IMG/VR virus record: IMGVR_UViG_3300042291_000667 | Coordinates: 1 to 51,428 of that record | Origin: a virus | Lineage: Duplodnaviria; Caudoviricetes | DNA length: 51,428 nt | Strand: one strand, 5' to 3' | Shown here: piece after piece, positions 1 to 51,428 of the stretch | Position numbering within the stretch: the first letter of the stretch is position 1 | Layout of the letters: each line of letters opens with the position of its first letter | Notes under the pieces: generated by a model | The model's input: only the letters and a program-made list of their open reading frames with translations | Told to the model about the DNA's origin: nothing | The model's database searches: none | Made by a program: the position numbers and the translations under genes

Positions 1-161
1 TTTGACACATTGATAACATACTCGTCGAGCACCCAGCGGCGTGACTCTACTTCTGGCCGCCCTTTGTGGAATAGCTCAACATTTGCGCCGAGCTGTTTTT
101 GTATTTCAGCGATCAGTGAACTTTTCCCTGACGCGTCTGTGCCTTCTATTACGATAAACAT
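1..161 (-). CDS. Thymidylate/dNMP kinase-like P-loop protein (partial, runs off the left edge)
   Basis: Not in the ORF track. Manual translation from ATG at 161 gives MFIVIEGTDASGKSSLIAEIQKQLG..., the N-terminal hhhhEGxDxxGKS P-loop of dTMP-kinase-like proteins. Confidence 0.8.
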   Translation of the reverse strand, partial: MFIVIEGTDASGKSSLIAEIQKQLGANVELFHKGRPEVESRRWVLDEYVINVS

Positions 162-211
162 GTGTCTCTCAGTCTTTGATTTAGAAATCGTACCACGTAC
201 GTGCGTCAGAT

Positions 212-682
212 CTAAGGAATCATTTCAATTCTGTAGACTGACTCAATTCCTTTATCAATAGACGCGGCATCGTCAAGAAGGCGCTGAGCTACATTTGTAA
301 GATACCGCGCGCCGCTATTATCGTACTTGTATAATGCTTCAAGTACTGCTGATGGTTCATCGCTTACTTGTGCCCAATAGCGATCTTTTTCAGGAAATAC
401 GAGTTCAGCGGCAAATGACGGTCTGCAGTCGTCGCATGGAATCACGTCCTTGCGCAGCTCGCTAACGCCAACTTCTGTTAGTCCGTATCGCTTTACGAGC
501 GGACATGCTGCGCTGTGGTAAATCGTTGAAACGCCCACACGTGACAAAACGTACGAGCCACTTTCTGTCTTATAGAGCTCAAACTCAATCCAACGATGCG
601 AACCATGCCTATGTGACGAGGACTTTCCAAGCAGGGTTCCGTTAAACTTAAGAATCCTTGATCCGTCTTTTACTTCAATCAT
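212..682 (-). CDS. Hypothetical phage protein, possible Zn-binding
   Basis: 156-aa ORF co-oriented with its neighbours; H..C and CDDC motifs. Confidence 0.75.
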   Translation of the reverse strand: MIEVKDGSRILKFNGTLLGKSSSHRHGSHRWIEFELYKTESGSYVLSRVGVSTIYHSAACPLVKRYGLTEVGVSELRKDVIPCDDCRPSFAAELVFPEKDRYWAQVSDEPSAVLEALYKYDNSGARYLTNVAQRLLDDAASIDKGIESVYRIEMIP

Positions 683-787
683 TTTTCTGTCATTTCTATG
701 CGAACTATTGTCTATAAACTACCATAGTCCACACCTGGTATTGGTTACAATTTTACATCAAGATATACAATTTAAGTTGTATCTATC

Positions 788-1963
788 TTACATACTCTCT
801 AGAGCACTAATGCGATCTTCTAGTTCACTAACTTTTTCCTTCAAAATGTCAGATTCCGCTAGTACCTCTTTTAAGACAGGAAATAAAATAACACTAAGTT
901 TTGAATAGTCAATGCCCCATGGCAAGCCATCTTTTTCTGAACCTGTAAAGACGACACTTGGGTAGATTTCATAAACGTCTTGAGCAATGAATCCATATCT
1001 ATCAATATCTACGTCATCTATTAAATTATATTTCACTGGTTGAACATTTTTTAAGACATTTTTTGCATAACTAGCGTCCATATCGGTTATATTTGTCTTC
1101 AATCTTCTATCAGAATAAGCTGATTCGAAGTCTCTAAAGACAGTTTTTGCTTTGATAAATGAAGATCTCATTTCACTATATAAATACGACCCACTTGCTG
1201 TCCCTTCAACTTTTATCCCGCCCTCTGAGTCTGGCCCGTTTAAGCTTATTGTAGTGTAATAGGTGGCAAAAATTGAACTATAGTTATAGTTAGATGAAAT
1301 TGTACCGTTACTATTCATGGTAACAGTTGATGTTATTGATGTAAGAAAGTCGCCAGACGCAGCACTTGCTGTTAGCGACCCACCTGAAATTTGATAGGCA
1401 CCAATACTGCCATCGTTGGCAGTAATTGTGCCAGCAATATTCGCGTTTGTTGCGCGCATAGTGCCATTTGTTTCTACACGAAATGGGTACAGACCTCCAA
1501 CGGGTGCGCCTGCGCGTATTTCGATGCTATTGAGGGCTCCAGCTGTGATCTGCCCAGCGTCAAGGTTTGATGTGACAATGACACTTGCGTCTAAAGATCC
1601 TGCTGTAATCTTGTTTGCACTAATACTTGCCAGCGCGCTATTTCCTAGCGTAAAGCCTGTCCATACTCCGCTAGTGTAGCGATAAAATTTGTTGCCGTCA
1701 TCAGTGTCAAACCAAAGGTCGCCTTCGACGTACGACCCACCAGTCGGTTGTGTTGTTTGTCGATAGATGCTATTTTTTCCATCAGCTGTCGTCTGAATCG
1801 TGCTCAGCGTTGAGTTCACGTCAGGACTTAGCGACGGCCCAGTCACAGCACCAGGCGCCAGTCTTCTTGGTATGTTTGATCTACGTGACACATTGAGTTT
1901 TGTCTCAATGTAGCTTAAGCGTCTTCCAATAGTACGCTTACTTCTTCTCAGGTTACTCGCCAA
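788..1963 (-). CDS. Tail fibre/spike with C-terminal intramolecular chaperone (peptidase S74-like)
   Basis: GDLWFDTDDGNK and ISANKITAG beta-repeats, then SDRRLKTNI...YGFIAQDV...IDYSKL and a terminal coiled coil. Confidence 0.85.
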   Translation of the reverse strand: MASNLRRSKRTIGRRLSYIETKLNVSRRSNIPRRLAPGAVTGPSLSPDVNSTLSTIQTTADGKNSIYRQTTQPTGGSYVEGDLWFDTDDGNKFYRYTSGVWTGFTLGNSALASISANKITAGSLDASVIVTSNLDAGQITAGALNSIEIRAGAPVGGLYPFRVETNGTMRATNANIAGTITANDGSIGAYQISGGSLTASAASGDFLTSITSTVTMNSNGTISSNYNYSSIFATYYTTISLNGPDSEGGIKVEGTASGSYLYSEMRSSFIKAKTVFRDFESAYSDRRLKTNITDMDASYAKNVLKNVQPVKYNLIDDVDIDRYGFIAQDVYEIYPSVVFTGSEKDGLPWGIDYSKLSVILFPVLKEVLAESDILKEKVSELEDRISALESM

Positions 1964-3992
1964 TTTTATCGACCTCCGACTCAGTGATGAGATTTAACTC
2001 AACAGTTTCTGGAAATGACGATCCGTCAGGAACGGACACTTTATACGACTCAATTTTGCGTAGCAGTATTTCGCTACGAATTTCAAGTTGACTTGACAGT
2101 CGCATTTGTACAAAATCATCATCGATAATAAGACAGCACCAATCGCCAGGGTCATACGAACCTACAACAGGCGTGACGGATCCATTGATAGTTACTTTAA
2201 TGTCAGACACAGGCGGCTTAAATTCAGACAAGTATCGCTGTGCGTGCGAGTAAAGTTTTTCTTCGTCAAACTCACCGTTTCGACTTTCTTCTGAGTCTAG
2301 AAGCGGCCAACCTTGCAGAAGAAGATCATTTGCAGTCGCAACAGCATATGGTTGACTTGAATCTCCAGACAGTGCTTCGTCTGATCCAACAACAAAAAAT
2401 CGCGTGGCAGCGTCTTCTGCAGATTCATCCATTTCAACGTTCATCACGTTTCCTGGGTACTCAAAGATCAAATTCTGCGCACCAAAGCGTTCAATTGGTG
2501 ACGGTTCTCCGGCAGGCGGAGGATCCGGGTAGTTAATTGGAATTAGCACGAACGTGCGCTTGAACGACCCAGTTACCGTGTCGTAGTCGCAATCAATTCT
2601 GTATTCAAAGCCGTCAACAGTGTCTGAATACTCGTCGAGTTCTTCGCCAACTGAGCGAAGTTCACTGCCACGGTAAAGTTTGTTTGCGACAGACACTCCA
2701 CTGTATTCTTCAGTCGAAAACTCAATGCCAATATCTGAGTTGCTAGGATATGATCCATATGTTCCGTACACGATTGACGGTGTGATAGTGACAAGACCGC
2801 CAACTGGTGAACCAGTGTAAGCCACCGCAGTTGGACTGGCACTGTAATAAACAGCTCTCTTAGTCGACGAATTTACGCTCTCAACGTAGCGTTTTCCGTT
2901 AAAGATTGCTTCAGTCCCAGCAGGATCATCTACTCCGCTAATTTCAATCAAATCTCCAGCAGAAAAAGTAGGAGTCGTTGCCGTTTCAATTGTTGCGTAA
3001 AATGACGCAGATGGCATAGTCGTGTCTTCTGGCACAGAGTTCGACTTATAGCTAACAGTAAATGTTGTTGGAGATACTGCGGTATACGCAACATTAGCAT
3101 TCGTGCGGTCATACGTTACAGTCGTAGCCGTAACACGTGTAACTGTAAATACGCCATCAAACGGCGCACCAATATTTGTCACTTCTATAGTTTGACCTGG
3201 CTGCACTCCGTGTGCTGCAGAAAGAGTAAGAGTTGCTTCATTTGAAGTCAATTGTTTGTGCGTAACAGTGTCAATAAACTTTTTAGCTGGCTGAATCTCG
3301 TTGTTTGGAAACTCAATATCTACAAAGTCTTCCATCGTGTTTACAACAAGACTTCTTACGTAGTCATATGTGTCTACGCGAACAGTTACGGTTACGCCTG
3401 TGTACACAGCATTAAGAACTCCAGGCGTTGCCAACGAAAAAGTCGTAGACGTAGGTGAAGGACTAGACGCAATGTCATACGCTCCAGATTGGTCAGCTGA
3501 CAAGTTTTGAGGAATCGTAATCTTTACTGGCATGTTAGCTGTAAACGGGTATGACCCTGTGTCTAAGACAACACTAGACACACCGCCAGATGCTGTTAAA
3601 GTTGCTGAGTATTCGTGGCTAAACGTTTTCCAGATGTTTCTGTGGTACAGGTAGCTAGTAAACTCAGCGCCATTGACAGAAATGCTTTTATCTGTAACTG
3701 AATATGAGCGTGACCAAATGATTCCGCCCCACACGCATTCGTTGTTGCGTACAATGTATAGGCCTGTGCGCCCTGGCATTGTGTTGTCATACAGATCCAT
3801 AGCTGATGTCTTGTCGAGAACAGGTACTGTTCCGCTAAAGCTTCCTGCGCTTTTAATAGCGCGCTCATAGCTGACGCCAGTAAAAGGCACCTCAGCGAGC
3901 ACATCGTTTGTAAGTAAGTCTGTTACAAAGTATCTATATATAGGTACTACTGTGTCAAATGCAGCCATGGTACGTCTTTCATAATCATCCAA
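1953..3992 (-). CDS. Minor tail / baseplate hub protein (start may be at 3968)
   Basis: 679 aa, follows the Dit-like gene. YRYFVTDLLT...VWGGIIWSR N-terminus and FEYPGNV...YDPGD C-terminus resemble siphophage hub proteins; Thr-rich beta domains are inserted. Confidence 0.75.
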   Translation of the reverse strand: MDDYERRTMAAFDTVVPIYRYFVTDLLTNDVLAEVPFTGVSYERAIKSAGSFSGTVPVLDKTSAMDLYDNTMPGRTGLYIVRNNECVWGGIIWSRSYSVTDKSISVNGAEFTSYLYHRNIWKTFSHEYSATLTASGGVSSVVLDTGSYPFTANMPVKITIPQNLSADQSGAYDIASSPSPTSTTFSLATPGVLNAVYTGVTVTVRVDTYDYVRSLVVNTMEDFVDIEFPNNEIQPAKKFIDTVTHKQLTSNEATLTLSAAHGVQPGQTIEVTNIGAPFDGVFTVTRVTATTVTYDRTNANVAYTAVSPTTFTVSYKSNSVPEDTTMPSASFYATIETATTPTFSAGDLIEISGVDDPAGTEAIFNGKRYVESVNSSTKRAVYYSASPTAVAYTGSPVGGLVTITPSIVYGTYGSYPSNSDIGIEFSTEEYSGVSVANKLYRGSELRSVGEELDEYSDTVDGFEYRIDCDYDTVTGSFKRTFVLIPINYPDPPPAGEPSPIERFGAQNLIFEYPGNVMNVEMDESAEDAATRFFVVGSDEALSGDSSQPYAVATANDLLLQGWPLLDSEESRNGEFDEEKLYSHAQRYLSEFKPPVSDIKVTINGSVTPVVGSYDPGDWCCLIIDDDFVQMRLSSQLEIRSEILLRKIESYKVSVPDGSSFPETVELNLITESEVDKIGE

Positions 3993-5196
3993 TCCATCCA
4001 GATCTGTAATATATCTTTAGCGACGCGGTTGAGTTTGCAGCGCCTTCGTCAATAAATTTTACAACATTTGCGCCAGCGGACAGTGTCGTCCAGTCGACAA
4101 GAGCATCAATCATTGCTCGTGCGCCTGTAGTAATTCCGTTCACCGCAACCTCTCGAGTGTAGGTGTCGATTTCCATAACATCAGCGGTTCTAACAGCGCT
4201 GCCGCTAGCGGCAGTTGATATTACGTTTGTTGCAGTTTTTAGGTAAGAAAATGTTGTGCTACTTGGAATATCAGTAATTGAGTACTCGCCATTGAATGTA
4301 GAGTCAACACCAGAAATAGTAACTATGTCGTTGATCTGTAGAGTGTGCACTGCTGACGTTGTCAGTGTAGCGACATTGCTTGTCAGCGCTTTATTAGAAA
4401 TTGTCCGCGTCTCTGCTCCACGTAGCGGGTCGACAATCGTAAAGAGCTCGTCAGACGTTTCGTTATAAATCGTCGCTGCACCAACGACAGGGCCAGTGAT
4501 TTCCATAAAGATCGAGACGGCTGCATTTCCAACGTTAGTGATTGTTGCCTGCCCAGTAGCGCTAGTTGCTACGTTTTTGCATGGAATAGTTGTGAGATCG
4601 TAGCCTTCTGGATCTGAGTCATTCCACGAGTACTTAAGCGGATCTGCTGCGCGTAGCCCGATCGAAAAGTCAGTACGACCTCTTGCATTTACTGTCGCAA
4701 TTTCTGGTCGACCGCTAAGTCGCACAAACGCGGCTCTTGTAGGGCTTTCTCTTGTCTTTAGCCACGCACCGTCGTAAACAAGATTGGCGGCATTGATGAG
4801 CGTGTTTCTCGCTGTCGGAACATTGCTCGGGTTTTTAGTAATGAACGATCCTGTTAGCGTAATGTCGCGAGCCTGCCAACGTCCACGCGCATCATACGAG
4901 CCGTCGCCCCACCCTCGAGTAAGCTCTGGGAACTCAGGCTCCGGAAGATCCCACCAGCCTTGAATATCAGTACACACCCAGACCACTCCATTTGAGTCAA
5001 TTTTGTTTAGCACTAAATCACCAAAAAGAATGTCCTCTTGAAGTTTAAGTCCAGTAAAGACTGGAGGAGGAAGAGGGCTAAGAGATACGTTGACAGTCGT
5101 AGTTTCATATGCCTGCGACGGGCCGTCAATATACGCCTCAGAGCCATATGGACCTATGCCGTAGCCATAGATATTTTCATATGTAGTGGTAGTCAT
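3985..5196 (-). CDS. Distal tail (Dit)-like protein
   Basis: IQGWWD.P...GDG.Y...RDITLTG...LRAADPLKY motifs and C-terminal L.AGAN...YRSGW; position after the tape measure. Confidence 0.8.
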   Translation of the reverse strand: MTTTTYENIYGYGIGPYGSEAYIDGPSQAYETTTVNVSLSPLPPPVFTGLKLQEDILFGDLVLNKIDSNGVVWVCTDIQGWWDLPEPEFPELTRGWGDGSYDARGRWQARDITLTGSFITKNPSNVPTARNTLINAANLVYDGAWLKTRESPTRAAFVRLSGRPEIATVNARGRTDFSIGLRAADPLKYSWNDSDPEGYDLTTIPCKNVATSATGQATITNVGNAAVSIFMEITGPVVGAATIYNETSDELFTIVDPLRGAETRTISNKALTSNVATLTTSAVHTLQINDIVTISGVDSTFNGEYSITDIPSSTTFSYLKTATNVISTAASGSAVRTADVMEIDTYTREVAVNGITTGARAMIDALVDWTTLSAGANVVKFIDEGAANSTASLKIYYRSGWIG

Positions 5197-5321
5197 TTTT
5201 GCGCTCTTTCTTCTCTTCTTCGTTTTCGGCTACGTTCATCAGTACAGATCATTCGTCTGTAGCGATTCTATCCTAGTCTTGTACGGTGTACTTGCCTGAA
5301 CTTGGCAGCTAAACGCAAGTT

Positions 5322-5567
5322 TTACCACTTATTTATGGGGCACGAGGCGTGTAGCAAAGTAGTTTTAGCAGGCATAAAGCAGCCGCATTTTGAGCACTGT
5401 TTTGTTACGAGGAAGTGGGGGCACTCTTCGCAAATAGAGTACCTTCTATCCTTTTCTTCGTCTGAGGCATATTTAGTCTGAGGATTGATAAAATCTATAG
5501 GAGAAACTATGCCCTGCCTCTGCTTTTCGGCGTTTCTCTTTTTCCATTCGTCCCATGCTGAGCTCAT
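5322..5567 (-). CDS. Small Cys-rich (Zn-ribbon-like) phage protein
   Basis: RYSICEECPHF..KQCSKCGCFM..KT.L..ASCPINKW, six Cys in a compact motif (DUF6171-like from memory). Confidence 0.75.
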   Translation of the reverse strand: MSSAWDEWKKRNAEKQRQGIVSPIDFINPQTKYASDEEKDRRYSICEECPHFLVTKQCSKCGCFMPAKTTLLHASCPINKW

Positions 5568-5628
5568 AAAAATCTCTCCATTTCATATCTAAACTAGTTG
5601 TGTATGATACTATACCTATACACTGAAA

Positions 5629-5895
5629 ATGAAGGAGTTTATCATGGGATTAGAGCAATTCTTGACAGAAGAAGACAAAGCGGCGTCGCTAACAGAAGTG
5701 CGTTCTTTCATGTATAAAGAACTCTTTCAATTATGCATTCGTGTTGGTATTGACCCGATGGATTTCGAGTACGAAACATGGGAAATACCTGAATATACGG
5801 AAGAGAACAGACATCTTGCTCAAATGTACGGAACCATTAATCAGACCTGCAAAAATTTAATCATTATTGACAGAAAACTTGCTGGAAACCAATAA
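5629..5895 (+). CDS. Hypothetical protein (opposite-strand cassette gene 1; start may be the second Met after AAGGAG)
   Basis: 88-aa ORF fills a gap with no long minus-strand ORF. AAGGAG precedes the second ATG; TAATG coupling to the next gene. Confidence 0.7.
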   Translation: MKEFIMGLEQFLTEEDKAASLTEVRSFMYKELFQLCIRVGIDPMDFEYETWEIPEYTEENRHLAQMYGTINQTCKNLIIIDRKLAGNQ

Positions 5896-6602
5896 TGGAA
5901 AGAGGGTACAGGCTCCCAGAAAAAATTATTTTTAAGGCTCCAAATGTTCTGAATCAAGGAAAATTTATATTGGCAAAGTCGATGTTCATTATAGATGGAT
6001 ATAACGTCCCCCGTTCGGGCAGGTGCGATACCATGACTTATTATTGTGAATCGACGACCATTAACACCGATTTTGAAGATGAAGAATTAGTTTTAGGTAA
6101 ATACAATCCATATCTAGATATTAATTATTCTATTCATCATGTATCAATGTCGGAAATAGTGCTTGATGTTTCCCCTTTGTTTTGTATTGTTTTTACTAAA
6201 GTTTCGACTCCAGGACTAGACGGACGGTCATATCATGCACCGGAACTTCAAGAAGGGGACTACCCTGGTGCAACGCGTTCGGGATTATCGTTAAGTGAAT
6301 TTTTTAAGAACACTCGTGAATGGTCTTTTATGACCGAAGAGCCATTTAACTCTGAGCACCCACATGCAGTCTATTCAAAGATGCTATTTGACACCCTAAA
6401 CCCGCCACAAGAAATTCTTGACGAGATTGACGCAATGCCAGAAATGCACCTCGCTAGGTTTCTAAAAGGTGATGAAAACTTCAGAGATTATGTTGAAGAC
6501 TTCCCACAGATGTCGGAAAACATGATTGCATGGTTTAAGGCAAAACGTGAAGAGTTCCCGCGCAAGTTTACTTCTCAGCATTTAGAAGAAGTGGTTATTT
6601 AA
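5895..6602 (+). CDS. Hypothetical protein (opposite-strand cassette gene 2)
   Basis: 235-aa ORF, stop/start overlap with the upstream gene, ends 1 nt from the convergent fibre gene stop. Confidence 0.75.
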   Translation: MERGYRLPEKIIFKAPNVLNQGKFILAKSMFIIDGYNVPRSGRCDTMTYYCESTTINTDFEDEELVLGKYNPYLDINYSIHHVSMSEIVLDVSPLFCIVFTKVSTPGLDGRSYHAPELQEGDYPGATRSGLSLSEFFKNTREWSFMTEEPFNSEHPHAVYSKMLFDTLNPPQEILDEIDAMPEMHLARFLKGDENFRDYVEDFPQMSENMIAWFKAKREEFPRKFTSQHLEEVVI

Positions 6603-6603
6603 C

Positions 6604-8424
6604 TTACTTAACAAATACGGTGTCTACGCATCCGACCGGCGTGATTCTGTGAGTATTGGAAGCGGAACAGTATTCACGATCGTAAGCATAATAGTTACCG
6701 TTTGCGGGACCACCGCAGTTGACGCCATGGACAATAACTCCTTGCGGGTCGTTGTTCATGTAAATATACGGGGTGTTAGCGAAAACAGTCTGTTCCTCAA
6801 TGTATGTAAAAGCCTGAAGTCCATGGCCGGGGTAGTCGTAGGTACCAGAAACATTGGCGTCGGACCAATTACCGCAACCTGAACATGAAGTACATGTTTC
6901 TGCCGAGCAGTCACCGCACGTTCCAGCCGTACACGTAGAGAAAGCAGCATCACATGGCGCGGTACTGTTTTGATTGTAACTAGCACCGGTTTCTTGCGCG
7001 CCTCTTGTCCACTTGTAACAAGTTTTAGAAGCAGTTCCTCTAGTGGATGCTCCTCTCGTTCCGGCTGTGCAGGTACAAGTTTGAGTGCCGCAGCCACTAG
7101 AACATGCCCCACAACTGCAGACAGACGCAGTACAAGCAGAACAGGTTGGAAGGGGGCAGTCTGTTTTGTCAATAGTAACTGCGGTAGATGTCCAACCACC
7201 ATAACCGACCGTGGATATGGCACTGTATGGACCGGTTCCAAGACTGTTGACTGCCGCTACTCTTACTTTAGTTGTGGTACTTGTATATCCAGGGTCAAAT
7301 GTTTTAGTAGTGGAAGTAGAGCCAGTTGCTGCAGCAGTTGCAAAAGTAGAACCACTGTCAGTTGTTGTCTGGTACACGTATCCAGTAATTGCACTACCGC
7401 CGTTTGCGGTGGGTGCGGTCCATGCCAACGAATCCGTAGTGTTAGTAGTACTGAGAGTCATCGTTCCTATTGTTGGAGCGCCAGGAACTATGTTTGTAAC
7501 AACCACTCCAGATTCTGCTGTAGTACCAAAACCATTAGCTGCGTTTCTTGCTGAAACTCTAAACTTGTAAGATCCTCCGTTGTTCAGTCCAGTTACAGAT
7601 ATTGACGTATCGGTAGTTCCTGTATTCGCGTTGAAAACCGTGTAACTCGAATAAGGCGACAGAGCGTATTCAATCTTGTAACCGTCTATGCTTGAGCCGC
7701 CATTGCTTGCCGGAGCAGTCCACGAAACGGTTGATGCCGTTACTCCGTTTGGTGTTCCAGAAACACTGGTTGGTGCGCCTGGAACAGTCGAAGGAACAGC
7801 GCTTGCTGAGATAGAAGAATACGCGCCAGTTCCAACCGCGTTGACTGCCGCTACTCGGAAGTAGTAAGTAGTTCCGTTAGAAAGACCAGTTACGGTTGCA
7901 CTAGTTGAAGTAGATGTTCCGTCAGCAAACGTTGTAACAGACGAAGCGAACGTCGCAGAAGTTGAATACTCAACTATGTAATCCGTGATAGCAGAACCGT
8001 TGCTGGCTGCCGCTGTCCATGAAAGTGGAACCTGTGTATTTTGACTTGCTGTAGGCGTGGGCGTGCCCGGCGCTCCTGGAGCTGTCGCAGTTGCCACTTC
8101 AGCAGATGCCGTGGAGTATGGACCGTCTCCAATGGCATTTTTCGCCAGTACCCTAAACGTGTACGAAGTTCCAGCCGAAAGACCAGTAACAGTAGTAGAC
8201 GCGGTCGCTGATACGCCGTCTGTAAACGTTAGCCATGTTGAGCCACTGTCGCTTGAATATTGAACCGTGTAGTCAGTAATGGCACTGCCGCCATTACTTA
8301 TTGGCGCAGACCATGTAAGGCTAATTTGTTCGATTCCCGCCGTGCCTACAACGTTAGTAACAACGCCAGGAGCACCAGGCCCACTTCCGCTACTTGCGGC
8401 TGCAGCAAAAAAACCAGATCTCAC
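6604..8424 (-). CDS. Fibronectin type III repeat fibre/accessory protein with Cys-rich C-terminus
   Basis: Four repeats of PGAP...L.W.AP..NGGS.I..Y...Y.F.V.A.N..G.G, followed by about 20 Cys in the C-terminal region. Confidence 0.85.
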   Translation of the reverse strand: MRSGFFAAAASSGSGPGAPGVVTNVVGTAGIEQISLTWSAPISNGGSAITDYTVQYSSDSGSTWLTFTDGVSATASTTVTGLSAGTSYTFRVLAKNAIGDGPYSTASAEVATATAPGAPGTPTPTASQNTQVPLSWTAAASNGSAITDYIVEYSTSATFASSVTTFADGTSTSTSATVTGLSNGTTYYFRVAAVNAVGTGAYSSISASAVPSTVPGAPTSVSGTPNGVTASTVSWTAPASNGGSSIDGYKIEYALSPYSSYTVFNANTGTTDTSISVTGLNNGGSYKFRVSARNAANGFGTTAESGVVVTNIVPGAPTIGTMTLSTTNTTDSLAWTAPTANGGSAITGYVYQTTTDSGSTFATAAATGSTSTTKTFDPGYTSTTTKVRVAAVNSLGTGPYSAISTVGYGGWTSTAVTIDKTDCPLPTCSACTASVCSCGACSSGCGTQTCTCTAGTRGASTRGTASKTCYKWTRGAQETGASYNQNSTAPCDAAFSTCTAGTCGDCSAETCTSCSGCGNWSDANVSGTYDYPGHGLQAFTYIEEQTVFANTPYIYMNNDPQGVIVHGVNCGGPANGNYYAYDREYCSASNTHRITPVGCVDTVFVK

Positions 8425-10397
8425 GAGGCTGCCAAGTTACCAATCAAGTACCATTCATCAGTAGCGCGCTGTACAAGTGTTGCTGCAGAATACTGAGTTG
8501 AAATAAACTGTTTAGAGCTGTCAGAACGGAGAGTAACTCCTGCGCCGGCTGTAAAAGATACCTTGCCTGTTCCGTTGCGGATAACCAGAATTTGCGCGCC
8601 GACAGGAAATGCAACTGATGAGTTGGGAGGAACTGTTAGTACTGCGTCAGAAGTGTTAGTCATATCAATGACCTTGCCTTGATCTGCAAGTGTAAGTGTT
8701 CGCGCTGACGCTTGAGTTGCGATAGACGCTGGTCCGAGGACTGTTGTGCCTGAAACAGTGAGCGCTCCAGTTACGGTTGTTGTTATCCCTGTGCGACCGA
8801 TGTTTACTGCAGACGCGTATGCGTTTCCGATTGACACGGTTCCGCTTGACGTGCTTCCATAGCCGCCGTCGATTAATGCGTTTCCACCATTGTTGGTCGT
8901 TCCGTCAGAGGCACTTCCTCCGTACAAAGCTGCTGGACCACCAGTTACCACCCCTGTTCCTACTGCGTCGGCCCCTGCCAAAGTTATGTATGGAGCTGAC
9001 TGATTTCCTGACCCAGTTACTTCATTGGGTTGAATAAATAGAGTGCCATAAATTCCACCACTTGTTGTTATTTTTGAGCTGCCGCTCGATCTGCCAACTA
9101 CTGTTAAGGTATTGTTTATTGTTGTTGCTCCGGTTGCAGCGCCGATAGTTAGCGCTGTAGCAGCGCCAGCAAAGTTAACAGTTGTTGCTGTCGTATTGAC
9201 GAGATCAAATGACGTGCTGCCAGTGGTGAGACTTGTTGTTATTGCCGGACTAGTTAAGGTCTTATTAGTCAATGCTTCAGTTCCAGCAAGAGTTGCAAGA
9301 GTTCCAGTAGTTGGAAGAGTTACACTTGTAGTAGCAGTTGCTGTAAGAGTTGTAGCAAAAGCGCCAGACGTTGTGAGATTGCCGCCAAGGGTAATTGTCT
9401 TGCCAGTGTTCGCAACTCCTGTGCCACCGTATTGACCGGCAATAGCTGTACCCTGCCACGTACCAGTGGCAATCGTGCCGACACTAGTAAGTGAAGACAG
9501 AGTAGCAACAGCGTCGTTGACAAGAGTTCCAGTTGTTGGAAGTGTTACAGACGTATTTGCTGAAGTCACAAATGCAACCGTGTGCGTGCTAGAGCCGATT
9601 GTTGTATTGCCACTAACTGTAATCGTCTTACCCGTATTAGCTACCCCTGTGCCGCCATACTGACCAGCGACAACTGTACCCTGCCATGTGCCAGTTGCAA
9701 TTGTTCCGACGCTGGTAAGGGAAGAACCAGTAACTCCAGAGCCAAGAGTTGTTGCGCTAAGAACCGTTGTTCCATTGATTTCATAAACCTTGCCAGTGAG
9801 CAAGTTGAAGTCTTCAGACGACGTCCAAGCAGCTGTGGACTGTACCCAGTTAATCGTCTTGTCAGTCGCGCCTTTAAGGGTGATGCCGCCGCCATTGGCA
9901 GAAGTATCTGTAGGAGACGCAGTATCACCAAGAACGACATTGATGTCGTCTACAGAAATTGTAGTTGAGTTGACAGTCGTGGTTGTGCCATTGACAGTCA
10001 AGTTACCAGTGACAACCAGAGCATTTCTAACTGTTGTTGTCCCCGTCGTTGCGCCGACTGTTAGAGCGGTTGCGGCACCAGCAAAGTTGACAGTTGTAGC
10101 CGTTGTGTTGACTAAGTCAAACGATGCACCAGACGACACCAAGTCACTTGCAGTAGTTGTGCCTGACACGGTGAGGCCTGTAAGCGTTCCTAGACTTGTA
10201 AGGCTAGAGCTCGTAAGTGTTACTGGTAGTGTAGTTCCAGTGATTCCAGACGCGGCTACTTTTTTTACTACTGCCTCTCCGGTTGTCCAAGTAAATCGAT
10301 CATCGATAGAAGTAATGGCAGTGTTTAGCTTATTACCCCAACCAGTCTCACCGTTTTCTGGTAATGGTGTTAGTCCGTCAATTAAAAATGTTGGCAT
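8421..10397 (-). CDS. Thr/Gly-rich tail fibre protein
   Basis: GNLTVNGTTTTVNSTT..DD..V.LG motif; internal duplications (SFDLVNTTATTVNFAGAATALT x2, TSVGTIATGTWQGT..AGQYGGTGVANTGKTIT x2); C-terminal TVPPNSSVAFPVG...WYLIGNL domain. Confidence 0.8.
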   Translation of the reverse strand: MPTFLIDGLTPLPENGETGWGNKLNTAITSIDDRFTWTTGEAVVKKVAASGITGTTLPVTLTSSSLTSLGTLTGLTVSGTTTASDLVSSGASFDLVNTTATTVNFAGAATALTVGATTGTTTVRNALVVTGNLTVNGTTTTVNSTTISVDDINVVLGDTASPTDTSANGGGITLKGATDKTINWVQSTAAWTSSEDFNLLTGKVYEINGTTVLSATTLGSGVTGSSLTSVGTIATGTWQGTVVAGQYGGTGVANTGKTITVSGNTTIGSSTHTVAFVTSANTSVTLPTTGTLVNDAVATLSSLTSVGTIATGTWQGTAIAGQYGGTGVANTGKTITLGGNLTTSGAFATTLTATATTSVTLPTTGTLATLAGTEALTNKTLTSPAITTSLTTGSTSFDLVNTTATTVNFAGAATALTIGAATGATTINNTLTVVGRSSGSSKITTSGGIYGTLFIQPNEVTGSGNQSAPYITLAGADAVGTGVVTGGPAALYGGSASDGTTNNGGNALIDGGYGSTSSGTVSIGNAYASAVNIGRTGITTTVTGALTVSGTTVLGPASIATQASARTLTLADQGKVIDMTNTSDAVLTVPPNSSVAFPVGAQILVIRNGTGKVSFTAGAGVTLRSDSSKQFISTQYSAATLVQRATDEWYLIGNLAAS

Positions 10398-10427
10398 GTT
10401 GTCTCCAATGTCTTATTCATATTCTAC

Positions 10428-13400
10428 CTAAAGTACTCCCTTGCGCATATGGAATGCGAGCTGACGAGACACAACGCTGGCAAGTTCTACTTCATCCATT
10501 CCAGGCGATGGGTTGACGGTGATGTTTATCCCACCGCCATTGCTCATCAGTGCGATCATTGCTTTGTCGCGCTTTGACAGGCCGTCGGGATCGAGAGGTT
10601 CTACACGCTCTGCTCTTCCAGCTTCGCCGATGCGGGCAAGAGTTCCGCCCGGTGATGGGTTGATCACACCACCTTCGGCAAGTTCTGGGATGTCTGGGAG
10701 TCCAATAGTGAATCCACCAAATGAAATGCCGGCGACTTTTACTTTTGGAATTGAAAATTCTAGGCCGTTCCACGCGCGAATAATAAAGTTAATGGCATTT
10801 CTAAATGCGCCAACAATTGTGTCGCGCACTCCACCAAAGATAGATGTAGCGCCTCTAACTGCGCCTGTAATGAAGTCCCACGCACGAGAAAATGCTGTTC
10901 GAATTCCAGACCAAATGTTGCTAAATACTGTGCCAATTGCTTCAAATACTGGTCGAATAATGTTATTCCATGCAAATGTAATTGCGGTAGTAATGATGGT
11001 CCATATGGTATTGAAATAAAACTGAATACCGTCCCATAGAAGGTCCCATGCCACGCCAATAAATCCAAAGACTGGCTTAATTACGTTTTCCCATGCCCAA
11101 GAAATTGCGGTAGTAATGATAGTCCAAATAGTCGTATAGTACAGTCTAATGCCGTCCCATAGAAGGTTCCACGCAGCACCAATAAATCCAAAGACTGGCC
11201 TAATTACATTTTCCCAAGTCCACGATATGGCTGTGCCGATTGCGTCCCAGACCCACTCAAACGCTATAAGAATACCTTTCCACGCGTACTCAGCACCAAC
11301 CCTAATCCCATTCCAGACCGCGTCAACAAAATCTCTAAACCACTCAAATCGTCTGTACAGGACGACAACAATAGCGATCAATGCGACGATTGCAAGAATT
11401 ATCATTCCAACAGGGTTAGCTACAAATGCGGCTTTCATCGCGAGACCCATAGCTTTGACGCCGCCAGCAAACGCTTTCATGCCGGCGACAATTTTTGCAC
11501 CAGTGGCCTTGCCAAACGCTTGAATCGATCCGGTTGCTTTCTTTGTGCCAGGGCCAATAGCCTTCATTCCACTATTTAGCGCCTTAGTGCCACTTGTAAG
11601 CTTTCCTTGAATTCTAGTTACATGCGCCCAGATTTTAGAATTTTTACTCCACAAGTTGAAGTACGATTTTAGAACTTTACGACCAGACGCGCTAAAAACA
11701 AGATGCATGCGATACGCGGCTGTCCTGAATTTACCGACTACGTCGGCCATGCTGAGGAAGTCACCCTTGATGTATTTTCCAACTCCGCCGATTACTTTTC
11801 CGACGCGTCCAACGCCTAGGCGTAGTCCATGATACGCGGCAAGAACTGTAAAAATACCTGCAACTGCGTCGTTACTAAGAATCTTGTTAAGGATCGAAAG
11901 TGCTTCACTTAACACGCCGAAGAATAGTTTAATGCTTTCAGATTCTGAAACAGCTTTAATGAATCCAGTAAGCTGTACTAAGAAGTTTGCAAATGCTGGT
12001 CCAGCCGCGACAATTTTTTCGAAAGCGCCAATCAAGTTGTCTACGGCTCCACCCATTGAGTCGACAGATTTGCCGGTCTCGTCTGTTGCACCTGACTTTA
12101 AAAACGCTTTGCCGATGTCCTTGATGTATCCAAGAACTTTTAAGAAAACGTCAGATACTTTTCTAAAGAATTCTTCAAGCTCGCCATTAGCTAGCAGTTT
12201 AGCAGTAAATTCTTCAAAGCGCTGCGACCATTCCTCGATCGAGGTAACGATCATCTCACCGCCACTGCCGCGGCCCGCTGCAGCGCGGCCAATGTTCATA
12301 AACGCGCCAATAAGGTTGCCAATAATGTCGCCTAGGTTTGCGGCAACTTCACCGGCGTAGTCAAACATATCAGCTAATGCGCCGGTTTGTTGTTTAGCTT
12401 CCAGCGTGTTTTTCCAGCCATCAGTGATTACTGTCAGCCAGTCAGTGAACTTATTAATGAGTGGAGATGCCGCTGCCAAGAGTGTCAGCATCGAGTCGTA
12501 CAGATTTCCAAACACTATGCCAAGATCTTTGATTGTCTGGACGTTAGTTTGGGTGACGATCTCAAAGTTTTTTATGTTGTCTTTTTCTGTGACTACATTA
12601 GAAAGCTGCAATGCGACGTCGCCAAGTGCGCCGCCGGTATCGCGAAGCATGTTGATAAGAGGTTCTTTAAAGTTATCTACAAGGTTCTGAATTGCATCTG
12701 TTAAAGGAACAAATAAGTTTTCACCGGCGGCGACTTTTAAGTCCTTAATGTGTGGTCTTAGGCCGTCAATAAATTCAGCAAACTTTCTCTGAGCTTCTGT
12801 TAGCTTTCCGAGTGCGTTTGCACCGCCAACATCATCAAAGATTCCTTTTTCTGCTTTTTTAAGTTTTTCAACTGCTTCTTTACGATCTTTAAGCGCGGCA
12901 GCGTACGACATTTCTGCATCAAGAAGTCTTCTTGAGGCGTCAACAACTTCATCTGAGTTTTCGACTTGCTGCTCGCTCGTCCATTCTCCGTTATTTGTTG
13001 TTTTCTTTTGTTCTTCTTGAAGATCTTTGTTTCTGTCTACAGCGCGCCTGTAGTTTAAGTCGGCTTCTTTAAACGCAAGTTCAGCTTCTTTACGAGCTCT
13101 ACTGTTTGGCGGAAGGTCTTGAACTCGCTTTAAGCTTTCACGTGCACCTTCAAGAGCCATTGCAGCACGCTGTTGAGATAGCGCGGCGTCTTCTGAATCA
13201 AAGTTTAGCTGTTGAATTCTTTCAAGTGCTGTCGCGTATGATCTGTTTAGCGCGTCTTGTGCGTCTTTAAGTCTCCAATCAGCTCGTATTAGCGCGTCTG
13301 TGGCTTTTGCAGCTCTGTCTCGAAGGTCTTTAAGTTTTTTTGCCGCGTCGCCTGCGCCTGTGCCCATTTGTTGCAGCGCTTTGCCGATCCCGCCCAGAGC

Positions 13401-13781
13401 AAATTTGAGCGTCATCATTCCTTGTATCATCGCGCCGATGACGCTTGGGAACACGATAAGCGCCGGAGTTGCTGCGCCGATCTGCGCAACTAAAGCTACT
13501 AGGCCGGAGACAACGGCGCTAAGTACTGGAACAAACGCAGCAAGAGCGCCTTGTACGTAGTAGCTTCGCTCAATGAGCTGGTTGAATCCTTGATAAGTCT
13601 GTACAGCTGCTCTGTCAAGATCTTTAAAGCTTGCAGTAACTTTTTTACCGAATAAAACACCAATGTTCTTGCCTGCGTCACCGTAGCGGTCTTCTAGACG
13701 GTCAATAGCACGTTGAACTCCGTTGTCGAATTGGGACGTGTTTGCAATTACTTGAATAAACGCTGAGCCGACGAATGCCAT
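10428..13781 (-). CDS. Tape measure protein
   Basis: 1117 aa, Ala/Gly-rich and helical, with ANPVG(MIILAIVALIA) followed by periodic Trp repeats; directly after the chaperone genes. Confidence 0.92.
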   Translation of the reverse strand: MAFVGSAFIQVIANTSQFDNGVQRAIDRLEDRYGDAGKNIGVLFGKKVTASFKDLDRAAVQTYQGFNQLIERSYYVQGALAAFVPVLSAVVSGLVALVAQIGAATPALIVFPSVIGAMIQGMMTLKFALGGIGKALQQMGTGAGDAAKKLKDLRDRAAKATDALIRADWRLKDAQDALNRSYATALERIQQLNFDSEDAALSQQRAAMALEGARESLKRVQDLPPNSRARKEAELAFKEADLNYRRAVDRNKDLQEEQKKTTNNGEWTSEQQVENSDEVVDASRRLLDAEMSYAAALKDRKEAVEKLKKAEKGIFDDVGGANALGKLTEAQRKFAEFIDGLRPHIKDLKVAAGENLFVPLTDAIQNLVDNFKEPLINMLRDTGGALGDVALQLSNVVTEKDNIKNFEIVTQTNVQTIKDLGIVFGNLYDSMLTLLAAASPLINKFTDWLTVITDGWKNTLEAKQQTGALADMFDYAGEVAANLGDIIGNLIGAFMNIGRAAAGRGSGGEMIVTSIEEWSQRFEEFTAKLLANGELEEFFRKVSDVFLKVLGYIKDIGKAFLKSGATDETGKSVDSMGGAVDNLIGAFEKIVAAGPAFANFLVQLTGFIKAVSESESIKLFFGVLSEALSILNKILSNDAVAGIFTVLAAYHGLRLGVGRVGKVIGGVGKYIKGDFLSMADVVGKFRTAAYRMHLVFSASGRKVLKSYFNLWSKNSKIWAHVTRIQGKLTSGTKALNSGMKAIGPGTKKATGSIQAFGKATGAKIVAGMKAFAGGVKAMGLAMKAAFVANPVGMIILAIVALIAIVVVLYRRFEWFRDFVDAVWNGIRVGAEYAWKGILIAFEWVWDAIGTAISWTWENVIRPVFGFIGAAWNLLWDGIRLYYTTIWTIITTAISWAWENVIKPVFGFIGVAWDLLWDGIQFYFNTIWTIITTAITFAWNNIIRPVFEAIGTVFSNIWSGIRTAFSRAWDFITGAVRGATSIFGGVRDTIVGAFRNAINFIIRAWNGLEFSIPKVKVAGISFGGFTIGLPDIPELAEGGVINPSPGGTLARIGEAGRAERVEPLDPDGLSKRDKAMIALMSNGGGINITVNPSPGMDEVELASVVSRQLAFHMRKGVL

Positions 13782-13788
13782 GTCACTT

Positions 13789-13797
13789 CACCTCCTT
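13789..13797 (-). promoter_or_regulatory. Shine-Dalgarno site of the tape measure gene
   Basis: AAGGAGGTG 7 nt upstream of the ATG at 13781. Confidence 0.8.
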
Positions 13798-13831
13798 CCG
13801 TTGCGTCGTCATTATTCTATTACATCCTAGA

Positions 13832-14254
13832 CTACCTGAGTGGGGCGTCTAGTATGCCGCCAAAAGGATTAGGAGACGCATCATCAAACGATGTAGGAGA
13901 AACGTATGGTTTTGTCATTTGAGATCTCTCAAACGGGTCTACAGGCACTGGAATGTCACTATCATCGAGTGGATAGTCGATTTCCGGATCTCCAGTTAGC
14001 TGCTTAGTCTTTTTTGCGCCGTATTTATACTCTCGACCGTATAGCTCGCTATAGATACTATGGCGAATAGAGTCGCGTGCTTCAGCAACTTCTGCACTTG
14101 GCGGAAGAGAGTCGACTTCGAACATGTAATGAATAACATCAAACATGTCACATGATTCTAAGTGCTCTAGTCTAATTCCAGAGACTGTGCACTTACCATT
14201 AAGATACGGCCAGACGTCTATTGCCCACTGGGCAAAGCTTCTGGCCGCAACGTA
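13832..14254 (-). CDS. Tail assembly chaperone long-form (gpT-like) extension, probably reached by -1 frameshift
   Basis: The 104-aa ORF frame stays open upstream to 14260 (YVAARSFAQWAIDVWPYLNGK...) and overlaps the chaperone 3' end in the -1 frame. Confidence 0.65.
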   Translation of the reverse strand, partial: YVAARSFAQWAIDVWPYLNGKCTVSGIRLEHLESCDMFDVIHYMFEVDSLPPSAEVAEARDSIRHSIYSELYGREYKYGAKKTKQLTGDPEIDYPLDDSDIPVPVDPFERSQMTKPYVSPTSFDDASPNPFGGILDAPLR

Positions 14255-14568
14255 GGGCGGTTAGTGTATTCCTCAACAAGCCAGGCAACAATGTCTGATA
14301 GAGTTTCCATTGAGACTATTCTGTCTGGATCTACAGCGAGCTCGTTAAAGCGCTCTAAACTCTCAGGCTGAAGAACAATTGCAAAGAATCCTTCAATTAC
14401 TTTTGCAGACTCAGATGGGTCATCTGAGCCGGACTTAGCGACTAAGTCTAAAACTACCTTGCCTGGGATCTCTCCTCGACAGGTAAACTCTTCATCGTGT
14501 AGTTTAAACGTGATCGGCTCGGCCTTTGCGCCGGTACCGCCAGATCCAAAATCCTTAAAACGTGCCAT
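14218..14568 (-). CDS. Tail assembly chaperone (gpG-like)
   Basis: 116-aa acidic protein before the tape measure; ends ...LSDIVAWLVEEYTNRPT. Confidence 0.8.
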   Translation of the reverse strand: MARFKDFGSGGTGAKAEPITFKLHDEEFTCRGEIPGKVVLDLVAKSGSDDPSESAKVIEGFFAIVLQPESLERFNELAVDPDRIVSMETLSDIVAWLVEEYTNRPTLRPEALPSGQ

Positions 14569-14616
14569 CTTACTTTCTCCGTAAATTTCGTCCTACGTGG
14601 AGGTTCCACGAACTAT

Positions 14617-15030
14617 TTACAATAATACCAGAGGAAGGTACGTTGACAGGTACTTTTGCGGCTTACTTCCTGGATGCATGACTTGCCTTGAGTAGATAAC
14701 TCGTGAGCCTTTTGAGAAGCGTAATACGCCGCCTCTTGCATGGATCATATGAGGGCGAGTACCTTCGTGTACGTAGTACGCGTAGTTTAGCGGAGACCCA
14801 ACAATCATGTTCTGGCCATACACCGCTGTCTTTAGTTCAAGCTTCATTGATCTAGCAAGATTTCCAGTGTTCTTACCTACGTGCATCATCGCAGCAATAC
14901 GAATTGCCTCGCCACGCTTATATAGGTACTGTCCTAGTGGCCCAGTAGGGTCCTTTAGTAGGTGCATTTTTTCTGGATAGTTCCAGACAAAGACGCCTGT
15001 GATGCGTGGGCCGACGCCGCGCTGGATCAT
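14617..15030 (-). CDS. Neck/tail completion protein (HK97 gp10-like)
   Basis: TGNLARS...YAYYVHEGTRPH.I...V.HPG..P..YL motifs. Start reassigned to the ATG at 15030 (ATGA overlap with the upstream stop). Confidence 0.75.
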   Translation of the reverse strand: MIQRGVGPRITGVFVWNYPEKMHLLKDPTGPLGQYLYKRGEAIRIAAMMHVGKNTGNLARSMKLELKTAVYGQNMIVGSPLNYAYYVHEGTRPHMIHARGGVLRFSKGSRVIYSRQVMHPGSKPQKYLSTYLPLVLL

Positions 15031-15530
15031 GGAATTGCCATTGTCAACTGCATGTTGACGACTTGAAATCCACCTTCGGGTGGAGTAACGTCGGCGGTCG
15101 CAATAACGCCAACACCGTACCCGCCGGATTCCCACATGTCGAGTGAGTTAATGGAACTCATCAAAACGTACGCGTCAATCGCTGAAATTTTAGAACCATC
15201 AGTGATTTTTTCAGCAGACGGTGGACGTCCGTTCTGGCCTACTACAGGGATTTCTCTTGCAATTGTTACAGTCATTACCGCTGTTCGCGGCATGTTGCAT
15301 CGCTGGGGAGCCGACGCTTGGTCTCCAGGAGGCCCGAGATATACTTGAAGAAGAGTTACGACGAGCTGCTCACAGTCGATCGCAGTTTGGCCTACAGTCC
15401 AATACCTGCGCGACGGTAGCGGTACATTGTATGATTGAAACACTGCCTCGACACGCTCAAGGACACCGTCGAGAAAATCGACAATATTGAGCGCGCCTTC
15501 ATCTACTTGTGAAATATCTACGATTCCCAT
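15027..15530 (-). CDS. Tail terminator / head-tail joining-like protein
   Basis: 167 aa between the adaptor and the gp10-like gene; DCEQLVV and PPEGG motifs. Confidence 0.6.
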   Translation of the reverse strand: MGIVDISQVDEGALNIVDFLDGVLERVEAVFQSYNVPLPSRRYWTVGQTAIDCEQLVVTLLQVYLGPPGDQASAPQRCNMPRTAVMTVTIAREIPVVGQNGRPPSAEKITDGSKISAIDAYVLMSSINSLDMWESGGYGVGVIATADVTPPEGGFQVVNMQLTMAIP

Positions 15531-15539
15531 AACTATGTC

Positions 15540-16904
15540 TTATCCTAGTGTGTATGCGGTTGCGGTGTCTTCTGAAAGCTTAACTACTAAGTTTCCAGAG
15601 CCAATGTAGATAATTTCAGTCTCTTCGCCATTAGTTCTTGAGGCATAAAGATCGTAAGTGCCTGGATCTACTAGACCGATAGCTTTGCGGGCTTCTTCGT
15701 ACGTAATAGTGAGCGCTAAGACATCGTCAGTCGGGGCAGTGACTGTGCCAGTCGCAACTGCTGACACGATGTTTGCGTTGATCTTTGCGTAGGTAAGAGT
15801 TGTTGTAGTTGGCGTTGCTATGACAGTGTAGCTACCATTGAAAGTAGCGTCGACTCCAGCAACTACGATCGCAGAGCCTACGGCAATACCGTGAGCAGTG
15901 CTCGTTGTTAGTGTAGCGACATTGCTTGTTAAGGACTTGTTAGATACCGATTTTGCTGCTGGTGTCGGATCTGATATAACCACGGAATCAGTGATAGTTG
16001 TTGAAAACGTCTCAGCATAGTTTCTAAGAACTAAGTATGGAGTCCACCCAATTTCGTCAGCTAGAAATCCAGCGTTAATTGACTCAAGGGTTACTTCTAT
16101 TGTCTTGTCACCATCGACGGGGACACTGACGTCGAGGTCGCTTAGCCCGAGCTTGAGAGCTTTCGGATTGTAGCGACGAGCGCGCGGAATATCAGGAGTA
16201 AACACTCTTGCTTTTGCACGCGCTTTGTCTGGATTAACGGACTTTAAAAAGAGGTCAACTGCATAGATGCCAGTGCGCATGTCATCGATAAAGTCCTGGC
16301 TGTCGAGGAGTGTATATGACACACCTTGGCGTGACACAGATGTGACACGTTGTGGCAGCGCACAATCGTCTGATCCAGACCAAAGTTTGGCAAACTCGAT
16401 AGCTAAAGTTCTTGCGGCCATTTTTCCAAGTGTTGGCGGCTCAACGCCATACGTATACGTAACTTCAACATCGCAAGGCGTCCATGGAACACCGGCAACT
16501 GCCTGAATCGTAGAGTGATCTACTAAGTAATACATACTAGGACTGATCAGCTTGCCAACACGGTTTCTAATCGAGTGGATCTTTGTTACTGGTCTACCAC
16601 GAAGACGAAGACGAGCAGACTGTGCTGTTCCATCAGACGTAATGTCGTAGTAAAAGTCGACGTCGCTCGACGGAATGTTATATATTTCGCCGTTGATCAG
16701 CTCAGCGTTGCTATTGCGGATAGATGAGCCGTAGCGATAACGCCGCGAGGCGCAGACGTACCGCTCTGTCACTGTCGTGATTCCACTGTACTTTCTACCT
16801 GACAGTGACCACAACAGGTTCGACGCAGACTTAGCAGCCTCATACGCAAATTCAGACTCAGCGTAGTCGCCGAGTTCTTCTGGTGTGACCCACAGATTCG
16901 TCAT
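15540..16904 (-). CDS. Head-to-tail adaptor with C-terminal accessory beta domain
   Basis: ASNLLWSLSGRKY...C.LPQRVTSVSRQGVS...TGIYAVDLFL.SVNP core typical of actinophage adaptors; added TLTTSTAHG module. Confidence 0.75.
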   Translation of the reverse strand: MTNLWVTPEELGDYAESEFAYEAAKSASNLLWSLSGRKYSGITTVTERYVCASRRYRYGSSIRNSNAELINGEIYNIPSSDVDFYYDITSDGTAQSARLRLRGRPVTKIHSIRNRVGKLISPSMYYLVDHSTIQAVAGVPWTPCDVEVTYTYGVEPPTLGKMAARTLAIEFAKLWSGSDDCALPQRVTSVSRQGVSYTLLDSQDFIDDMRTGIYAVDLFLKSVNPDKARAKARVFTPDIPRARRYNPKALKLGLSDLDVSVPVDGDKTIEVTLESINAGFLADEIGWTPYLVLRNYAETFSTTITDSVVISDPTPAAKSVSNKSLTSNVATLTTSTAHGIAVGSAIVVAGVDATFNGSYTVIATPTTTTLTYAKINANIVSAVATGTVTAPTDDVLALTITYEEARKAIGLVDPGTYDLYASRTNGEETEIIYIGSGNLVVKLSEDTATAYTLG

Positions 16905-16933
16905 ACTTCCTCGTACTTCTCGTATATACGCAC

Positions 16934-16977
16934 TGAGCGGCGCACCTGGTAATTCTATACCGAAGGCACGCCGCTCA
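16934..16977 (-). terminator. Stem-loop after the major tail gene (no U-tail)
   Basis: TGAGCGGCG/CGCCGCTCA inverted repeat, extended by G-U pairs only on the minus-strand RNA; just after the stop at 16995. Confidence 0.6.
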
Positions 16978-16994
16978 ATACAAGCGTATTTTTA

Positions 16995-18044
16995 CTAAGA
17001 GGCTGGATCTTCTGTCGAAGCGATGATGAAGTCAATGTCCTCATCTTCGTTGAAGTCAGAAGCACCTGGAATGTTGGTCTCAGTTGTTGATCCCTGCGAC
17101 AGGAAGTCGTCGACTGTCCAAGAGCCTGCCTCGACAAGTGCCGTACCAGTGTCAGCAGCAGAAGTAATTGTTCCGCTTGTTGCCGTGGTGTAGGTAAATG
17201 TTGTCGTTGTTGGAACACTTGCAATTGTGTATGTTCCTTCAAGTGCTGGGTTTCCATTTGTGCCAGAAATTGTCACGCTGTCACCAACACGGAAACCGTG
17301 AGCTGTTGACGTTGTAAGTGTTGCTGTTGAACCTGTGCGTTGGCTGTTTGAAATTGTCTTCGAGAGGTCGCCGTGCCATTCGTAGAAGCCCTTACGGCCT
17401 GTCGGTGCCCATGTTGTACGTGCGTACGAGTATGGACGCTCAACGGCGAGTGGGAACTCCCAACGCTCATCAAGGCCGGACCCAAACAAGCTATTGCCGA
17501 TTCCGTAGCCTTCAAATGTTGTCGCAAGCATACCGTTTTCAATGACACGATCGCCTGTAAGACGAAGGCGGCAGTACGGGAATACCCAGTGGAAGTACGG
17601 AAGAGTCGCAGCGCGCTTGCCGTCTTTGACAGCGAACGACCAGCACTCGATTGCAACACCGAAACCTGATGGATCGTCACCAATGTTTGGTGAAGACCAG
17701 CCAACGCTCTTGCGATCTGGTGCAGCGAATGTTCCAAGGTTCTTACGAAGCAAAAGTCCACCGGACATAAGCTGAGTAAGTTCTGGGTCTGGTTCGCAGA
17801 TAGCGACTTCAAGAGTCACTCTCTTCAATGTGTCAGGTGCACGGTACGAAACACATACGGTTCCGTTTGCTGCCTTTTCGACGATTTCATCGCCTTCTTC
17901 GTATTCAGGCGTGAACGACATACGCATAAAGCCGTTTGTCGTGTAGCTGTCGCCTGGATCTGTAAGCATGTTGCCGGCTGCGTCGAGACGTGTCACACGA
18001 ATTGACACACCCTGAATGCTGGCGGCGTAGTCTTGAGTTGCCAT
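16995..18044 (-). CDS. Major tail (tube) protein with C-terminal accessory beta domain
   Basis: IRVTRLDAAG...EYEEGDEI.EK.ANGTVC...ICEPDPEL...HWVFP pattern of actinophage major tail proteins; AAGGAG RBS. Confidence 0.85.
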   Translation of the reverse strand: MATQDYAASIQGVSIRVTRLDAAGNMLTDPGDSYTTNGFMRMSFTPEYEEGDEIVEKAANGTVCVSYRAPDTLKRVTLEVAICEPDPELTQLMSGGLLLRKNLGTFAAPDRKSVGWSSPNIGDDPSGFGVAIECWSFAVKDGKRAATLPYFHWVFPYCRLRLTGDRVIENGMLATTFEGYGIGNSLFGSGLDERWEFPLAVERPYSYARTTWAPTGRKGFYEWHGDLSKTISNSQRTGSTATLTTSTAHGFRVGDSVTISGTNGNPALEGTYTIASVPTTTTFTYTTATSGTITSAADTGTALVEAGSWTVDDFLSQGSTTETNIPGASDFNEDEDIDFIIASTEDPAS

Positions 18045-18103
18045 TTAAGCTTTTCTCCTTGTTGGAATATTTGGGTTTGTCTGCGTCAATGTCTATGTCT
18101 ATT

Positions 18104-18979
18104 TTACGCGGTCAAATCGACCCTGATAGCCAGGTGAATTGACGTATCGAAGTAAACCGCAGCTGGGCGGATTGCTTTGAGACGCATGTCGTTTTGGTTG
18201 CCTGACACATCGTAGCCCTGCGACAGAGTGTCAGTGACGACATCGATATCGCCAAGGACAACCTTGACAGTACCGGTGGCGTACATCCATTTGTTTGTGC
18301 CTGTTGGCGTCTCTGTGTCACCGGCAGCGTCCGTTGGACCCGCGCCAGTGTAGCCAGAACCGACGACTACGGGGGTTCCACCCATTGTCTGAAGATGATC
18401 TTTACCAGCTTCATGGAAAAGCATTTGGCTGTTACTTGAAAGTAACGATGCGGTATCACGAGTCATATGAATGATACCTTGCTCTCCACAAGGAGATGCT
18501 GTTGCGATTGTATGCTCTAGAAGTGCTAGCGCGCGGCGCGGAGATAGCGCTGTTCCGCTGTTAAGAATAGTCGCTTCAGGGCTAACTAGTGCTCGATTTG
18601 CATGGGTCTCGCCAATACGAACAGTACCGTCCCAGAGCTCTGTTTCGATCGCTTTTTGCGTAATTCCGTCAAGTTGAAGTTTGACGCGCTCAATGTGGTC
18701 AACTCCAAGCAGTCCTAGTGTTGAGCGATACTCCTCAACCTCGATAAAAAATGGTTTGATTTCGTCGTAGCGAGTAGGGGTCGCATTGGAGGCAACAGTA
18801 TAAGAAGTGGTATCTGTGTCGTCCCAATTCTTTGCAGAATAAATGCCAGTGTTCCACTCTTGTGAAAAACCGCGGACCCATTGGTCTTCCTTTGAGCGAG
18901 TATCAGGCTTAACTACGTCAAATAGACCGAACGCCGAAGGCACGATTTTAGGTGCTGTAAATACTCCTGTAAATGCCAT
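18104..18979 (-). CDS. Second capsid protein (putative pentamer/vertex capsid protein)
   Basis: 291 aa directly after the MCP; AIETELWDG, ALALLE, GIIHM, T.GGTPVVVG.GY, WMYATG.V motifs. Confidence 0.65.
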   Translation of the reverse strand: MAFTGVFTAPKIVPSAFGLFDVVKPDTRSKEDQWVRGFSQEWNTGIYSAKNWDDTDTTSYTVASNATPTRYDEIKPFFIEVEEYRSTLGLLGVDHIERVKLQLDGITQKAIETELWDGTVRIGETHANRALVSPEATILNSGTALSPRRALALLEHTIATASPCGEQGIIHMTRDTASLLSSNSQMLFHEAGKDHLQTMGGTPVVVGSGYTGAGPTDAAGDTETPTGTNKWMYATGTVKVVLGDIDVVTDTLSQGYDVSGNQNDMRLKAIRPAAVYFDTSIHLAIRVDLTA

Positions 18980-19026
18980 GTTTAGGTTCCTTACCTATTT
19001 GTTGATTGCACGTGTGTAGTCGTATT

Positions 19027-19054
19027 GGAGGCCGCCCATTTCTGAGCGGCCCCC
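19027..19054 (-). terminator. 12-bp GAAA-tetraloop hairpin after the MCP gene
   Basis: Minus-strand GGGGGCCGCTCA-GAAA-TGGGCGGCCTCC, two G-U pairs, no U-tract. Confidence 0.65.
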
Positions 19055-19076
19055 GCAACGAGTATTAGTGACTGGA

Positions 19077-20900
19077 TCAGTATTCGATCGCAGCTGCTGT
19101 TGCACCACCTGTTGTGTCGCGGAGGGCTGCTGCCACACCGTTAACACTGATGGTTGATGTAACCTTGATTGACTCAATACCAACCTTGGCAATACCTTCA
19201 AAGGTTTCAACGAACATCTTGTAATCGTTGGTTCCTACGAGAGTAGAGTCACGGATGATTCCGAGGTCCAATGTGCCGCCGTCGAGGAACAAGAATGTTC
19301 CTTCTGCGAACATGTACCATGAGAATGTGTCAGGGAATTCAAGCATTGCTCCGCTGCTCTGTGCGCCGAAAACGTCGAGGTCGAGCGAGAACGTGATGCT
19401 AACACCACGAGCTGCAAGATATCCGTCGATTTCTGCGTCAGCAACATTCAATGTGCTGTCACCAGGCATAGACAAGACGAGGTCAGCGCGCATTGCATCC
19501 TTGATCCAGGATGGTGCGATAACCTTGAGCTGCTGTGCAGGATCAAGACGATGACGTGAGCGGTACGCTGTAGCTGCGCGGCCAACCTGAACGAGGAAGT
19601 CACGAGCAACACCGATGAGGCTCGACGACGTAATAGCCGTTGATGCATCGGAGATCTTGCCAGCGATATACTGCTCAGCTTCACGTGCGTGCTGGATGAG
19701 AGCAAGCTCGTTATGACGTGCAACCAACTCTGGGTAAGCGCGTGTCATCAAGTTACCAAACTGGAGTTGCAATGTAACAGCGTCGGTAGCGACGGTTGTC
19801 TCAGTTGCAGCTGTGATGGTAAGGCTTGACTTAACGTCTGTACCTGGGTTGGTGTCTGTTGCGTTTGTCCATACACCGACAGCATTGCCGTAGTCACTCA
19901 ACACTGGAGGCAGAATGTAGCGAATACCGCCACGGTCAGCCGCAAAGCGTGGGAGTGAGTCACGAATGGCTCTGTCAGTTGTACCAAAACCAAAGATGTC
20001 GTACTTGACTTCGAATGGAGTGCTGTGACCACCAGACGCGATCAGTGCTTCCGGAGAAGCAACTGCCTTGATCTTGGCGATGTTAGACTCGGTGTCCTGC
20101 GTAAGAACGCGTGACTCTGGGTATTTGGTTGTTAGTGATGCAACGATGTGCTGTTCACCATCGCCACCCTTTACACGGCGAAGACCGTGCAAGCGGGAGA
20201 CCATAGCTTCAGCAATATCGGTTGAATTGCTCATTTCTGCACCGGCTGTGTAGCCAGGAATGTCTGCACCTGCGGTGATAACCACCGGAGCTGCTTCGCG
20301 AACCTGGATTGGAGCACGGTCAGCGGGAGCCTGGAACGAAACGTCCTGACCCTCTTCATGTGCGGCGGCAGTCATTGTTGGTGCCTCCTGACCTTCCTGC
20401 TCCACCTCGGGAGCAATTGTGATTTCTTGTGTGCTTGCTTCTGCTTCTGCTGGTGCCTCGACGGCTGCTTCTGCTTCTGCTGTTGTTGTTGTTGTTGTCT
20501 CTAGTTCAGGTTCAACTGCCTCATCGGTCGCGAACATGGTCTTCTTCTCTTCTTCCTCGTCGTCAGCTTCCATTGGAACTTCTTCCTCAGGAGCCTCTTC
20601 TTCGGCTGGAGCTTCTTCCATGTCTTCTGTCATCGGCTCTTCTGTACCGTCACCCTTAACGCGCATCGCGGCTTCGCTAGCGCGTGTTGCGAGCTCTTGC
20701 GAGACTGCCTCACGACGCTTAGCTTCGTCACGAACGACGTCAAGCATGTCGGCCAGTTGAGTCATGGCATCGACTGAATCTGGTGTTGGATCTGAACCTT
20801 CGACTGTTTCAAACTCGGTCATGATATCGGCTTGCAGTTCCGAAACTTGTTCGTCTGTAAGCTCAGTAATCGTGTCGAGCATTTGCTTGATACGGTCCAC
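19077..20900 (-). CDS. Major capsid protein with N-terminal scaffold-like acidic/coiled-coil region
   Basis: 607 aa, GTG start with GAGGAGG RBS. Acidic helical N-terminus, then ALIASGG..P.E..YD, LP.F..DRGG, LDLGIIRDSTL..TNDY..F.E.FEG core. Confidence 0.9.
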   Translation of the reverse strand: MDRIKQMLDTITELTDEQVSELQADIMTEFETVEGSDPTPDSVDAMTQLADMLDVVRDEAKRREAVSQELATRASEAAMRVKGDGTEEPMTEDMEEAPAEEEAPEEEVPMEADDEEEEKKTMFATDEAVEPELETTTTTTAEAEAAVEAPAEAEASTQEITIAPEVEQEGQEAPTMTAAAHEEGQDVSFQAPADRAPIQVREAAPVVITAGADIPGYTAGAEMSNSTDIAEAMVSRLHGLRRVKGGDGEQHIVASLTTKYPESRVLTQDTESNIAKIKAVASPEALIASGGHSTPFEVKYDIFGFGTTDRAIRDSLPRFAADRGGIRYILPPVLSDYGNAVGVWTNATDTNPGTDVKSSLTITAATETTVATDAVTLQLQFGNLMTRAYPELVARHNELALIQHAREAEQYIAGKISDASTAITSSSLIGVARDFLVQVGRAATAYRSRHRLDPAQQLKVIAPSWIKDAMRADLVLSMPGDSTLNVADAEIDGYLAARGVSITFSLDLDVFGAQSSGAMLEFPDTFSWYMFAEGTFLFLDGGTLDLGIIRDSTLVGTNDYKMFVETFEGIAKVGIESIKVTSTISVNGVAAALRDTTGGATAAAIEY

Positions 20901-21018
20901 TGTCCCTCCTCGGGAAGCAGTAACGATAAGTTCCCTTTGAACTTATCTGGGTTTCTGTCCAGGGAAAGGGACTTTGTGATTTTCACACGAAGGCACTCAC
21001 CTGTTGTTTATATTATCA
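20901..21018 (-). promoter_or_regulatory. MCP promoter/structured leader
   Basis: TGA-TAATAT extended -10-like box (hexamer 21010-21015), 9-bp perfect hairpin 20925-20947, SD at 20902-20911. Confidence 0.5.
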
Positions 21019-21026
21019 AACGTAGA

Positions 21027-24000
21027 TTACGTCAATAGTCTCATCATTTTGGACATTTCGCCGGAAACTTCACTTTGTGAGTAGACGTCTCCGCCAGACA
21101 TGTAGTTCTTTAGCGACTTAGTTGCTTCATTGGCATCTTCGACGCCAATCTTTTCTTCTACCTTTTCGATCATGTCTTCGATAAGATCTCGGAGGACAGG
21201 TGGCAAGTCGGTGTAGCGGACTTTCTGCGACTGTTGATCGAACGGCAACGGAAGGTTTGCGATTGCAGTACCTAACTGAGCTGCCGCTTTTCTAACGTTT
21301 TCAACTGATTGTGGGTTTAAAGACCCTGTATCTAGCCCCTTAAAGATTGCCATAAGGTCAATAGCTGCTTGGACAGCCGCGTCATAGTTACCAGCGTCGT
21401 CTAGGTTTTCTGCCTCTTGGACTTTTTCAACAACGTTTTGAAGACCGCTGTCTCCAAGGTCTTGCTTGATTCTTGCTAGTACTTGGCGAAACTTGCCCTT
21501 GGCGTCACGAGGTTGGTTCTTACCGGAGATATACTTTGCTCCAGCGGCCAAAACTGCCTTTTCTGTAACTGCTTCTGTGTTTTCAGTTTTCACTGCCAGA
21601 AGCCCCTCCTTGAGCTGAATTGTGTACTCTCGCAGCGCTTGTGCCTCTTCGTCAATAATCGACGCAGACTTCCACTTTTCAGGGATCAGGTCTGCCTTGT
21701 CCATTGCGCGTGCTTTTTTCATAATGTGACGGCGAACTGCGGCTCTACGAGAAGGCTTCGATCTTCCGTATGCTTGAATCGCATTCTTAAGATCTGACTC
21801 GTTGCTGATCGGGTATGAACCGTCTGGAAGTGCCTTGCCTTCTTTAGCAAGCTTCTTACGGTCCTTCATCGAGATGTAGCCCAATGACTCGTAGTCAGCT
21901 ACACGAACTCGATCTGAAAGCTCTCTTGCTGTCGCAATTAGCGCATCGCTATTTTCTTCTGGCAAAGATAACGAAGTGCCTTTGACTCGCTGGCGTGCAT
22001 CTTCTGCTTTTGCAGCAAGCTCATCTTTTCCGCCAGCTTCAAGAGTTGCAATACGCTGTGTGAGTTCTGCAAGCGGATCATTCTTCATCTTTGCAAGTAC
22101 TTGAGCACCAGCGGCAACGAGAGCGTACACTTGACCAGACGCAACGCGTGCGCGTGCGATTGGGAATCCAGGAACGTTTACCTGACAAACAGCAACGAGC
22201 TCGAGAGAGCCGCCGATTGGGCGCCAGTCGCCTGATGGAGCAGATGCACGAAGCGCACGTACTTGCTCTGGTGACGCATTAGATCTAAGAGATCCAGCAA
22301 CCCAGATGCCGTATGCGTCTTCACCTGCGTGAACGTCTGCGATCGCTGAACCGGTGTCGTCATAGTGGCGAGCCGCGTCGATTGCATTTGCGTTCAATGA
22401 TGCGTGTCCGCCTGCTAGTGTCAATTGACCGACTGGGTAATCCTTACCGTCGTCGGCACGGACAACGCCAGTGTGGAAATACGCGTAGCGGCTCTTGCTC
22501 TTGGGAGGCTTAGTGCCAGCAGTCATGCCAATGTGGTTGACATGCCATGCTGCGATGTGGCCAAATACGCGGCCTTCGTCGTCTACAGTTAGTGGCATAG
22601 GCCCAGTTAGTTTTGGATCTTGGAACCATGTAGATGGTGGAACCACTGGGATTGCACCAGCAAGAATTCCACAGGCAACAATTGATTGCGCCTCAAATTC
22701 GTCCATGTCCTCGACGTAAATTCCGTCAGGTACCATTTCTTGACCTTCCTCTTCGTCCAGCGCGTAGACAGGCTCTTCGATAAAGATGCCGCATTCTTGA
22801 AACGCTGGTTTCGGTACTATTGTAACCGCCATTACTCTGGCGTGACTAATATGAATTTTGTCTCCGCCGATCATTTCCTCATCATCTTCAGAAATGTCAC
22901 CGGCTTCTGTCTTTTTCTTTGGCTTTTTCTTTTCCTTGGCTTCGAACTGATCTAGATCAGCAGAAACGCCGCGAAGAATTTTCTCACGTACAAGTCGTTC
23001 AGCCTCACGACCATATGCGCCAGTATCAAACGTACCATAAGCGTTTCCGATACCGTCGTCAGTGCGCTCCATGTGGTCGATACGGCCAACAACTACTGAT
23101 CCGTCATGGCCACTACCTGTCTTGATCTGCCACAGTAGTGGAAGAGGAAGATCACGGTATGTGATCGAGCCTTTATCGAACCTACGTCCGTCACCAGATT
23201 CCATGCCTTCTGGAATGACAAGAGGAATCACAAACTTAGAGCCTGCTGATTCTGTATTGCCGTTAATTTCATATGCTCCAGAGGCCAATAGAACGCGCTC
23301 TCTAGCACTATCTGCGGCAGCTTTCATGTACGCCTTGGCGATAAACTCGTCTTCAGTGGCAATAAACGCGTTGTCGTACGCGGCGCTTGCTTTGATGTTT
23401 CTCTTACCAACGTTGTACTTGCTGCCGGGCCACACGCCAGTTGCTTCTTTGTGGCGAAGCGAGCAGTAGCCTTTTGCGCGAGGGCCCATATATTTAGCGA
23501 GCTGTTTATAGCAACGTGTCCAGTCGCCAGGGGTATTCCAGCGAATCTTTAAAGCACCTCTACCATAGAGCCAGTATCGACGAAGCTTTTCAGCCTGGCC
23601 GCGGTTACGATCAAGTCCACCTTCGACGCCGACAGCAACTAGCGGCTCGGTCTCGCTGGGCGCTTCTCCTGAGCTTTGGTCAACTTGGCTAAGCACTTCA
23701 ACGTAGACTTCGCCGTGTAGTGGTACTACAGGAGGCGGAGTTGCAGATGTGAGATCAGAAAGAATTTCTTGATCTTCATTCCACTTGCCGTCTACTCTCT
23801 TGAACACAGTAGGAGCTGTTGAATTCTCACTTGCAGGAATAATTGAAATTAGGTCCATAACAGCTGATGGATCGTCTGGAGAAACAAGAGCCAGATACAT
23901 GGGCTGAACGTCAGATGTGTCTGGAGTGAGCGGCGCGCCTGCTCCTTGAGAGCTTGACGGCTGCTCTGCAGCAGAGACTATTGGCCCTTTGCCACGATAG

Positions 24001-25604
24001 TTGCTGAAGAGATTCTTAAATAGTGGGTGCTCTCTGTAGTCATCATATGACGGAGTGTAGTCTTTGTCTTTTTTAAGCTTCTTTTCATACTTAGCTTTGA
24101 TTTCAGATGTACTCTGCTGTGGCGGCGGCGTGGGCTTGTTGCCAGTGCCAAATGCATCTCTCTGCGACTTTACCCACGCTGGGTAGTCGTACAAAACTTT
24201 CTGAAGTTGATCTGGAGTAAGTGGAGGAAGAGTTCCTGGAATTCTTGCATTTGGTCTGTCTGATGGGACTCGAGGTTCGCCTAAAATTCCTGACGTGTCG
24301 AGCGGTGTGTACGTGTCCTCAGGTGTGATCGCAGTTCCTTTAAAGTCTTCTGCTTTTTCTGTCGAGTTGCCAGGTACATTTTGCGTTGTTCCGTCGTCGA
24401 ACTTTACAGTCACGGATCCGGTTCCTGGATCGATTCTAGTGATGTTTCCAGTTTTACTTGCATCGCCGCCAACAACTACGCGAGATCCCATTGCAGCAAA
24501 GCGACCATTTTTGTCGCGTACCTGCTTTTTGGCGTTAGCGGCTCTTTCTTTTGGGGTGTAGTTGCCGTCTTGTGCGTCTTCTTCTTCTCCAGCTGCAACA
24601 ATTGCTCTATCAACAAGCTCCCAGTCAATTTCATCTGCGGCAGATGAAATAAGTGAGTGCTCTTCTGGATCAAGATCTTCGATCTTTACCGAATTAAACG
24701 GATGCTGTTGAAAGTGAGCCGACAGCACTAAAGCAGAGTCGACGTCAAGAAAAATGTGCCGCGAGTCTTTTGAAGACTGCGCGCTATCAAGCGTCAAATC
24801 CATCGTTGAAATGTCAGTATCAACCTGCCCAAGATCGTCCCAACCAAGATCGTCCCACACAGAGAGATTTCCGTCGACGCTGATCATATAGAGTCTGTCG
24901 ATGCTTTCGTCTGTGTCACGCACTCGCGCGATAAACGCTGGAGCGTCTTCATCCGTAGCTGCTTCTTGCGCCGCCTTAAATGCCTTTAGATCGGCCTCAT
25001 ACGCAGAAAACTCAACCGCGTAGTCATTGCCAGACGCGCTAGCTTTCATCGCCTTCTTTGCATTATTATCGCGTTCAACGATCTGTCTAGACCATCTCCA
25101 CGCGGCATCTCCGCCCCAGAGAGCCCACGCAATGCGACCGTTTGACGGAAACCCATCTTGGCCTGGTCTGTAGCCAGAGGCTTTCTTATCGACCTCATGG
25201 CGTGGAAAATACTTTGCAATGTGGCGAATTTTTTCAATGCCGACTTGGCCGCCTTTTGCGAGAGTACGTGCTGTGTTAAGCCCAACAGGCGTGCCGCCTC
25301 GATCGTGCTTTTTTCTCCACTCAAGAGCTCTTTTTGCTTCTTCTTGGACTGCCTTTGGGACTGTGTACATACGCCCAGACGCAACGACAGTCTCAATGCT
25401 TAGGTCAGCCAAAGCGCCATGTGCAAGATCAGTGTACATTTCCTCTACAGACGAAGCACCTTGATCCCACTGCATAATAGAAGAAAGAGACGATAGAGCT
25501 CCAACATTCTCGACCATGCCTGTGCGTGTGTCAATTACTACTGCGTTTGATCCATCCGTAAATAGAGCAAAGTTTTTGCATTGCCCGAAGACTTTAACAA
25601 TCAT
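21027..25604 (-). CDS. Capsid maturation protease, multi-domain fusion
   Basis: PEG.ESGDGR.F...LPLPL.WQ...GH.GSVVVGRI...GVSADLD protease domain (~22950-23240); second domain GRVFGHIA.W...GED..GIWVAG...SGDWR...NVPGFP (~22160-22640); several extra small domains. Confidence 0.85.
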   Translation of the reverse strand: MIVKVFGQCKNFALFTDGSNAVVIDTRTGMVENVGALSSLSSIMQWDQGASSVEEMYTDLAHGALADLSIETVVASGRMYTVPKAVQEEAKRALEWRKKHDRGGTPVGLNTARTLAKGGQVGIEKIRHIAKYFPRHEVDKKASGYRPGQDGFPSNGRIAWALWGGDAAWRWSRQIVERDNNAKKAMKASASGNDYAVEFSAYEADLKAFKAAQEAATDEDAPAFIARVRDTDESIDRLYMISVDGNLSVWDDLGWDDLGQVDTDISTMDLTLDSAQSSKDSRHIFLDVDSALVLSAHFQQHPFNSVKIEDLDPEEHSLISSAADEIDWELVDRAIVAAGEEEDAQDGNYTPKERAANAKKQVRDKNGRFAAMGSRVVVGGDASKTGNITRIDPGTGSVTVKFDDGTTQNVPGNSTEKAEDFKGTAITPEDTYTPLDTSGILGEPRVPSDRPNARIPGTLPPLTPDQLQKVLYDYPAWVKSQRDAFGTGNKPTPPPQQSTSEIKAKYEKKLKKDKDYTPSYDDYREHPLFKNLFSNYRGKGPIVSAAEQPSSSQGAGAPLTPDTSDVQPMYLALVSPDDPSAVMDLISIIPASENSTAPTVFKRVDGKWNEDQEILSDLTSATPPPVVPLHGEVYVEVLSQVDQSSGEAPSETEPLVAVGVEGGLDRNRGQAEKLRRYWLYGRGALKIRWNTPGDWTRCYKQLAKYMGPRAKGYCSLRHKEATGVWPGSKYNVGKRNIKASAAYDNAFIATEDEFIAKAYMKAAADSARERVLLASGAYEINGNTESAGSKFVIPLVIPEGMESGDGRRFDKGSITYRDLPLPLLWQIKTGSGHDGSVVVGRIDHMERTDDGIGNAYGTFDTGAYGREAERLVREKILRGVSADLDQFEAKEKKKPKKKTEAGDISEDDEEMIGGDKIHISHARVMAVTIVPKPAFQECGIFIEEPVYALDEEEGQEMVPDGIYVEDMDEFEAQSIVACGILAGAIPVVPPSTWFQDPKLTGPMPLTVDDEGRVFGHIAAWHVNHIGMTAGTKPPKSKSRYAYFHTGVVRADDGKDYPVGQLTLAGGHASLNANAIDAARHYDDTGSAIADVHAGEDAYGIWVAGSLRSNASPEQVRALRASAPSGDWRPIGGSLELVAVCQVNVPGFPIARARVASGQVYALVAAGAQVLAKMKNDPLAELTQRIATLEAGGKDELAAKAEDARQRVKGTSLSLPEENSDALIATARELSDRVRVADYESLGYISMKDRKKLAKEGKALPDGSYPISNESDLKNAIQAYGRSKPSRRAAVRRHIMKKARAMDKADLIPEKWKSASIIDEEAQALREYTIQLKEGLLAVKTENTEAVTEKAVLAAGAKYISGKNQPRDAKGKFRQVLARIKQDLGDSGLQNVVEKVQEAENLDDAGNYDAAVQAAIDLMAIFKGLDTGSLNPQSVENVRKAAAQLGTAIANLPLPFDQQSQKVRYTDLPPVLRDLIEDMIEKVEEKIGVEDANEATKSLKNYMSGGDVYSQSEVSGEMSKMMRLLT

Positions 25605-27229
25605 TGTACTTCTTCCTTGCCTTCAGAATCGTCAGTGATTGGACCGCCAGTAACCCATGCATCACATGTTCTACTCGCTGCGCACTTAAAATCAAATGCC
25701 TCACAGTAGCCAAGTTCTGCTGTATCAATAACGTCCCACGCATCGGTTTTTCCAGATCCGCCAGATGAAATGCCGTCTGCAATGCACTGTCGAATTTTAG
25801 TCGTAATAGAAAACATAGCACAGTTTCCGCATAGGCTATTTTGTGCTTCTTCTGGAGTAACTGACCACACCGCTGCGCGCTCTTTCCAGTACTCTTCGTT
25901 TGGCTCCTGAGGATTTAGAGGGCCATAATTTGCAACTCTAATTGCTTTTTTTCTGTTGGTCAAATTGACTGCAATATCTGTTGTCGCAGGAGGACACGTA
26001 GTTTCTGCGCCATCGCCAATCTGAAACTCAGAGTTATTGGACGCATTGATTGGCACACAGTTTGGAACCATGTTTCCGTTCTTGCCTTTTTTCATGCCAA
26101 CTTGCTTATATCCGTCCCAGCAAGGACTTTTTGAAGCAGCAACCAACGCGTCATCGTCGATCTCTAAGTACTCTTCAATAAACTCAAGTTCTACTTGAAT
26201 CGCTGCAATGACGGCTTCCATTGTTGAGTTCGAGGCCTTCGGATGTCCCGATGGGAGAAGGTCATTATCTTGCTTGTACTTTGGATTGCTTGGAGAGCCA
26301 GATTTCAGAAGCTTAAGATACGCATTAACTCTGGCCATTGCCCACTGATCGCGCGTCTTACCTGGCCTGTGAGAGCTTGAGAACGCACCTGATCCTCTGC
26401 GATACACAGCTTTCAGCATTCCTAAAGTCACCTTGCGGCCTTTAGATGCTTTTTCGTTATGCTCTTTTACTTTGTTCTTAAGCGCGGTTGTTGTTTTTTC
26501 AGAAAATGTAATGCTTTTTCCGCCTGCGGCAGAGCCTGGCTTATTTGTCTTTGAGCCGTAAATGCGGTCTTTTTTGGGTGCAGGCTTTGAGGCTGCCGCA
26601 GTCACCACACCGTCTGGGATTAGAGCGAATCGGCAATATCCACCCGGCTCAACTTCTGCAGCAATAATCTTGCAAGAAGTTCCGCCTTCGTAGAGAATAC
26701 AATTAGCGCACTTAACTCCAATGTCAGCAAGTTCGTTTTCATCGGCTGACTCGTAGCCTGCCCAGACTCCCATATCATCACTGTTGAATTTGCCGTGCTT
26801 TTTAGTGATCTCAATAAGTGCTTCAGCAAGGTCCTGCTCTTCTTCAATTACTACAGATGCTATTAGGCCATCTACTTCTTCTTGGACAGTGGACTCTTGT
26901 GAAACACTCGTGTCTTCTAGACCGCTTGTGTTTGAGATATCAAGAATTGTAGCAGTCTTGCCTACCTTATCAGCAGCATCATAGATCGCAATGGCGTCAA
27001 TCGTAACGTCGTCGACGTAGTGATTCGGAAGATCTTCTAGTTTTTCAAAGAAGGTCTCTCCCACCTTCTGCCAAGCGCCTCTGTCTCGCACAAAAGACGC
27101 TTTTTTCTCCATAGATGAGTAGACTAAAAACGGAACTTCGCTTGTTCCGCCGTCTACAATAGCAAATAATAAATCGCCCTCGTCTAGCTTAGACGGCCAT
27201 ACCGGCTGTTCCATAGTAGTTTCTTCCAT
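25601..27229 (-). CDS. Mosaic Cys-rich head-region protein
   Basis: 542 aa: CxxC..C..GYC domain, LKAVYRRG..HRPG..QWAMARVN domain, CWDGY..VPNCVP motif and a C-terminal Cys cluster. ATGA-coupled to the protease gene. Confidence 0.8.
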   Translation of the reverse strand: MEETTMEQPVWPSKLDEGDLLFAIVDGGTSEVPFLVYSSMEKKASFVRDRGAWQKVGETFFEKLEDLPNHYVDDVTIDAIAIYDAADKVGKTATILDISNTSGLEDTSVSQESTVQEEVDGLIASVVIEEEQDLAEALIEITKKHGKFNSDDMGVWAGYESADENELADIGVKCANCILYEGGTSCKIIAAEVEPGGYCRFALIPDGVVTAAASKPAPKKDRIYGSKTNKPGSAAGGKSITFSEKTTTALKNKVKEHNEKASKGRKVTLGMLKAVYRRGSGAFSSSHRPGKTRDQWAMARVNAYLKLLKSGSPSNPKYKQDNDLLPSGHPKASNSTMEAVIAAIQVELEFIEEYLEIDDDALVAASKSPCWDGYKQVGMKKGKNGNMVPNCVPINASNNSEFQIGDGAETTCPPATTDIAVNLTNRKKAIRVANYGPLNPQEPNEEYWKERAAVWSVTPEEAQNSLCGNCAMFSITTKIRQCIADGISSGGSGKTDAWDVIDTAELGYCEAFDFKCAASRTCDAWVTGGPITDDSEGKEEVQ

Positions 27230-27231
27230 GT

Positions 27232-30200
27232 CTATTTCGCCTGTCTGTTTTTCTTAGTTTCGTTGTCATGCTCTGCATATACAGACTCAAGTGGTTGTAT
27301 TCTATATTGTGCAGACGCAGTTGAGAATGTACCAATCCCAGTTTTTTTGTTAAATATCAGATCAGTTGGCTCTTTAAGCTCGAACAGTCGTGTTCCGTTG
27401 TCAGTGGCTACTGCCAGAACAATCGCGATCTTGCCGTCTTCTTTCTCAAGAACACGTCGCTTAACCGTGTAGATCACCGTTATCGTTTTTTCTCCAGAGT
27501 TGTACGTTGTCTCGAGGCCAGCGATGCCTCCGATAATGTTCCCTGTTTCGATGAAGTACTCAAGAGAGCTTACGTAGCTTGGAGCGGCAGACGTTGGTGT
27601 TCCTGCTGAGACGACTGGTCGAATCCCATCTGCAAGAGTGTCAATCATTGTTTCAAGAGCCTCTCTTGCTTCGATCGGCATGTTAGACACTGCCCAAGAA
27701 GCAAGAACAGTTGACATCGATATGTCTGTTGTTTTTCTGGTGCCGTTATCATCATAGTACCACTCAATTAGGTTGTTAAGAGATTCGCGCCACGTGTCTT
27801 CGCTAAGATAGTGGTTTATGACGCCGGCAGGGACATACTGCGGAAGATCAAATTTAGATATTCCTAGCTTAGAAAATCCACTAAATACATTGTTGTCTTC
27901 TGTGCCATACATGTAAGTAAAGAATTTTTCAATTCCAGAGTCATTGCTGTCCAGAATACTCAACGTGTGCGTGAGGCCGCTCTTTGAAACCGCACGGCGC
28001 ATATACTCCGTGGTCATGTCGTACGCTGTCAAGCTCTCAGCGTCACTGCCGCTGTACAAGTATAAGCCACCTGAAGGTTCCTGCACGTAGATGTCCATAG
28101 TCGGATTTTCACTGCCTGGGCGTACAAGTCCAAGAATCTTAGATCCGTCAGGTGCTGGCATGAACCATGTAGTGCCAGTATCAGACTCAAAGTCCCACAC
28201 CTTTGCGACTACGTTCGTAAACGCACGGAACTCAAGTGGGTTTGCGCCCATGCTTAGTTGTTTTTGCTCGATATCTTCAACAAGATCCGCATTCTCTGCT
28301 ATTTGTTTTGCGATTCTTTCTCTATTAGGAACATCACCATGCACTACAAACAGTTCTTCTACTGGAATGCCATACATCGTAGTGATTCCTGACTGACTTA
28401 GCATGTCAAGAATTTCGTTTCTAATGTCTTCAGCTACTGATATGTATGTTAAGTACTCTCCAAAGTCGACGTCATGCTTAAACATAGCTTCATATGCGCT
28501 CCTATAGGTTGAAAGATCTATTTCTGCATAGATGTCGTGATTATTGAAACGCTGGCCGAACTGGTCTTCTCTATTTCCATAAATGTCAAGTCTTCTTAGC
28601 AATTTTTCTGCAGAAAAAACAAATATTGTGTTCGATAGATCATGAGCGGAGTCTTCGCTAGTAAAGTCGCTCAAAGACGTTTTTACATTCATCGGAGTCG
28701 TAAACACATAGTCCGCTGACCCTTTCTTTATGTCAGAGTCAGATGACAAACCAGTGTCTTGATTTCCTTCTAAAAGTCTTGTCATAGTTGAATTTAATCT
28801 ATTCGCAGACATAGTTCTTAGAATTGATTTTGCAGCGGCAGTAGCCGTGTATTCTCTAGGAACGGCAGAAATTCCACCAAACATAATATTAGGATTGTCA
28901 ACGTAATACATCATTCCAGCACGCATATTCGGTACTTCATGCTCAAACCTGTCAATTTCAAGTCTTTGCGCGAGTTCTTTTGCTTTTTCTTCTGAGAACA
29001 TCATTTCAACTCTGCCAGTGTCTGATATTCTAAATTCAATGTCGTCAACGGTGACATTTTCAGTCTTCTTTATCGAATCAAGCAACTCGTCTCTGACTTG
29101 CTGATCTTCAACATTTTTTGCTGGGTCAGTGTACTGCTTGAAGATACTTAGTAGCCTGTTTTCTGCGATTACTTTAAGATCTTCATTAGTGCCTGCTCGC
29201 ACATCTTGCACTCCAGCAGCTCTTAGCGCCGCGGCTATCTGGTCTTCTGTTGCGTCAAGCGGTAGATAGATTCTCACTGTATTGTCGTACGACACGGCCG
29301 ACTCGTCATGAGCATATGGCCTTTCTTGAATTGGTATGTTGTAGTCAGGCACAAAAAATTCTTCGCCGTCTTCATCAACAATTTCGTAGACCGCGCCCGT
29401 CTTTCCCTTGCTGTCGTCTATTACTAGTATGCTGCCTTCATATATTACTGGGCGGTTAGTGTCGGCTTGTGCTGCTGAGACTTTGACAATTTTCGCCGGG
29501 CCTCCTGTCCGAACAACTGTGCCGCTCGCAGGGTCGACATAGAATTGCGCCGGCATTACAGGCTTTTCTGTGATCTCAGCTTCCGAAAGATCGCCACTTA
29601 GTTTTAGAGCTTTTCTCTTTGCAGGATTTATAACATCTTCTTTGTTATTGTTTCGCACAAATCTGATTGGGTCTAGCAGTCTATCTGCTGCCCATGCGGT
29701 AAGCTTGAACCTGAGAGAAAGTTTCTTTTCGCCAGTAGGTTCGTCAACAACGATTGATGCACGCACTTCGAGATCTTCGATATCTCCGCCGTCAACAAAC
29801 GTACTTACAGCAATATCGTCGCTATTCTTAACGTGGTGGATCGCGTCCATTACTGAATATGTTCCATCGATCGCTGACGCAGAAAGCGGCAAAGGATTTT
29901 CTGGAGTGACTTTAGGACGTCCAGTTTGAGTAATTTTCTGTGCACCAACCATTTCAGGCTGTTCTTTTGGTTCATAGACAGGTAGCTCTAGCGGGCTGTC
30001 ATACACGCGACTGATTGCAAGCACCTGCTCGATCGACGATGCAACTGCGGGGTGGAGCATGCCGTTATCGTTGAGATCTCTAATGTCGTCTTCTGTAAAC
30101 CAGCCGAGGTCACTATTCTCGTCATCGCTAATCTTGAGAGAATCTGTCAATGAACTATTGTTAGTAACATCGACAATCATTGTTTCGTACTGCCAATCAG

Positions 30201-33200
30201 GCTCGACAAAGTTTGTGTGCGTTGCAATCGGATCTATTCCTTCTGGATAGACACCAAGTTCTTCTTTTAGCTCTTCATACGCTGTAAGTTGCGGACTTTG
30301 AGCGTGCTTCTTGTCCTTGTGCGCGCCGCCTGGCCATGCCCACTGGCCGCCGCCTGCTGAGATGTTTGCTGAGCGCTTTGCGAGTAGATACTCAAGCGTG
30401 CCGTCTTCTTTGACGCGGCGTAGCAGTGCACCTGCTGCACCGTATCTTCCCCAATAGCGCTTTCCTGACTTGGCGAAGTAATATCCTTCACCAGAATCTT
30501 GTGCGCCTGAGCTATACAAAGGAACAAAGAATGGAAGCGCAGGAGGTTCAAGCGATCCGTTCTTTAGCGCATAGACATCGTCGTATCGGATGTCGATACC
30601 GACAGTGACACCAGCCTCGTCGACATACGTGATCGATCCGCCACGCCATTCTTTGTAGTCAAGTTGAAGCGGTCCGTTGAGATCTTCTGTAGTTTCTTCA
30701 ACTGCTGCAACTGGACTCCACCAAGGAGCATCTTTTCCATACTGTGTAAATGTTGGCTCACCAAGTTCTTCGCGAACTTTATTGATCTTTTCGATAAGAC
30801 GTGAGTTTCGTTCTTTGGACGCCTCGACAATCACCTCAAACTTTTGTCCTAGGACTGGATCATCTTTGTAGTGCTCAGCAAGCCACGCTGCATGTCCGAA
30901 AGCGATTGGGTATATGCCGTTTGCAAGATCTTCTATTGGAACCCACAGAGCGGCCCGTGCATCATCTTGCGCAGTAAGCTCTGTGCCATCGGGTACTACG
31001 TAAGACACAGCGCCAACGCTTACGCCATTGACAAATCGGGGGTCCCAGTCTGGCGAATCTGTCACGCTACCGAGATTCTTACGTGACACTGCGTTTGCTG
31101 CATCAAAGCCGACTTCTTCTTGCATCTCACGGTCGGCAGCTTGCGCGAATGTTTCTCCAGCATCAAGCATTCCGCCTGGAAGAGCATACGCACCGCGGAA
31201 CGGCCCAAACTCACGCTCAATCATTGCAATAAGATCACCTTCATCTGAAGGCTTGATGATTACAGCATCTGACGCAGTCATGTGTTCTGTCTTTGCAAGA
31301 GAAAACTTGTTAGTTGCTTGCTCGACGTCGTCAATATCCAGCGCTTCGTCGTAGTAGGCATCGATGTTTACACCGAGTTCTCCTGCTGCTTCAGCAAGTG
31401 CCTCACTTGGTGCTGCTTTTTTCTTTCTTTCTAGCGGAACTACTTCAAGTGTGATACGCGTGTATGGTATAAATTCGTTATCATCAAAATCTAATGATTC
31501 ATTTACTCTTTCTACAGACTTGACACGGTAGCGTCCGTTTGGAATAATTGATTCTTTCTCAGACTTAACATGGCTGAGCTGGTCTATTGCGTACGCGCTG
31601 TCGACTGCGACTCGAAGAACTACGTGACCAACCTCTAGCGGAGAAATTTGATCTCCAACTTGTTCATAGTCTTCATAGTCAGACGGGCTTCCTTTGATGG
31701 CAGCAGATAAAAACTCATCGAAGTTCGTTAGCTCATCGGCGTTGGTCCACGACGACGGACGAAGAACGACTTCTTGCCCAGGCGTGAGCATGTACTTAAG
31801 CGGATGATCGTCGTCTGTAATCTTCTTATCATAGAATGACAAGAATCTGTCGTATTCTTGAGGTGGATTTCCACTACCTTCCCAGGCGCGCAGGATTCTT
31901 AGAAACGCGGAAGCTGGAGTCATTTCAATGTCGATCAACTCTGGAGTATCAAAGTACCTCGCCAGGTCAGTCCAAAATGCTTTTTCACTTAGTCTGTCCT
32001 TTTGCACTAAGTCAGTTGGAAAGTCTTCTCTCCACTCAGCTAAATCACGCCTAAGTTGCGGCCTTCCAGTTCCAGAAAATGGTGCTGGAGGCAAAGTGTC
32101 TTTAATGTAAGACATTGTCGACGCGAAGATGCCGATAACGGCGTTTTGCACGAGCTCGTCAGTTTTTGCGCGATTTTCAATGGAGTTAATATTCATTTCC
32201 CACATGAACATTGCCGCGTCTTTTGCCTCTGTGTCACTGCCGTCATACTCTTCGTACAGCTTTGCCCAGTTTTCAACGAACTGTGAGCCCATGGCCTGTG
32301 GGCCTTCCGCAACAAGTCTCGCAACAAGTTCTTTGTCACGAGGCGTGTGGTCTGGCGCGGCTCCACGTCCTTCAACAAGAACGTTTGGCATTGAAACATC
32401 CGCGCCAAGAGTTGTAACCATCTCTGTGCTGTTGTCTGGCACTTGTTCTTCAGTAGGCGTCTCTTCTACTGGCTCGTCGAGTTTGTCTGCGTCTGTGAGA
32501 CCAAATCTGTCAAGAATGCTTTGACGTCTGTTTCTAAGCTTCATCTTTAGATCAGCAGCATCTGCAAAGTCACTGATGATTGAATCAACAATTTCGTCAA
32601 TTCTTTCTGGAGATATATTGAGAAGAACCTTTGCAGATTCTTTGACTTGATCGTCAGTCATGTCGCCAAAGATTACAGATGCCTCTGGCGCCTTGCTCTC
32701 GCTGCGAAGCGTGTCAATTTCTCCAACAACGTCTCCGAACATTTTACCTTTGGGCTCACCCTGAGCACGCCACATGAGCGCGCCACCCGGGTCGACTCTT
32801 ATTGGGTTGCCGTCTTTGTCGATGATAACGTTGTCAAAAGTCAGACCTGCAATGTCCCAGTTTGCCAGCCATGCGTCGACAGCAAAGCCCTCTTGCAGCT
32901 TTTCAATTACGCTTCGCTCTGGGTTGTAGCCAAGAACACCGATACTTTCGACGATCGGAGACACAGTGCGTAGTTCACCATTTTTTTCGCCAAGAAGTAC
33001 TTCTACAGCAGGAACTTGCAGTTCTTTGTACAGCGCGGCTGCTAGTGCTTCGTTTTGAGCGTGAAGAGTTGACCTAGGTTCTTTTACATAGTAGTCATTG
33101 CCGTTTTGATCGCGGAACGTTCCACCTTCGTTAGACCCTTTCTTTGGGCCGACTTTTGTCCAGTTTTCAATGTCGTTATACGTAACATTGTCTTCATCTG

Positions 33201-36200
33201 CTTTGACTGGCTCTTGCTCAACGCTTGTTGTTTGATCGATGATAGCAATTCGCATTTTTCTTGAATCACCGTCTGTCGCATCTGTCTTTGACTTGACGAC
33301 AAACGTTGTGCCTCTCGCTAGCACTACTTCAGTTTCAGTGTCGACAGTGTCTCCAAAGTACGCAGCGAGCGAGATTCCTTTAGTTCCGGCGGGCGCTTCG
33401 ATTTCGAGAATAACGCCACTAAGTACGTCAACGTCTCTTGAAAACATTTCGGCCGTGTCATACTCAAGTGATGTTGAAACGAATCCTAAATCTGTAAACT
33501 CTTCACCAACAGCAAGTGAAAATAGTTTTTCAGCTGACCTATTACGTGTTCCACGGTACAAAAGTGTGTTTATTGGCAGCCCTGGAACTTTGTCAATCTC
33601 TTCATCGAAAGCCTTGATGATAGTGTCTAGGTCTGACAGTTCAACGTTGTGCTCTTCTTCTATTCGACTTGCTGGCTTAGTTCCTCTTAGGCGATAGTTA
33701 GTTGCAACCCACATGTTCGGGTCTTCTTGGTACAAGCGCATAGCTGCGGCATTTGCATCATTTACGTCATCTCCAAGAGCGTTGTCGTAGATCTCTCCAA
33801 GATCTTCTTGGTACTTTTTAGTATTTTTTACCGGAGTTAGCGTTTCTTTTGGCTTAGCAGAATAGAACTCGTCTTCAAAGTTAGAATCTACTTTTTCAAT
33901 AACTACAGGAACTTGAAAGTCAGGATTATTGTCAAACGCAGCTATTAGTCTGTGGTGACCGTCATACACACTGCGCGTGCCGTCTTTCCACTCACGGACG
34001 ATTATTGGAGTAAACACTCCTTCGCTTCTTACTCGCTGATTAAGACCGTAGGCGTTTGACTCTCTTTGGTTATTTAGATATTCTTCTGATTCGCCGTCTA
34101 GCAGCGAAAGTCCGTAAGCGTTTTCTGCTGGCAATCCCATTAGTTCTTGCGCAGATATGAGCTCATCGCCATCGTCTTTTTGCGGTGTTTTTTGTGGGTC
34201 AAGAAACTTTGGATCGACTTGGTCTTGTATAAGACTCAAGTCTTTTGTAGTCAACGCTTCGGGAGCCTCTGCTTCAACAGACGCAGAACTTAGGTCTTCA
34301 GTCTTGTTTTTGTCTTTTTCTTTTGGAACTACGACAACTTTGATTTTATCGCCTTCTCGAGAAATCACTTTAAAGACAGTGTTCCTTGGAAGAATGAATT
34401 CAGCCTCCATCTCCGAGAAAGACTCTGGATTACTGTAAGCTTCGTCGTCTTCGACTTTACTTCCATTTGCCGGGTCGACAAAAAACCCTCGAGACCCTTT
34501 AGGAACAACAATTTCAAGAAGATATCCGGCTTTCCCCTTAAACTTCTGCGCAACACTCTCAACAATTGACGTTGAAGAATACGCCACGTTGTTGAACTCA
34601 TCGCCCGGCTGTAGACTAGAAAGCATGTCGATGAGCGGCTCATTTTTTCTTCTCTTGTCTACTCCACGATAGACGAGCATGTCTTTTTTAGTCTTTGGAA
34701 ATAAGCTGATAAGCTTATCTAAAGTTTTTACTACAGCATTGAACCATTTTTCATCTCTTTTTGTCGCGCCTTCTGCATCGCTTTTCAGTCCCGCTAACCA
34801 TGAGTTTACTTCTTCAGCTCCACCACCTGTGTAGTAGTACGCACCGTCAAGGAAGTAGTCATCGTACGACTGGTTATCTTCCCACTTGTAGATAAACTTC
34901 GCGTACTGACTGCTCTCGCGCCAAAGATCATCTTCAATTTCTGACAAAAACTGAGCTGGATCTTGTATCGGCTTTACTTTGTTCCAGCGTGCTAATTCTG
35001 CTATGTCTTCAGGAGCCTCGGGTGCCCCTTGCGGGGCCTCAACTTTTGGGAAGTTGCCGCCGCCACCACCATCGTCACTAGGCGTAGGTCCAGTTCCACC
35101 GCCGTCTGGATCGCCTCCGCCATCATCGTCGTCATCGTCTGAGCGATCTGATTCCTCGCCTGACCACGTTTCTTCGTTTCTGCGTTGGATCATGTTGTTA
35201 TAGATCTCAAGCTGCTGGTCGAAGCTTGGCGGACGTGGGTCATTGCCCTTGTCCTCATCTTTCTTCTTCTGAGCGTCGTTTCTCACGTCTGCCCATGGCG
35301 CCTCGTCCTCACCGATAACGTCGAGTGTTGACGCTGTGCGGATCATTCGAGCAACACCGGGACCCCAGTTGCCTTTCTTGACAGCTCCCTGTTCACGCGG
35401 GTCGAGGTCAAAGCGAACGAATACACCGAGCCAGTCTGTCTTGTTGTAGTCAAGCACGCGACCGGCGAATCCGTTTTTATCGCGGACGCGCATTCCACGG
35501 CGGATAAGAATTCCATTCTTTGACGTACCCATTGGCTCGCCGACCTTGTTAAGAAGCTCTGGCGGTGGAAGATGTTCGCTTAATCTACGTCCATACTTTA
35601 CTTCTTCAATCGCGTCGCGAATTGAATTTACATAGTCTCTAAGAGCTTCAATCTCTGCGGCATCTGGGTTCTTCGACGTTAGAGGAACTTCTGGGACAGA
35701 GTCAGCAACTTCCGCAAGCTTTTCATACGCATCATCGAGCGTTATGTTTCCTGCAACAAGATCGCGTAGTACTTCGTTCACGCCTTCTCTGACGTCAGCT
35801 ACAATGTCCTTGCTTAAAGAGCGCTTCATGTTGCTCGCTGCTTCGTTGAACATGTTGTCGACTTCTGCGAATCGATCACGAATAAATTCCAAGTTAAATG
35901 AGCCGGCTTCAACAAGTTGTGGAGTTTCTTCAACAACTTCGCTGACTTGCTCGTCTGTCATTGGTTCATCAACCGATGGCATATCTGGAGCTGTTACAAT
36001 GTCTGCTGAATCGTCCTGCGCTGTTTCAACAGTTCCAGGCTCTTGTGCAGCTTCACGTCCGAAGATTGCTGGCAGTTTCTTTTGCGCGTCTACAACGCCA
36101 TCTTCTGGATCGCTAAACTTCTTAGTTTCGATGCCAGTAATGGTTTCATCAATGAGATCATTGAGCGCAGGGTTACCGCTAAAGATCACACTGAGCTTCT

Positions 36201-39200
36201 TGCGCATGTCGATCAGTGCGTTGATTCCTGCCTTGGCACCAAAGTCTTTGTTGCCCTTTGTGTCTGCAGCGTCTTGGATCGCGTAAAACACGGTGTCAAG
36301 AGCGTCGTAGACAGCTTGCTCGTCGTCAGACGGGCCATCTCCACCGGGAGCTGTTGTAATTGCTGGAGGCTCTTCTGCGCCACCGTCACCGCTTTCGTCA
36401 GTGACTTCTGGGACTGGAGTTGCGTCCTGCTCTTCAGCTTCAACTTCAGCTTCTTGACCTGCGAGTTCTGGGAACGAGCTTTCGTCATTGGCAGACGTAG
36501 AATCGTAGATCCAGTCCAAAGAACCAGGATCAAGTGCATTGATGGCGCGTGTGGCAGTTACGTAGGCAAGGTTAAACTCAGAGATATTTGGCCAAATGAT
36601 TTCGCCAGTTGTCTTATCCTTGCGTGGGCCACGGAAGTCTGTACCAACACGAACTCGTCCAAACTCAAGGCCTTTCATTTGATGCGCTGTTGAAACGACT
36701 ACGTCAATTCCCTGCCCAGCACGCGCCTCTGGTGTTGAACCGTATCCTTCAAGATCACGAATCAAATTCTGAAGCTTTTCAAGAGCGGCGCGACGGCTAG
36801 CGTCTGTGCTCGCTGAAATCTTCCAGACCTTGCTTTTTCCGTTCCAGTCTGCAACCTTCTTGAGCGTTTCCTTATATGGGAATGTCTTCTTGCCAGTGAT
36901 TATGACTCCGACAGGGTCTATAGAGAAGCTAATTCCGTCAGTAAGTTGGCCGTACGCACCAACACCAAGTTCGTCTGGAAGATCAAATTCAGAGCGTGCA
37001 GCAGTGCCGGTGTCGCCACCCATGCTCTTCTTGGCGTCACTGACACTTTCGATTTGCTGGATCTTTCCAAGCAAATCGTAAAGACCTTCGATTCCTTCTT
37101 CCTCTACGATCTCAATAAGAATGCCTGTCTTTGTGCCTAAATCGCTCTTTTCGCCTTTTGCAGCTTCCTCAGCGACATCTTTCCATGAACGGAAACCACG
37201 CAGATCTTCTGGCATACGCACTGGGCGCTTCTTGCCACTTGACGCACCGCCAGCTTTTAGCCATTCTGCTGCTTCAATGAATCCCTTAAGATCTGCATAG
37301 AACGACTTAGTAACACCGACTGTTCTTCCAGCTTCGATTTCTACAAGAATATCTTTAAACGCTCCGGCGTTTGATCTTACGATAACTGCTTCAGCATCTG
37401 TCATTGTTCCAGCAGGAAGAACTTGACCTGCTGGTCCGCGTCCAATGCCGCGGTTTGTTTCGACTCCGTGTACTCTTTCTTTGAGCGCGAGGAACCTGTT
37501 CGCAAAGCCGCCAATTTCTGGACCGTAGCGCCATGACTCCGTCAATGGAAGACGATATGGAGCCACAGCGTTTTGTAGTTGATCCTTAGCGCCATTGAAT
37601 TGATAGATAGCTTGGTCAGGGTCACCGACCATGATGACCTGAATTGACTGATTGAGAACAACGCTGCCGACAGCGTCGTTTGTGTCTTGAGCTTCGTCGA
37701 GCATGACAACGTCGATTGACCTGTCGACACCTGAGTCAGTACCAGAAAAATCTGGCTTGCTCATCGACCAAAGTTTTTTCATCTCGTTGAATGCAAACGG
37801 CATCTTTCCGTCTGGGTTGAGAATATCTGACCAGTACGTTTGCGCTGCAGAGAACACAACATCACTCAATTCAGATGGAACATCCGCTTCAAAAACATGA
37901 CCCATGTTGAGCATTGGATTTGAGCTGATCTCAAACTTAAAGACCGTGTCCTGCACCATTGATGCTATTTCTGATGCCTCGTATACCTCATCGCCGATTT
38001 TTACTTTAGAAAGGCCCAGGAACTTGGCGATGTCATCTTTGTTGAATAACGCTGTGTCGCTCTTGAACTTCTTGAAAAGATCAGGGTACTGCAATCTCAT
38101 AAAGTTGTATGCCACTGCGTCAGAAGTCTTTACCACGGTGTTTGGTGGGAACTTCGCACTTGCCTCGTCTGCAACTGATCTGTTGTATGCAATATACAGC
38201 AACCGCTTGCTAGGCTCAAGGCCTTGAATAACTCGAGCTCCGAGTGTCAATGTTGTTGTCTTGCCTGTTCCTGCCTTTGCGAGTACGACTACGTCTTCGC
38301 CTGTCAACCACGCGGCAATGATATTTTGCTGTTGCAATGTTGGCGTAAACTTTTCGCCCTTGAAAAGGTCAGCAGGGTCAACACTCTCTGGGAATGGAAT
38401 TATGTAATCTTCAAGATCATCTGCACCCCGATCTGGTAGCGGGCTAGATGAACCGTCTGTTGGGCCAGAGTGAAGTCCATCTGGATCGACGAAGTCTGAC
38501 TCATCTGGTGTTGCCCGCTTGATGATGTCATCGATTGACGGAACGTTACAGTCTTCTCCGTATGGATCACCGGATGCTTTGATTCCACCACCGCCACAGT
38601 TCCACGCGGCTGCAACAGCTTTCGCTGTTTCATAGTCAAGAAGTGCTTGAGCGTATTCTTTCTTAGCGCGATCGAAGTTTTCTTTATCGCGTTCGTACTT
38701 TTGCGCGTCTTTTGCAAGATCAGGAAGTGGCTTGTCGTTGATTGCGCGAATAATTCCGTCAAGAACGTTTCCAACAGCTTCTGCGTCAGCGTCAGCAGAG
38801 TGCCATCCTTCCAGTGTACCACCGAAGAACTCAACAAGAGTCTTAAGCTTGTGGTTTAACGGTCCGTTTGCGTCTGGCTTTACCTTCTGTGACTTCGACG
38901 GCATGAACTGCTGTGAAAGCTTAAGAGTGTCGATTACACCTGCAGGTGTGTAGTCAATTCCAGCGTCTGCGATCACGCCATTGAACACTCCAATGTCGAA
39001 CGGCGCGTTGTGTGCACCAAAGATTGCGTTTTCACCAGCCCATTCTGTAAACTGTCTGTGTACGTCGTCTTTTCCAGGCTGCTCAGAGAGCCACTCATCT
39101 GTAAGAATAACGCCGCCGTCACGCTTAAGATTTTCACGTGACCACAGGCCGAGCGGCTCGCCTGGACTCATGTGCATGTTGAACCTGTCGACAACTTCGC

Positions 39201-42200
39201 CGTTGACTACACGAACAGCACCAAGCTGCACTGGCTGATTTGTGCTGAAGTCGCCCTTGTCACGGTCAGGGAATCCAGTTGTTTCGTAGTCAAAGAAAAC
39301 GAGTTCAGTGTTGCGAAGTCTTTCGCGTACTTCTTCCCAACCAGAAGCTCCGTCAATCAGTTCAGCAGCTGATCCGGTAAATGCCGGTGCCTTAGGCTCA
39401 AACGGACGCTTTGGACGATGAAGAGCTGGCTTGTCTCCCTTTGGAGGAATTGGAGCTCCGCGGAATACATCAATGACGGTTCCTTCGTTCCATTCTTTGC
39501 GCTGTGTTTCGTGCCCTGGGAAGTATCCTTCAACGCTGATCTTGCCCTTAGGCGTGTCAGCATCGTGAAACACGCGCTCAATGGTAAACGAATCGCCTGC
39601 TGTGATATCTTCAGGCTGAAGATCGCGTGCTGCGTAGCCCATGCTTGTCGCCAACGAAGTTGGCTCGCCAAGAATGTCTGCGTCTGGATTGACTGTGTCA
39701 AGGCCATAACGGCTAAGAATCTGCTCACGGCGTGCAATCAAAATACGCGATACTTCGCGTGCTTCGTCTGGATCTTTAATCGCTGACGCAACCATGTCAA
39801 TGATTCGTGATGGAGAGATGTCAAGAAGTCGGCGTGCGCTACGCGCAACATCGTCTTCTGTCATGCCGCCAAACACTACCGCGGCCGCTTTAATTCTTGC
39901 CAAATCTGGATCACGCATTGTGTCGAGTTCTGTAACGTCTTCGTCGAACCATGGCTTAGAGCCGCCTGTTGCTCTCCACCTAAGAGCACCACCGTTGTCA
40001 ATACGGAACGGTTGTCCGTCTGAGCCAGGAACAATATTGTCGTATTCCATGCCAGTGACATCATAGTTAGAAAGCCACGCATCAACCGCAAAACCATCAC
40101 GAACTTGGCTCATAAATTCTTCATTGCGAAGCATGCCGCGGAAATTGCCCTCGTCAGAGATAATCGGGCTAACTAAGTACAGCTCACCATCGCGCATTCC
40201 AAATCCCTGTGCAGGTGATGGAAGCCCAAGCTCATTATAGAACGCGGTCGCAAGTGTTTCATTGTCAACATGTGACTGCGAGCGGCCTTTCTTAATGTAG
40301 TACTTCTTACCGTACGGATCTTTAAAGTAGCCGCCTTCATTTGAACCAGCCTGTGAGGCAACCTTGACTTCTTTCCACATTGAAATGTCGCCGTAGTCAG
40401 GGACGAGGTTTTCTGTTGTAGGTTCATAGTCGGTGTTTTGGCCTCTTGAAGAAACCTGCTTGATTCTGACAATATGCTTTTCTTGAATGCTGCCTAGTTT
40501 GATGAACGAAGACTCAACAGACAAGACTTCAAATGTGCCGTACCCGAAGTGTTCTTTTTCATTCTCAAATGGTGAAATGTGATGAGCAGAAACTGTCATA
40601 CCGTCGCCGGGCTCAAGTACGAAGTACACTCTGTCGAATCCCTTGTTTCGAGAGTCTTGCTGCTCTGGATCGCCCTTTGTTACATCGCTAGATGTGAATG
40701 ACCTCGGGTCCATGTCAAAGACTGAACCCTTTGTAATGTACATGTCGAGTAGTGCGCTATTGTCCTTGGAAACTCCGACGTATCTGTAGAGTTTTTCTAC
40801 GTTTGGTCGCGCGGCCGCAGCAACAAGTCTTGCAAACGCAGCTGCTGTTGTCTTCGAGTTGAGATCATCTTCTCCATCAGCAAGACGTTGACGTCCGATC
40901 ACGAATTCAGGATATCCGCCGTAAGCACCTATGAGTTCTTCATATGCGTCTTGCGCAGCAAGCTCGCTACCTTCTGCGCGAACAAGCGCTTGAAATACTC
41001 TAGCTCTAAAGTGATCGTCGCTGTCAGTCAATCCTTCAAAGTCGATGCTGTCGCCGCCGTCAGTTGACATGAGCATTCCCCAGACGCCTCTAAATGCGTC
41101 ACGATCAGTATCACTTGGGCTTGTTGCAAGTGGAAGATATTGATCTAAAAACGTCCCCATGTTGACGCTTTGTTCGTCAGGATCATTGTCTTGGATCCAC
41201 ATAAGTCTGTCTGCAATGTCGACAAGCTTATCGTTGGGCTCGACGAAGTTTTCTAGTGATCTGACCACGCGAGACGCGGAATCTGGATTGGCAAGCATTC
41301 CGTTTAGAATTTTTGCTTGGTCGATTTGACTAGATCTGCTTGAGTCAGTCATGTCAATAATTGACTTTGAGAAACTGTCAATTGGCGCGTTGGCGGCATC
41401 TCTTGCTCTAATAGCTGATCGTTCCAGCGCTCGGTCTGTGTTTTCTTCTCCGCCGACGCCTGCGTCGTAGATGCCAGCAAGAATTACTTCAACATCACCA
41501 ATTCCTAATCGAGACACAGCGTCGTATATTGCCTCGGCACTTACATACTCATCAGCTTTGTCGAACTTGAGCAGTCCGTACCCTGTTGCTGGTGCACCTG
41601 TTTCTTCGTCTGGGCTAATCGCGTTCTTGAGTGCCCACAAAAGTGTGATTGCACTATACTTATTAGCAAGAACTGCTGGATCGTCAGTGTAGTCAGAACT
41701 CTGTACGTCGTCAGCTGCGCCCTTTGGCACGTATCGATCGAAGATATTGATTTTGTAGAAGCCTTCACCAACTGCGGGAAATGCGTCGTCAAACACAGCT
41801 TCACTAAACACACTTGGCGCATCAGTTGACTCAATGGTCTGACTGTCGTCAATTTCACCTGGAATAGACGCAGGCACTTCGTCGCTTGGGCGCTCGCGGT
41901 ACACGTTTGCCATAAGCTCGTCGACGCGATCTTCTCCAGCTGCGATGGCGATTGCATCTCGAAGGTCTTCTGGAGAGCCAAAGAAACGAACTACTCCTGG
42001 TTCAACAAAGCGAGCCTCTACTTGAACTGCGTTTTTCGAAGTCCACTGATCTACGTCTTGTTGATTTTGTACGTAATCTTCGCCGCCTTCGGCATAGAAA
42101 TCTGGAAGATCTACGCGGTAGCCAGCGAGCATCTTATCGCCTTGTTTCTGCGCGGCTGCGTAGTCCTCGGGTGACAGACCGAGCATGTTTGCAAGATCAG

Positions 42201-45200
42201 TGCTGGCGATTGAGCTGTCATCAACGGTGACTTCAACTCCTGGATACCCGCCGTGCCAGTCACTACCTGTTAACTCTGCAGTGAATCCGTAATCTTCTGT
42301 GTAGCGTCGAATTGTTTCTTCAACGTCTTCGGCGTAGCCGATGTCAAAGATAAACTTACGAGGTCCGCGGCGCATTCCTTCGATAAGAGTCGATGGATCT
42401 GACTTAAATGCTTCAGCAAGGTCCTGGTCATATTCATAGTCTTCAAGACTGACATAATCTCCTCTACCTGTGCGTGAAAAGTCAAATGCCTCTCCAAGAG
42501 ATCTAACCCAGACTTTCTTTGCTTTCTTATACTTGCTAAAGAATTGAGCTACGGCCTCATCAATGTCTGACTGCGGCATCGGCATAGTAAATACTGATGT
42601 GATTGAATTGAATGCTTCGTCGAACTGGTTAATCGCGCTTCGTGCGAGCCCTCTGTCTCCGCGCTCAACTTCTTCTTCGACACCGAGTCCGAACAAGTCT
42701 TCGAAGTCAAGGTTGTACACTTCCATCACTTTTGAAAGAGCGGTGAAGAACTCGCGAGCAGCCGCTCTACGGTACGCCAAGTCTTCTGCAAGCTGCGCGG
42801 CTGCGCCAGTTGCTGGAAACTCGTCAACCTTGTCGCTCTTACCTGACTTCTTGAGCTCTGGAATCATCTTTCCGAGAGAATCAGCAGCGGCAAATCGATC
42901 AACAAAATCTTGAGGAACATCGGAGTACTTGTAGATTCCGCCGCCCTTACCATCCTTTGATCCGAACTGTATAAAGAGGTCTTGTGTCTGAGGATCATAC
43001 GCAGCGCGATTGACAGCTGTGCTTCCCTTAGTATCAATTTCTTGCAGGCCTGTTTCTTTAGCGCGTGCGACTGGTTGTGCTGCAGGTGCTGCTGGAGCAG
43101 GCCACAGTGCGTCGACTATCTGATCAAGGTCTTCTTGCGGAAGATTGACGATGTCGTCAAGTTCCGTCTGCTTGAGCTTGCTGTCGACTGGCTTTGCAAA
43201 CTTGTCGAGGAAGAATTCTTTTTCTGCGTCAGCGGCGTACTCAAAACCGCGAAGCTTTGGACGGTTGTTCTTTGGATTGACAGTGATCTCAATCGGCGTA
43301 ACAACGCGAGGCTTTTCGTGGTAGAGGAATGAAACGTCTTTGCCGCTTGCAATAGCGCCTTCAATTGCAGAACGGAGTCCGTCTTGGTCGATTGATGTTA
43401 AATCAACTGGACCTTCCTGTGGTTTACTTTCATACGTATCAAGCAGCTGCTGTACGCCAGTGTTTCGTGGGCTGTCTTGGACAAACTTCTTAAAGTCTGG
43501 GTCGTTAGCAATTTTCTCGCGGAAGTTTGTTGCATTTTGCTGCGCATTAGCGATTTCTTCGTCACTAAGCGTGGTGAGGACAGGGCGATCAATTTGTCCA
43601 CTTGGCTTGTCTGGGCCGTAAAGATCATCGACGAAGAAGTTTTTTTCTTTTCCACCGTCAGACATGTCGAGCGCTGTAACAAGTTCTTTTCCTGTCTTAG
43701 GGTTAACCCAAAGACGCTGAGGATCAATTATACGATCTTTGCCTTTGTAGTTAACGCGAAGCTTTTGCTTCTTGTCCATCGCCATTTCAACGCGGCGACG
43801 ATTTAAGTCTACAAGAGGATCAGTATAGCTGTTGAAGTCGACGGTGTCTGGTTCTTGACTTACTTCGCCAGAGATAATGTTGTTGAGAGTCGAAAAGAGA
43901 TCATCTTTATCGAGATCTCCGCCACCGTTGTCATAGTCTGCTACTACATCACCAATTTTTTGCGCTTGATCTGATGAAATCTCACCGGCTTCTTCGAGAC
44001 CACGGATCTTTTGCAAGAACTCGGTGTCAGAGACTCTGCCATACACAAAGTCTTCAGCTGCAGAAGCTGCGTCTATTGGAGCTTCAGCGGCCTGTGGAGC
44101 TTTAGAAGCTTCAGGCATCGCTGAGATTTTGTCAACATTGTACGTGCGCTCGTCACCATCAGTAACTGACCAACCTGTGACGTTGCGATTTCCGTTTTTC
44201 TTGTTGTCGTAGATCTTCGAAGGCTGGAAAACAATATCTTTAGCGCCGTACTTAAAGCGAATGTTGTCGCCCTTGCTGATGACAGCATTAATTGCGTTCT
44301 CGAGCTGTTGACGTGACTCAAACGGCAGAAGGTCGCGTGTTACGCCTGTAGACGGACGATACTTAGGGACCTCTCTTTGCTCACTGCCGCCGCCTGTACC
44401 GCTGACAATGCGGAAGCCGTCTTTTTGAGCGTCATAGATTCCGTCACCGTCTTCTTCGTCAAAGTAAATAGTCTGACTTCCGTCTGACATTCTTACGTTG
44501 CCGCTTTGTTTGATCCAGCGAGTTTCTGTTATACCAGCGACAGGGTTCTTGTCACCAGGTGCACCGCGATCTCCGAGTGGGATGTATCTGGCCGCTTCAG
44601 CTGCTTTTTCTGCAGCGGCAGCTTTTTCATTTGCCTCTGCGTTGATCTTATTAACTTCAACCATGTCGGCATCGATGGCGTCGATCGCATCGTTCCACGA
44701 CGGAAGACCTCTTGCAACATTAATGTTGTCACCGTACGCTTGGTTAGCGACACCCCAACCCATGCGCCAGACTTCATACGTGCTGCCGTCTGTTCCTACG
44801 CGCTCCGTAATTGTGTGTGCGCTGTAGACACTGTCTGTATTTGGTTGGTGCGAGTACGACAACTTCGACGACCCGTAAGCAGTCCAACCAGGGCCGCTCT
44901 CACCGGGTTCGAGAGGGCCAGAGACACGGCTTGATGGCGGCTTTGGCTGAGTTGGGCCACCTGTCGGCGTCTCAGGCAGCGATCGGAGGTACTTCTTTTC
45001 GTGCTCACCATCAACGAATGCACCGCGATAGAAAACTGACGGTACTTGACCTGGTGTGCTGTCGACAAACTGTTCCTTCAGGAACTCCATCATGTCTGAG
45101 TCAGACGGATCAATCGGCTCAGCCTTGATCTCGTCATCGGGAACGGTCATCTCAGCTATGTAGTAGCTACCATCTTCATTGCGACCGTAAAGAACGTCAC

Positions 45201-46866
45201 CGTCACCGGCTACTACAATGATTTCAGAATTTTCTGGAAGCTTGTCTGAATACTCGCTGGCTGGCTTTCCTTTTGCACCATCGAAGATGTCGTTGACAAG
45301 ATTGCCACCTGTCGGCGTCTCAGGCAGCGATGCTTCTTCAGACATCGACTGAATATCAGCGAGTTTTATTTCGCGCTCTTCGCCGTTTTCGTCTGTGCCC
45401 TTTACTGATGTGTCAGTAACTTCTGTCGGCTTGAGAGCTACGTCTTGGCCGTTTACGTTAAAGCGAATACCTTTGTCATCACCAACTGCGTCTTGAAGCT
45501 GCTCGGCAAACGAGTCAGACTCTTCACGAAGAATTTGTGGCTTGTCGGCTGCGTTCTTGCGGCCCTTTGCTTCTTGCTCAGCAACCCAGGCTTTTTGCGC
45601 TGCGTCGTCACCGTCGAGGCTGTTGTACTTTTTAAGATCAGCTTCGTAGTCGTTTTGGTCGCGACTAATAACGTCTTCTACATCTGCCCATGTGTCGACA
45701 GCAGGGAAATCTACAAAGTCAAGTTCTTGACGAGCGGGCTGCAGTTGTGGCTGGCGGTGTGTAGCCCGACCTGCGGAACCAGGACCAACATTTTCATAGT
45801 CTTCGGTGTGGTTGTATTTACCGACACCGTTGACGACATAACCATCTGGAGACTCCCATTGAGTAGCGTATTCTTTGCCGCTCGAGTCCTTTGCCATTTT
45901 TACTGGCTTCCAACCGTCAGGAGCTCCAGTCTTTGATTGGATCATCTGCGCCCCTGATACGAACACGTCATCAGGCTGCACTTCGCCCTGGTCAGGAAGA
46001 CCTTCAAGTCCTTCTTGAGGAATGATTGCCTTTACTGCAGTACCTTTGTTTGACGGTACCTTTACAATTTGACCGGCAACATTAATTCCATTGCTTCCGC
46101 GCATGAGCTCAACCTCGACAAGGCCACTATTCGCGTCTGCTTCTGTACCACGGCCGACAACACGACCGGAAAAGCTGCGGAATGAGCCATCGACCATCTT
46201 CATCTTGAATGAAAAGCCACCGCCCATGAATGCGAATCGACCATAGCGGTCACGGCGCTGAAGCTTCGCGCGCATCGAACGCGCAGCGCGAGAGTTGCCG
46301 CCAACAAAGCTCAAAAGACCAGCAACAAGAGGAACTGGAGTATAAGTGCGGACGATTTCAACGTCGCCAATGTCAATCGCTGCAGTAATTGGTACAAGCT
46401 GTGGACCAGCAGCGATAAGGCGAGCAAATGCGTGTTGACGTTCGATCGAACCTGGCTCTAACGAGTGAGCACTCGCAACAAGAGCTCTAATCGAATCGTC
46501 GACAAGTGGATCTGATGCGACCCATTGTGCGCGAGCAGAACGAAGCGCGCTAGCCGACATCGCGTGAGGCGCTGTTGAGAATGGGTGCCCGATTGGAAGC
46601 AAGTCTGAGTTTTCAAGAGATGAAACAGTTGCTTTTGAGATAGTCGCGAGCGAGATAAACGAAGACAGCGCGCGAAGAGCTGAGAATGATCGAATCTCTT
46701 GCGATGAGTTGCTTGTGTATGCTAGGCTACGGTCAACTACAGCCAGTGCTGCTTGGCGTGTAACTTGGCGCTCTGGTCTAAATTTAGAGTTTGATTTATT
46801 TACGAGTGCAATGGCTTCTGCACGAAGCTGATCAAGCCACTTTGTGTCACGTCTACGCTTGCTCAC
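27232..46866 (-). CDS. Giant polyvalent protein (WYL x4, KTSC, ART x4-5, kinase-like x2, DEDDh exonuclease, SF1 helicase, ParB-like, Nudix x2)
   Basis: Uninterrupted 6544-aa ORF with many recognisable catalytic motifs; GTGA overlap with the upstream gene and a 2-nt gap to the downstream gene. Confidence 0.92.
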   Translation of the reverse strand: MSKRRRDTKWLDQLRAEAIALVNKSNSKFRPERQVTRQAALAVVDRSLAYTSNSSQEIRSFSALRALSSFISLATISKATVSSLENSDLLPIGHPFSTAPHAMSASALRSARAQWVASDPLVDDSIRALVASAHSLEPGSIERQHAFARLIAAGPQLVPITAAIDIGDVEIVRTYTPVPLVAGLLSFVGGNSRAARSMRAKLQRRDRYGRFAFMGGGFSFKMKMVDGSFRSFSGRVVGRGTEADANSGLVEVELMRGSNGINVAGQIVKVPSNKGTAVKAIIPQEGLEGLPDQGEVQPDDVFVSGAQMIQSKTGAPDGWKPVKMAKDSSGKEYATQWESPDGYVVNGVGKYNHTEDYENVGPGSAGRATHRQPQLQPARQELDFVDFPAVDTWADVEDVISRDQNDYEADLKKYNSLDGDDAAQKAWVAEQEAKGRKNAADKPQILREESDSFAEQLQDAVGDDKGIRFNVNGQDVALKPTEVTDTSVKGTDENGEEREIKLADIQSMSEEASLPETPTGGNLVNDIFDGAKGKPASEYSDKLPENSEIIVVAGDGDVLYGRNEDGSYYIAEMTVPDDEIKAEPIDPSDSDMMEFLKEQFVDSTPGQVPSVFYRGAFVDGEHEKKYLRSLPETPTGGPTQPKPPSSRVSGPLEPGESGPGWTAYGSSKLSYSHQPNTDSVYSAHTITERVGTDGSTYEVWRMGWGVANQAYGDNINVARGLPSWNDAIDAIDADMVEVNKINAEANEKAAAAEKAAEAARYIPLGDRGAPGDKNPVAGITETRWIKQSGNVRMSDGSQTIYFDEEDGDGIYDAQKDGFRIVSGTGGGSEQREVPKYRPSTGVTRDLLPFESRQQLENAINAVISKGDNIRFKYGAKDIVFQPSKIYDNKKNGNRNVTGWSVTDGDERTYNVDKISAMPEASKAPQAAEAPIDAASAAEDFVYGRVSDTEFLQKIRGLEEAGEISSDQAQKIGDVVADYDNGGGDLDKDDLFSTLNNIISGEVSQEPDTVDFNSYTDPLVDLNRRRVEMAMDKKQKLRVNYKGKDRIIDPQRLWVNPKTGKELVTALDMSDGGKEKNFFVDDLYGPDKPSGQIDRPVLTTLSDEEIANAQQNATNFREKIANDPDFKKFVQDSPRNTGVQQLLDTYESKPQEGPVDLTSIDQDGLRSAIEGAIASGKDVSFLYHEKPRVVTPIEITVNPKNNRPKLRGFEYAADAEKEFFLDKFAKPVDSKLKQTELDDIVNLPQEDLDQIVDALWPAPAAPAAQPVARAKETGLQEIDTKGSTAVNRAAYDPQTQDLFIQFGSKDGKGGGIYKYSDVPQDFVDRFAAADSLGKMIPELKKSGKSDKVDEFPATGAAAQLAEDLAYRRAAAREFFTALSKVMEVYNLDFEDLFGLGVEEEVERGDRGLARSAINQFDEAFNSITSVFTMPMPQSDIDEAVAQFFSKYKKAKKVWVRSLGEAFDFSRTGRGDYVSLEDYEYDQDLAEAFKSDPSTLIEGMRRGPRKFIFDIGYAEDVEETIRRYTEDYGFTAELTGSDWHGGYPGVEVTVDDSSIASTDLANMLGLSPEDYAAAQKQGDKMLAGYRVDLPDFYAEGGEDYVQNQQDVDQWTSKNAVQVEARFVEPGVVRFFGSPEDLRDAIAIAAGEDRVDELMANVYRERPSDEVPASIPGEIDDSQTIESTDAPSVFSEAVFDDAFPAVGEGFYKINIFDRYVPKGAADDVQSSDYTDDPAVLANKYSAITLLWALKNAISPDEETGAPATGYGLLKFDKADEYVSAEAIYDAVSRLGIGDVEVILAGIYDAGVGGEENTDRALERSAIRARDAANAPIDSFSKSIIDMTDSSRSSQIDQAKILNGMLANPDSASRVVRSLENFVEPNDKLVDIADRLMWIQDNDPDEQSVNMGTFLDQYLPLATSPSDTDRDAFRGVWGMLMSTDGGDSIDFEGLTDSDDHFRARVFQALVRAEGSELAAQDAYEELIGAYGGYPEFVIGRQRLADGEDDLNSKTTAAAFARLVAAAARPNVEKLYRYVGVSKDNSALLDMYITKGSVFDMDPRSFTSSDVTKGDPEQQDSRNKGFDRVYFVLEPGDGMTVSAHHISPFENEKEHFGYGTFEVLSVESSFIKLGSIQEKHIVRIKQVSSRGQNTDYEPTTENLVPDYGDISMWKEVKVASQAGSNEGGYFKDPYGKKYYIKKGRSQSHVDNETLATAFYNELGLPSPAQGFGMRDGELYLVSPIISDEGNFRGMLRNEEFMSQVRDGFAVDAWLSNYDVTGMEYDNIVPGSDGQPFRIDNGGALRWRATGGSKPWFDEDVTELDTMRDPDLARIKAAAVVFGGMTEDDVARSARRLLDISPSRIIDMVASAIKDPDEAREVSRILIARREQILSRYGLDTVNPDADILGEPTSLATSMGYAARDLQPEDITAGDSFTIERVFHDADTPKGKISVEGYFPGHETQRKEWNEGTVIDVFRGAPIPPKGDKPALHRPKRPFEPKAPAFTGSAAELIDGASGWEEVRERLRNTELVFFDYETTGFPDRDKGDFSTNQPVQLGAVRVVNGEVVDRFNMHMSPGEPLGLWSRENLKRDGGVILTDEWLSEQPGKDDVHRQFTEWAGENAIFGAHNAPFDIGVFNGVIADAGIDYTPAGVIDTLKLSQQFMPSKSQKVKPDANGPLNHKLKTLVEFFGGTLEGWHSADADAEAVGNVLDGIIRAINDKPLPDLAKDAQKYERDKENFDRAKKEYAQALLDYETAKAVAAAWNCGGGGIKASGDPYGEDCNVPSIDDIIKRATPDESDFVDPDGLHSGPTDGSSSPLPDRGADDLEDYIIPFPESVDPADLFKGEKFTPTLQQQNIIAAWLTGEDVVVLAKAGTGKTTTLTLGARVIQGLEPSKRLLYIAYNRSVADEASAKFPPNTVVKTSDAVAYNFMRLQYPDLFKKFKSDTALFNKDDIAKFLGLSKVKIGDEVYEASEIASMVQDTVFKFEISSNPMLNMGHVFEADVPSELSDVVFSAAQTYWSDILNPDGKMPFAFNEMKKLWSMSKPDFSGTDSGVDRSIDVVMLDEAQDTNDAVGSVVLNQSIQVIMVGDPDQAIYQFNGAKDQLQNAVAPYRLPLTESWRYGPEIGGFANRFLALKERVHGVETNRGIGRGPAGQVLPAGTMTDAEAVIVRSNAGAFKDILVEIEAGRTVGVTKSFYADLKGFIEAAEWLKAGGASSGKKRPVRMPEDLRGFRSWKDVAEEAAKGEKSDLGTKTGILIEIVEEEGIEGLYDLLGKIQQIESVSDAKKSMGGDTGTAARSEFDLPDELGVGAYGQLTDGISFSIDPVGVIITGKKTFPYKETLKKVADWNGKSKVWKISASTDASRRAALEKLQNLIRDLEGYGSTPEARAGQGIDVVVSTAHQMKGLEFGRVRVGTDFRGPRKDKTTGEIIWPNISEFNLAYVTATRAINALDPGSLDWIYDSTSANDESSFPELAGQEAEVEAEEQDATPVPEVTDESGDGGAEEPPAITTAPGGDGPSDDEQAVYDALDTVFYAIQDAADTKGNKDFGAKAGINALIDMRKKLSVIFSGNPALNDLIDETITGIETKKFSDPEDGVVDAQKKLPAIFGREAAQEPGTVETAQDDSADIVTAPDMPSVDEPMTDEQVSEVVEETPQLVEAGSFNLEFIRDRFAEVDNMFNEAASNMKRSLSKDIVADVREGVNEVLRDLVAGNITLDDAYEKLAEVADSVPEVPLTSKNPDAAEIEALRDYVNSIRDAIEEVKYGRRLSEHLPPPELLNKVGEPMGTSKNGILIRRGMRVRDKNGFAGRVLDYNKTDWLGVFVRFDLDPREQGAVKKGNWGPGVARMIRTASTLDVIGEDEAPWADVRNDAQKKKDEDKGNDPRPPSFDQQLEIYNNMIQRRNEETWSGEESDRSDDDDDDGGGDPDGGGTGPTPSDDGGGGGNFPKVEAPQGAPEAPEDIAELARWNKVKPIQDPAQFLSEIEDDLWRESSQYAKFIYKWEDNQSYDDYFLDGAYYYTGGGAEEVNSWLAGLKSDAEGATKRDEKWFNAVVKTLDKLISLFPKTKKDMLVYRGVDKRRKNEPLIDMLSSLQPGDEFNNVAYSSTSIVESVAQKFKGKAGYLLEIVVPKGSRGFFVDPANGSKVEDDEAYSNPESFSEMEAEFILPRNTVFKVISREGDKIKVVVVPKEKDKNKTEDLSSASVEAEAPEALTTKDLSLIQDQVDPKFLDPQKTPQKDDGDELISAQELMGLPAENAYGLSLLDGESEEYLNNQRESNAYGLNQRVRSEGVFTPIIVREWKDGTRSVYDGHHRLIAAFDNNPDFQVPVVIEKVDSNFEDEFYSAKPKETLTPVKNTKKYQEDLGEIYDNALGDDVNDANAAAMRLYQEDPNMWVATNYRLRGTKPASRIEEEHNVELSDLDTIIKAFDEEIDKVPGLPINTLLYRGTRNRSAEKLFSLAVGEEFTDLGFVSTSLEYDTAEMFSRDVDVLSGVILEIEAPAGTKGISLAAYFGDTVDTETEVVLARGTTFVVKSKTDATDGDSRKMRIAIIDQTTSVEQEPVKADEDNVTYNDIENWTKVGPKKGSNEGGTFRDQNGNDYYVKEPRSTLHAQNEALAAALYKELQVPAVEVLLGEKNGELRTVSPIVESIGVLGYNPERSVIEKLQEGFAVDAWLANWDIAGLTFDNVIIDKDGNPIRVDPGGALMWRAQGEPKGKMFGDVVGEIDTLRSESKAPEASVIFGDMTDDQVKESAKVLLNISPERIDEIVDSIISDFADAADLKMKLRNRRQSILDRFGLTDADKLDEPVEETPTEEQVPDNSTEMVTTLGADVSMPNVLVEGRGAAPDHTPRDKELVARLVAEGPQAMGSQFVENWAKLYEEYDGSDTEAKDAAMFMWEMNINSIENRAKTDELVQNAVIGIFASTMSYIKDTLPPAPFSGTGRPQLRRDLAEWREDFPTDLVQKDRLSEKAFWTDLARYFDTPELIDIEMTPASAFLRILRAWEGSGNPPQEYDRFLSFYDKKITDDDHPLKYMLTPGQEVVLRPSSWTNADELTNFDEFLSAAIKGSPSDYEDYEQVGDQISPLEVGHVVLRVAVDSAYAIDQLSHVKSEKESIIPNGRYRVKSVERVNESLDFDDNEFIPYTRITLEVVPLERKKKAAPSEALAEAAGELGVNIDAYYDEALDIDDVEQATNKFSLAKTEHMTASDAVIIKPSDEGDLIAMIEREFGPFRGAYALPGGMLDAGETFAQAADREMQEEVGFDAANAVSRKNLGSVTDSPDWDPRFVNGVSVGAVSYVVPDGTELTAQDDARAALWVPIEDLANGIYPIAFGHAAWLAEHYKDDPVLGQKFEVIVEASKERNSRLIEKINKVREELGEPTFTQYGKDAPWWSPVAAVEETTEDLNGPLQLDYKEWRGGSITYVDEAGVTVGIDIRYDDVYALKNGSLEPPALPFFVPLYSSGAQDSGEGYYFAKSGKRYWGRYGAAGALLRRVKEDGTLEYLLAKRSANISAGGGQWAWPGGAHKDKKHAQSPQLTAYEELKEELGVYPEGIDPIATHTNFVEPDWQYETMIVDVTNNSSLTDSLKISDDENSDLGWFTEDDIRDLNDNGMLHPAVASSIEQVLAISRVYDSPLELPVYEPKEQPEMVGAQKITQTGRPKVTPENPLPLSASAIDGTYSVMDAIHHVKNSDDIAVSTFVDGGDIEDLEVRASIVVDEPTGEKKLSLRFKLTAWAADRLLDPIRFVRNNNKEDVINPAKRKALKLSGDLSEAEITEKPVMPAQFYVDPASGTVVRTGGPAKIVKVSAAQADTNRPVIYEGSILVIDDSKGKTGAVYEIVDEDGEEFFVPDYNIPIQERPYAHDESAVSYDNTVRIYLPLDATEDQIAAALRAAGVQDVRAGTNEDLKVIAENRLLSIFKQYTDPAKNVEDQQVRDELLDSIKKTENVTVDDIEFRISDTGRVEMMFSEEKAKELAQRLEIDRFEHEVPNMRAGMMYYVDNPNIMFGGISAVPREYTATAAAKSILRTMSANRLNSTMTRLLEGNQDTGLSSDSDIKKGSADYVFTTPMNVKTSLSDFTSEDSAHDLSNTIFVFSAEKLLRRLDIYGNREDQFGQRFNNHDIYAEIDLSTYRSAYEAMFKHDVDFGEYLTYISVAEDIRNEILDMLSQSGITTMYGIPVEELFVVHGDVPNRERIAKQIAENADLVEDIEQKQLSMGANPLEFRAFTNVVAKVWDFESDTGTTWFMPAPDGSKILGLVRPGSENPTMDIYVQEPSGGLYLYSGSDAESLTAYDMTTEYMRRAVSKSGLTHTLSILDSNDSGIEKFFTYMYGTEDNNVFSGFSKLGISKFDLPQYVPAGVINHYLSEDTWRESLNNLIEWYYDDNGTRKTTDISMSTVLASWAVSNMPIEAREALETMIDTLADGIRPVVSAGTPTSAAPSYVSSLEYFIETGNIIGGIAGLETTYNSGEKTITVIYTVKRRVLEKEDGKIAIVLAVATDNGTRLFELKEPTDLIFNKKTGIGTFSTASAQYRIQPLESVYAEHDNETKKNRQAK
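44956..45331. repeat. Exact 28-bp direct repeat pair (44956-44983 and 45304-45331)
   Basis: gccacctgtcggcgtctcaggcagcgat occurs twice, 348 bp apart and in frame, encoding SLPETPTGG. Confidence 0.9.
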
Positions 46867-48149
46867 AGCGAATCAACCTTCCTACGCGGAAGAAGATCCG
46901 CGTCTTTGCTATTGTACAATGAAACGGAAAGATTCTTTGCACGTTCAAATGGATTTTCATTGTCTTTCACACCTCGTGTCCATGCCGCTTTAAGGGCTGG
47001 GATCACAGAGTAACTAAGACCTGAATATTCGGCCATTGCTACAAGAGCCTCGTTGGGAGACGCGTACTCTTTTTCGTTTTTCAAAGTGATGTACATCTCA
47101 GACTCAGCAACCATCGACGCGGTCACGGCTGTTGAAGCTCCTCGCGAAGATTTTGGGTGCCCTGCCGGAAGAAGATCATTGTCTTGTACGTATCCAGGAA
47201 CCGGAGAAGATCCAGACGCAAGAAGGCGCAAGAATGTATTTACTCTCGACGCAGCAACCGCATCGCGACTTGTTGTATCGCTCAAGTTGCCAATGTACTC
47301 GTGCGCGCCTCTGCGATAGACAGCGCGCAGTGTCGACAATGTAGCTTTACGACCGCCAGGAGCTTTTTCATTGTGTGCTGACATTTTTTCTTTGAGCATC
47401 TCGTCAGTGTTCTTTGAGAAGAAGACTTTGCGCTTAGCACTTGCAGTGACTGCTGTCTTTTTTTCTGGATGATCTTGCTTTTGCTTTACAGTTGCTGCTA
47501 CGACAACCATTTGAGATCTGCATCCACACGTGCAGTCGAGGCCGCAGACACATGCTTCTGGAGAACACATGCAACCTTCTGAGCAGCATGGTGCCGCTGG
47601 AATAGGCTGGGCTTCAACGATGGTGGGTACAACAATCTCAGCGACTTGCAGAAGACCAGCGTCAGCTTTTTCCAAGCGGCGCGATGGTTGAAGACCGGAA
47701 ATTACGCGTGCCTGCCAAGACCACTTCTTATGAGCGTCTTCGCGACCGGCGAGAAAGTCTTGGATTCCATACTCACGGCAAGTACCTGCGAGTTCTCCTG
47801 CTGCCTTGAGCTTTTCAGTGATCATCTCATTGTCGTGAAGAAACTGCATTGCCATGTCAATTGGCTCTCCAACGTGGACTGTATAGTCATCGACACACGA
47901 GCGGTCGAGCATGTCGGACAGTGAGCCAGGCGCATCAAAACCGAGCTTTAAGATGTTCTCGGCGAGACCGTCGATTGATCCGTAAAGATCTTCTTGAAGC
48001 ATTCCAAAAAATTCATGAAATTCTGAAAAGTCCTTGCCTTTAACGTTCCAATGGAATCCGTGAAGTTTCAATTGTACTGTGTAGACACTTGCAAGAAGGC
48101 AGCCAAGACTTTCGGCAAGATCTGCTGTTGAATCGTTGTGAAAGCTCAT
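46863..48149 (-). CDS. Dps/ferritin-like protein fused to a Cys-rich linker and a C-terminal head-associated domain
   Basis: KLHGFHWNVKG.DF...HEFF...DGLAENI..LG Dps signature with ferroxidase His/Asp/Glu; 9-Cys cluster; RAVYRRG...DNDLLP.GHP domain. Confidence 0.88.
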   Translation of the reverse strand: MSFHNDSTADLAESLGCLLASVYTVQLKLHGFHWNVKGKDFSEFHEFFGMLQEDLYGSIDGLAENILKLGFDAPGSLSDMLDRSCVDDYTVHVGEPIDMAMQFLHDNEMITEKLKAAGELAGTCREYGIQDFLAGREDAHKKWSWQARVISGLQPSRRLEKADAGLLQVAEIVVPTIVEAQPIPAAPCCSEGCMCSPEACVCGLDCTCGCRSQMVVVAATVKQKQDHPEKKTAVTASAKRKVFFSKNTDEMLKEKMSAHNEKAPGGRKATLSTLRAVYRRGAHEYIGNLSDTTSRDAVAASRVNTFLRLLASGSSPVPGYVQDNDLLPAGHPKSSRGASTAVTASMVAESEMYITLKNEKEYASPNEALVAMAEYSGLSYSVIPALKAAWTRGVKDNENPFERAKNLSVSLYNSKDADLLPRRKVDSL

Positions 48150-48211
48150 TTTAGTTCGCTCCTATTACCTTATGACTAGAAAATTGTACTTCATTGTAGA
48201 ACATGTCACTC

Positions 48212-49945
48212 TCACACGAAACCTTCAAAAGGATTTTCAGGCGGTGCTGGTTCTTCCGCAGTGGCAGGTGGTTGCTCAGCGGGTGCTGCTTCCGCAGCAG
48301 GTGCCGGTGCAGCGCCTTCAGCCGGTGTCTGTCCAAGCATTTGCGCAACTTCAGGAGGAATCGGTCCAACGCTTGAAGCTTGCTGATTTGAACGTACAGC
48401 ATCAACCATGTCAGGTGCGAACGCTTTAATTGTTGCCTCAGTAAGTTCAGGTGTGATCATGCCCTTTTCAAGGATGGTGCGCAGTGCAACTTCATTCGGA
48501 CTTGGAGCGTCGGCTTCACTGAATCCATGAGTACGGCGCCACGTATCAAAGCTAACTGCCATCTTGTCAAAGCCCGCATCTGCATCGGCTGCGCGGTCGT
48601 TACGCGTTGCTACTTGGCTTGGGTCATACCAGATGACAAGGCGATCGACCTGCGCCTGGTCAAAACCGTTTGCGATGAGGTACGGGCGCAAGTAGACAAC
48701 AGTCAACGCATCTGCGATCAGAAGCATAAGTGGCTCAATGTGCGCCTTGTAGAGCGATTCATCAATCTGCATGGCATTTGAGTACTTGACGTTTGCCAAA
48801 CCAGTAACGATGTCCTTAGGAACATCAAGTCCCTGGAGGATACGCTCAAGAACGCGGTCTGCGCGTTGCGCGAGTGCGGGGTCAAAGCTGCGTTCAAACT
48901 TGAACTGCTTGATCTTGTCGCCAAGTTCAGCAGGTCCACGAATAATCAATGGCACAACCGCGCTTGCTGAGTCTTCGTCGCGAATCGGCGTGGTCATCGC
49001 GTCAATGAGTTGATCCTCGAACTCGTCGGTCGTCTCCTCAGGAGTAACACCCGGGCGCGAGTCATCGTAGTCATCGTATGGGTAGTCAGGATCTGGAGAC
49101 GCTGCTACAGAAAGACCGTCAGGAAGATAGAGCGCACCAGCGTTCAAACGGGAACGCGCCGTTGCACGGAATGTGCGGTTCAAAAGCAAAAGTTCTGCAC
49201 ACATATCGAGCAGCCCACGAAGTGAAGAGTCCGCCTCTTCAGAGAATCTTGGATGTGCACGCCAGATTCGTCCAACGAATGCTTTTTCAGGAAGTGCAAG
49301 AATACCATTTTGCACGCGCTGAGAATGTCCACCCTTGCCAAGTAAGTCACGGCGTGAAACGATCCCGTAGTTATTCTTAGAGTCAATCTGGACCTCGTCA
49401 ACTGAGCGAATATCCCAGGATTCAACGATGCCGCTTCCGAGGCGGGCTGGCATCTGTACGAGGTAGCACTCTCCGGTCACGGAGATGTTTAGAGCCGCGT
49501 CGCGCAGCAAACCTGCTTGACCGCCATACGCTGAGTCTAGGCGCGCTAGAGCGCGCTCTGCGGCGGCCGCAAGGCGCTGGTCGACAGTACTTGAATTACG
49601 TACAGGTACTGGCGTTTCAGCGGGGTTTTCTGTTACTGCGGCATAAAGGCGAATTCTTGAGACAACAGATGCCACGAGGTTAAAAGCGTACTTGATTTCG
49701 CCAATTGCGTCGTAATACTCCCAGGCTTCTGATTGCCATGCGGAAGACGGTGCCTGGCGGCGCATCTTGAATTGCTCAGCTTCGCCTTTATCATTGAGAC
49801 GGATCTGAGTTGCGGCCGCGGTAATCGTTCGCGGTGTCCCGTAGGTTGCCGCCTGCGCGGGAGTCAGACCTGAAAAGTACGTAAGTGGCGACGAGGCTGT
49901 GCTCTGTCGTGCTGTACTTGATTGCTCTCGGCGAAAAACGCCCAT
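48212..49945 (-). CDS. Portal protein
   Basis: 577 aa; WQSEAWEYYD.IGE, V.GECYL, RIWR.HPR...ADS, D..S.SAVVP.I, GLDVP..I..G motifs of actinophage portals; first gene of the head block. Confidence 0.88.
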   Translation of the reverse strand: MGVFRREQSSTARQSTASSPLTYFSGLTPAQAATYGTPRTITAAATQIRLNDKGEAEQFKMRRQAPSSAWQSEAWEYYDAIGEIKYAFNLVASVVSRIRLYAAVTENPAETPVPVRNSSTVDQRLAAAAERALARLDSAYGGQAGLLRDAALNISVTGECYLVQMPARLGSGIVESWDIRSVDEVQIDSKNNYGIVSRRDLLGKGGHSQRVQNGILALPEKAFVGRIWRAHPRFSEEADSSLRGLLDMCAELLLLNRTFRATARSRLNAGALYLPDGLSVAASPDPDYPYDDYDDSRPGVTPEETTDEFEDQLIDAMTTPIRDEDSASAVVPLIIRGPAELGDKIKQFKFERSFDPALAQRADRVLERILQGLDVPKDIVTGLANVKYSNAMQIDESLYKAHIEPLMLLIADALTVVYLRPYLIANGFDQAQVDRLVIWYDPSQVATRNDRAADADAGFDKMAVSFDTWRRTHGFSEADAPSPNEVALRTILEKGMITPELTEATIKAFAPDMVDAVRSNQQASSVGPIPPEVAQMLGQTPAEGAAPAPAAEAAPAEQPPATAEEPAPPENPFEGFV

Positions 49946-49980
49946 CTAAAACTCCTCGTCGCTAGAACGGAACTAGTCGG

Positions 49981-50274
49981 TCAGTATTGACTAATGCGGC
50001 TCAATAATCCTGCTGCACCAGACAAGGCAAATATACCCCAAATGGTGATGGCAGGTGTTGGAGCTATTTTATACACAGTCAGAACAAGTGATGATACCCA
50101 AATGCTGGTACACCAGTCACAAGTAATCAAATAGCCAACGCCGCCATTGTGTGGTGGGTACTTTTTCCAGATTTTTTCGCGGATTTTTGAGACAATCTCA
50201 TCAGTTGTGATTAGTCTTGTGATGCGAAACACGGCAAGAGTTAAAATAATGCCGTCTAAAAAGCTGAATATCAT
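49981..50274 (-). CDS. DUF1360-like small membrane protein
   Basis: LAVFRITRLIT.D.I...YLITC.WC.SIW with hydrophobic helices. Start reassigned to the ATG at 50274 (ATGA overlap). Confidence 0.75.
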   Translation of the reverse strand: MIFSFLDGIILTLAVFRITRLITTDEIVSKIREKIWKKYPPHNGGVGYLITCDWCTSIWVSSLVLTVYKIAPTPAITIWGIFALSGAAGLLSRISQY

Positions 50275-50651
50275 TGTGTAGGGTCTTTCATTGAGTGAAG
50301 TGTCTTGTATGGATTCCACGCTCTCAGCATACTTCCGCAGCCGCAGCCGCTATCCTTGCGGAACGCAAGTGCTTTTCCGTTGACTGTGATCAGGCGCGTG
50401 GTGCCTTTCTTGTCGAGAAGAAGCGTGTCAGGAAGATACTTCTCTCGAAAGATCAGCATTGGGCCGTTCGATCCGTCCGCGGCAACCATAATCATGTCGT
50501 CCGTAAGAACAATGCGGACAGGCTCAACTCGGCGCGAGTGCTCAAAACGCTTAATGTCAGTAACCTGGAGCTCTGCGTAAATGTCACGTGACACAAGGTT
50601 AGGTGCTGTGACAAGTGCCTGTGCTGGAAACAGGTCATATATAATCTTCAT
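50271..50651 (-). CDS. Hypothetical protein (CGCG motif)
   Basis: 126-aa ORF tightly packed in the operon. Confidence 0.7.
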   Translation of the reverse strand: MKIIYDLFPAQALVTAPNLVSRDIYAELQVTDIKRFEHSRRVEPVRIVLTDDMIMVAADGSNGPMLIFREKYLPDTLLLDKKGTTRLITVNGKALAFRKDSGCGCGSMLRAWNPYKTLHSMKDPTQ

Positions 50652-50660
50652 AGCTGTACT

Positions 50661-51191
50661 CTACTTACCTAGCCTGCGGGCCATTGCTCGGTACGTGACG
50701 CCTGCCGCGGCGGCAAGCTCAGAGATCGCAACGCCTCTCGAGTACGCTTTGTGAGCGATACTCGTTAGCTCGTCGTTTGCGGAGGCATAGACGCCGTTCG
50801 GATTTGCGCGAGCTCTATAGCGACGAGCCAATGGTGCGATCTTATTGATTCGAGCCTTTTCTGTTGCCAAGAGAGCTGGAGAAGAGGGAGTGTACACTCG
50901 TCGTTCTCTTTTTGGCCTTGACGTAGTGCTACTTTCCGCGGCGGCTATTAATGAATTCGAAGAAGAGGAGGAAGGAAAAGGGATAGTTCTTGAGGGAGTG
51001 ATTGTGTGTGGTCGGGACAGCCATGTGTGGACGGTTGAACGTGGCCTGGGAGGGTCAAAGGCATTCGCAATGGCTGTCACAGACCAACCCACACTGTGAA
51101 GCTCTTGCGCTCGAGCATAGAGCTCTTCATTCATCAGGACGCGCAGAAAATCACACTCTGCGGCGGGAAGGTTCACGATCTGCCTCGGCAC
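50661..51191 (-). CDS. Double helix-turn-helix DNA-binding protein
   Basis: GWSVTAIANA...RSTVHTW and GVAISELAAAAGVTYRAMARRL HTH-like segments. Confidence 0.7.
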   Translation of the reverse strand: MPRQIVNLPAAECDFLRVLMNEELYARAQELHSVGWSVTAIANAFDPPRPRSTVHTWLSRPHTITPSRTIPFPSSSSSNSLIAAAESSTTSRPKRERRVYTPSSPALLATEKARINKIAPLARRYRARANPNGVYASANDELTSIAHKAYSRGVAISELAAAAGVTYRAMARRLGK

Positions 51192-51197
51192 AGGCTT

Positions 51198-51206
51198 ACT
51201 GTATCA
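51198..51206 (-). promoter_or_regulatory. Extended -10 promoter for a probable leaderless transcript
   Basis: TGA-TACAGT ends 6 nt before the GTG start at 51191; no SD present. Confidence 0.5.
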
Positions 51207-51428
51207 TCAGTGCAGCGGAAAAATGTGAACGATACACAGGAAATTGTACCTTGCCGTTAGAACTACTTTGGGGATTGTACGAAACGGAGGAATTAGTACA
51301 TTATGGTAAGTGGGTTTGGCCTGCGAGACGCCAGTCGCCTATTTTCGGGCCGTGTTCAAGTGTTTCGGGCTTTTGTTTAGAAAAGTTACTTGCATTTCGC
51401 TTTCGACTATCTGCGCGTGAATTTTTTT

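Follow-up and report, generated by a model that had tools for sequence, protein, structure and literature searches.

The minus strand of the analysed window, a linear virus record of 51,428 bases that is ~30% complete, carries within its head operon one ORF for a protein of 6544 aa (27232..46866; 720 kDa, pI 4.55, just two cysteines) that strings together about 15 predicted enzyme and nucleic-acid-binding modules in one chain. By its sequence, this giant belongs to a large family that fills the post-portal slot of freshwater and soil actinophages. We propose that it is a packaged modular polyprotein that would be loaded via its N-terminus, cut twice, ejected and active in the host before phage expression, a reading to which we give somewhat better than an even chance.

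The minus-strand genes follow the order portal (48212..49945; phrog_776, E 2e-101), Dps/ferritin fused to a leader-like domain (46863..48149; assigned by Pfam and homology), the giant, a 542-aa head-module protein (25601..27229; DUF5824, Cys-rich modules and five candidate protease sites), a 1525-aa maturation protease (21027..25604; two RDxxGRF motifs) and the major capsid protein (19077..20900), after which come connector, tape measure, Dit and fibre genes. The giant is translationally coupled within this operon: it begins at a GTG that overlaps the stop codon of the Dps fusion upstream, and 2 nt past its own stop the 542-aa gene begins. The first-pass annotation had placed it between portal/Dps and the maturation protease; position and coupling were as described, and the intervening 542-aa gene had gone unmentioned. 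The capsid protein shares 79% identity with its DSL-LC01 counterpart and 48–55% with those of large Microbacterium, Arthrobacter and Gordonia phages. In the part of PMC10611076 available to us, DSL-LC01 is an assembly from a lake metagenome with a predicted actinobacterial host. The tail appears non-contractile, with Dit and tape measure present and no sheath match in the Pfam/phrog scan of the window. The tRNA search found no tRNA genes, and the PDB sequence/profile search with the capsid protein gave no significant match.

The giant ORF was confirmed to be real and not chimeric. Contigs covered 30 of 30 bins of the gene in each of four runs not marked as its source, and the seven indels listed in these other-run contigs sum to whole codons with no net frameshift. 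A protein search in the range of 3599–11452 aa returned 16 of the 838 scored candidates, the giant itself included; seven of the 16 are close relatives of 5795–7986 aa (72–95% identical in the best alignment), seven further ones are 36–43% identical, and one more has only the helicase in common. An independent IMG/VR contig carries an intact allele of 7669 aa, against which pN/pS came to 0.17 as a whole and did not exceed 0.56 in any of 22 segments. The ORF continuity assumed in the first-pass annotation thus held. The explanation that the gene is an assembly artefact or a decaying read-through fusion can draw on the fact that none of the listed other-run contigs crosses the entire gene, and on two contig joints (104 and 3469 nt skipped) that are out of frame by length alone, the letters between them being absent so that the frame was judged from the skipped length only. 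Another joint, which "goes back", is due to a 32-nt repeat common to the giant and the 542-aa gene. Set against the seven intact close relatives, the independent allele, the pN/pS of 0.17 and the full cover in all four runs, the artefact explanation is effectively refuted, and its probability is negligible.

The domain positions of the first-pass annotation agreed with ours to within about 200 bases. Pfam matches above the cut-off supported its calls of KTSC, the exonuclease (RNase_T), the helicase (UvrD), two VIP2-type ARTs (ADPrib_exo_Tox) and two Nudix domains. Following the leader and motif region discussed below, and read towards the C-terminus on the minus strand, the chain contains four WYL-like repeats (43171..45516; aa 451–515, 853–922, 1020–1090 and 1162–1232), which are mutually homologous, each matching the profiles of the others. 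Pfam WYL was matched by 15 of the 40 family repeats at E<=0.05 (best E 2.8e-5), and the comparison with PDB WYL proteins gave E 0.2–1.4, alongside Sac7d matches. Then come the KTSC domain (42832..43044; Pfam E 1.4e-9), conserved unnamed core modules (40807..41799; aa 1690–2020), a divergent R-S-E ART-like module assigned by profile comparison (ARTa; 40447..40809), kinase-like module 1 (39667..40404), a predicted DEDDh 3'-5' exonuclease with intact motifs (38713..39324) and a predicted UvrD-like SF1 helicase (36457..38379; phrog_1967, E 1e-70). The helicase has Walker A/B and motifs III–V; for motif VI, the search pattern as written found no match. The fixed core is closed by a conserved small module that looks SH3-like by eye (35257..35664).

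Downstream of this core lie Alt/VIP2-type ART 1, an optional cassette (34297..34854; R4067, S4098, E4154, E4156), a ParB/Srx-like cassette (33832..34254), Alt/VIP2-type ART 2 (33202..33753; R4438, S4464, E4511, E4513), kinase-like module 2 (32467..33189), a second divergent R-S-E ART-like module, likewise assigned by profile comparison, with its N-terminal partner module (ARTb; 31417..32454), Nudix 1 with a full Nudix box, closest to NadM/NudE ADP-ribose pyrophosphatases (30697..31374), Nudix 2 with a degenerate box (29998..30666) and a fixed C-terminal module pair (28297..29949). The earlier ParB-like call stood in part, as a Pfam ParB_N match is present and lies below the cut-off (E 0.0015). 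Acidic linker and unnamed modules account for much of the length of the giant.

In hhalign comparisons, ARTa and ARTb pair with each other at 98% and with the VIP-type modules at 77–93%, and both retain R-S-ExE; the R-S-E motif is thus found in four modules overall. ARTa and ART 1 did not match by single-sequence hhalign and did so by alignment-to-alignment comparison, and a PDB sequence/profile search with ARTa gave no significant match. The kinase-like modules are 44% identical to each other, and their residues K, E, D, N and D are invariant across 47 sequences. Their family links are weak (HipA_2 in 3 of 47 members, CtkA at E 0.84, Atlas 0.91–0.92), and PDB sequence/profile searches gave no significant match; the pair is a weak candidate for a HipA/CtkA/PI3-4-type kinase. 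The distal module of the C-terminal pair contains an H-Y-E triad (H5976, Y6053, E6126) kept at at least 85% of 121 sequences, from which we predict an H-Y-E ART of the PARP/DarT clade. It matched DarT in one of 38 members (E 0.00095) and in none of the 30 in a second set, had no PDB profile match, and met only clusters without a name in the Atlas (recognition 2034); the DarT family search of the giant's own contig found no match. For both the kinase-like and the H-Y-E ART calls of the first-pass annotation, then, the motif residues are conserved and the family matches are weak.

Comparison of alleles showed that the ends of the protein are fixed, and that the inner cassettes (ART, Nudix, ParB, WYL-like) have been gained, lost and exchanged. 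Nine close alleles contain one to five VIP-type ARTs, zero to two copies of ARTb and at most one ParB cassette. The latter is missing in six of eight close alleles and is 72–87% identical in distant phages whose helicase is 45–54% identical; this patchiness nearby together with the high identity far off points to recent transfer. An optional 116-codon module (44932..45331), gone or replaced in other alleles, is bordered by the two copies of a perfect 28-nt direct repeat (44956–44983 and 45304–45331). In one low-depth contig, an in-frame drop of 741 bases corresponds to ART 1.

To place the giant among other phages, we used an IMG/VR portal scan, in which at least 557 of 600 stretches were confirmed and 80 were kept. 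In 58 of the 81 portal loci listed, which are partly redundant, the giant's N-terminus is found directly behind portal/Dps; 22 of the other 23 stop at most 2.3 kb from the portal, and the last has a motif-bearing ORF of 1224 aa. Isolated Microbacterium, Arthrobacter and Gordonia phages have a slot gene of 1479–3113 aa annotated as hypothetical or DNA helicase (A3Wally gp85, Pumpernickel gp82, Cece gp68, Atuin gp71, Racecar gp78 and Phendrix gp66). With a profile of the C-terminal module, 2370 clusters (50% identity) were reached, and 90 of the best 148 new matches are at least 2000 aa long. These 90 giants contain the N-terminal motif region in 76 cases and the kinase-like module in 80, the exonuclease in 19 and the helicase in nine, so that the last two are optional. 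Across the family, slot proteins range from 1.5 to 8 kaa, and four contigs have two giants in tandem. ArdC-N with MPTase-PolyVal was found in two of 13 slot relatives scanned, and DnaG primase also in two of 13; of 30 smaller homologues of the C-terminal module that were scanned, six are fused to MuF. The same-slot homologues and the variation in architecture that the first-pass annotation had suggested looking for thus exist, and the giant is one of many: besides the members of 1.5–3.1 kaa in isolated phages, its metagenomic relatives number in the hundreds to thousands.

This distribution bears on two alternatives. The giant might be a late-made, intracellular complex of fused DNA-processing and host-modifying enzymes and not a virion component. 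Exonuclease, SF1 helicase, ParB-like domain and the relatives' primase are ordinary intracellular functions, GenBank names Atuin gp71 and Racecar gp78 plainly "DNA helicase", and 720 kDa is large for a cargo. However, replication enzymes are not expected in a late head operon, the exonuclease and helicase are optional among the 90 giants while the N-terminal motif, which is of the head type, is almost fixed, and the leader and RD motif are common to head proteins; we consider this explanation quite unlikely. Slightly less so, and still unlikely, is a packaged structural protein of the inner head or of ejection (scaffold, core or conduit), whose enzymes would be accessory or aimed at co-infecting phages. 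The slot is occupied in every long locus examined among those listed, no Pfam enzyme match was found in A3Wally gp85, Cece gp68 and Phendrix gp66, and linker and unnamed modules make up much of the length, all of which suits such a role; the 1.5–8 kaa size range and the freely shuffled inner modules are unlike a fixed structural part, and the conserved catalytic residues also speak against it.

The N-terminus of the giant offers candidate signals for packaging. It begins with a basic leader (aa 1–182; 46321..46866) ending in a candidate protease site, the first ~100 aa of which share homology with a small domain of the Dps fusion and the 542-aa protein (hhalign 87.8%; E 2e-9 and 1e-8). Then follows an Arg-rich region (aa 183–300; 45967..46320) with the motif RDxxGRF at aa 205, a candidate head-targeting signal that also occurs twice in the maturation protease. 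The region was found in 43 of 46 slot proteins with a profile built from the same proteins, and in eight GenBank phages all 19 copies of the motif seen in the proteins examined belonged to those of the head module.

In the head proteins of the same eight phages, the short motif [LIV][TV]A[AS] was observed 109 times against 20.7 expected, and in their non-head proteins nine times against 7.3; it should be noted that the pattern was picked after viewing the sequences and that the eight phages are mutually related. Of 68 giants, 40 have a looser form 15–32 aa ahead of the RD motif, as compared with 5.6% of random windows. Within our window alone, the tail fibre too has an excess of the candidate motif (3 against 0.56), and with the loose pattern no significant enrichment was seen in the portal or the protease. 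The head proteins of T4 are processed by its head protease, and by analogy with head processing in T4 and phiKZ we regard [LIV][TV]A[AS] as probably the maturation-protease site. A literature search found no description of this cleavage motif, and PMC7150772, in the part accessible, contains no cleavage data. One GMA2 capsid peptide in Table S5 of PMC4524720, as far as that source was available, seems on inspection by eye to run across a site of this type left uncut.

A variant of the candidate site also lies inside the giant, in a Gly-rich loop between Cys2757 and Cys2773 (38467..38664). All 34 non-redundant members with this loop module have two cysteines inside the loop, and 30 of the 34 have none elsewhere, in chains of up to 7.4 kaa. 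The loop matches the candidate motif in 28 of the 34, the remaining six being close variants, and the body outside it is not enriched in the motif (30 observed, 42 expected). The loop module is missing in 88 giants, 70 of which have no cysteine at all, and it did not occur in any of the isolated phages examined. In the window, the loop site has Lys at position 2 and the leader site Gly at position 4, and neither fits the strict pattern. The arrangement suggests removal of the leader and one internal cut rather than the release of single domains.

According to the mechanism that we favour, the N-terminal region would load the giant into the prohead, the leader and the RDxxGRF motif, both of which also occur in neighbouring head proteins, recruiting it to the prohead or to DNA. 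The maturation protease would cut near aa 182 and 2764, giving pieces of ~283 and 417 kDa. The two cysteines could form a disulfide that joins these pieces in the free virion, and the reducing cytoplasm would separate them. Ejected with the DNA, the giant would act in the host ahead of phage gene expression: the WYL-like/KTSC modules, exonuclease and helicase may work on the incoming genome in its protection or processing, the ARTs and kinase-like modules may modify host proteins or DNA, and the Nudix modules may strip ADP-ribose-type signals. The turnover of cassettes would track host defences. One copy of the giant occupies ~870 cubic nm, which is small compared with an assumed head of 70–85 nm; against this reading, pieces of 280–420 kDa would have to unfold to pass the tail. 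The non-contractile look of that tail also speaks against it, as NAD-ADPr genes are found, according to the accessible text of PMC9503650, in only 16% of siphoviruses as compared with 60% of myoviruses.

A more specific version, which we advance only tentatively and hold to be doubtful, describes a MuF-independent cargo in which the RDxxGRF address and the protease site would load a polyprotein of 0.2–0.9 MDa that becomes a disulfide-linked two-chain payload with swapped cassettes. Here a long-tailed virion would carry a chain cut once in the cysteine-bracketed loop, and the reducing cytoplasm would free the payload. The cassettes between fixed ends would be swapped among co-existing freshwater and soil actinophages like a polymorphic arsenal.

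The same loop and the ARTs have also to be considered for a "Trojan horse", whose VIP2-like ARTs would target protists grazing on infected bacteria. The Pfam ADPrib_exo_Tox matches are in keeping with this, as is the cysteine-bracketed loop, which we take to resemble that of two-chain toxins. The idea has been proposed for 24 freshwater phages, actinophages among them (PMC6802176, as far as accessible). However, the VIP2-like ART modules match the phage Alt-like ART phrog_802 (E 7e-11), their neighbours in the chain are DNA enzymes and Nudix modules, the slot is found in soil phages as well, and a scan of the 34 window sequences revealed no component for binding or translocation. We therefore regard a protist-directed role as very improbable.

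For the preferred reading, that of a packaged polyprotein, analogues in virions are of interest. GMA2 orf10 lies directly behind the portal gene, and its phage has a capsid protein of the same family. Mass spectrometry of purified virions listed its product together with portal and capsid, three proteins in all, with a peptide coverage of 29.4% (PMC4524720, Table S5, as far as available). The protein (883 aa) has no RD motif and no match to the fixed end modules, shows a weak ART match to the giant (16.4 bits) and has an Acb1/2H-like end; lacking the fixed ends, it is an analogue and not a clear homologue. Meanwhile, gp129 of fHe-Yen8-01 shares the kinase-like (E 1.5e-69) and ART modules with the giant and is noted in GenBank as "phage particle associated", its gene sitting at a different genomic place. 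The earlier suggestion that the giant is packaged, possibly cut, and injected gains indirect support from the fixed slot, the motif shared with the protease, the candidate site, the MuF fusions and an analogue in virions.

In our literature search, which covered mainly open-access papers and the accessible text of PMC5512222, no account of the slot family, the RD motif or the Cys loop was found; the concept of polyvalent proteins is already published (PMC5512222), and the anatomy of this family is what we did not find described. New, at the level of sequence, are the RDxxGRF motif common to the giant's N-terminus and the head protease in a protein with no MuF domain, the short motif fivefold enriched in head proteins that is probably a protease site, and a protease-type motif inside a loop bracketed by what are usually the protein's only two cysteines. 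Alleles of 6.5–8.0 kaa surpass the 4.4-kaa actinophage record of 2020 (PMC7302621, in the part available).

The C-terminal module by itself reaches 2370 clusters, yet databases name the slot genes "hypothetical" or "DNA helicase". Freshwater Actinomycetota have abundant phages, and the family amounts to a catalogue of effectors that are likely injected and are being actively exchanged, with a candidate address and cleavage code that is testable in isolated phages whose hosts are harmless. It allows lake-phage ART genes of the "Trojan horse" kind to be read differently and raises the question of how a siphovirus delivers a protein of several hundred kDa.

Among known systems, polyvalent proteins as presented in the accessible text of PMC5512222 come closest: like the giant, they exceed 2000 aa and combine disparate enzyme domains, a late-gene context and mosaic architectures, with ART, kinase, ParB-like and helicase domains on both sides. 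The giant shows the features of the class in its size, disparate enzymes, virion/packaging neighbours, Alt-like ART seed domain and mosaic orthologues, and its same-slot relatives carry the polyvalent hallmarks ArdC-N, MPTase-PolyVal and primase. Unlike the proteins in that text, this allele lacks MPTase, ArdC-N and the DarB methylase-SF2 dyad, and it adds a HipA/CtkA-like kinase-like module, a WYL-like/KTSC array, fixed ends, and a candidate targeting motif and cleavage loop; in the part accessible, PMC5512222 describes no actinophage head-slot family. MuF polymorphic toxins and MuF-VIP2 fusions (accessible parts of PMC12226406 and PMC7302621) likewise lie among head genes with ART cargo, and the module at the giant's C-terminus occurs elsewhere in fusion with MuF (the six of 30 above). 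The giant is not a MuF toxin as these are described in PMC12226406: the Pfam scan did not match PF04233 in it, its C-terminus is fixed and its variation internal whereas MuF toxins vary at the C-terminus, and it has many enzymes per chain. In the downstream position, where MuF toxins have an immunity gene, lies the gene of the 542-aa protein, which consists of head-type domains.

T4 Alt is processed by the prohead protease. It has the R-S-E ART in common with the giant and is a precedent for a packaged and injected ART (PMC5512222 and PMC9503650, as far as available); it is one ART of ~680 aa from a myovirus, whereas the giant combines four modules of the R-S-E type with one that is predicted to be H-Y-E. 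In phiKZ, many head proteins are cut by one head protease, and the helicase gp203 is processed and packaged (10.1101/2025.11.23.690004, in the part accessible); these are separate proteins of a jumbo myovirus, likened to the giant by description. GMA2 orf10 (PMC4524720, likewise in part) resembles it in its post-portal gene, capsid family and ART-like domain and differs in its 883 aa and in having neither the RD motif nor the fixed end modules. The proteins of >4,400 aa of cluster EK/Burro, called the largest of any actinobacteriophage in 2020, are giant actinophage gene products too, from podoviruses and with few recognised domains, and the present alleles are 1.3–1.8 times longer (PMC7302621, within the text available). 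The giant also fits the packaged ART/Nudix theme of PMC9503650, in its accessible part. From these comparisons, we infer that it is a packaged variant of the polyvalent effectors, one that would be cleaved within the head and enter the host by injection.

The gene behind the portal gene (46863-48149, minus strand) encodes a Dps/ferritin fusion, in which the Dps/ferritin part is joined to a small domain that also occurs in the product of the 542-aa gene and in the leader of the giant. Five candidate protease sites are present in this fusion, and similar fusions lie behind the portal gene in many relatives. The product may be a packaged Dps. The 542-aa protein itself (25601-27229, minus strand) contains repeated Cys-rich modules, and its counterpart in the related phage DSL-LC01 is annotated as a high-potential iron-sulfur protein. 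The 1525-aa maturation protease (21027-25604, minus strand) carries two RDxxGRF motifs; its counterpart is divided into three separate genes in DSL-LC01 and two in the related phage Atuin. The 291-aa gene behind the capsid gene (18104-18979, minus strand; phrog_779) possibly encodes the distinct protein that forms the pentamers in capsids of this family.

Within the tail module, two ORFs of 88 and 235 aa lie on the opposite, plus strand (5629-6602). Their GC content is lower, and neither was matched in the Pfam, PHROG, and NCBIfam searches.

Among the relatives, a tandem pair of giants of about 3.1 and 4.0-4.7 kaa is found in loci L089-L094 and L098-L099 (contigs G006, G007, G008, and G024); both members of each pair contain the N-terminal motif region, and some contain DnaG primase or ArdC-N/MPTase. 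The 4795-aa slot protein of contig G015 (L097:108-14495), which has two ArdC-N and two MPTase-PolyVal stretches as well as a Tc-38 domain, shares only its N-terminus with the giant of the window. In the N-terminal variable region of L085 (G001), a unit of ~282 aa duplicated in tandem replaces the repeat-flanked module.

Eight records of phages that infect Gammaproteobacteria, 86-96 kb in size (for example, L237:4282-10722 and L238:7039-10755), have the kinase-like module too, there joined to ART. The kinase-like modules of the giant and of these phages form an unnamed family.

In Gordonia phage GMA2, the virion protein orf10 (L236:7981-10632) ends in an Acb1/2H-like domain (E 8e-4) and is a candidate packaged enzyme of the anti-CBASS type.

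Follow-up and report, generated by a model that had tools for sequence, protein, structure and literature searches.

Why a phage should join ADP-ribosyltransferase (ART) and Nudix domains in one polypeptide is the question raised by the window analysed here, 51,428 nucleotides from a lake actinophage related to DSL-LC01. The initial annotation proposed a writer and eraser of ADP-ribose in a single chain. The motifs on which that proposal was built are indeed carried, each once, in order and within about 10-20 nt of where they had been placed, by a single 6,544-aa ORF (27232-46866, minus strand) that contains 0 internal stops and 0 N. The locus is organized as follows.

48212..49945, minus strand: portal gene (context; phrog_776, E 2e-101)
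27232..46866, minus strand: giant polyvalent ORF, 6544 aa, flanked by the portal and capsid-protease genes
45907..46830, minus strand: N-terminal head-type module, aa 13-320
43198..45507, minus strand: four WYL-like repeats (aa 454-508, 856-917, 1026-1085, 1159-1223)
42838..43026, minus strand: KTSC domain (PF13619, E 2.1e-9)
40459..41331, minus strand: divergent R-S-E ART 1, unnamed family (R2028, S2056, E2103/E2105)
39697..40395, minus strand: kinase-like domain 1, HipA/PI3-4K-like (language-model features, weak Pfam matches)
38758..39318, minus strand: DEDDh 3'-5' exonuclease (PF00929, E 9.2e-15)
38542..38604, minus strand: conserved Cys-flanked Gly-rich loop with a hydrophobic-x-Ala-(Ala/Ser) motif, candidate protease site
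36496..38358, minus strand: UvrD-like SF1 helicase (PF00580, E 5.1e-16)
35266..35949, minus strand: conserved scaffold domain of unknown function
34345..34899, minus strand: VIP2-type ART A (PF03496, E 1.9e-17; R4067, STS 4098-4100, E4154/E4156)
33847..34104, minus strand: ParB-like domain (PF02195, E 0.0025; PHROG, E 4e-7)
33223..33744, minus strand: VIP2-type ART B (PF03496, E 4.5e-13; R4438, STS 4464-4466, E4511/E4513)
32491..33180, minus strand: kinase-like domain 2, 43-46% identical to domain 1
31501..32373, minus strand: divergent R-S-E ART 2 (R5007, S5038/5039, E5103/E5105)
30763..31359, minus strand: Nudix 1, NadM-Nudix/ADP-ribose pyrophosphatase-like (PF00293, E 2.5e-15)
30016..30651, minus strand: Nudix 2, RenU-like, non-canonical box (PDB 6uuf, E 4.5e-14)
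28360..29229, minus strand: C-terminal H-Y-E domain, predicted DarT-like ART fold (H5976, Y6053, E6126)
21027..25604, minus strand: likely capsid maturation protease gene, 1525 aa (context; phrog_18402, E 1.3e-55)
19077..20900, minus strand: major capsid protein gene (context)

An assembly artefact was dismissed for so long an ORF: its N-terminus is common to 40 other proteins (3611-7986 aa), and independent lake contigs cover long stretches of it, though none its full span. The best PHROG match of the protease candidate carries a portal label; the protease call comes from its positional counterparts in DSL-LC01, which are annotated as capsid maturation protease. ARTs and Nudix domains make up seven of about 18 recognisable modules in this mosaic head-module protein: five known or predicted ART domains and two Nudix domains, next to two likely kinases, a nuclease and a helicase. 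The second Nudix, the likely DarT-like ART and the two HipA-like kinases are additions to the initial annotation. With at least two unrelated effector domains, a head-module context and mosaic orthologues, the chain has the attributes of a polyvalent protein.

Two of the ARTs had been described as intact R-STS-ExE enzymes, and this description holds. Both match PF03496 (63.7 and 49.4 bits, cut-off 23.4) with R, STS and E-x-E all present. The E-x-E, the signature of arginine transferases, is intact in 37/39 VIP2 copies, and a PDB search with the canonical ART profile matched VIP2 best (E 1e-22).

The divergent pair had been thought to resemble each other. Their family profiles do (HHalign probability 96.6%, E 5.9e-10), but tile BLAST gave no match at E<=0.01. 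Their motifs are present, with the catalytic E-x-E corrected to E2103/E2105 and E5103/E5105. Neither the R nor the E-x-E varies in any copy (33/33 and 24/24), and both domains align weakly to the VIP2 profile (probability 70.5% and 67.6%). An AlphaFold model of copy 1 (pLDDT 89) retrieved with Foldseek, among the rows listed, only R-S-E ARTs except for anthrax lethal factor (best E 1.8e-5), and with VIA the top 21 rows were all ART-fold chains (best Z 8.9, rmsd 3.8, 154 aligned). Structure prediction, suggested earlier as a check on the pair, points to an ART fold for copy 1 and, through profile homology to it, for copy 2. None of 28 family members matches PF03496, and 2/28 touch PF01129 (best E 0.046). 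All together, the predicted fold and conserved residues support the assignment of both domains as R-S-E (ARTC) ARTs with intact catalytic motifs.

Beyond the region covered by the initial annotation, the C-terminal domain is likely, from its modelled fold, a fifth ART of the DarT-like H-Y-E type. VIA ranked DarT1 and DarT2 best (Z 9.7, rmsd 3.6, 153 aligned; and Z 9.2), followed by Tpt1, SopF and OspC. The domain has conserved residues of the H/Y/E type, as do DarT1 and DarT2, and its putative catalytic E6126 is kept in 32/32 copies. Identity to DarT is 9-12% with a Foldseek E of only 0.03; no Foldseek match reached E<=0.001 in the PDB or viral library, nor was there a Pfam or PADLOC ART match. 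The ESM Atlas gave a weak lead (OspC, for 33% of a single cluster and with sub-threshold recognition), and a search for longer relatives surfaced only two fragments, which is weak evidence. In contrast to DarT systems, no DarG/NADAR partner is found within the giant ORF.

The two kinase-like domains are likely kinases, putatively HipA-like from sequence features: K2192 and E2203 of domain 1 and three Asp are invariant in 45/45 members, the ESM Atlas feature score to HipA_2 clusters is 0.93, and 3/45 members match HipA_2 weakly. PDB profile searches gave no match with the kinase alignment and no meaningful match with the divergent or C-terminal ART alignments; the identities of these three families rest on folds and motifs. 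The WYL-like repeats match the Pfam WYL (E 0.003) and PADLOC WYL (E 1.3e-8) models.

Nudix 1 had been compared to ADP-ribose pyrophosphatases, and NadM-type enzymes are indeed its apparent nearest relatives in both the PDB (NadM-Nudix 2qjt, E 1.5e-8) and NCBIfam (NadM/Nudix, low-scoring and under the whole-protein cut-off). Its box, previously called perfect, has canonical spacing in 16/16 copies; however, the U positions are M and F here and 0/16 copies have I/L/V at both, so that the box is not strictly perfect. Compared with its closest solved relative, NadM-Nudix, the phage version has no adenylyltransferase domain; Nudix 2, whose own closest solved relative is the mycobacterial RenU, has a box that is canonical in 0/20 copies and in which the Arg and the first Glu are missing. 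Unlike these enzymes, both phage copies are embedded in a polyprotein. It is plausible that Nudix 1 recycles or clears ADP-ribose (ADPR). An eraser-type glycohydrolase in the giant protein was dismissed, as Pfam found no Macro, ARH or NADAR match at E<=0.05 in 22 tiles spanning it.

We then compared the chain among relatives. The N-terminal module, divergent ART 1, the kinase and the C-terminal DarT-like ART form a fixed scaffold, and a variable cargo zone holds 0-5 VIP2 ARTs, 0-2 copies of divergent ART 2, ParB, the second kinase and 0-2 Nudix domains. The divergent and DarT-like ART families each occur in 32/42 proteins. Nudix 1 is found in only 5/30 lineages and any Nudix in 14/30; 16/30 carry ARTs without any Nudix and 25/30 carry ART domains without Nudix 1. 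The helicase is missing from about 15/30, DSL-LC01 among them. With clustering by the C-terminal domain, scored by majority patterns with one phage counted twice (P0018/L021), VIP2 ARTs and Nudix 1 co-occurred more often than by chance (7/15 vs 1/21, p=0.005; 12/21 vs 2/29, p=0.0002). With clustering by the N-terminus, where the choice of the one representative per cluster affects the result (some P0011-cluster members carry a VIP2 ART), co-occurrence was not significant (3/10 vs 2/20, p=0.30), nor was it within the exonuclease+helicase clade (3/7 vs 2/8, p=0.61). Both sets are biased (proteins of 3599-11452 aa, loci of about 21 kb, the C-terminal ART as a selection criterion), and, with only 2-3 pairs, a phylogenetic independent-pairs test was without power. 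In 3/3 proteobacterial phages examined, a kinase-VIP2 fusion is accompanied by a Nudix gene two ORFs downstream; this Nudix is of a different subfamily, scoring at most 13 bits with the Nudix models built here. Some functional ART-Nudix link is therefore possible, given these neighbours and the C-terminal-clustered co-occurrence. Phages from soil, sewage and gut also carry kinase-ART cargo of similar type.

The N-terminal module ties the chain to the head. It is common to three neighbouring head genes and to Pumpernickel gp82, encoded two genes after the Pumpernickel portal; its first half is common to both genes flanking the giant ORF and its second half to the protease gene and gp82. Candidate cleavage motifs lie at aa ~160 and ~180. 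The hydrophobic-x-Ala-small motif, a pattern picked after inspecting these same proteins, is enriched in the giant protein (25 vs 12.3 expected) and the protease (12 vs 3.9) and in 0/6 tape-measure or minor tail proteins; among cultured-phage proteins outside the sample, 3/8 show the enrichment, and the cargo zone shows a small excess (50 vs 40.1). The Cys-flanked loop is present in 21/23 representatives and is kept in DSL-LC01, which has neither flanking enzyme. GMA2, a cultured relative whose capsid is 51% identical, provides only a positional analogue and no true orthologue: portal-adjacent Orf10, where a weakly matching R-S-E ART-like domain is paired with an Acb1-like 2H domain. Orf10 is one of three virion proteins identified by mass spectrometry (PMC4524720 Table S5), and 18/18 of its peptides in that table, located by eye, fall after the first motif site. 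For the GMA2 capsid protein, the peptides detected include N-terminal ones and one that spans a motif, so at least some motifs stay uncut. The available part of PMC11965321 holds nothing on cleavage or these proteins, and PMC9503643 gave no term matches. The tail genes of the window are siphovirus-like (tape measure, Dit), with no sheath gene among 23 ORFs scanned.

We favour, with a probability of about 0.58, a polyvalent virion protein that, after late synthesis, encapsidation and trimming by the capsid protease, would be injected along with the phage DNA, like T4 Alt. Once in the host, the ARTs would place modifications on their targets, and the Nudix domains would degrade free ADP-ribose-type or NAD-derived molecules, leaving the modifications in place. 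The gene lies between the portal and protease/capsid genes, as in DSL-LC01, and the reading follows the published polyvalent model (PMC5512222) and the head-fused ART and Nudix domains described in the available part of PMC9503650. Passage of a fragment of about 3,800 residues through a siphovirus-like tail would require unfolding or more cuts, which counts against injection. The siphovirus-like tail genes and the very large size count for a late cytoplasmic protein that is never packaged and would remodel the cell or process DNA for packaging with its helicase, exonuclease and ParB domains; its ARTs and Nudix would work late in infection or target superinfecting phages. Such DNA-handling enzymes suit late DNA metabolism, but the helicase is dispensed with in about half of the lineages, the N-terminal module and motif enrichment are those of head proteins, and GMA2 Orf10 was detected in virions; we hold this reading unlikely.

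Coupled writing and erasing, as first proposed, fared no better and is equally improbable in the form in which Nudix 1 would cut ADP-ribose added by the ARTs to a phosphoribose mark, or limit its duration, on the same targets. Four ARTs and both Nudix domains would stay on one predicted fragment, ART and Nudix genes adjoin in unrelated phages, the single-domain Nudix enzymes RppH and NUDT16 trim protein-bound ADPR, SidE is a precedent for an ART plus cleavage, and one clustering gave significant co-occurrence. However, the other clustering and the exonuclease+helicase clade did not, the ARTs of 25/30 lineages do without Nudix 1, the Nudix of the proteobacterial phages is of another subfamily, Nudix 1 is nearest to NadM-type ADPRases and not to RppH, and the Pfam search picked up no Macro, ARH or NADAR domain. 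In addition, according to the accessible part of PMC4680915, which deals with swapped dimers of another subfamily than Nudix 1, protein-conjugated ADP-ribose was no substrate for Nudix ADPRases in vitro. A bolder scheme, in which a widespread family of lake actinophages would inject the DarT-like ART, whose fold is known from bacterial weapons against phages, to mark host DNA together with the new arginine-ART and kinase families, and an optional Nudix would convert the marks to phosphoribose tags beyond the reach of host glycohydrolases, is distinctly doubtful; if true, it would be an irreversible DNA/protein modification system in one phage chain. Nucleotide signals such as those of Thoeris/Sir2-type defences might instead be the target, with the ART folds serving as NAD+ hydrolases or decoys and draining or binding these signals together with the Nudix and WYL domains. 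The four WYL-like repeats and the Acb1-like partner in GMA2 Orf10 fit this, and phage Nudix enzymes have been proposed to counter small ADPR signals (PMC9503650, in the part available); but the arginine-transferase E-x-E has been retained in all divergent copies and nearly all VIP2 copies, and draining NAD+ would hurt phage growth; this reading is very improbable. Least probable of all is the 'Trojan horse' hypothesis put forward for freshwater-phage VIP2-like genes (PMC6802176, in the part available), in which the toxin would be aimed at protist grazers: the lake habitat and VIP2 as the best PDB match would agree with it, but the ARTs sit among DNA enzymes in a head-module protein, comparable cargo occurs outside lakes, and no binding component was recognised among the 23 other ORFs scanned in this part of the genome. 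The preferred virion-protein reading offers an alternative for such VIP2-like genes.

Polyvalent proteins (Iyer et al. 2017, PMC5512222) likewise carry many unrelated effector domains per chain, are encoded with head genes, are mosaic among orthologues and contain multiple ART copies; here, there are four R-S-E ARTs and one predicted H-Y-E ART, which extends the concept to R-S-E ARTs, left out of the original survey. The main text of that survey, as far as available, takes its kinases from other phyla and mentions 'Nudix' once and 'KTSC' never. T4 Alt and the VIP2 ARTs and Nudix domains fused to MuF, portal or protease (PMC9503650, in part; Microbacterium clusters EH/EJ, PMC7302621) likewise tie R-S-E ARTs or Nudix to head proteins, and all of these are presumed injected. 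The giant protein differs from them: it has no MuF match in Pfam, PHROGs or NCBIfam, its Nudix 1 is NadM-like, and five ARTs of three families are combined with two Nudix domains. DSL-LC01 encodes an orthologue at the same locus (WJZ48510, 3289 aa, annotated hypothetical). Both proteins have the N-terminus, WYL repeats, divergent ART 1, kinase, cleavage loop and C-terminal ART; absent from the DSL-LC01 protein are the exonuclease, helicase, VIP2 ARTs, divergent ART 2 and both Nudix domains.

At the conserved core of this giant head-module protein, which many lake phages encode, are three unnamed putative enzyme families: the divergent R-S-E ART, the DarT-like H-Y-E ART and the HipA-like kinase. 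No Pfam, PHROG or NCBIfam model matches them above threshold. If the DarT-like domain modifies DNA, these phages would use a known anti-phage chemistry offensively. Cargo modules come and go among near-identical phages, the ARTs in cassette-like fashion. A 747-nt skip of ART A in 2/4 runs, with short flanks (23-30 nt), is a mere hint; in a 96-98% identical phage, an in-frame 2019-nt insertion at window position 34261 adds two ARTs.

All of the ART and Nudix domains lie within a single minus-strand ORF (27232-46866) that encodes a protein of 6544 aa, hereafter the giant. The motifs quoted in the initial annotation are each present once, at the places it gave and all inside this ORF. When the giant was searched against Pfam as 22 overlapping tiles, it matched two PF03496 ARTs, two Nudix domains, a DEDDh exonuclease, a UvrD helicase and KTSC, with weak matches to WYL and ParB; no Macro, ARH or NADAR domain was found in this search. 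Four conserved scaffold domains (window 35266-35949, 39337-39663, 41434-41793 and 29227-29946) have no convincing family match.

The initial annotation had also read two divergent segments as an ART-like pair. In divergent ART 1, the R, S and E-x-E residues are invariant in an alignment of 28 sequences, and across the protein set the Arg and both Glu are retained in all 33 copies, as they are in all 24 copies of divergent ART 2. A structural model of ART 1 (pLDDT 89) retrieved Certhrax, Vis, C2, Tre1, HopU1 and SidE-type ARTs with Foldseek (best E 1.8e-5), and with VIA the top 21 rows were ART-fold chains (best Z 8.9; unrelated rows at most 3.6). ART 2 is homologous to ART 1 (HHalign 96.6%). 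Fold, motif and homology therefore place the pair on an ART fold, by model and fold search for copy 1 and through homology for copy 2, and the earlier reading stands. Because neither copy reaches the Pfam threshold, the pair is an unnamed R-S-E family.

Further kinds of domain had escaped the first reading. At aa 5880-6169, His (31/32), Tyr (31/32) and Glu (32/32) are conserved, and the nearest structures to a model of this domain (pLDDT 87) are DarT1 (Z 9.7) and DarT2 (Z 9.2), followed by Tpt1, SopF and CopC/OspC; Foldseek gave the same ranking without significance (E 0.03). This segment is thus likely a fifth, predicted ART. Another is a kinase-like domain in two copies, HipA-like by Atlas features, whose Lys, Glu and Asp are invariant in 45/45 copies. 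Nudix 1 most resembles NadM-Nudix.

The genes of the window make up a structural operon of a phage: portal, ferritin/Dps fusion, giant, a gene of 542 aa, the likely capsid protease, the major capsid protein, and the genes for tail tube, tape measure and tail tip. Among annotated relatives, Actinomycetia phage DSL-LC01 is nearest (79% identity in the capsid); it is a lake phage assembled from a metagenome, with an actinobacterial host by computational prediction (PMC10611076). There the orthologue of the giant has 3289 aa and is annotated as hypothetical.

Genes of the window around the giant and among the tail genes
46863-48149, minus strand: ferritin/Dps domain fused to a head-type domain common to the giant's N-terminus; possibly an iron or oxidative-stress protein carried in the virion
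25601-27229, minus strand: 542-aa gene with DUF5824, the head-type domain just mentioned and Cys-rich segments
21027-25604, minus strand: 1525-aa protease-like protein with two R-D-x-x-G-x-F motifs resembling the giant's N-terminus; its DSL-LC01 counterpart is three genes annotated as capsid maturation protease
5895-6602, plus strand: 235-aa ORF amid tail genes on the opposite strand, with no PHROG match

The N-terminus is common to 41 proteins of 3611-7986 aa, the giant included. Profiles made in this analysis were mapped onto these and the DSL-LC01 orthologue (n=42), revealing a constant order in which the N-terminus is followed by the WYL repeats, divergent ART 1 (32/42), the kinase, in most cases an exonuclease and a helicase, a scaffold domain, a variable zone and finally the C-terminal ART (32/42). 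The contents of the variable zone are VIP2 ARTs (0-5 per protein), divergent ART 2 (0-2 copies), ParB, a second copy of the kinase, Nudix 1 (in 16 of the 42 proteins) and Nudix 2 (in 20). Among the matches listed, the pattern recurs in 80 further loci. A phage 96-98% identical carries a clean in-frame insertion of 2019 nt at window 34261 that brings two extra ARTs, and there is a hint, in two of four runs, that the giant's own VIP2-type ART A was lost from the same point. P0034-P0037 join the giant's N-terminus to a GNAT acetyltransferase cargo and have none of its other modules; pentapeptide repeats occur in P0013 and P0029.

Do the ARTs and Nudix domains act on the same targets, writing and then trimming ADP-ribose? 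Nudix enzymes can remove AMP and leave phosphoribose behind (PMC8883491); on protein-bound ADP-ribose, ADPRase-type Nudix enzymes failed and RppH and NUDT16 worked (PMC4680915). We examined co-occurrence in 207 ORFs, with the whole cargo zone visible in 69 (C-terminal clustering) or 67 (N-terminal clustering). Clustering on the C-terminal domain shows the VIP2 ART associated with Nudix 1 (7/15 vs 1/21, p=0.005); clustering on the N-terminus, into 30 lineages, shows no such association (3/10 vs 2/20, p=0.30). Nudix 1 is found only in the large exonuclease and helicase clade (5/15 vs 0/15), within which it has no link to the VIP2 ART (p=0.61). Whether or not the statistical link is real, the Nudix is clearly dispensable, since 16 of 30 lineages carry ARTs without any. 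Coupled action on shared targets is improbable. All three proteobacterial phages examined carry this kinase as a fusion with a VIP2-like ART, with a different Nudix encoded two genes downstream; Gordonia phage Forza has the kinase and the ART as separate genes, placed after the portal. The kinase, ART and Nudix activities thus recur as a toolkit.

Related loci in other phages
ST4, Mecenats66 and Touem01 (L085 3692-8502, L086 7033-11984 and L087 7126-12051): conserved trio of kinase-VIP2 ART fusion, small gene and Nudix gene
GMA2 Orf10 (L088 7981-10632): annotated only as structural; ART-like region joined to an Acb1-like 2H domain
Pumpernickel gp82 (L083 15384-22091): 2235 aa, cultured phage; N-terminal module and a weak PI3/4-kinase match near the C-terminus

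The giant's N-terminal module is common to three adjacent head genes and Pumpernickel gp82. A hydrophobic-x-Ala-small motif, akin to assemblin-type protease sites, is enriched in head-module proteins and not in tail proteins, and sits both at the giant's N-terminus and, near aa ~2762, in a Gly loop flanked by Cys. We infer that the giant is packaged and processed. The related cultured phage GMA2 carries in its virions the portal-adjacent Orf10, with all 18 listed peptides lying after the first motif of Orf10. Against this, one detected peptide of the GMA2 capsid protein spans a motif, and the product of the phage's canonical VIP2 gene (Orf14) is absent from the three proteins detected in virions (PMC4524720). 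Orf10 combines a weak ART match with an Acb1-like domain. Pumpernickel, being cultured, offers a possible test case for packaging of the module.

All together, we favour, at a probability of about 0.58, a toolbox that is packaged in the virion, trimmed and injected. Its E-x-E ARTs would ADP-ribosylate arginines on host proteins in the manner of T4 Alt, the kinases would phosphorylate other host proteins, the DarT-like domain may modify nucleic acid or protein, and the optional Nudix domains could remove free ADPR, NADH or signals derived from ADPR. That the giant is a late protein which is never packaged seems to us unlikely. A role as a sink for NAD signals is more doubtful still, and a toxin against grazers (PMC6802176) is the least probable of these readings.

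The injected toolbox would work as polyvalent proteins and head-fused ART/Nudix proteins do (PMC5512222, PMC9503650 and PMC7302621), and the giant shows the computable hallmarks of polyvalent proteins. It differs from them in having R-S-E ARTs, in lacking MuF and in uniting five ART folds and two Nudix domains in one chain. A literature search that covered few subscription papers found no description of the family; its domains may figure in the supplements of PMC5512222 and PMC9503650. The stretch 29500-36000 was found in 20 of the 23 runs listed, from 19 studies, two runs being the possible source, and 19 of these 20 are labelled lake or fresh water.
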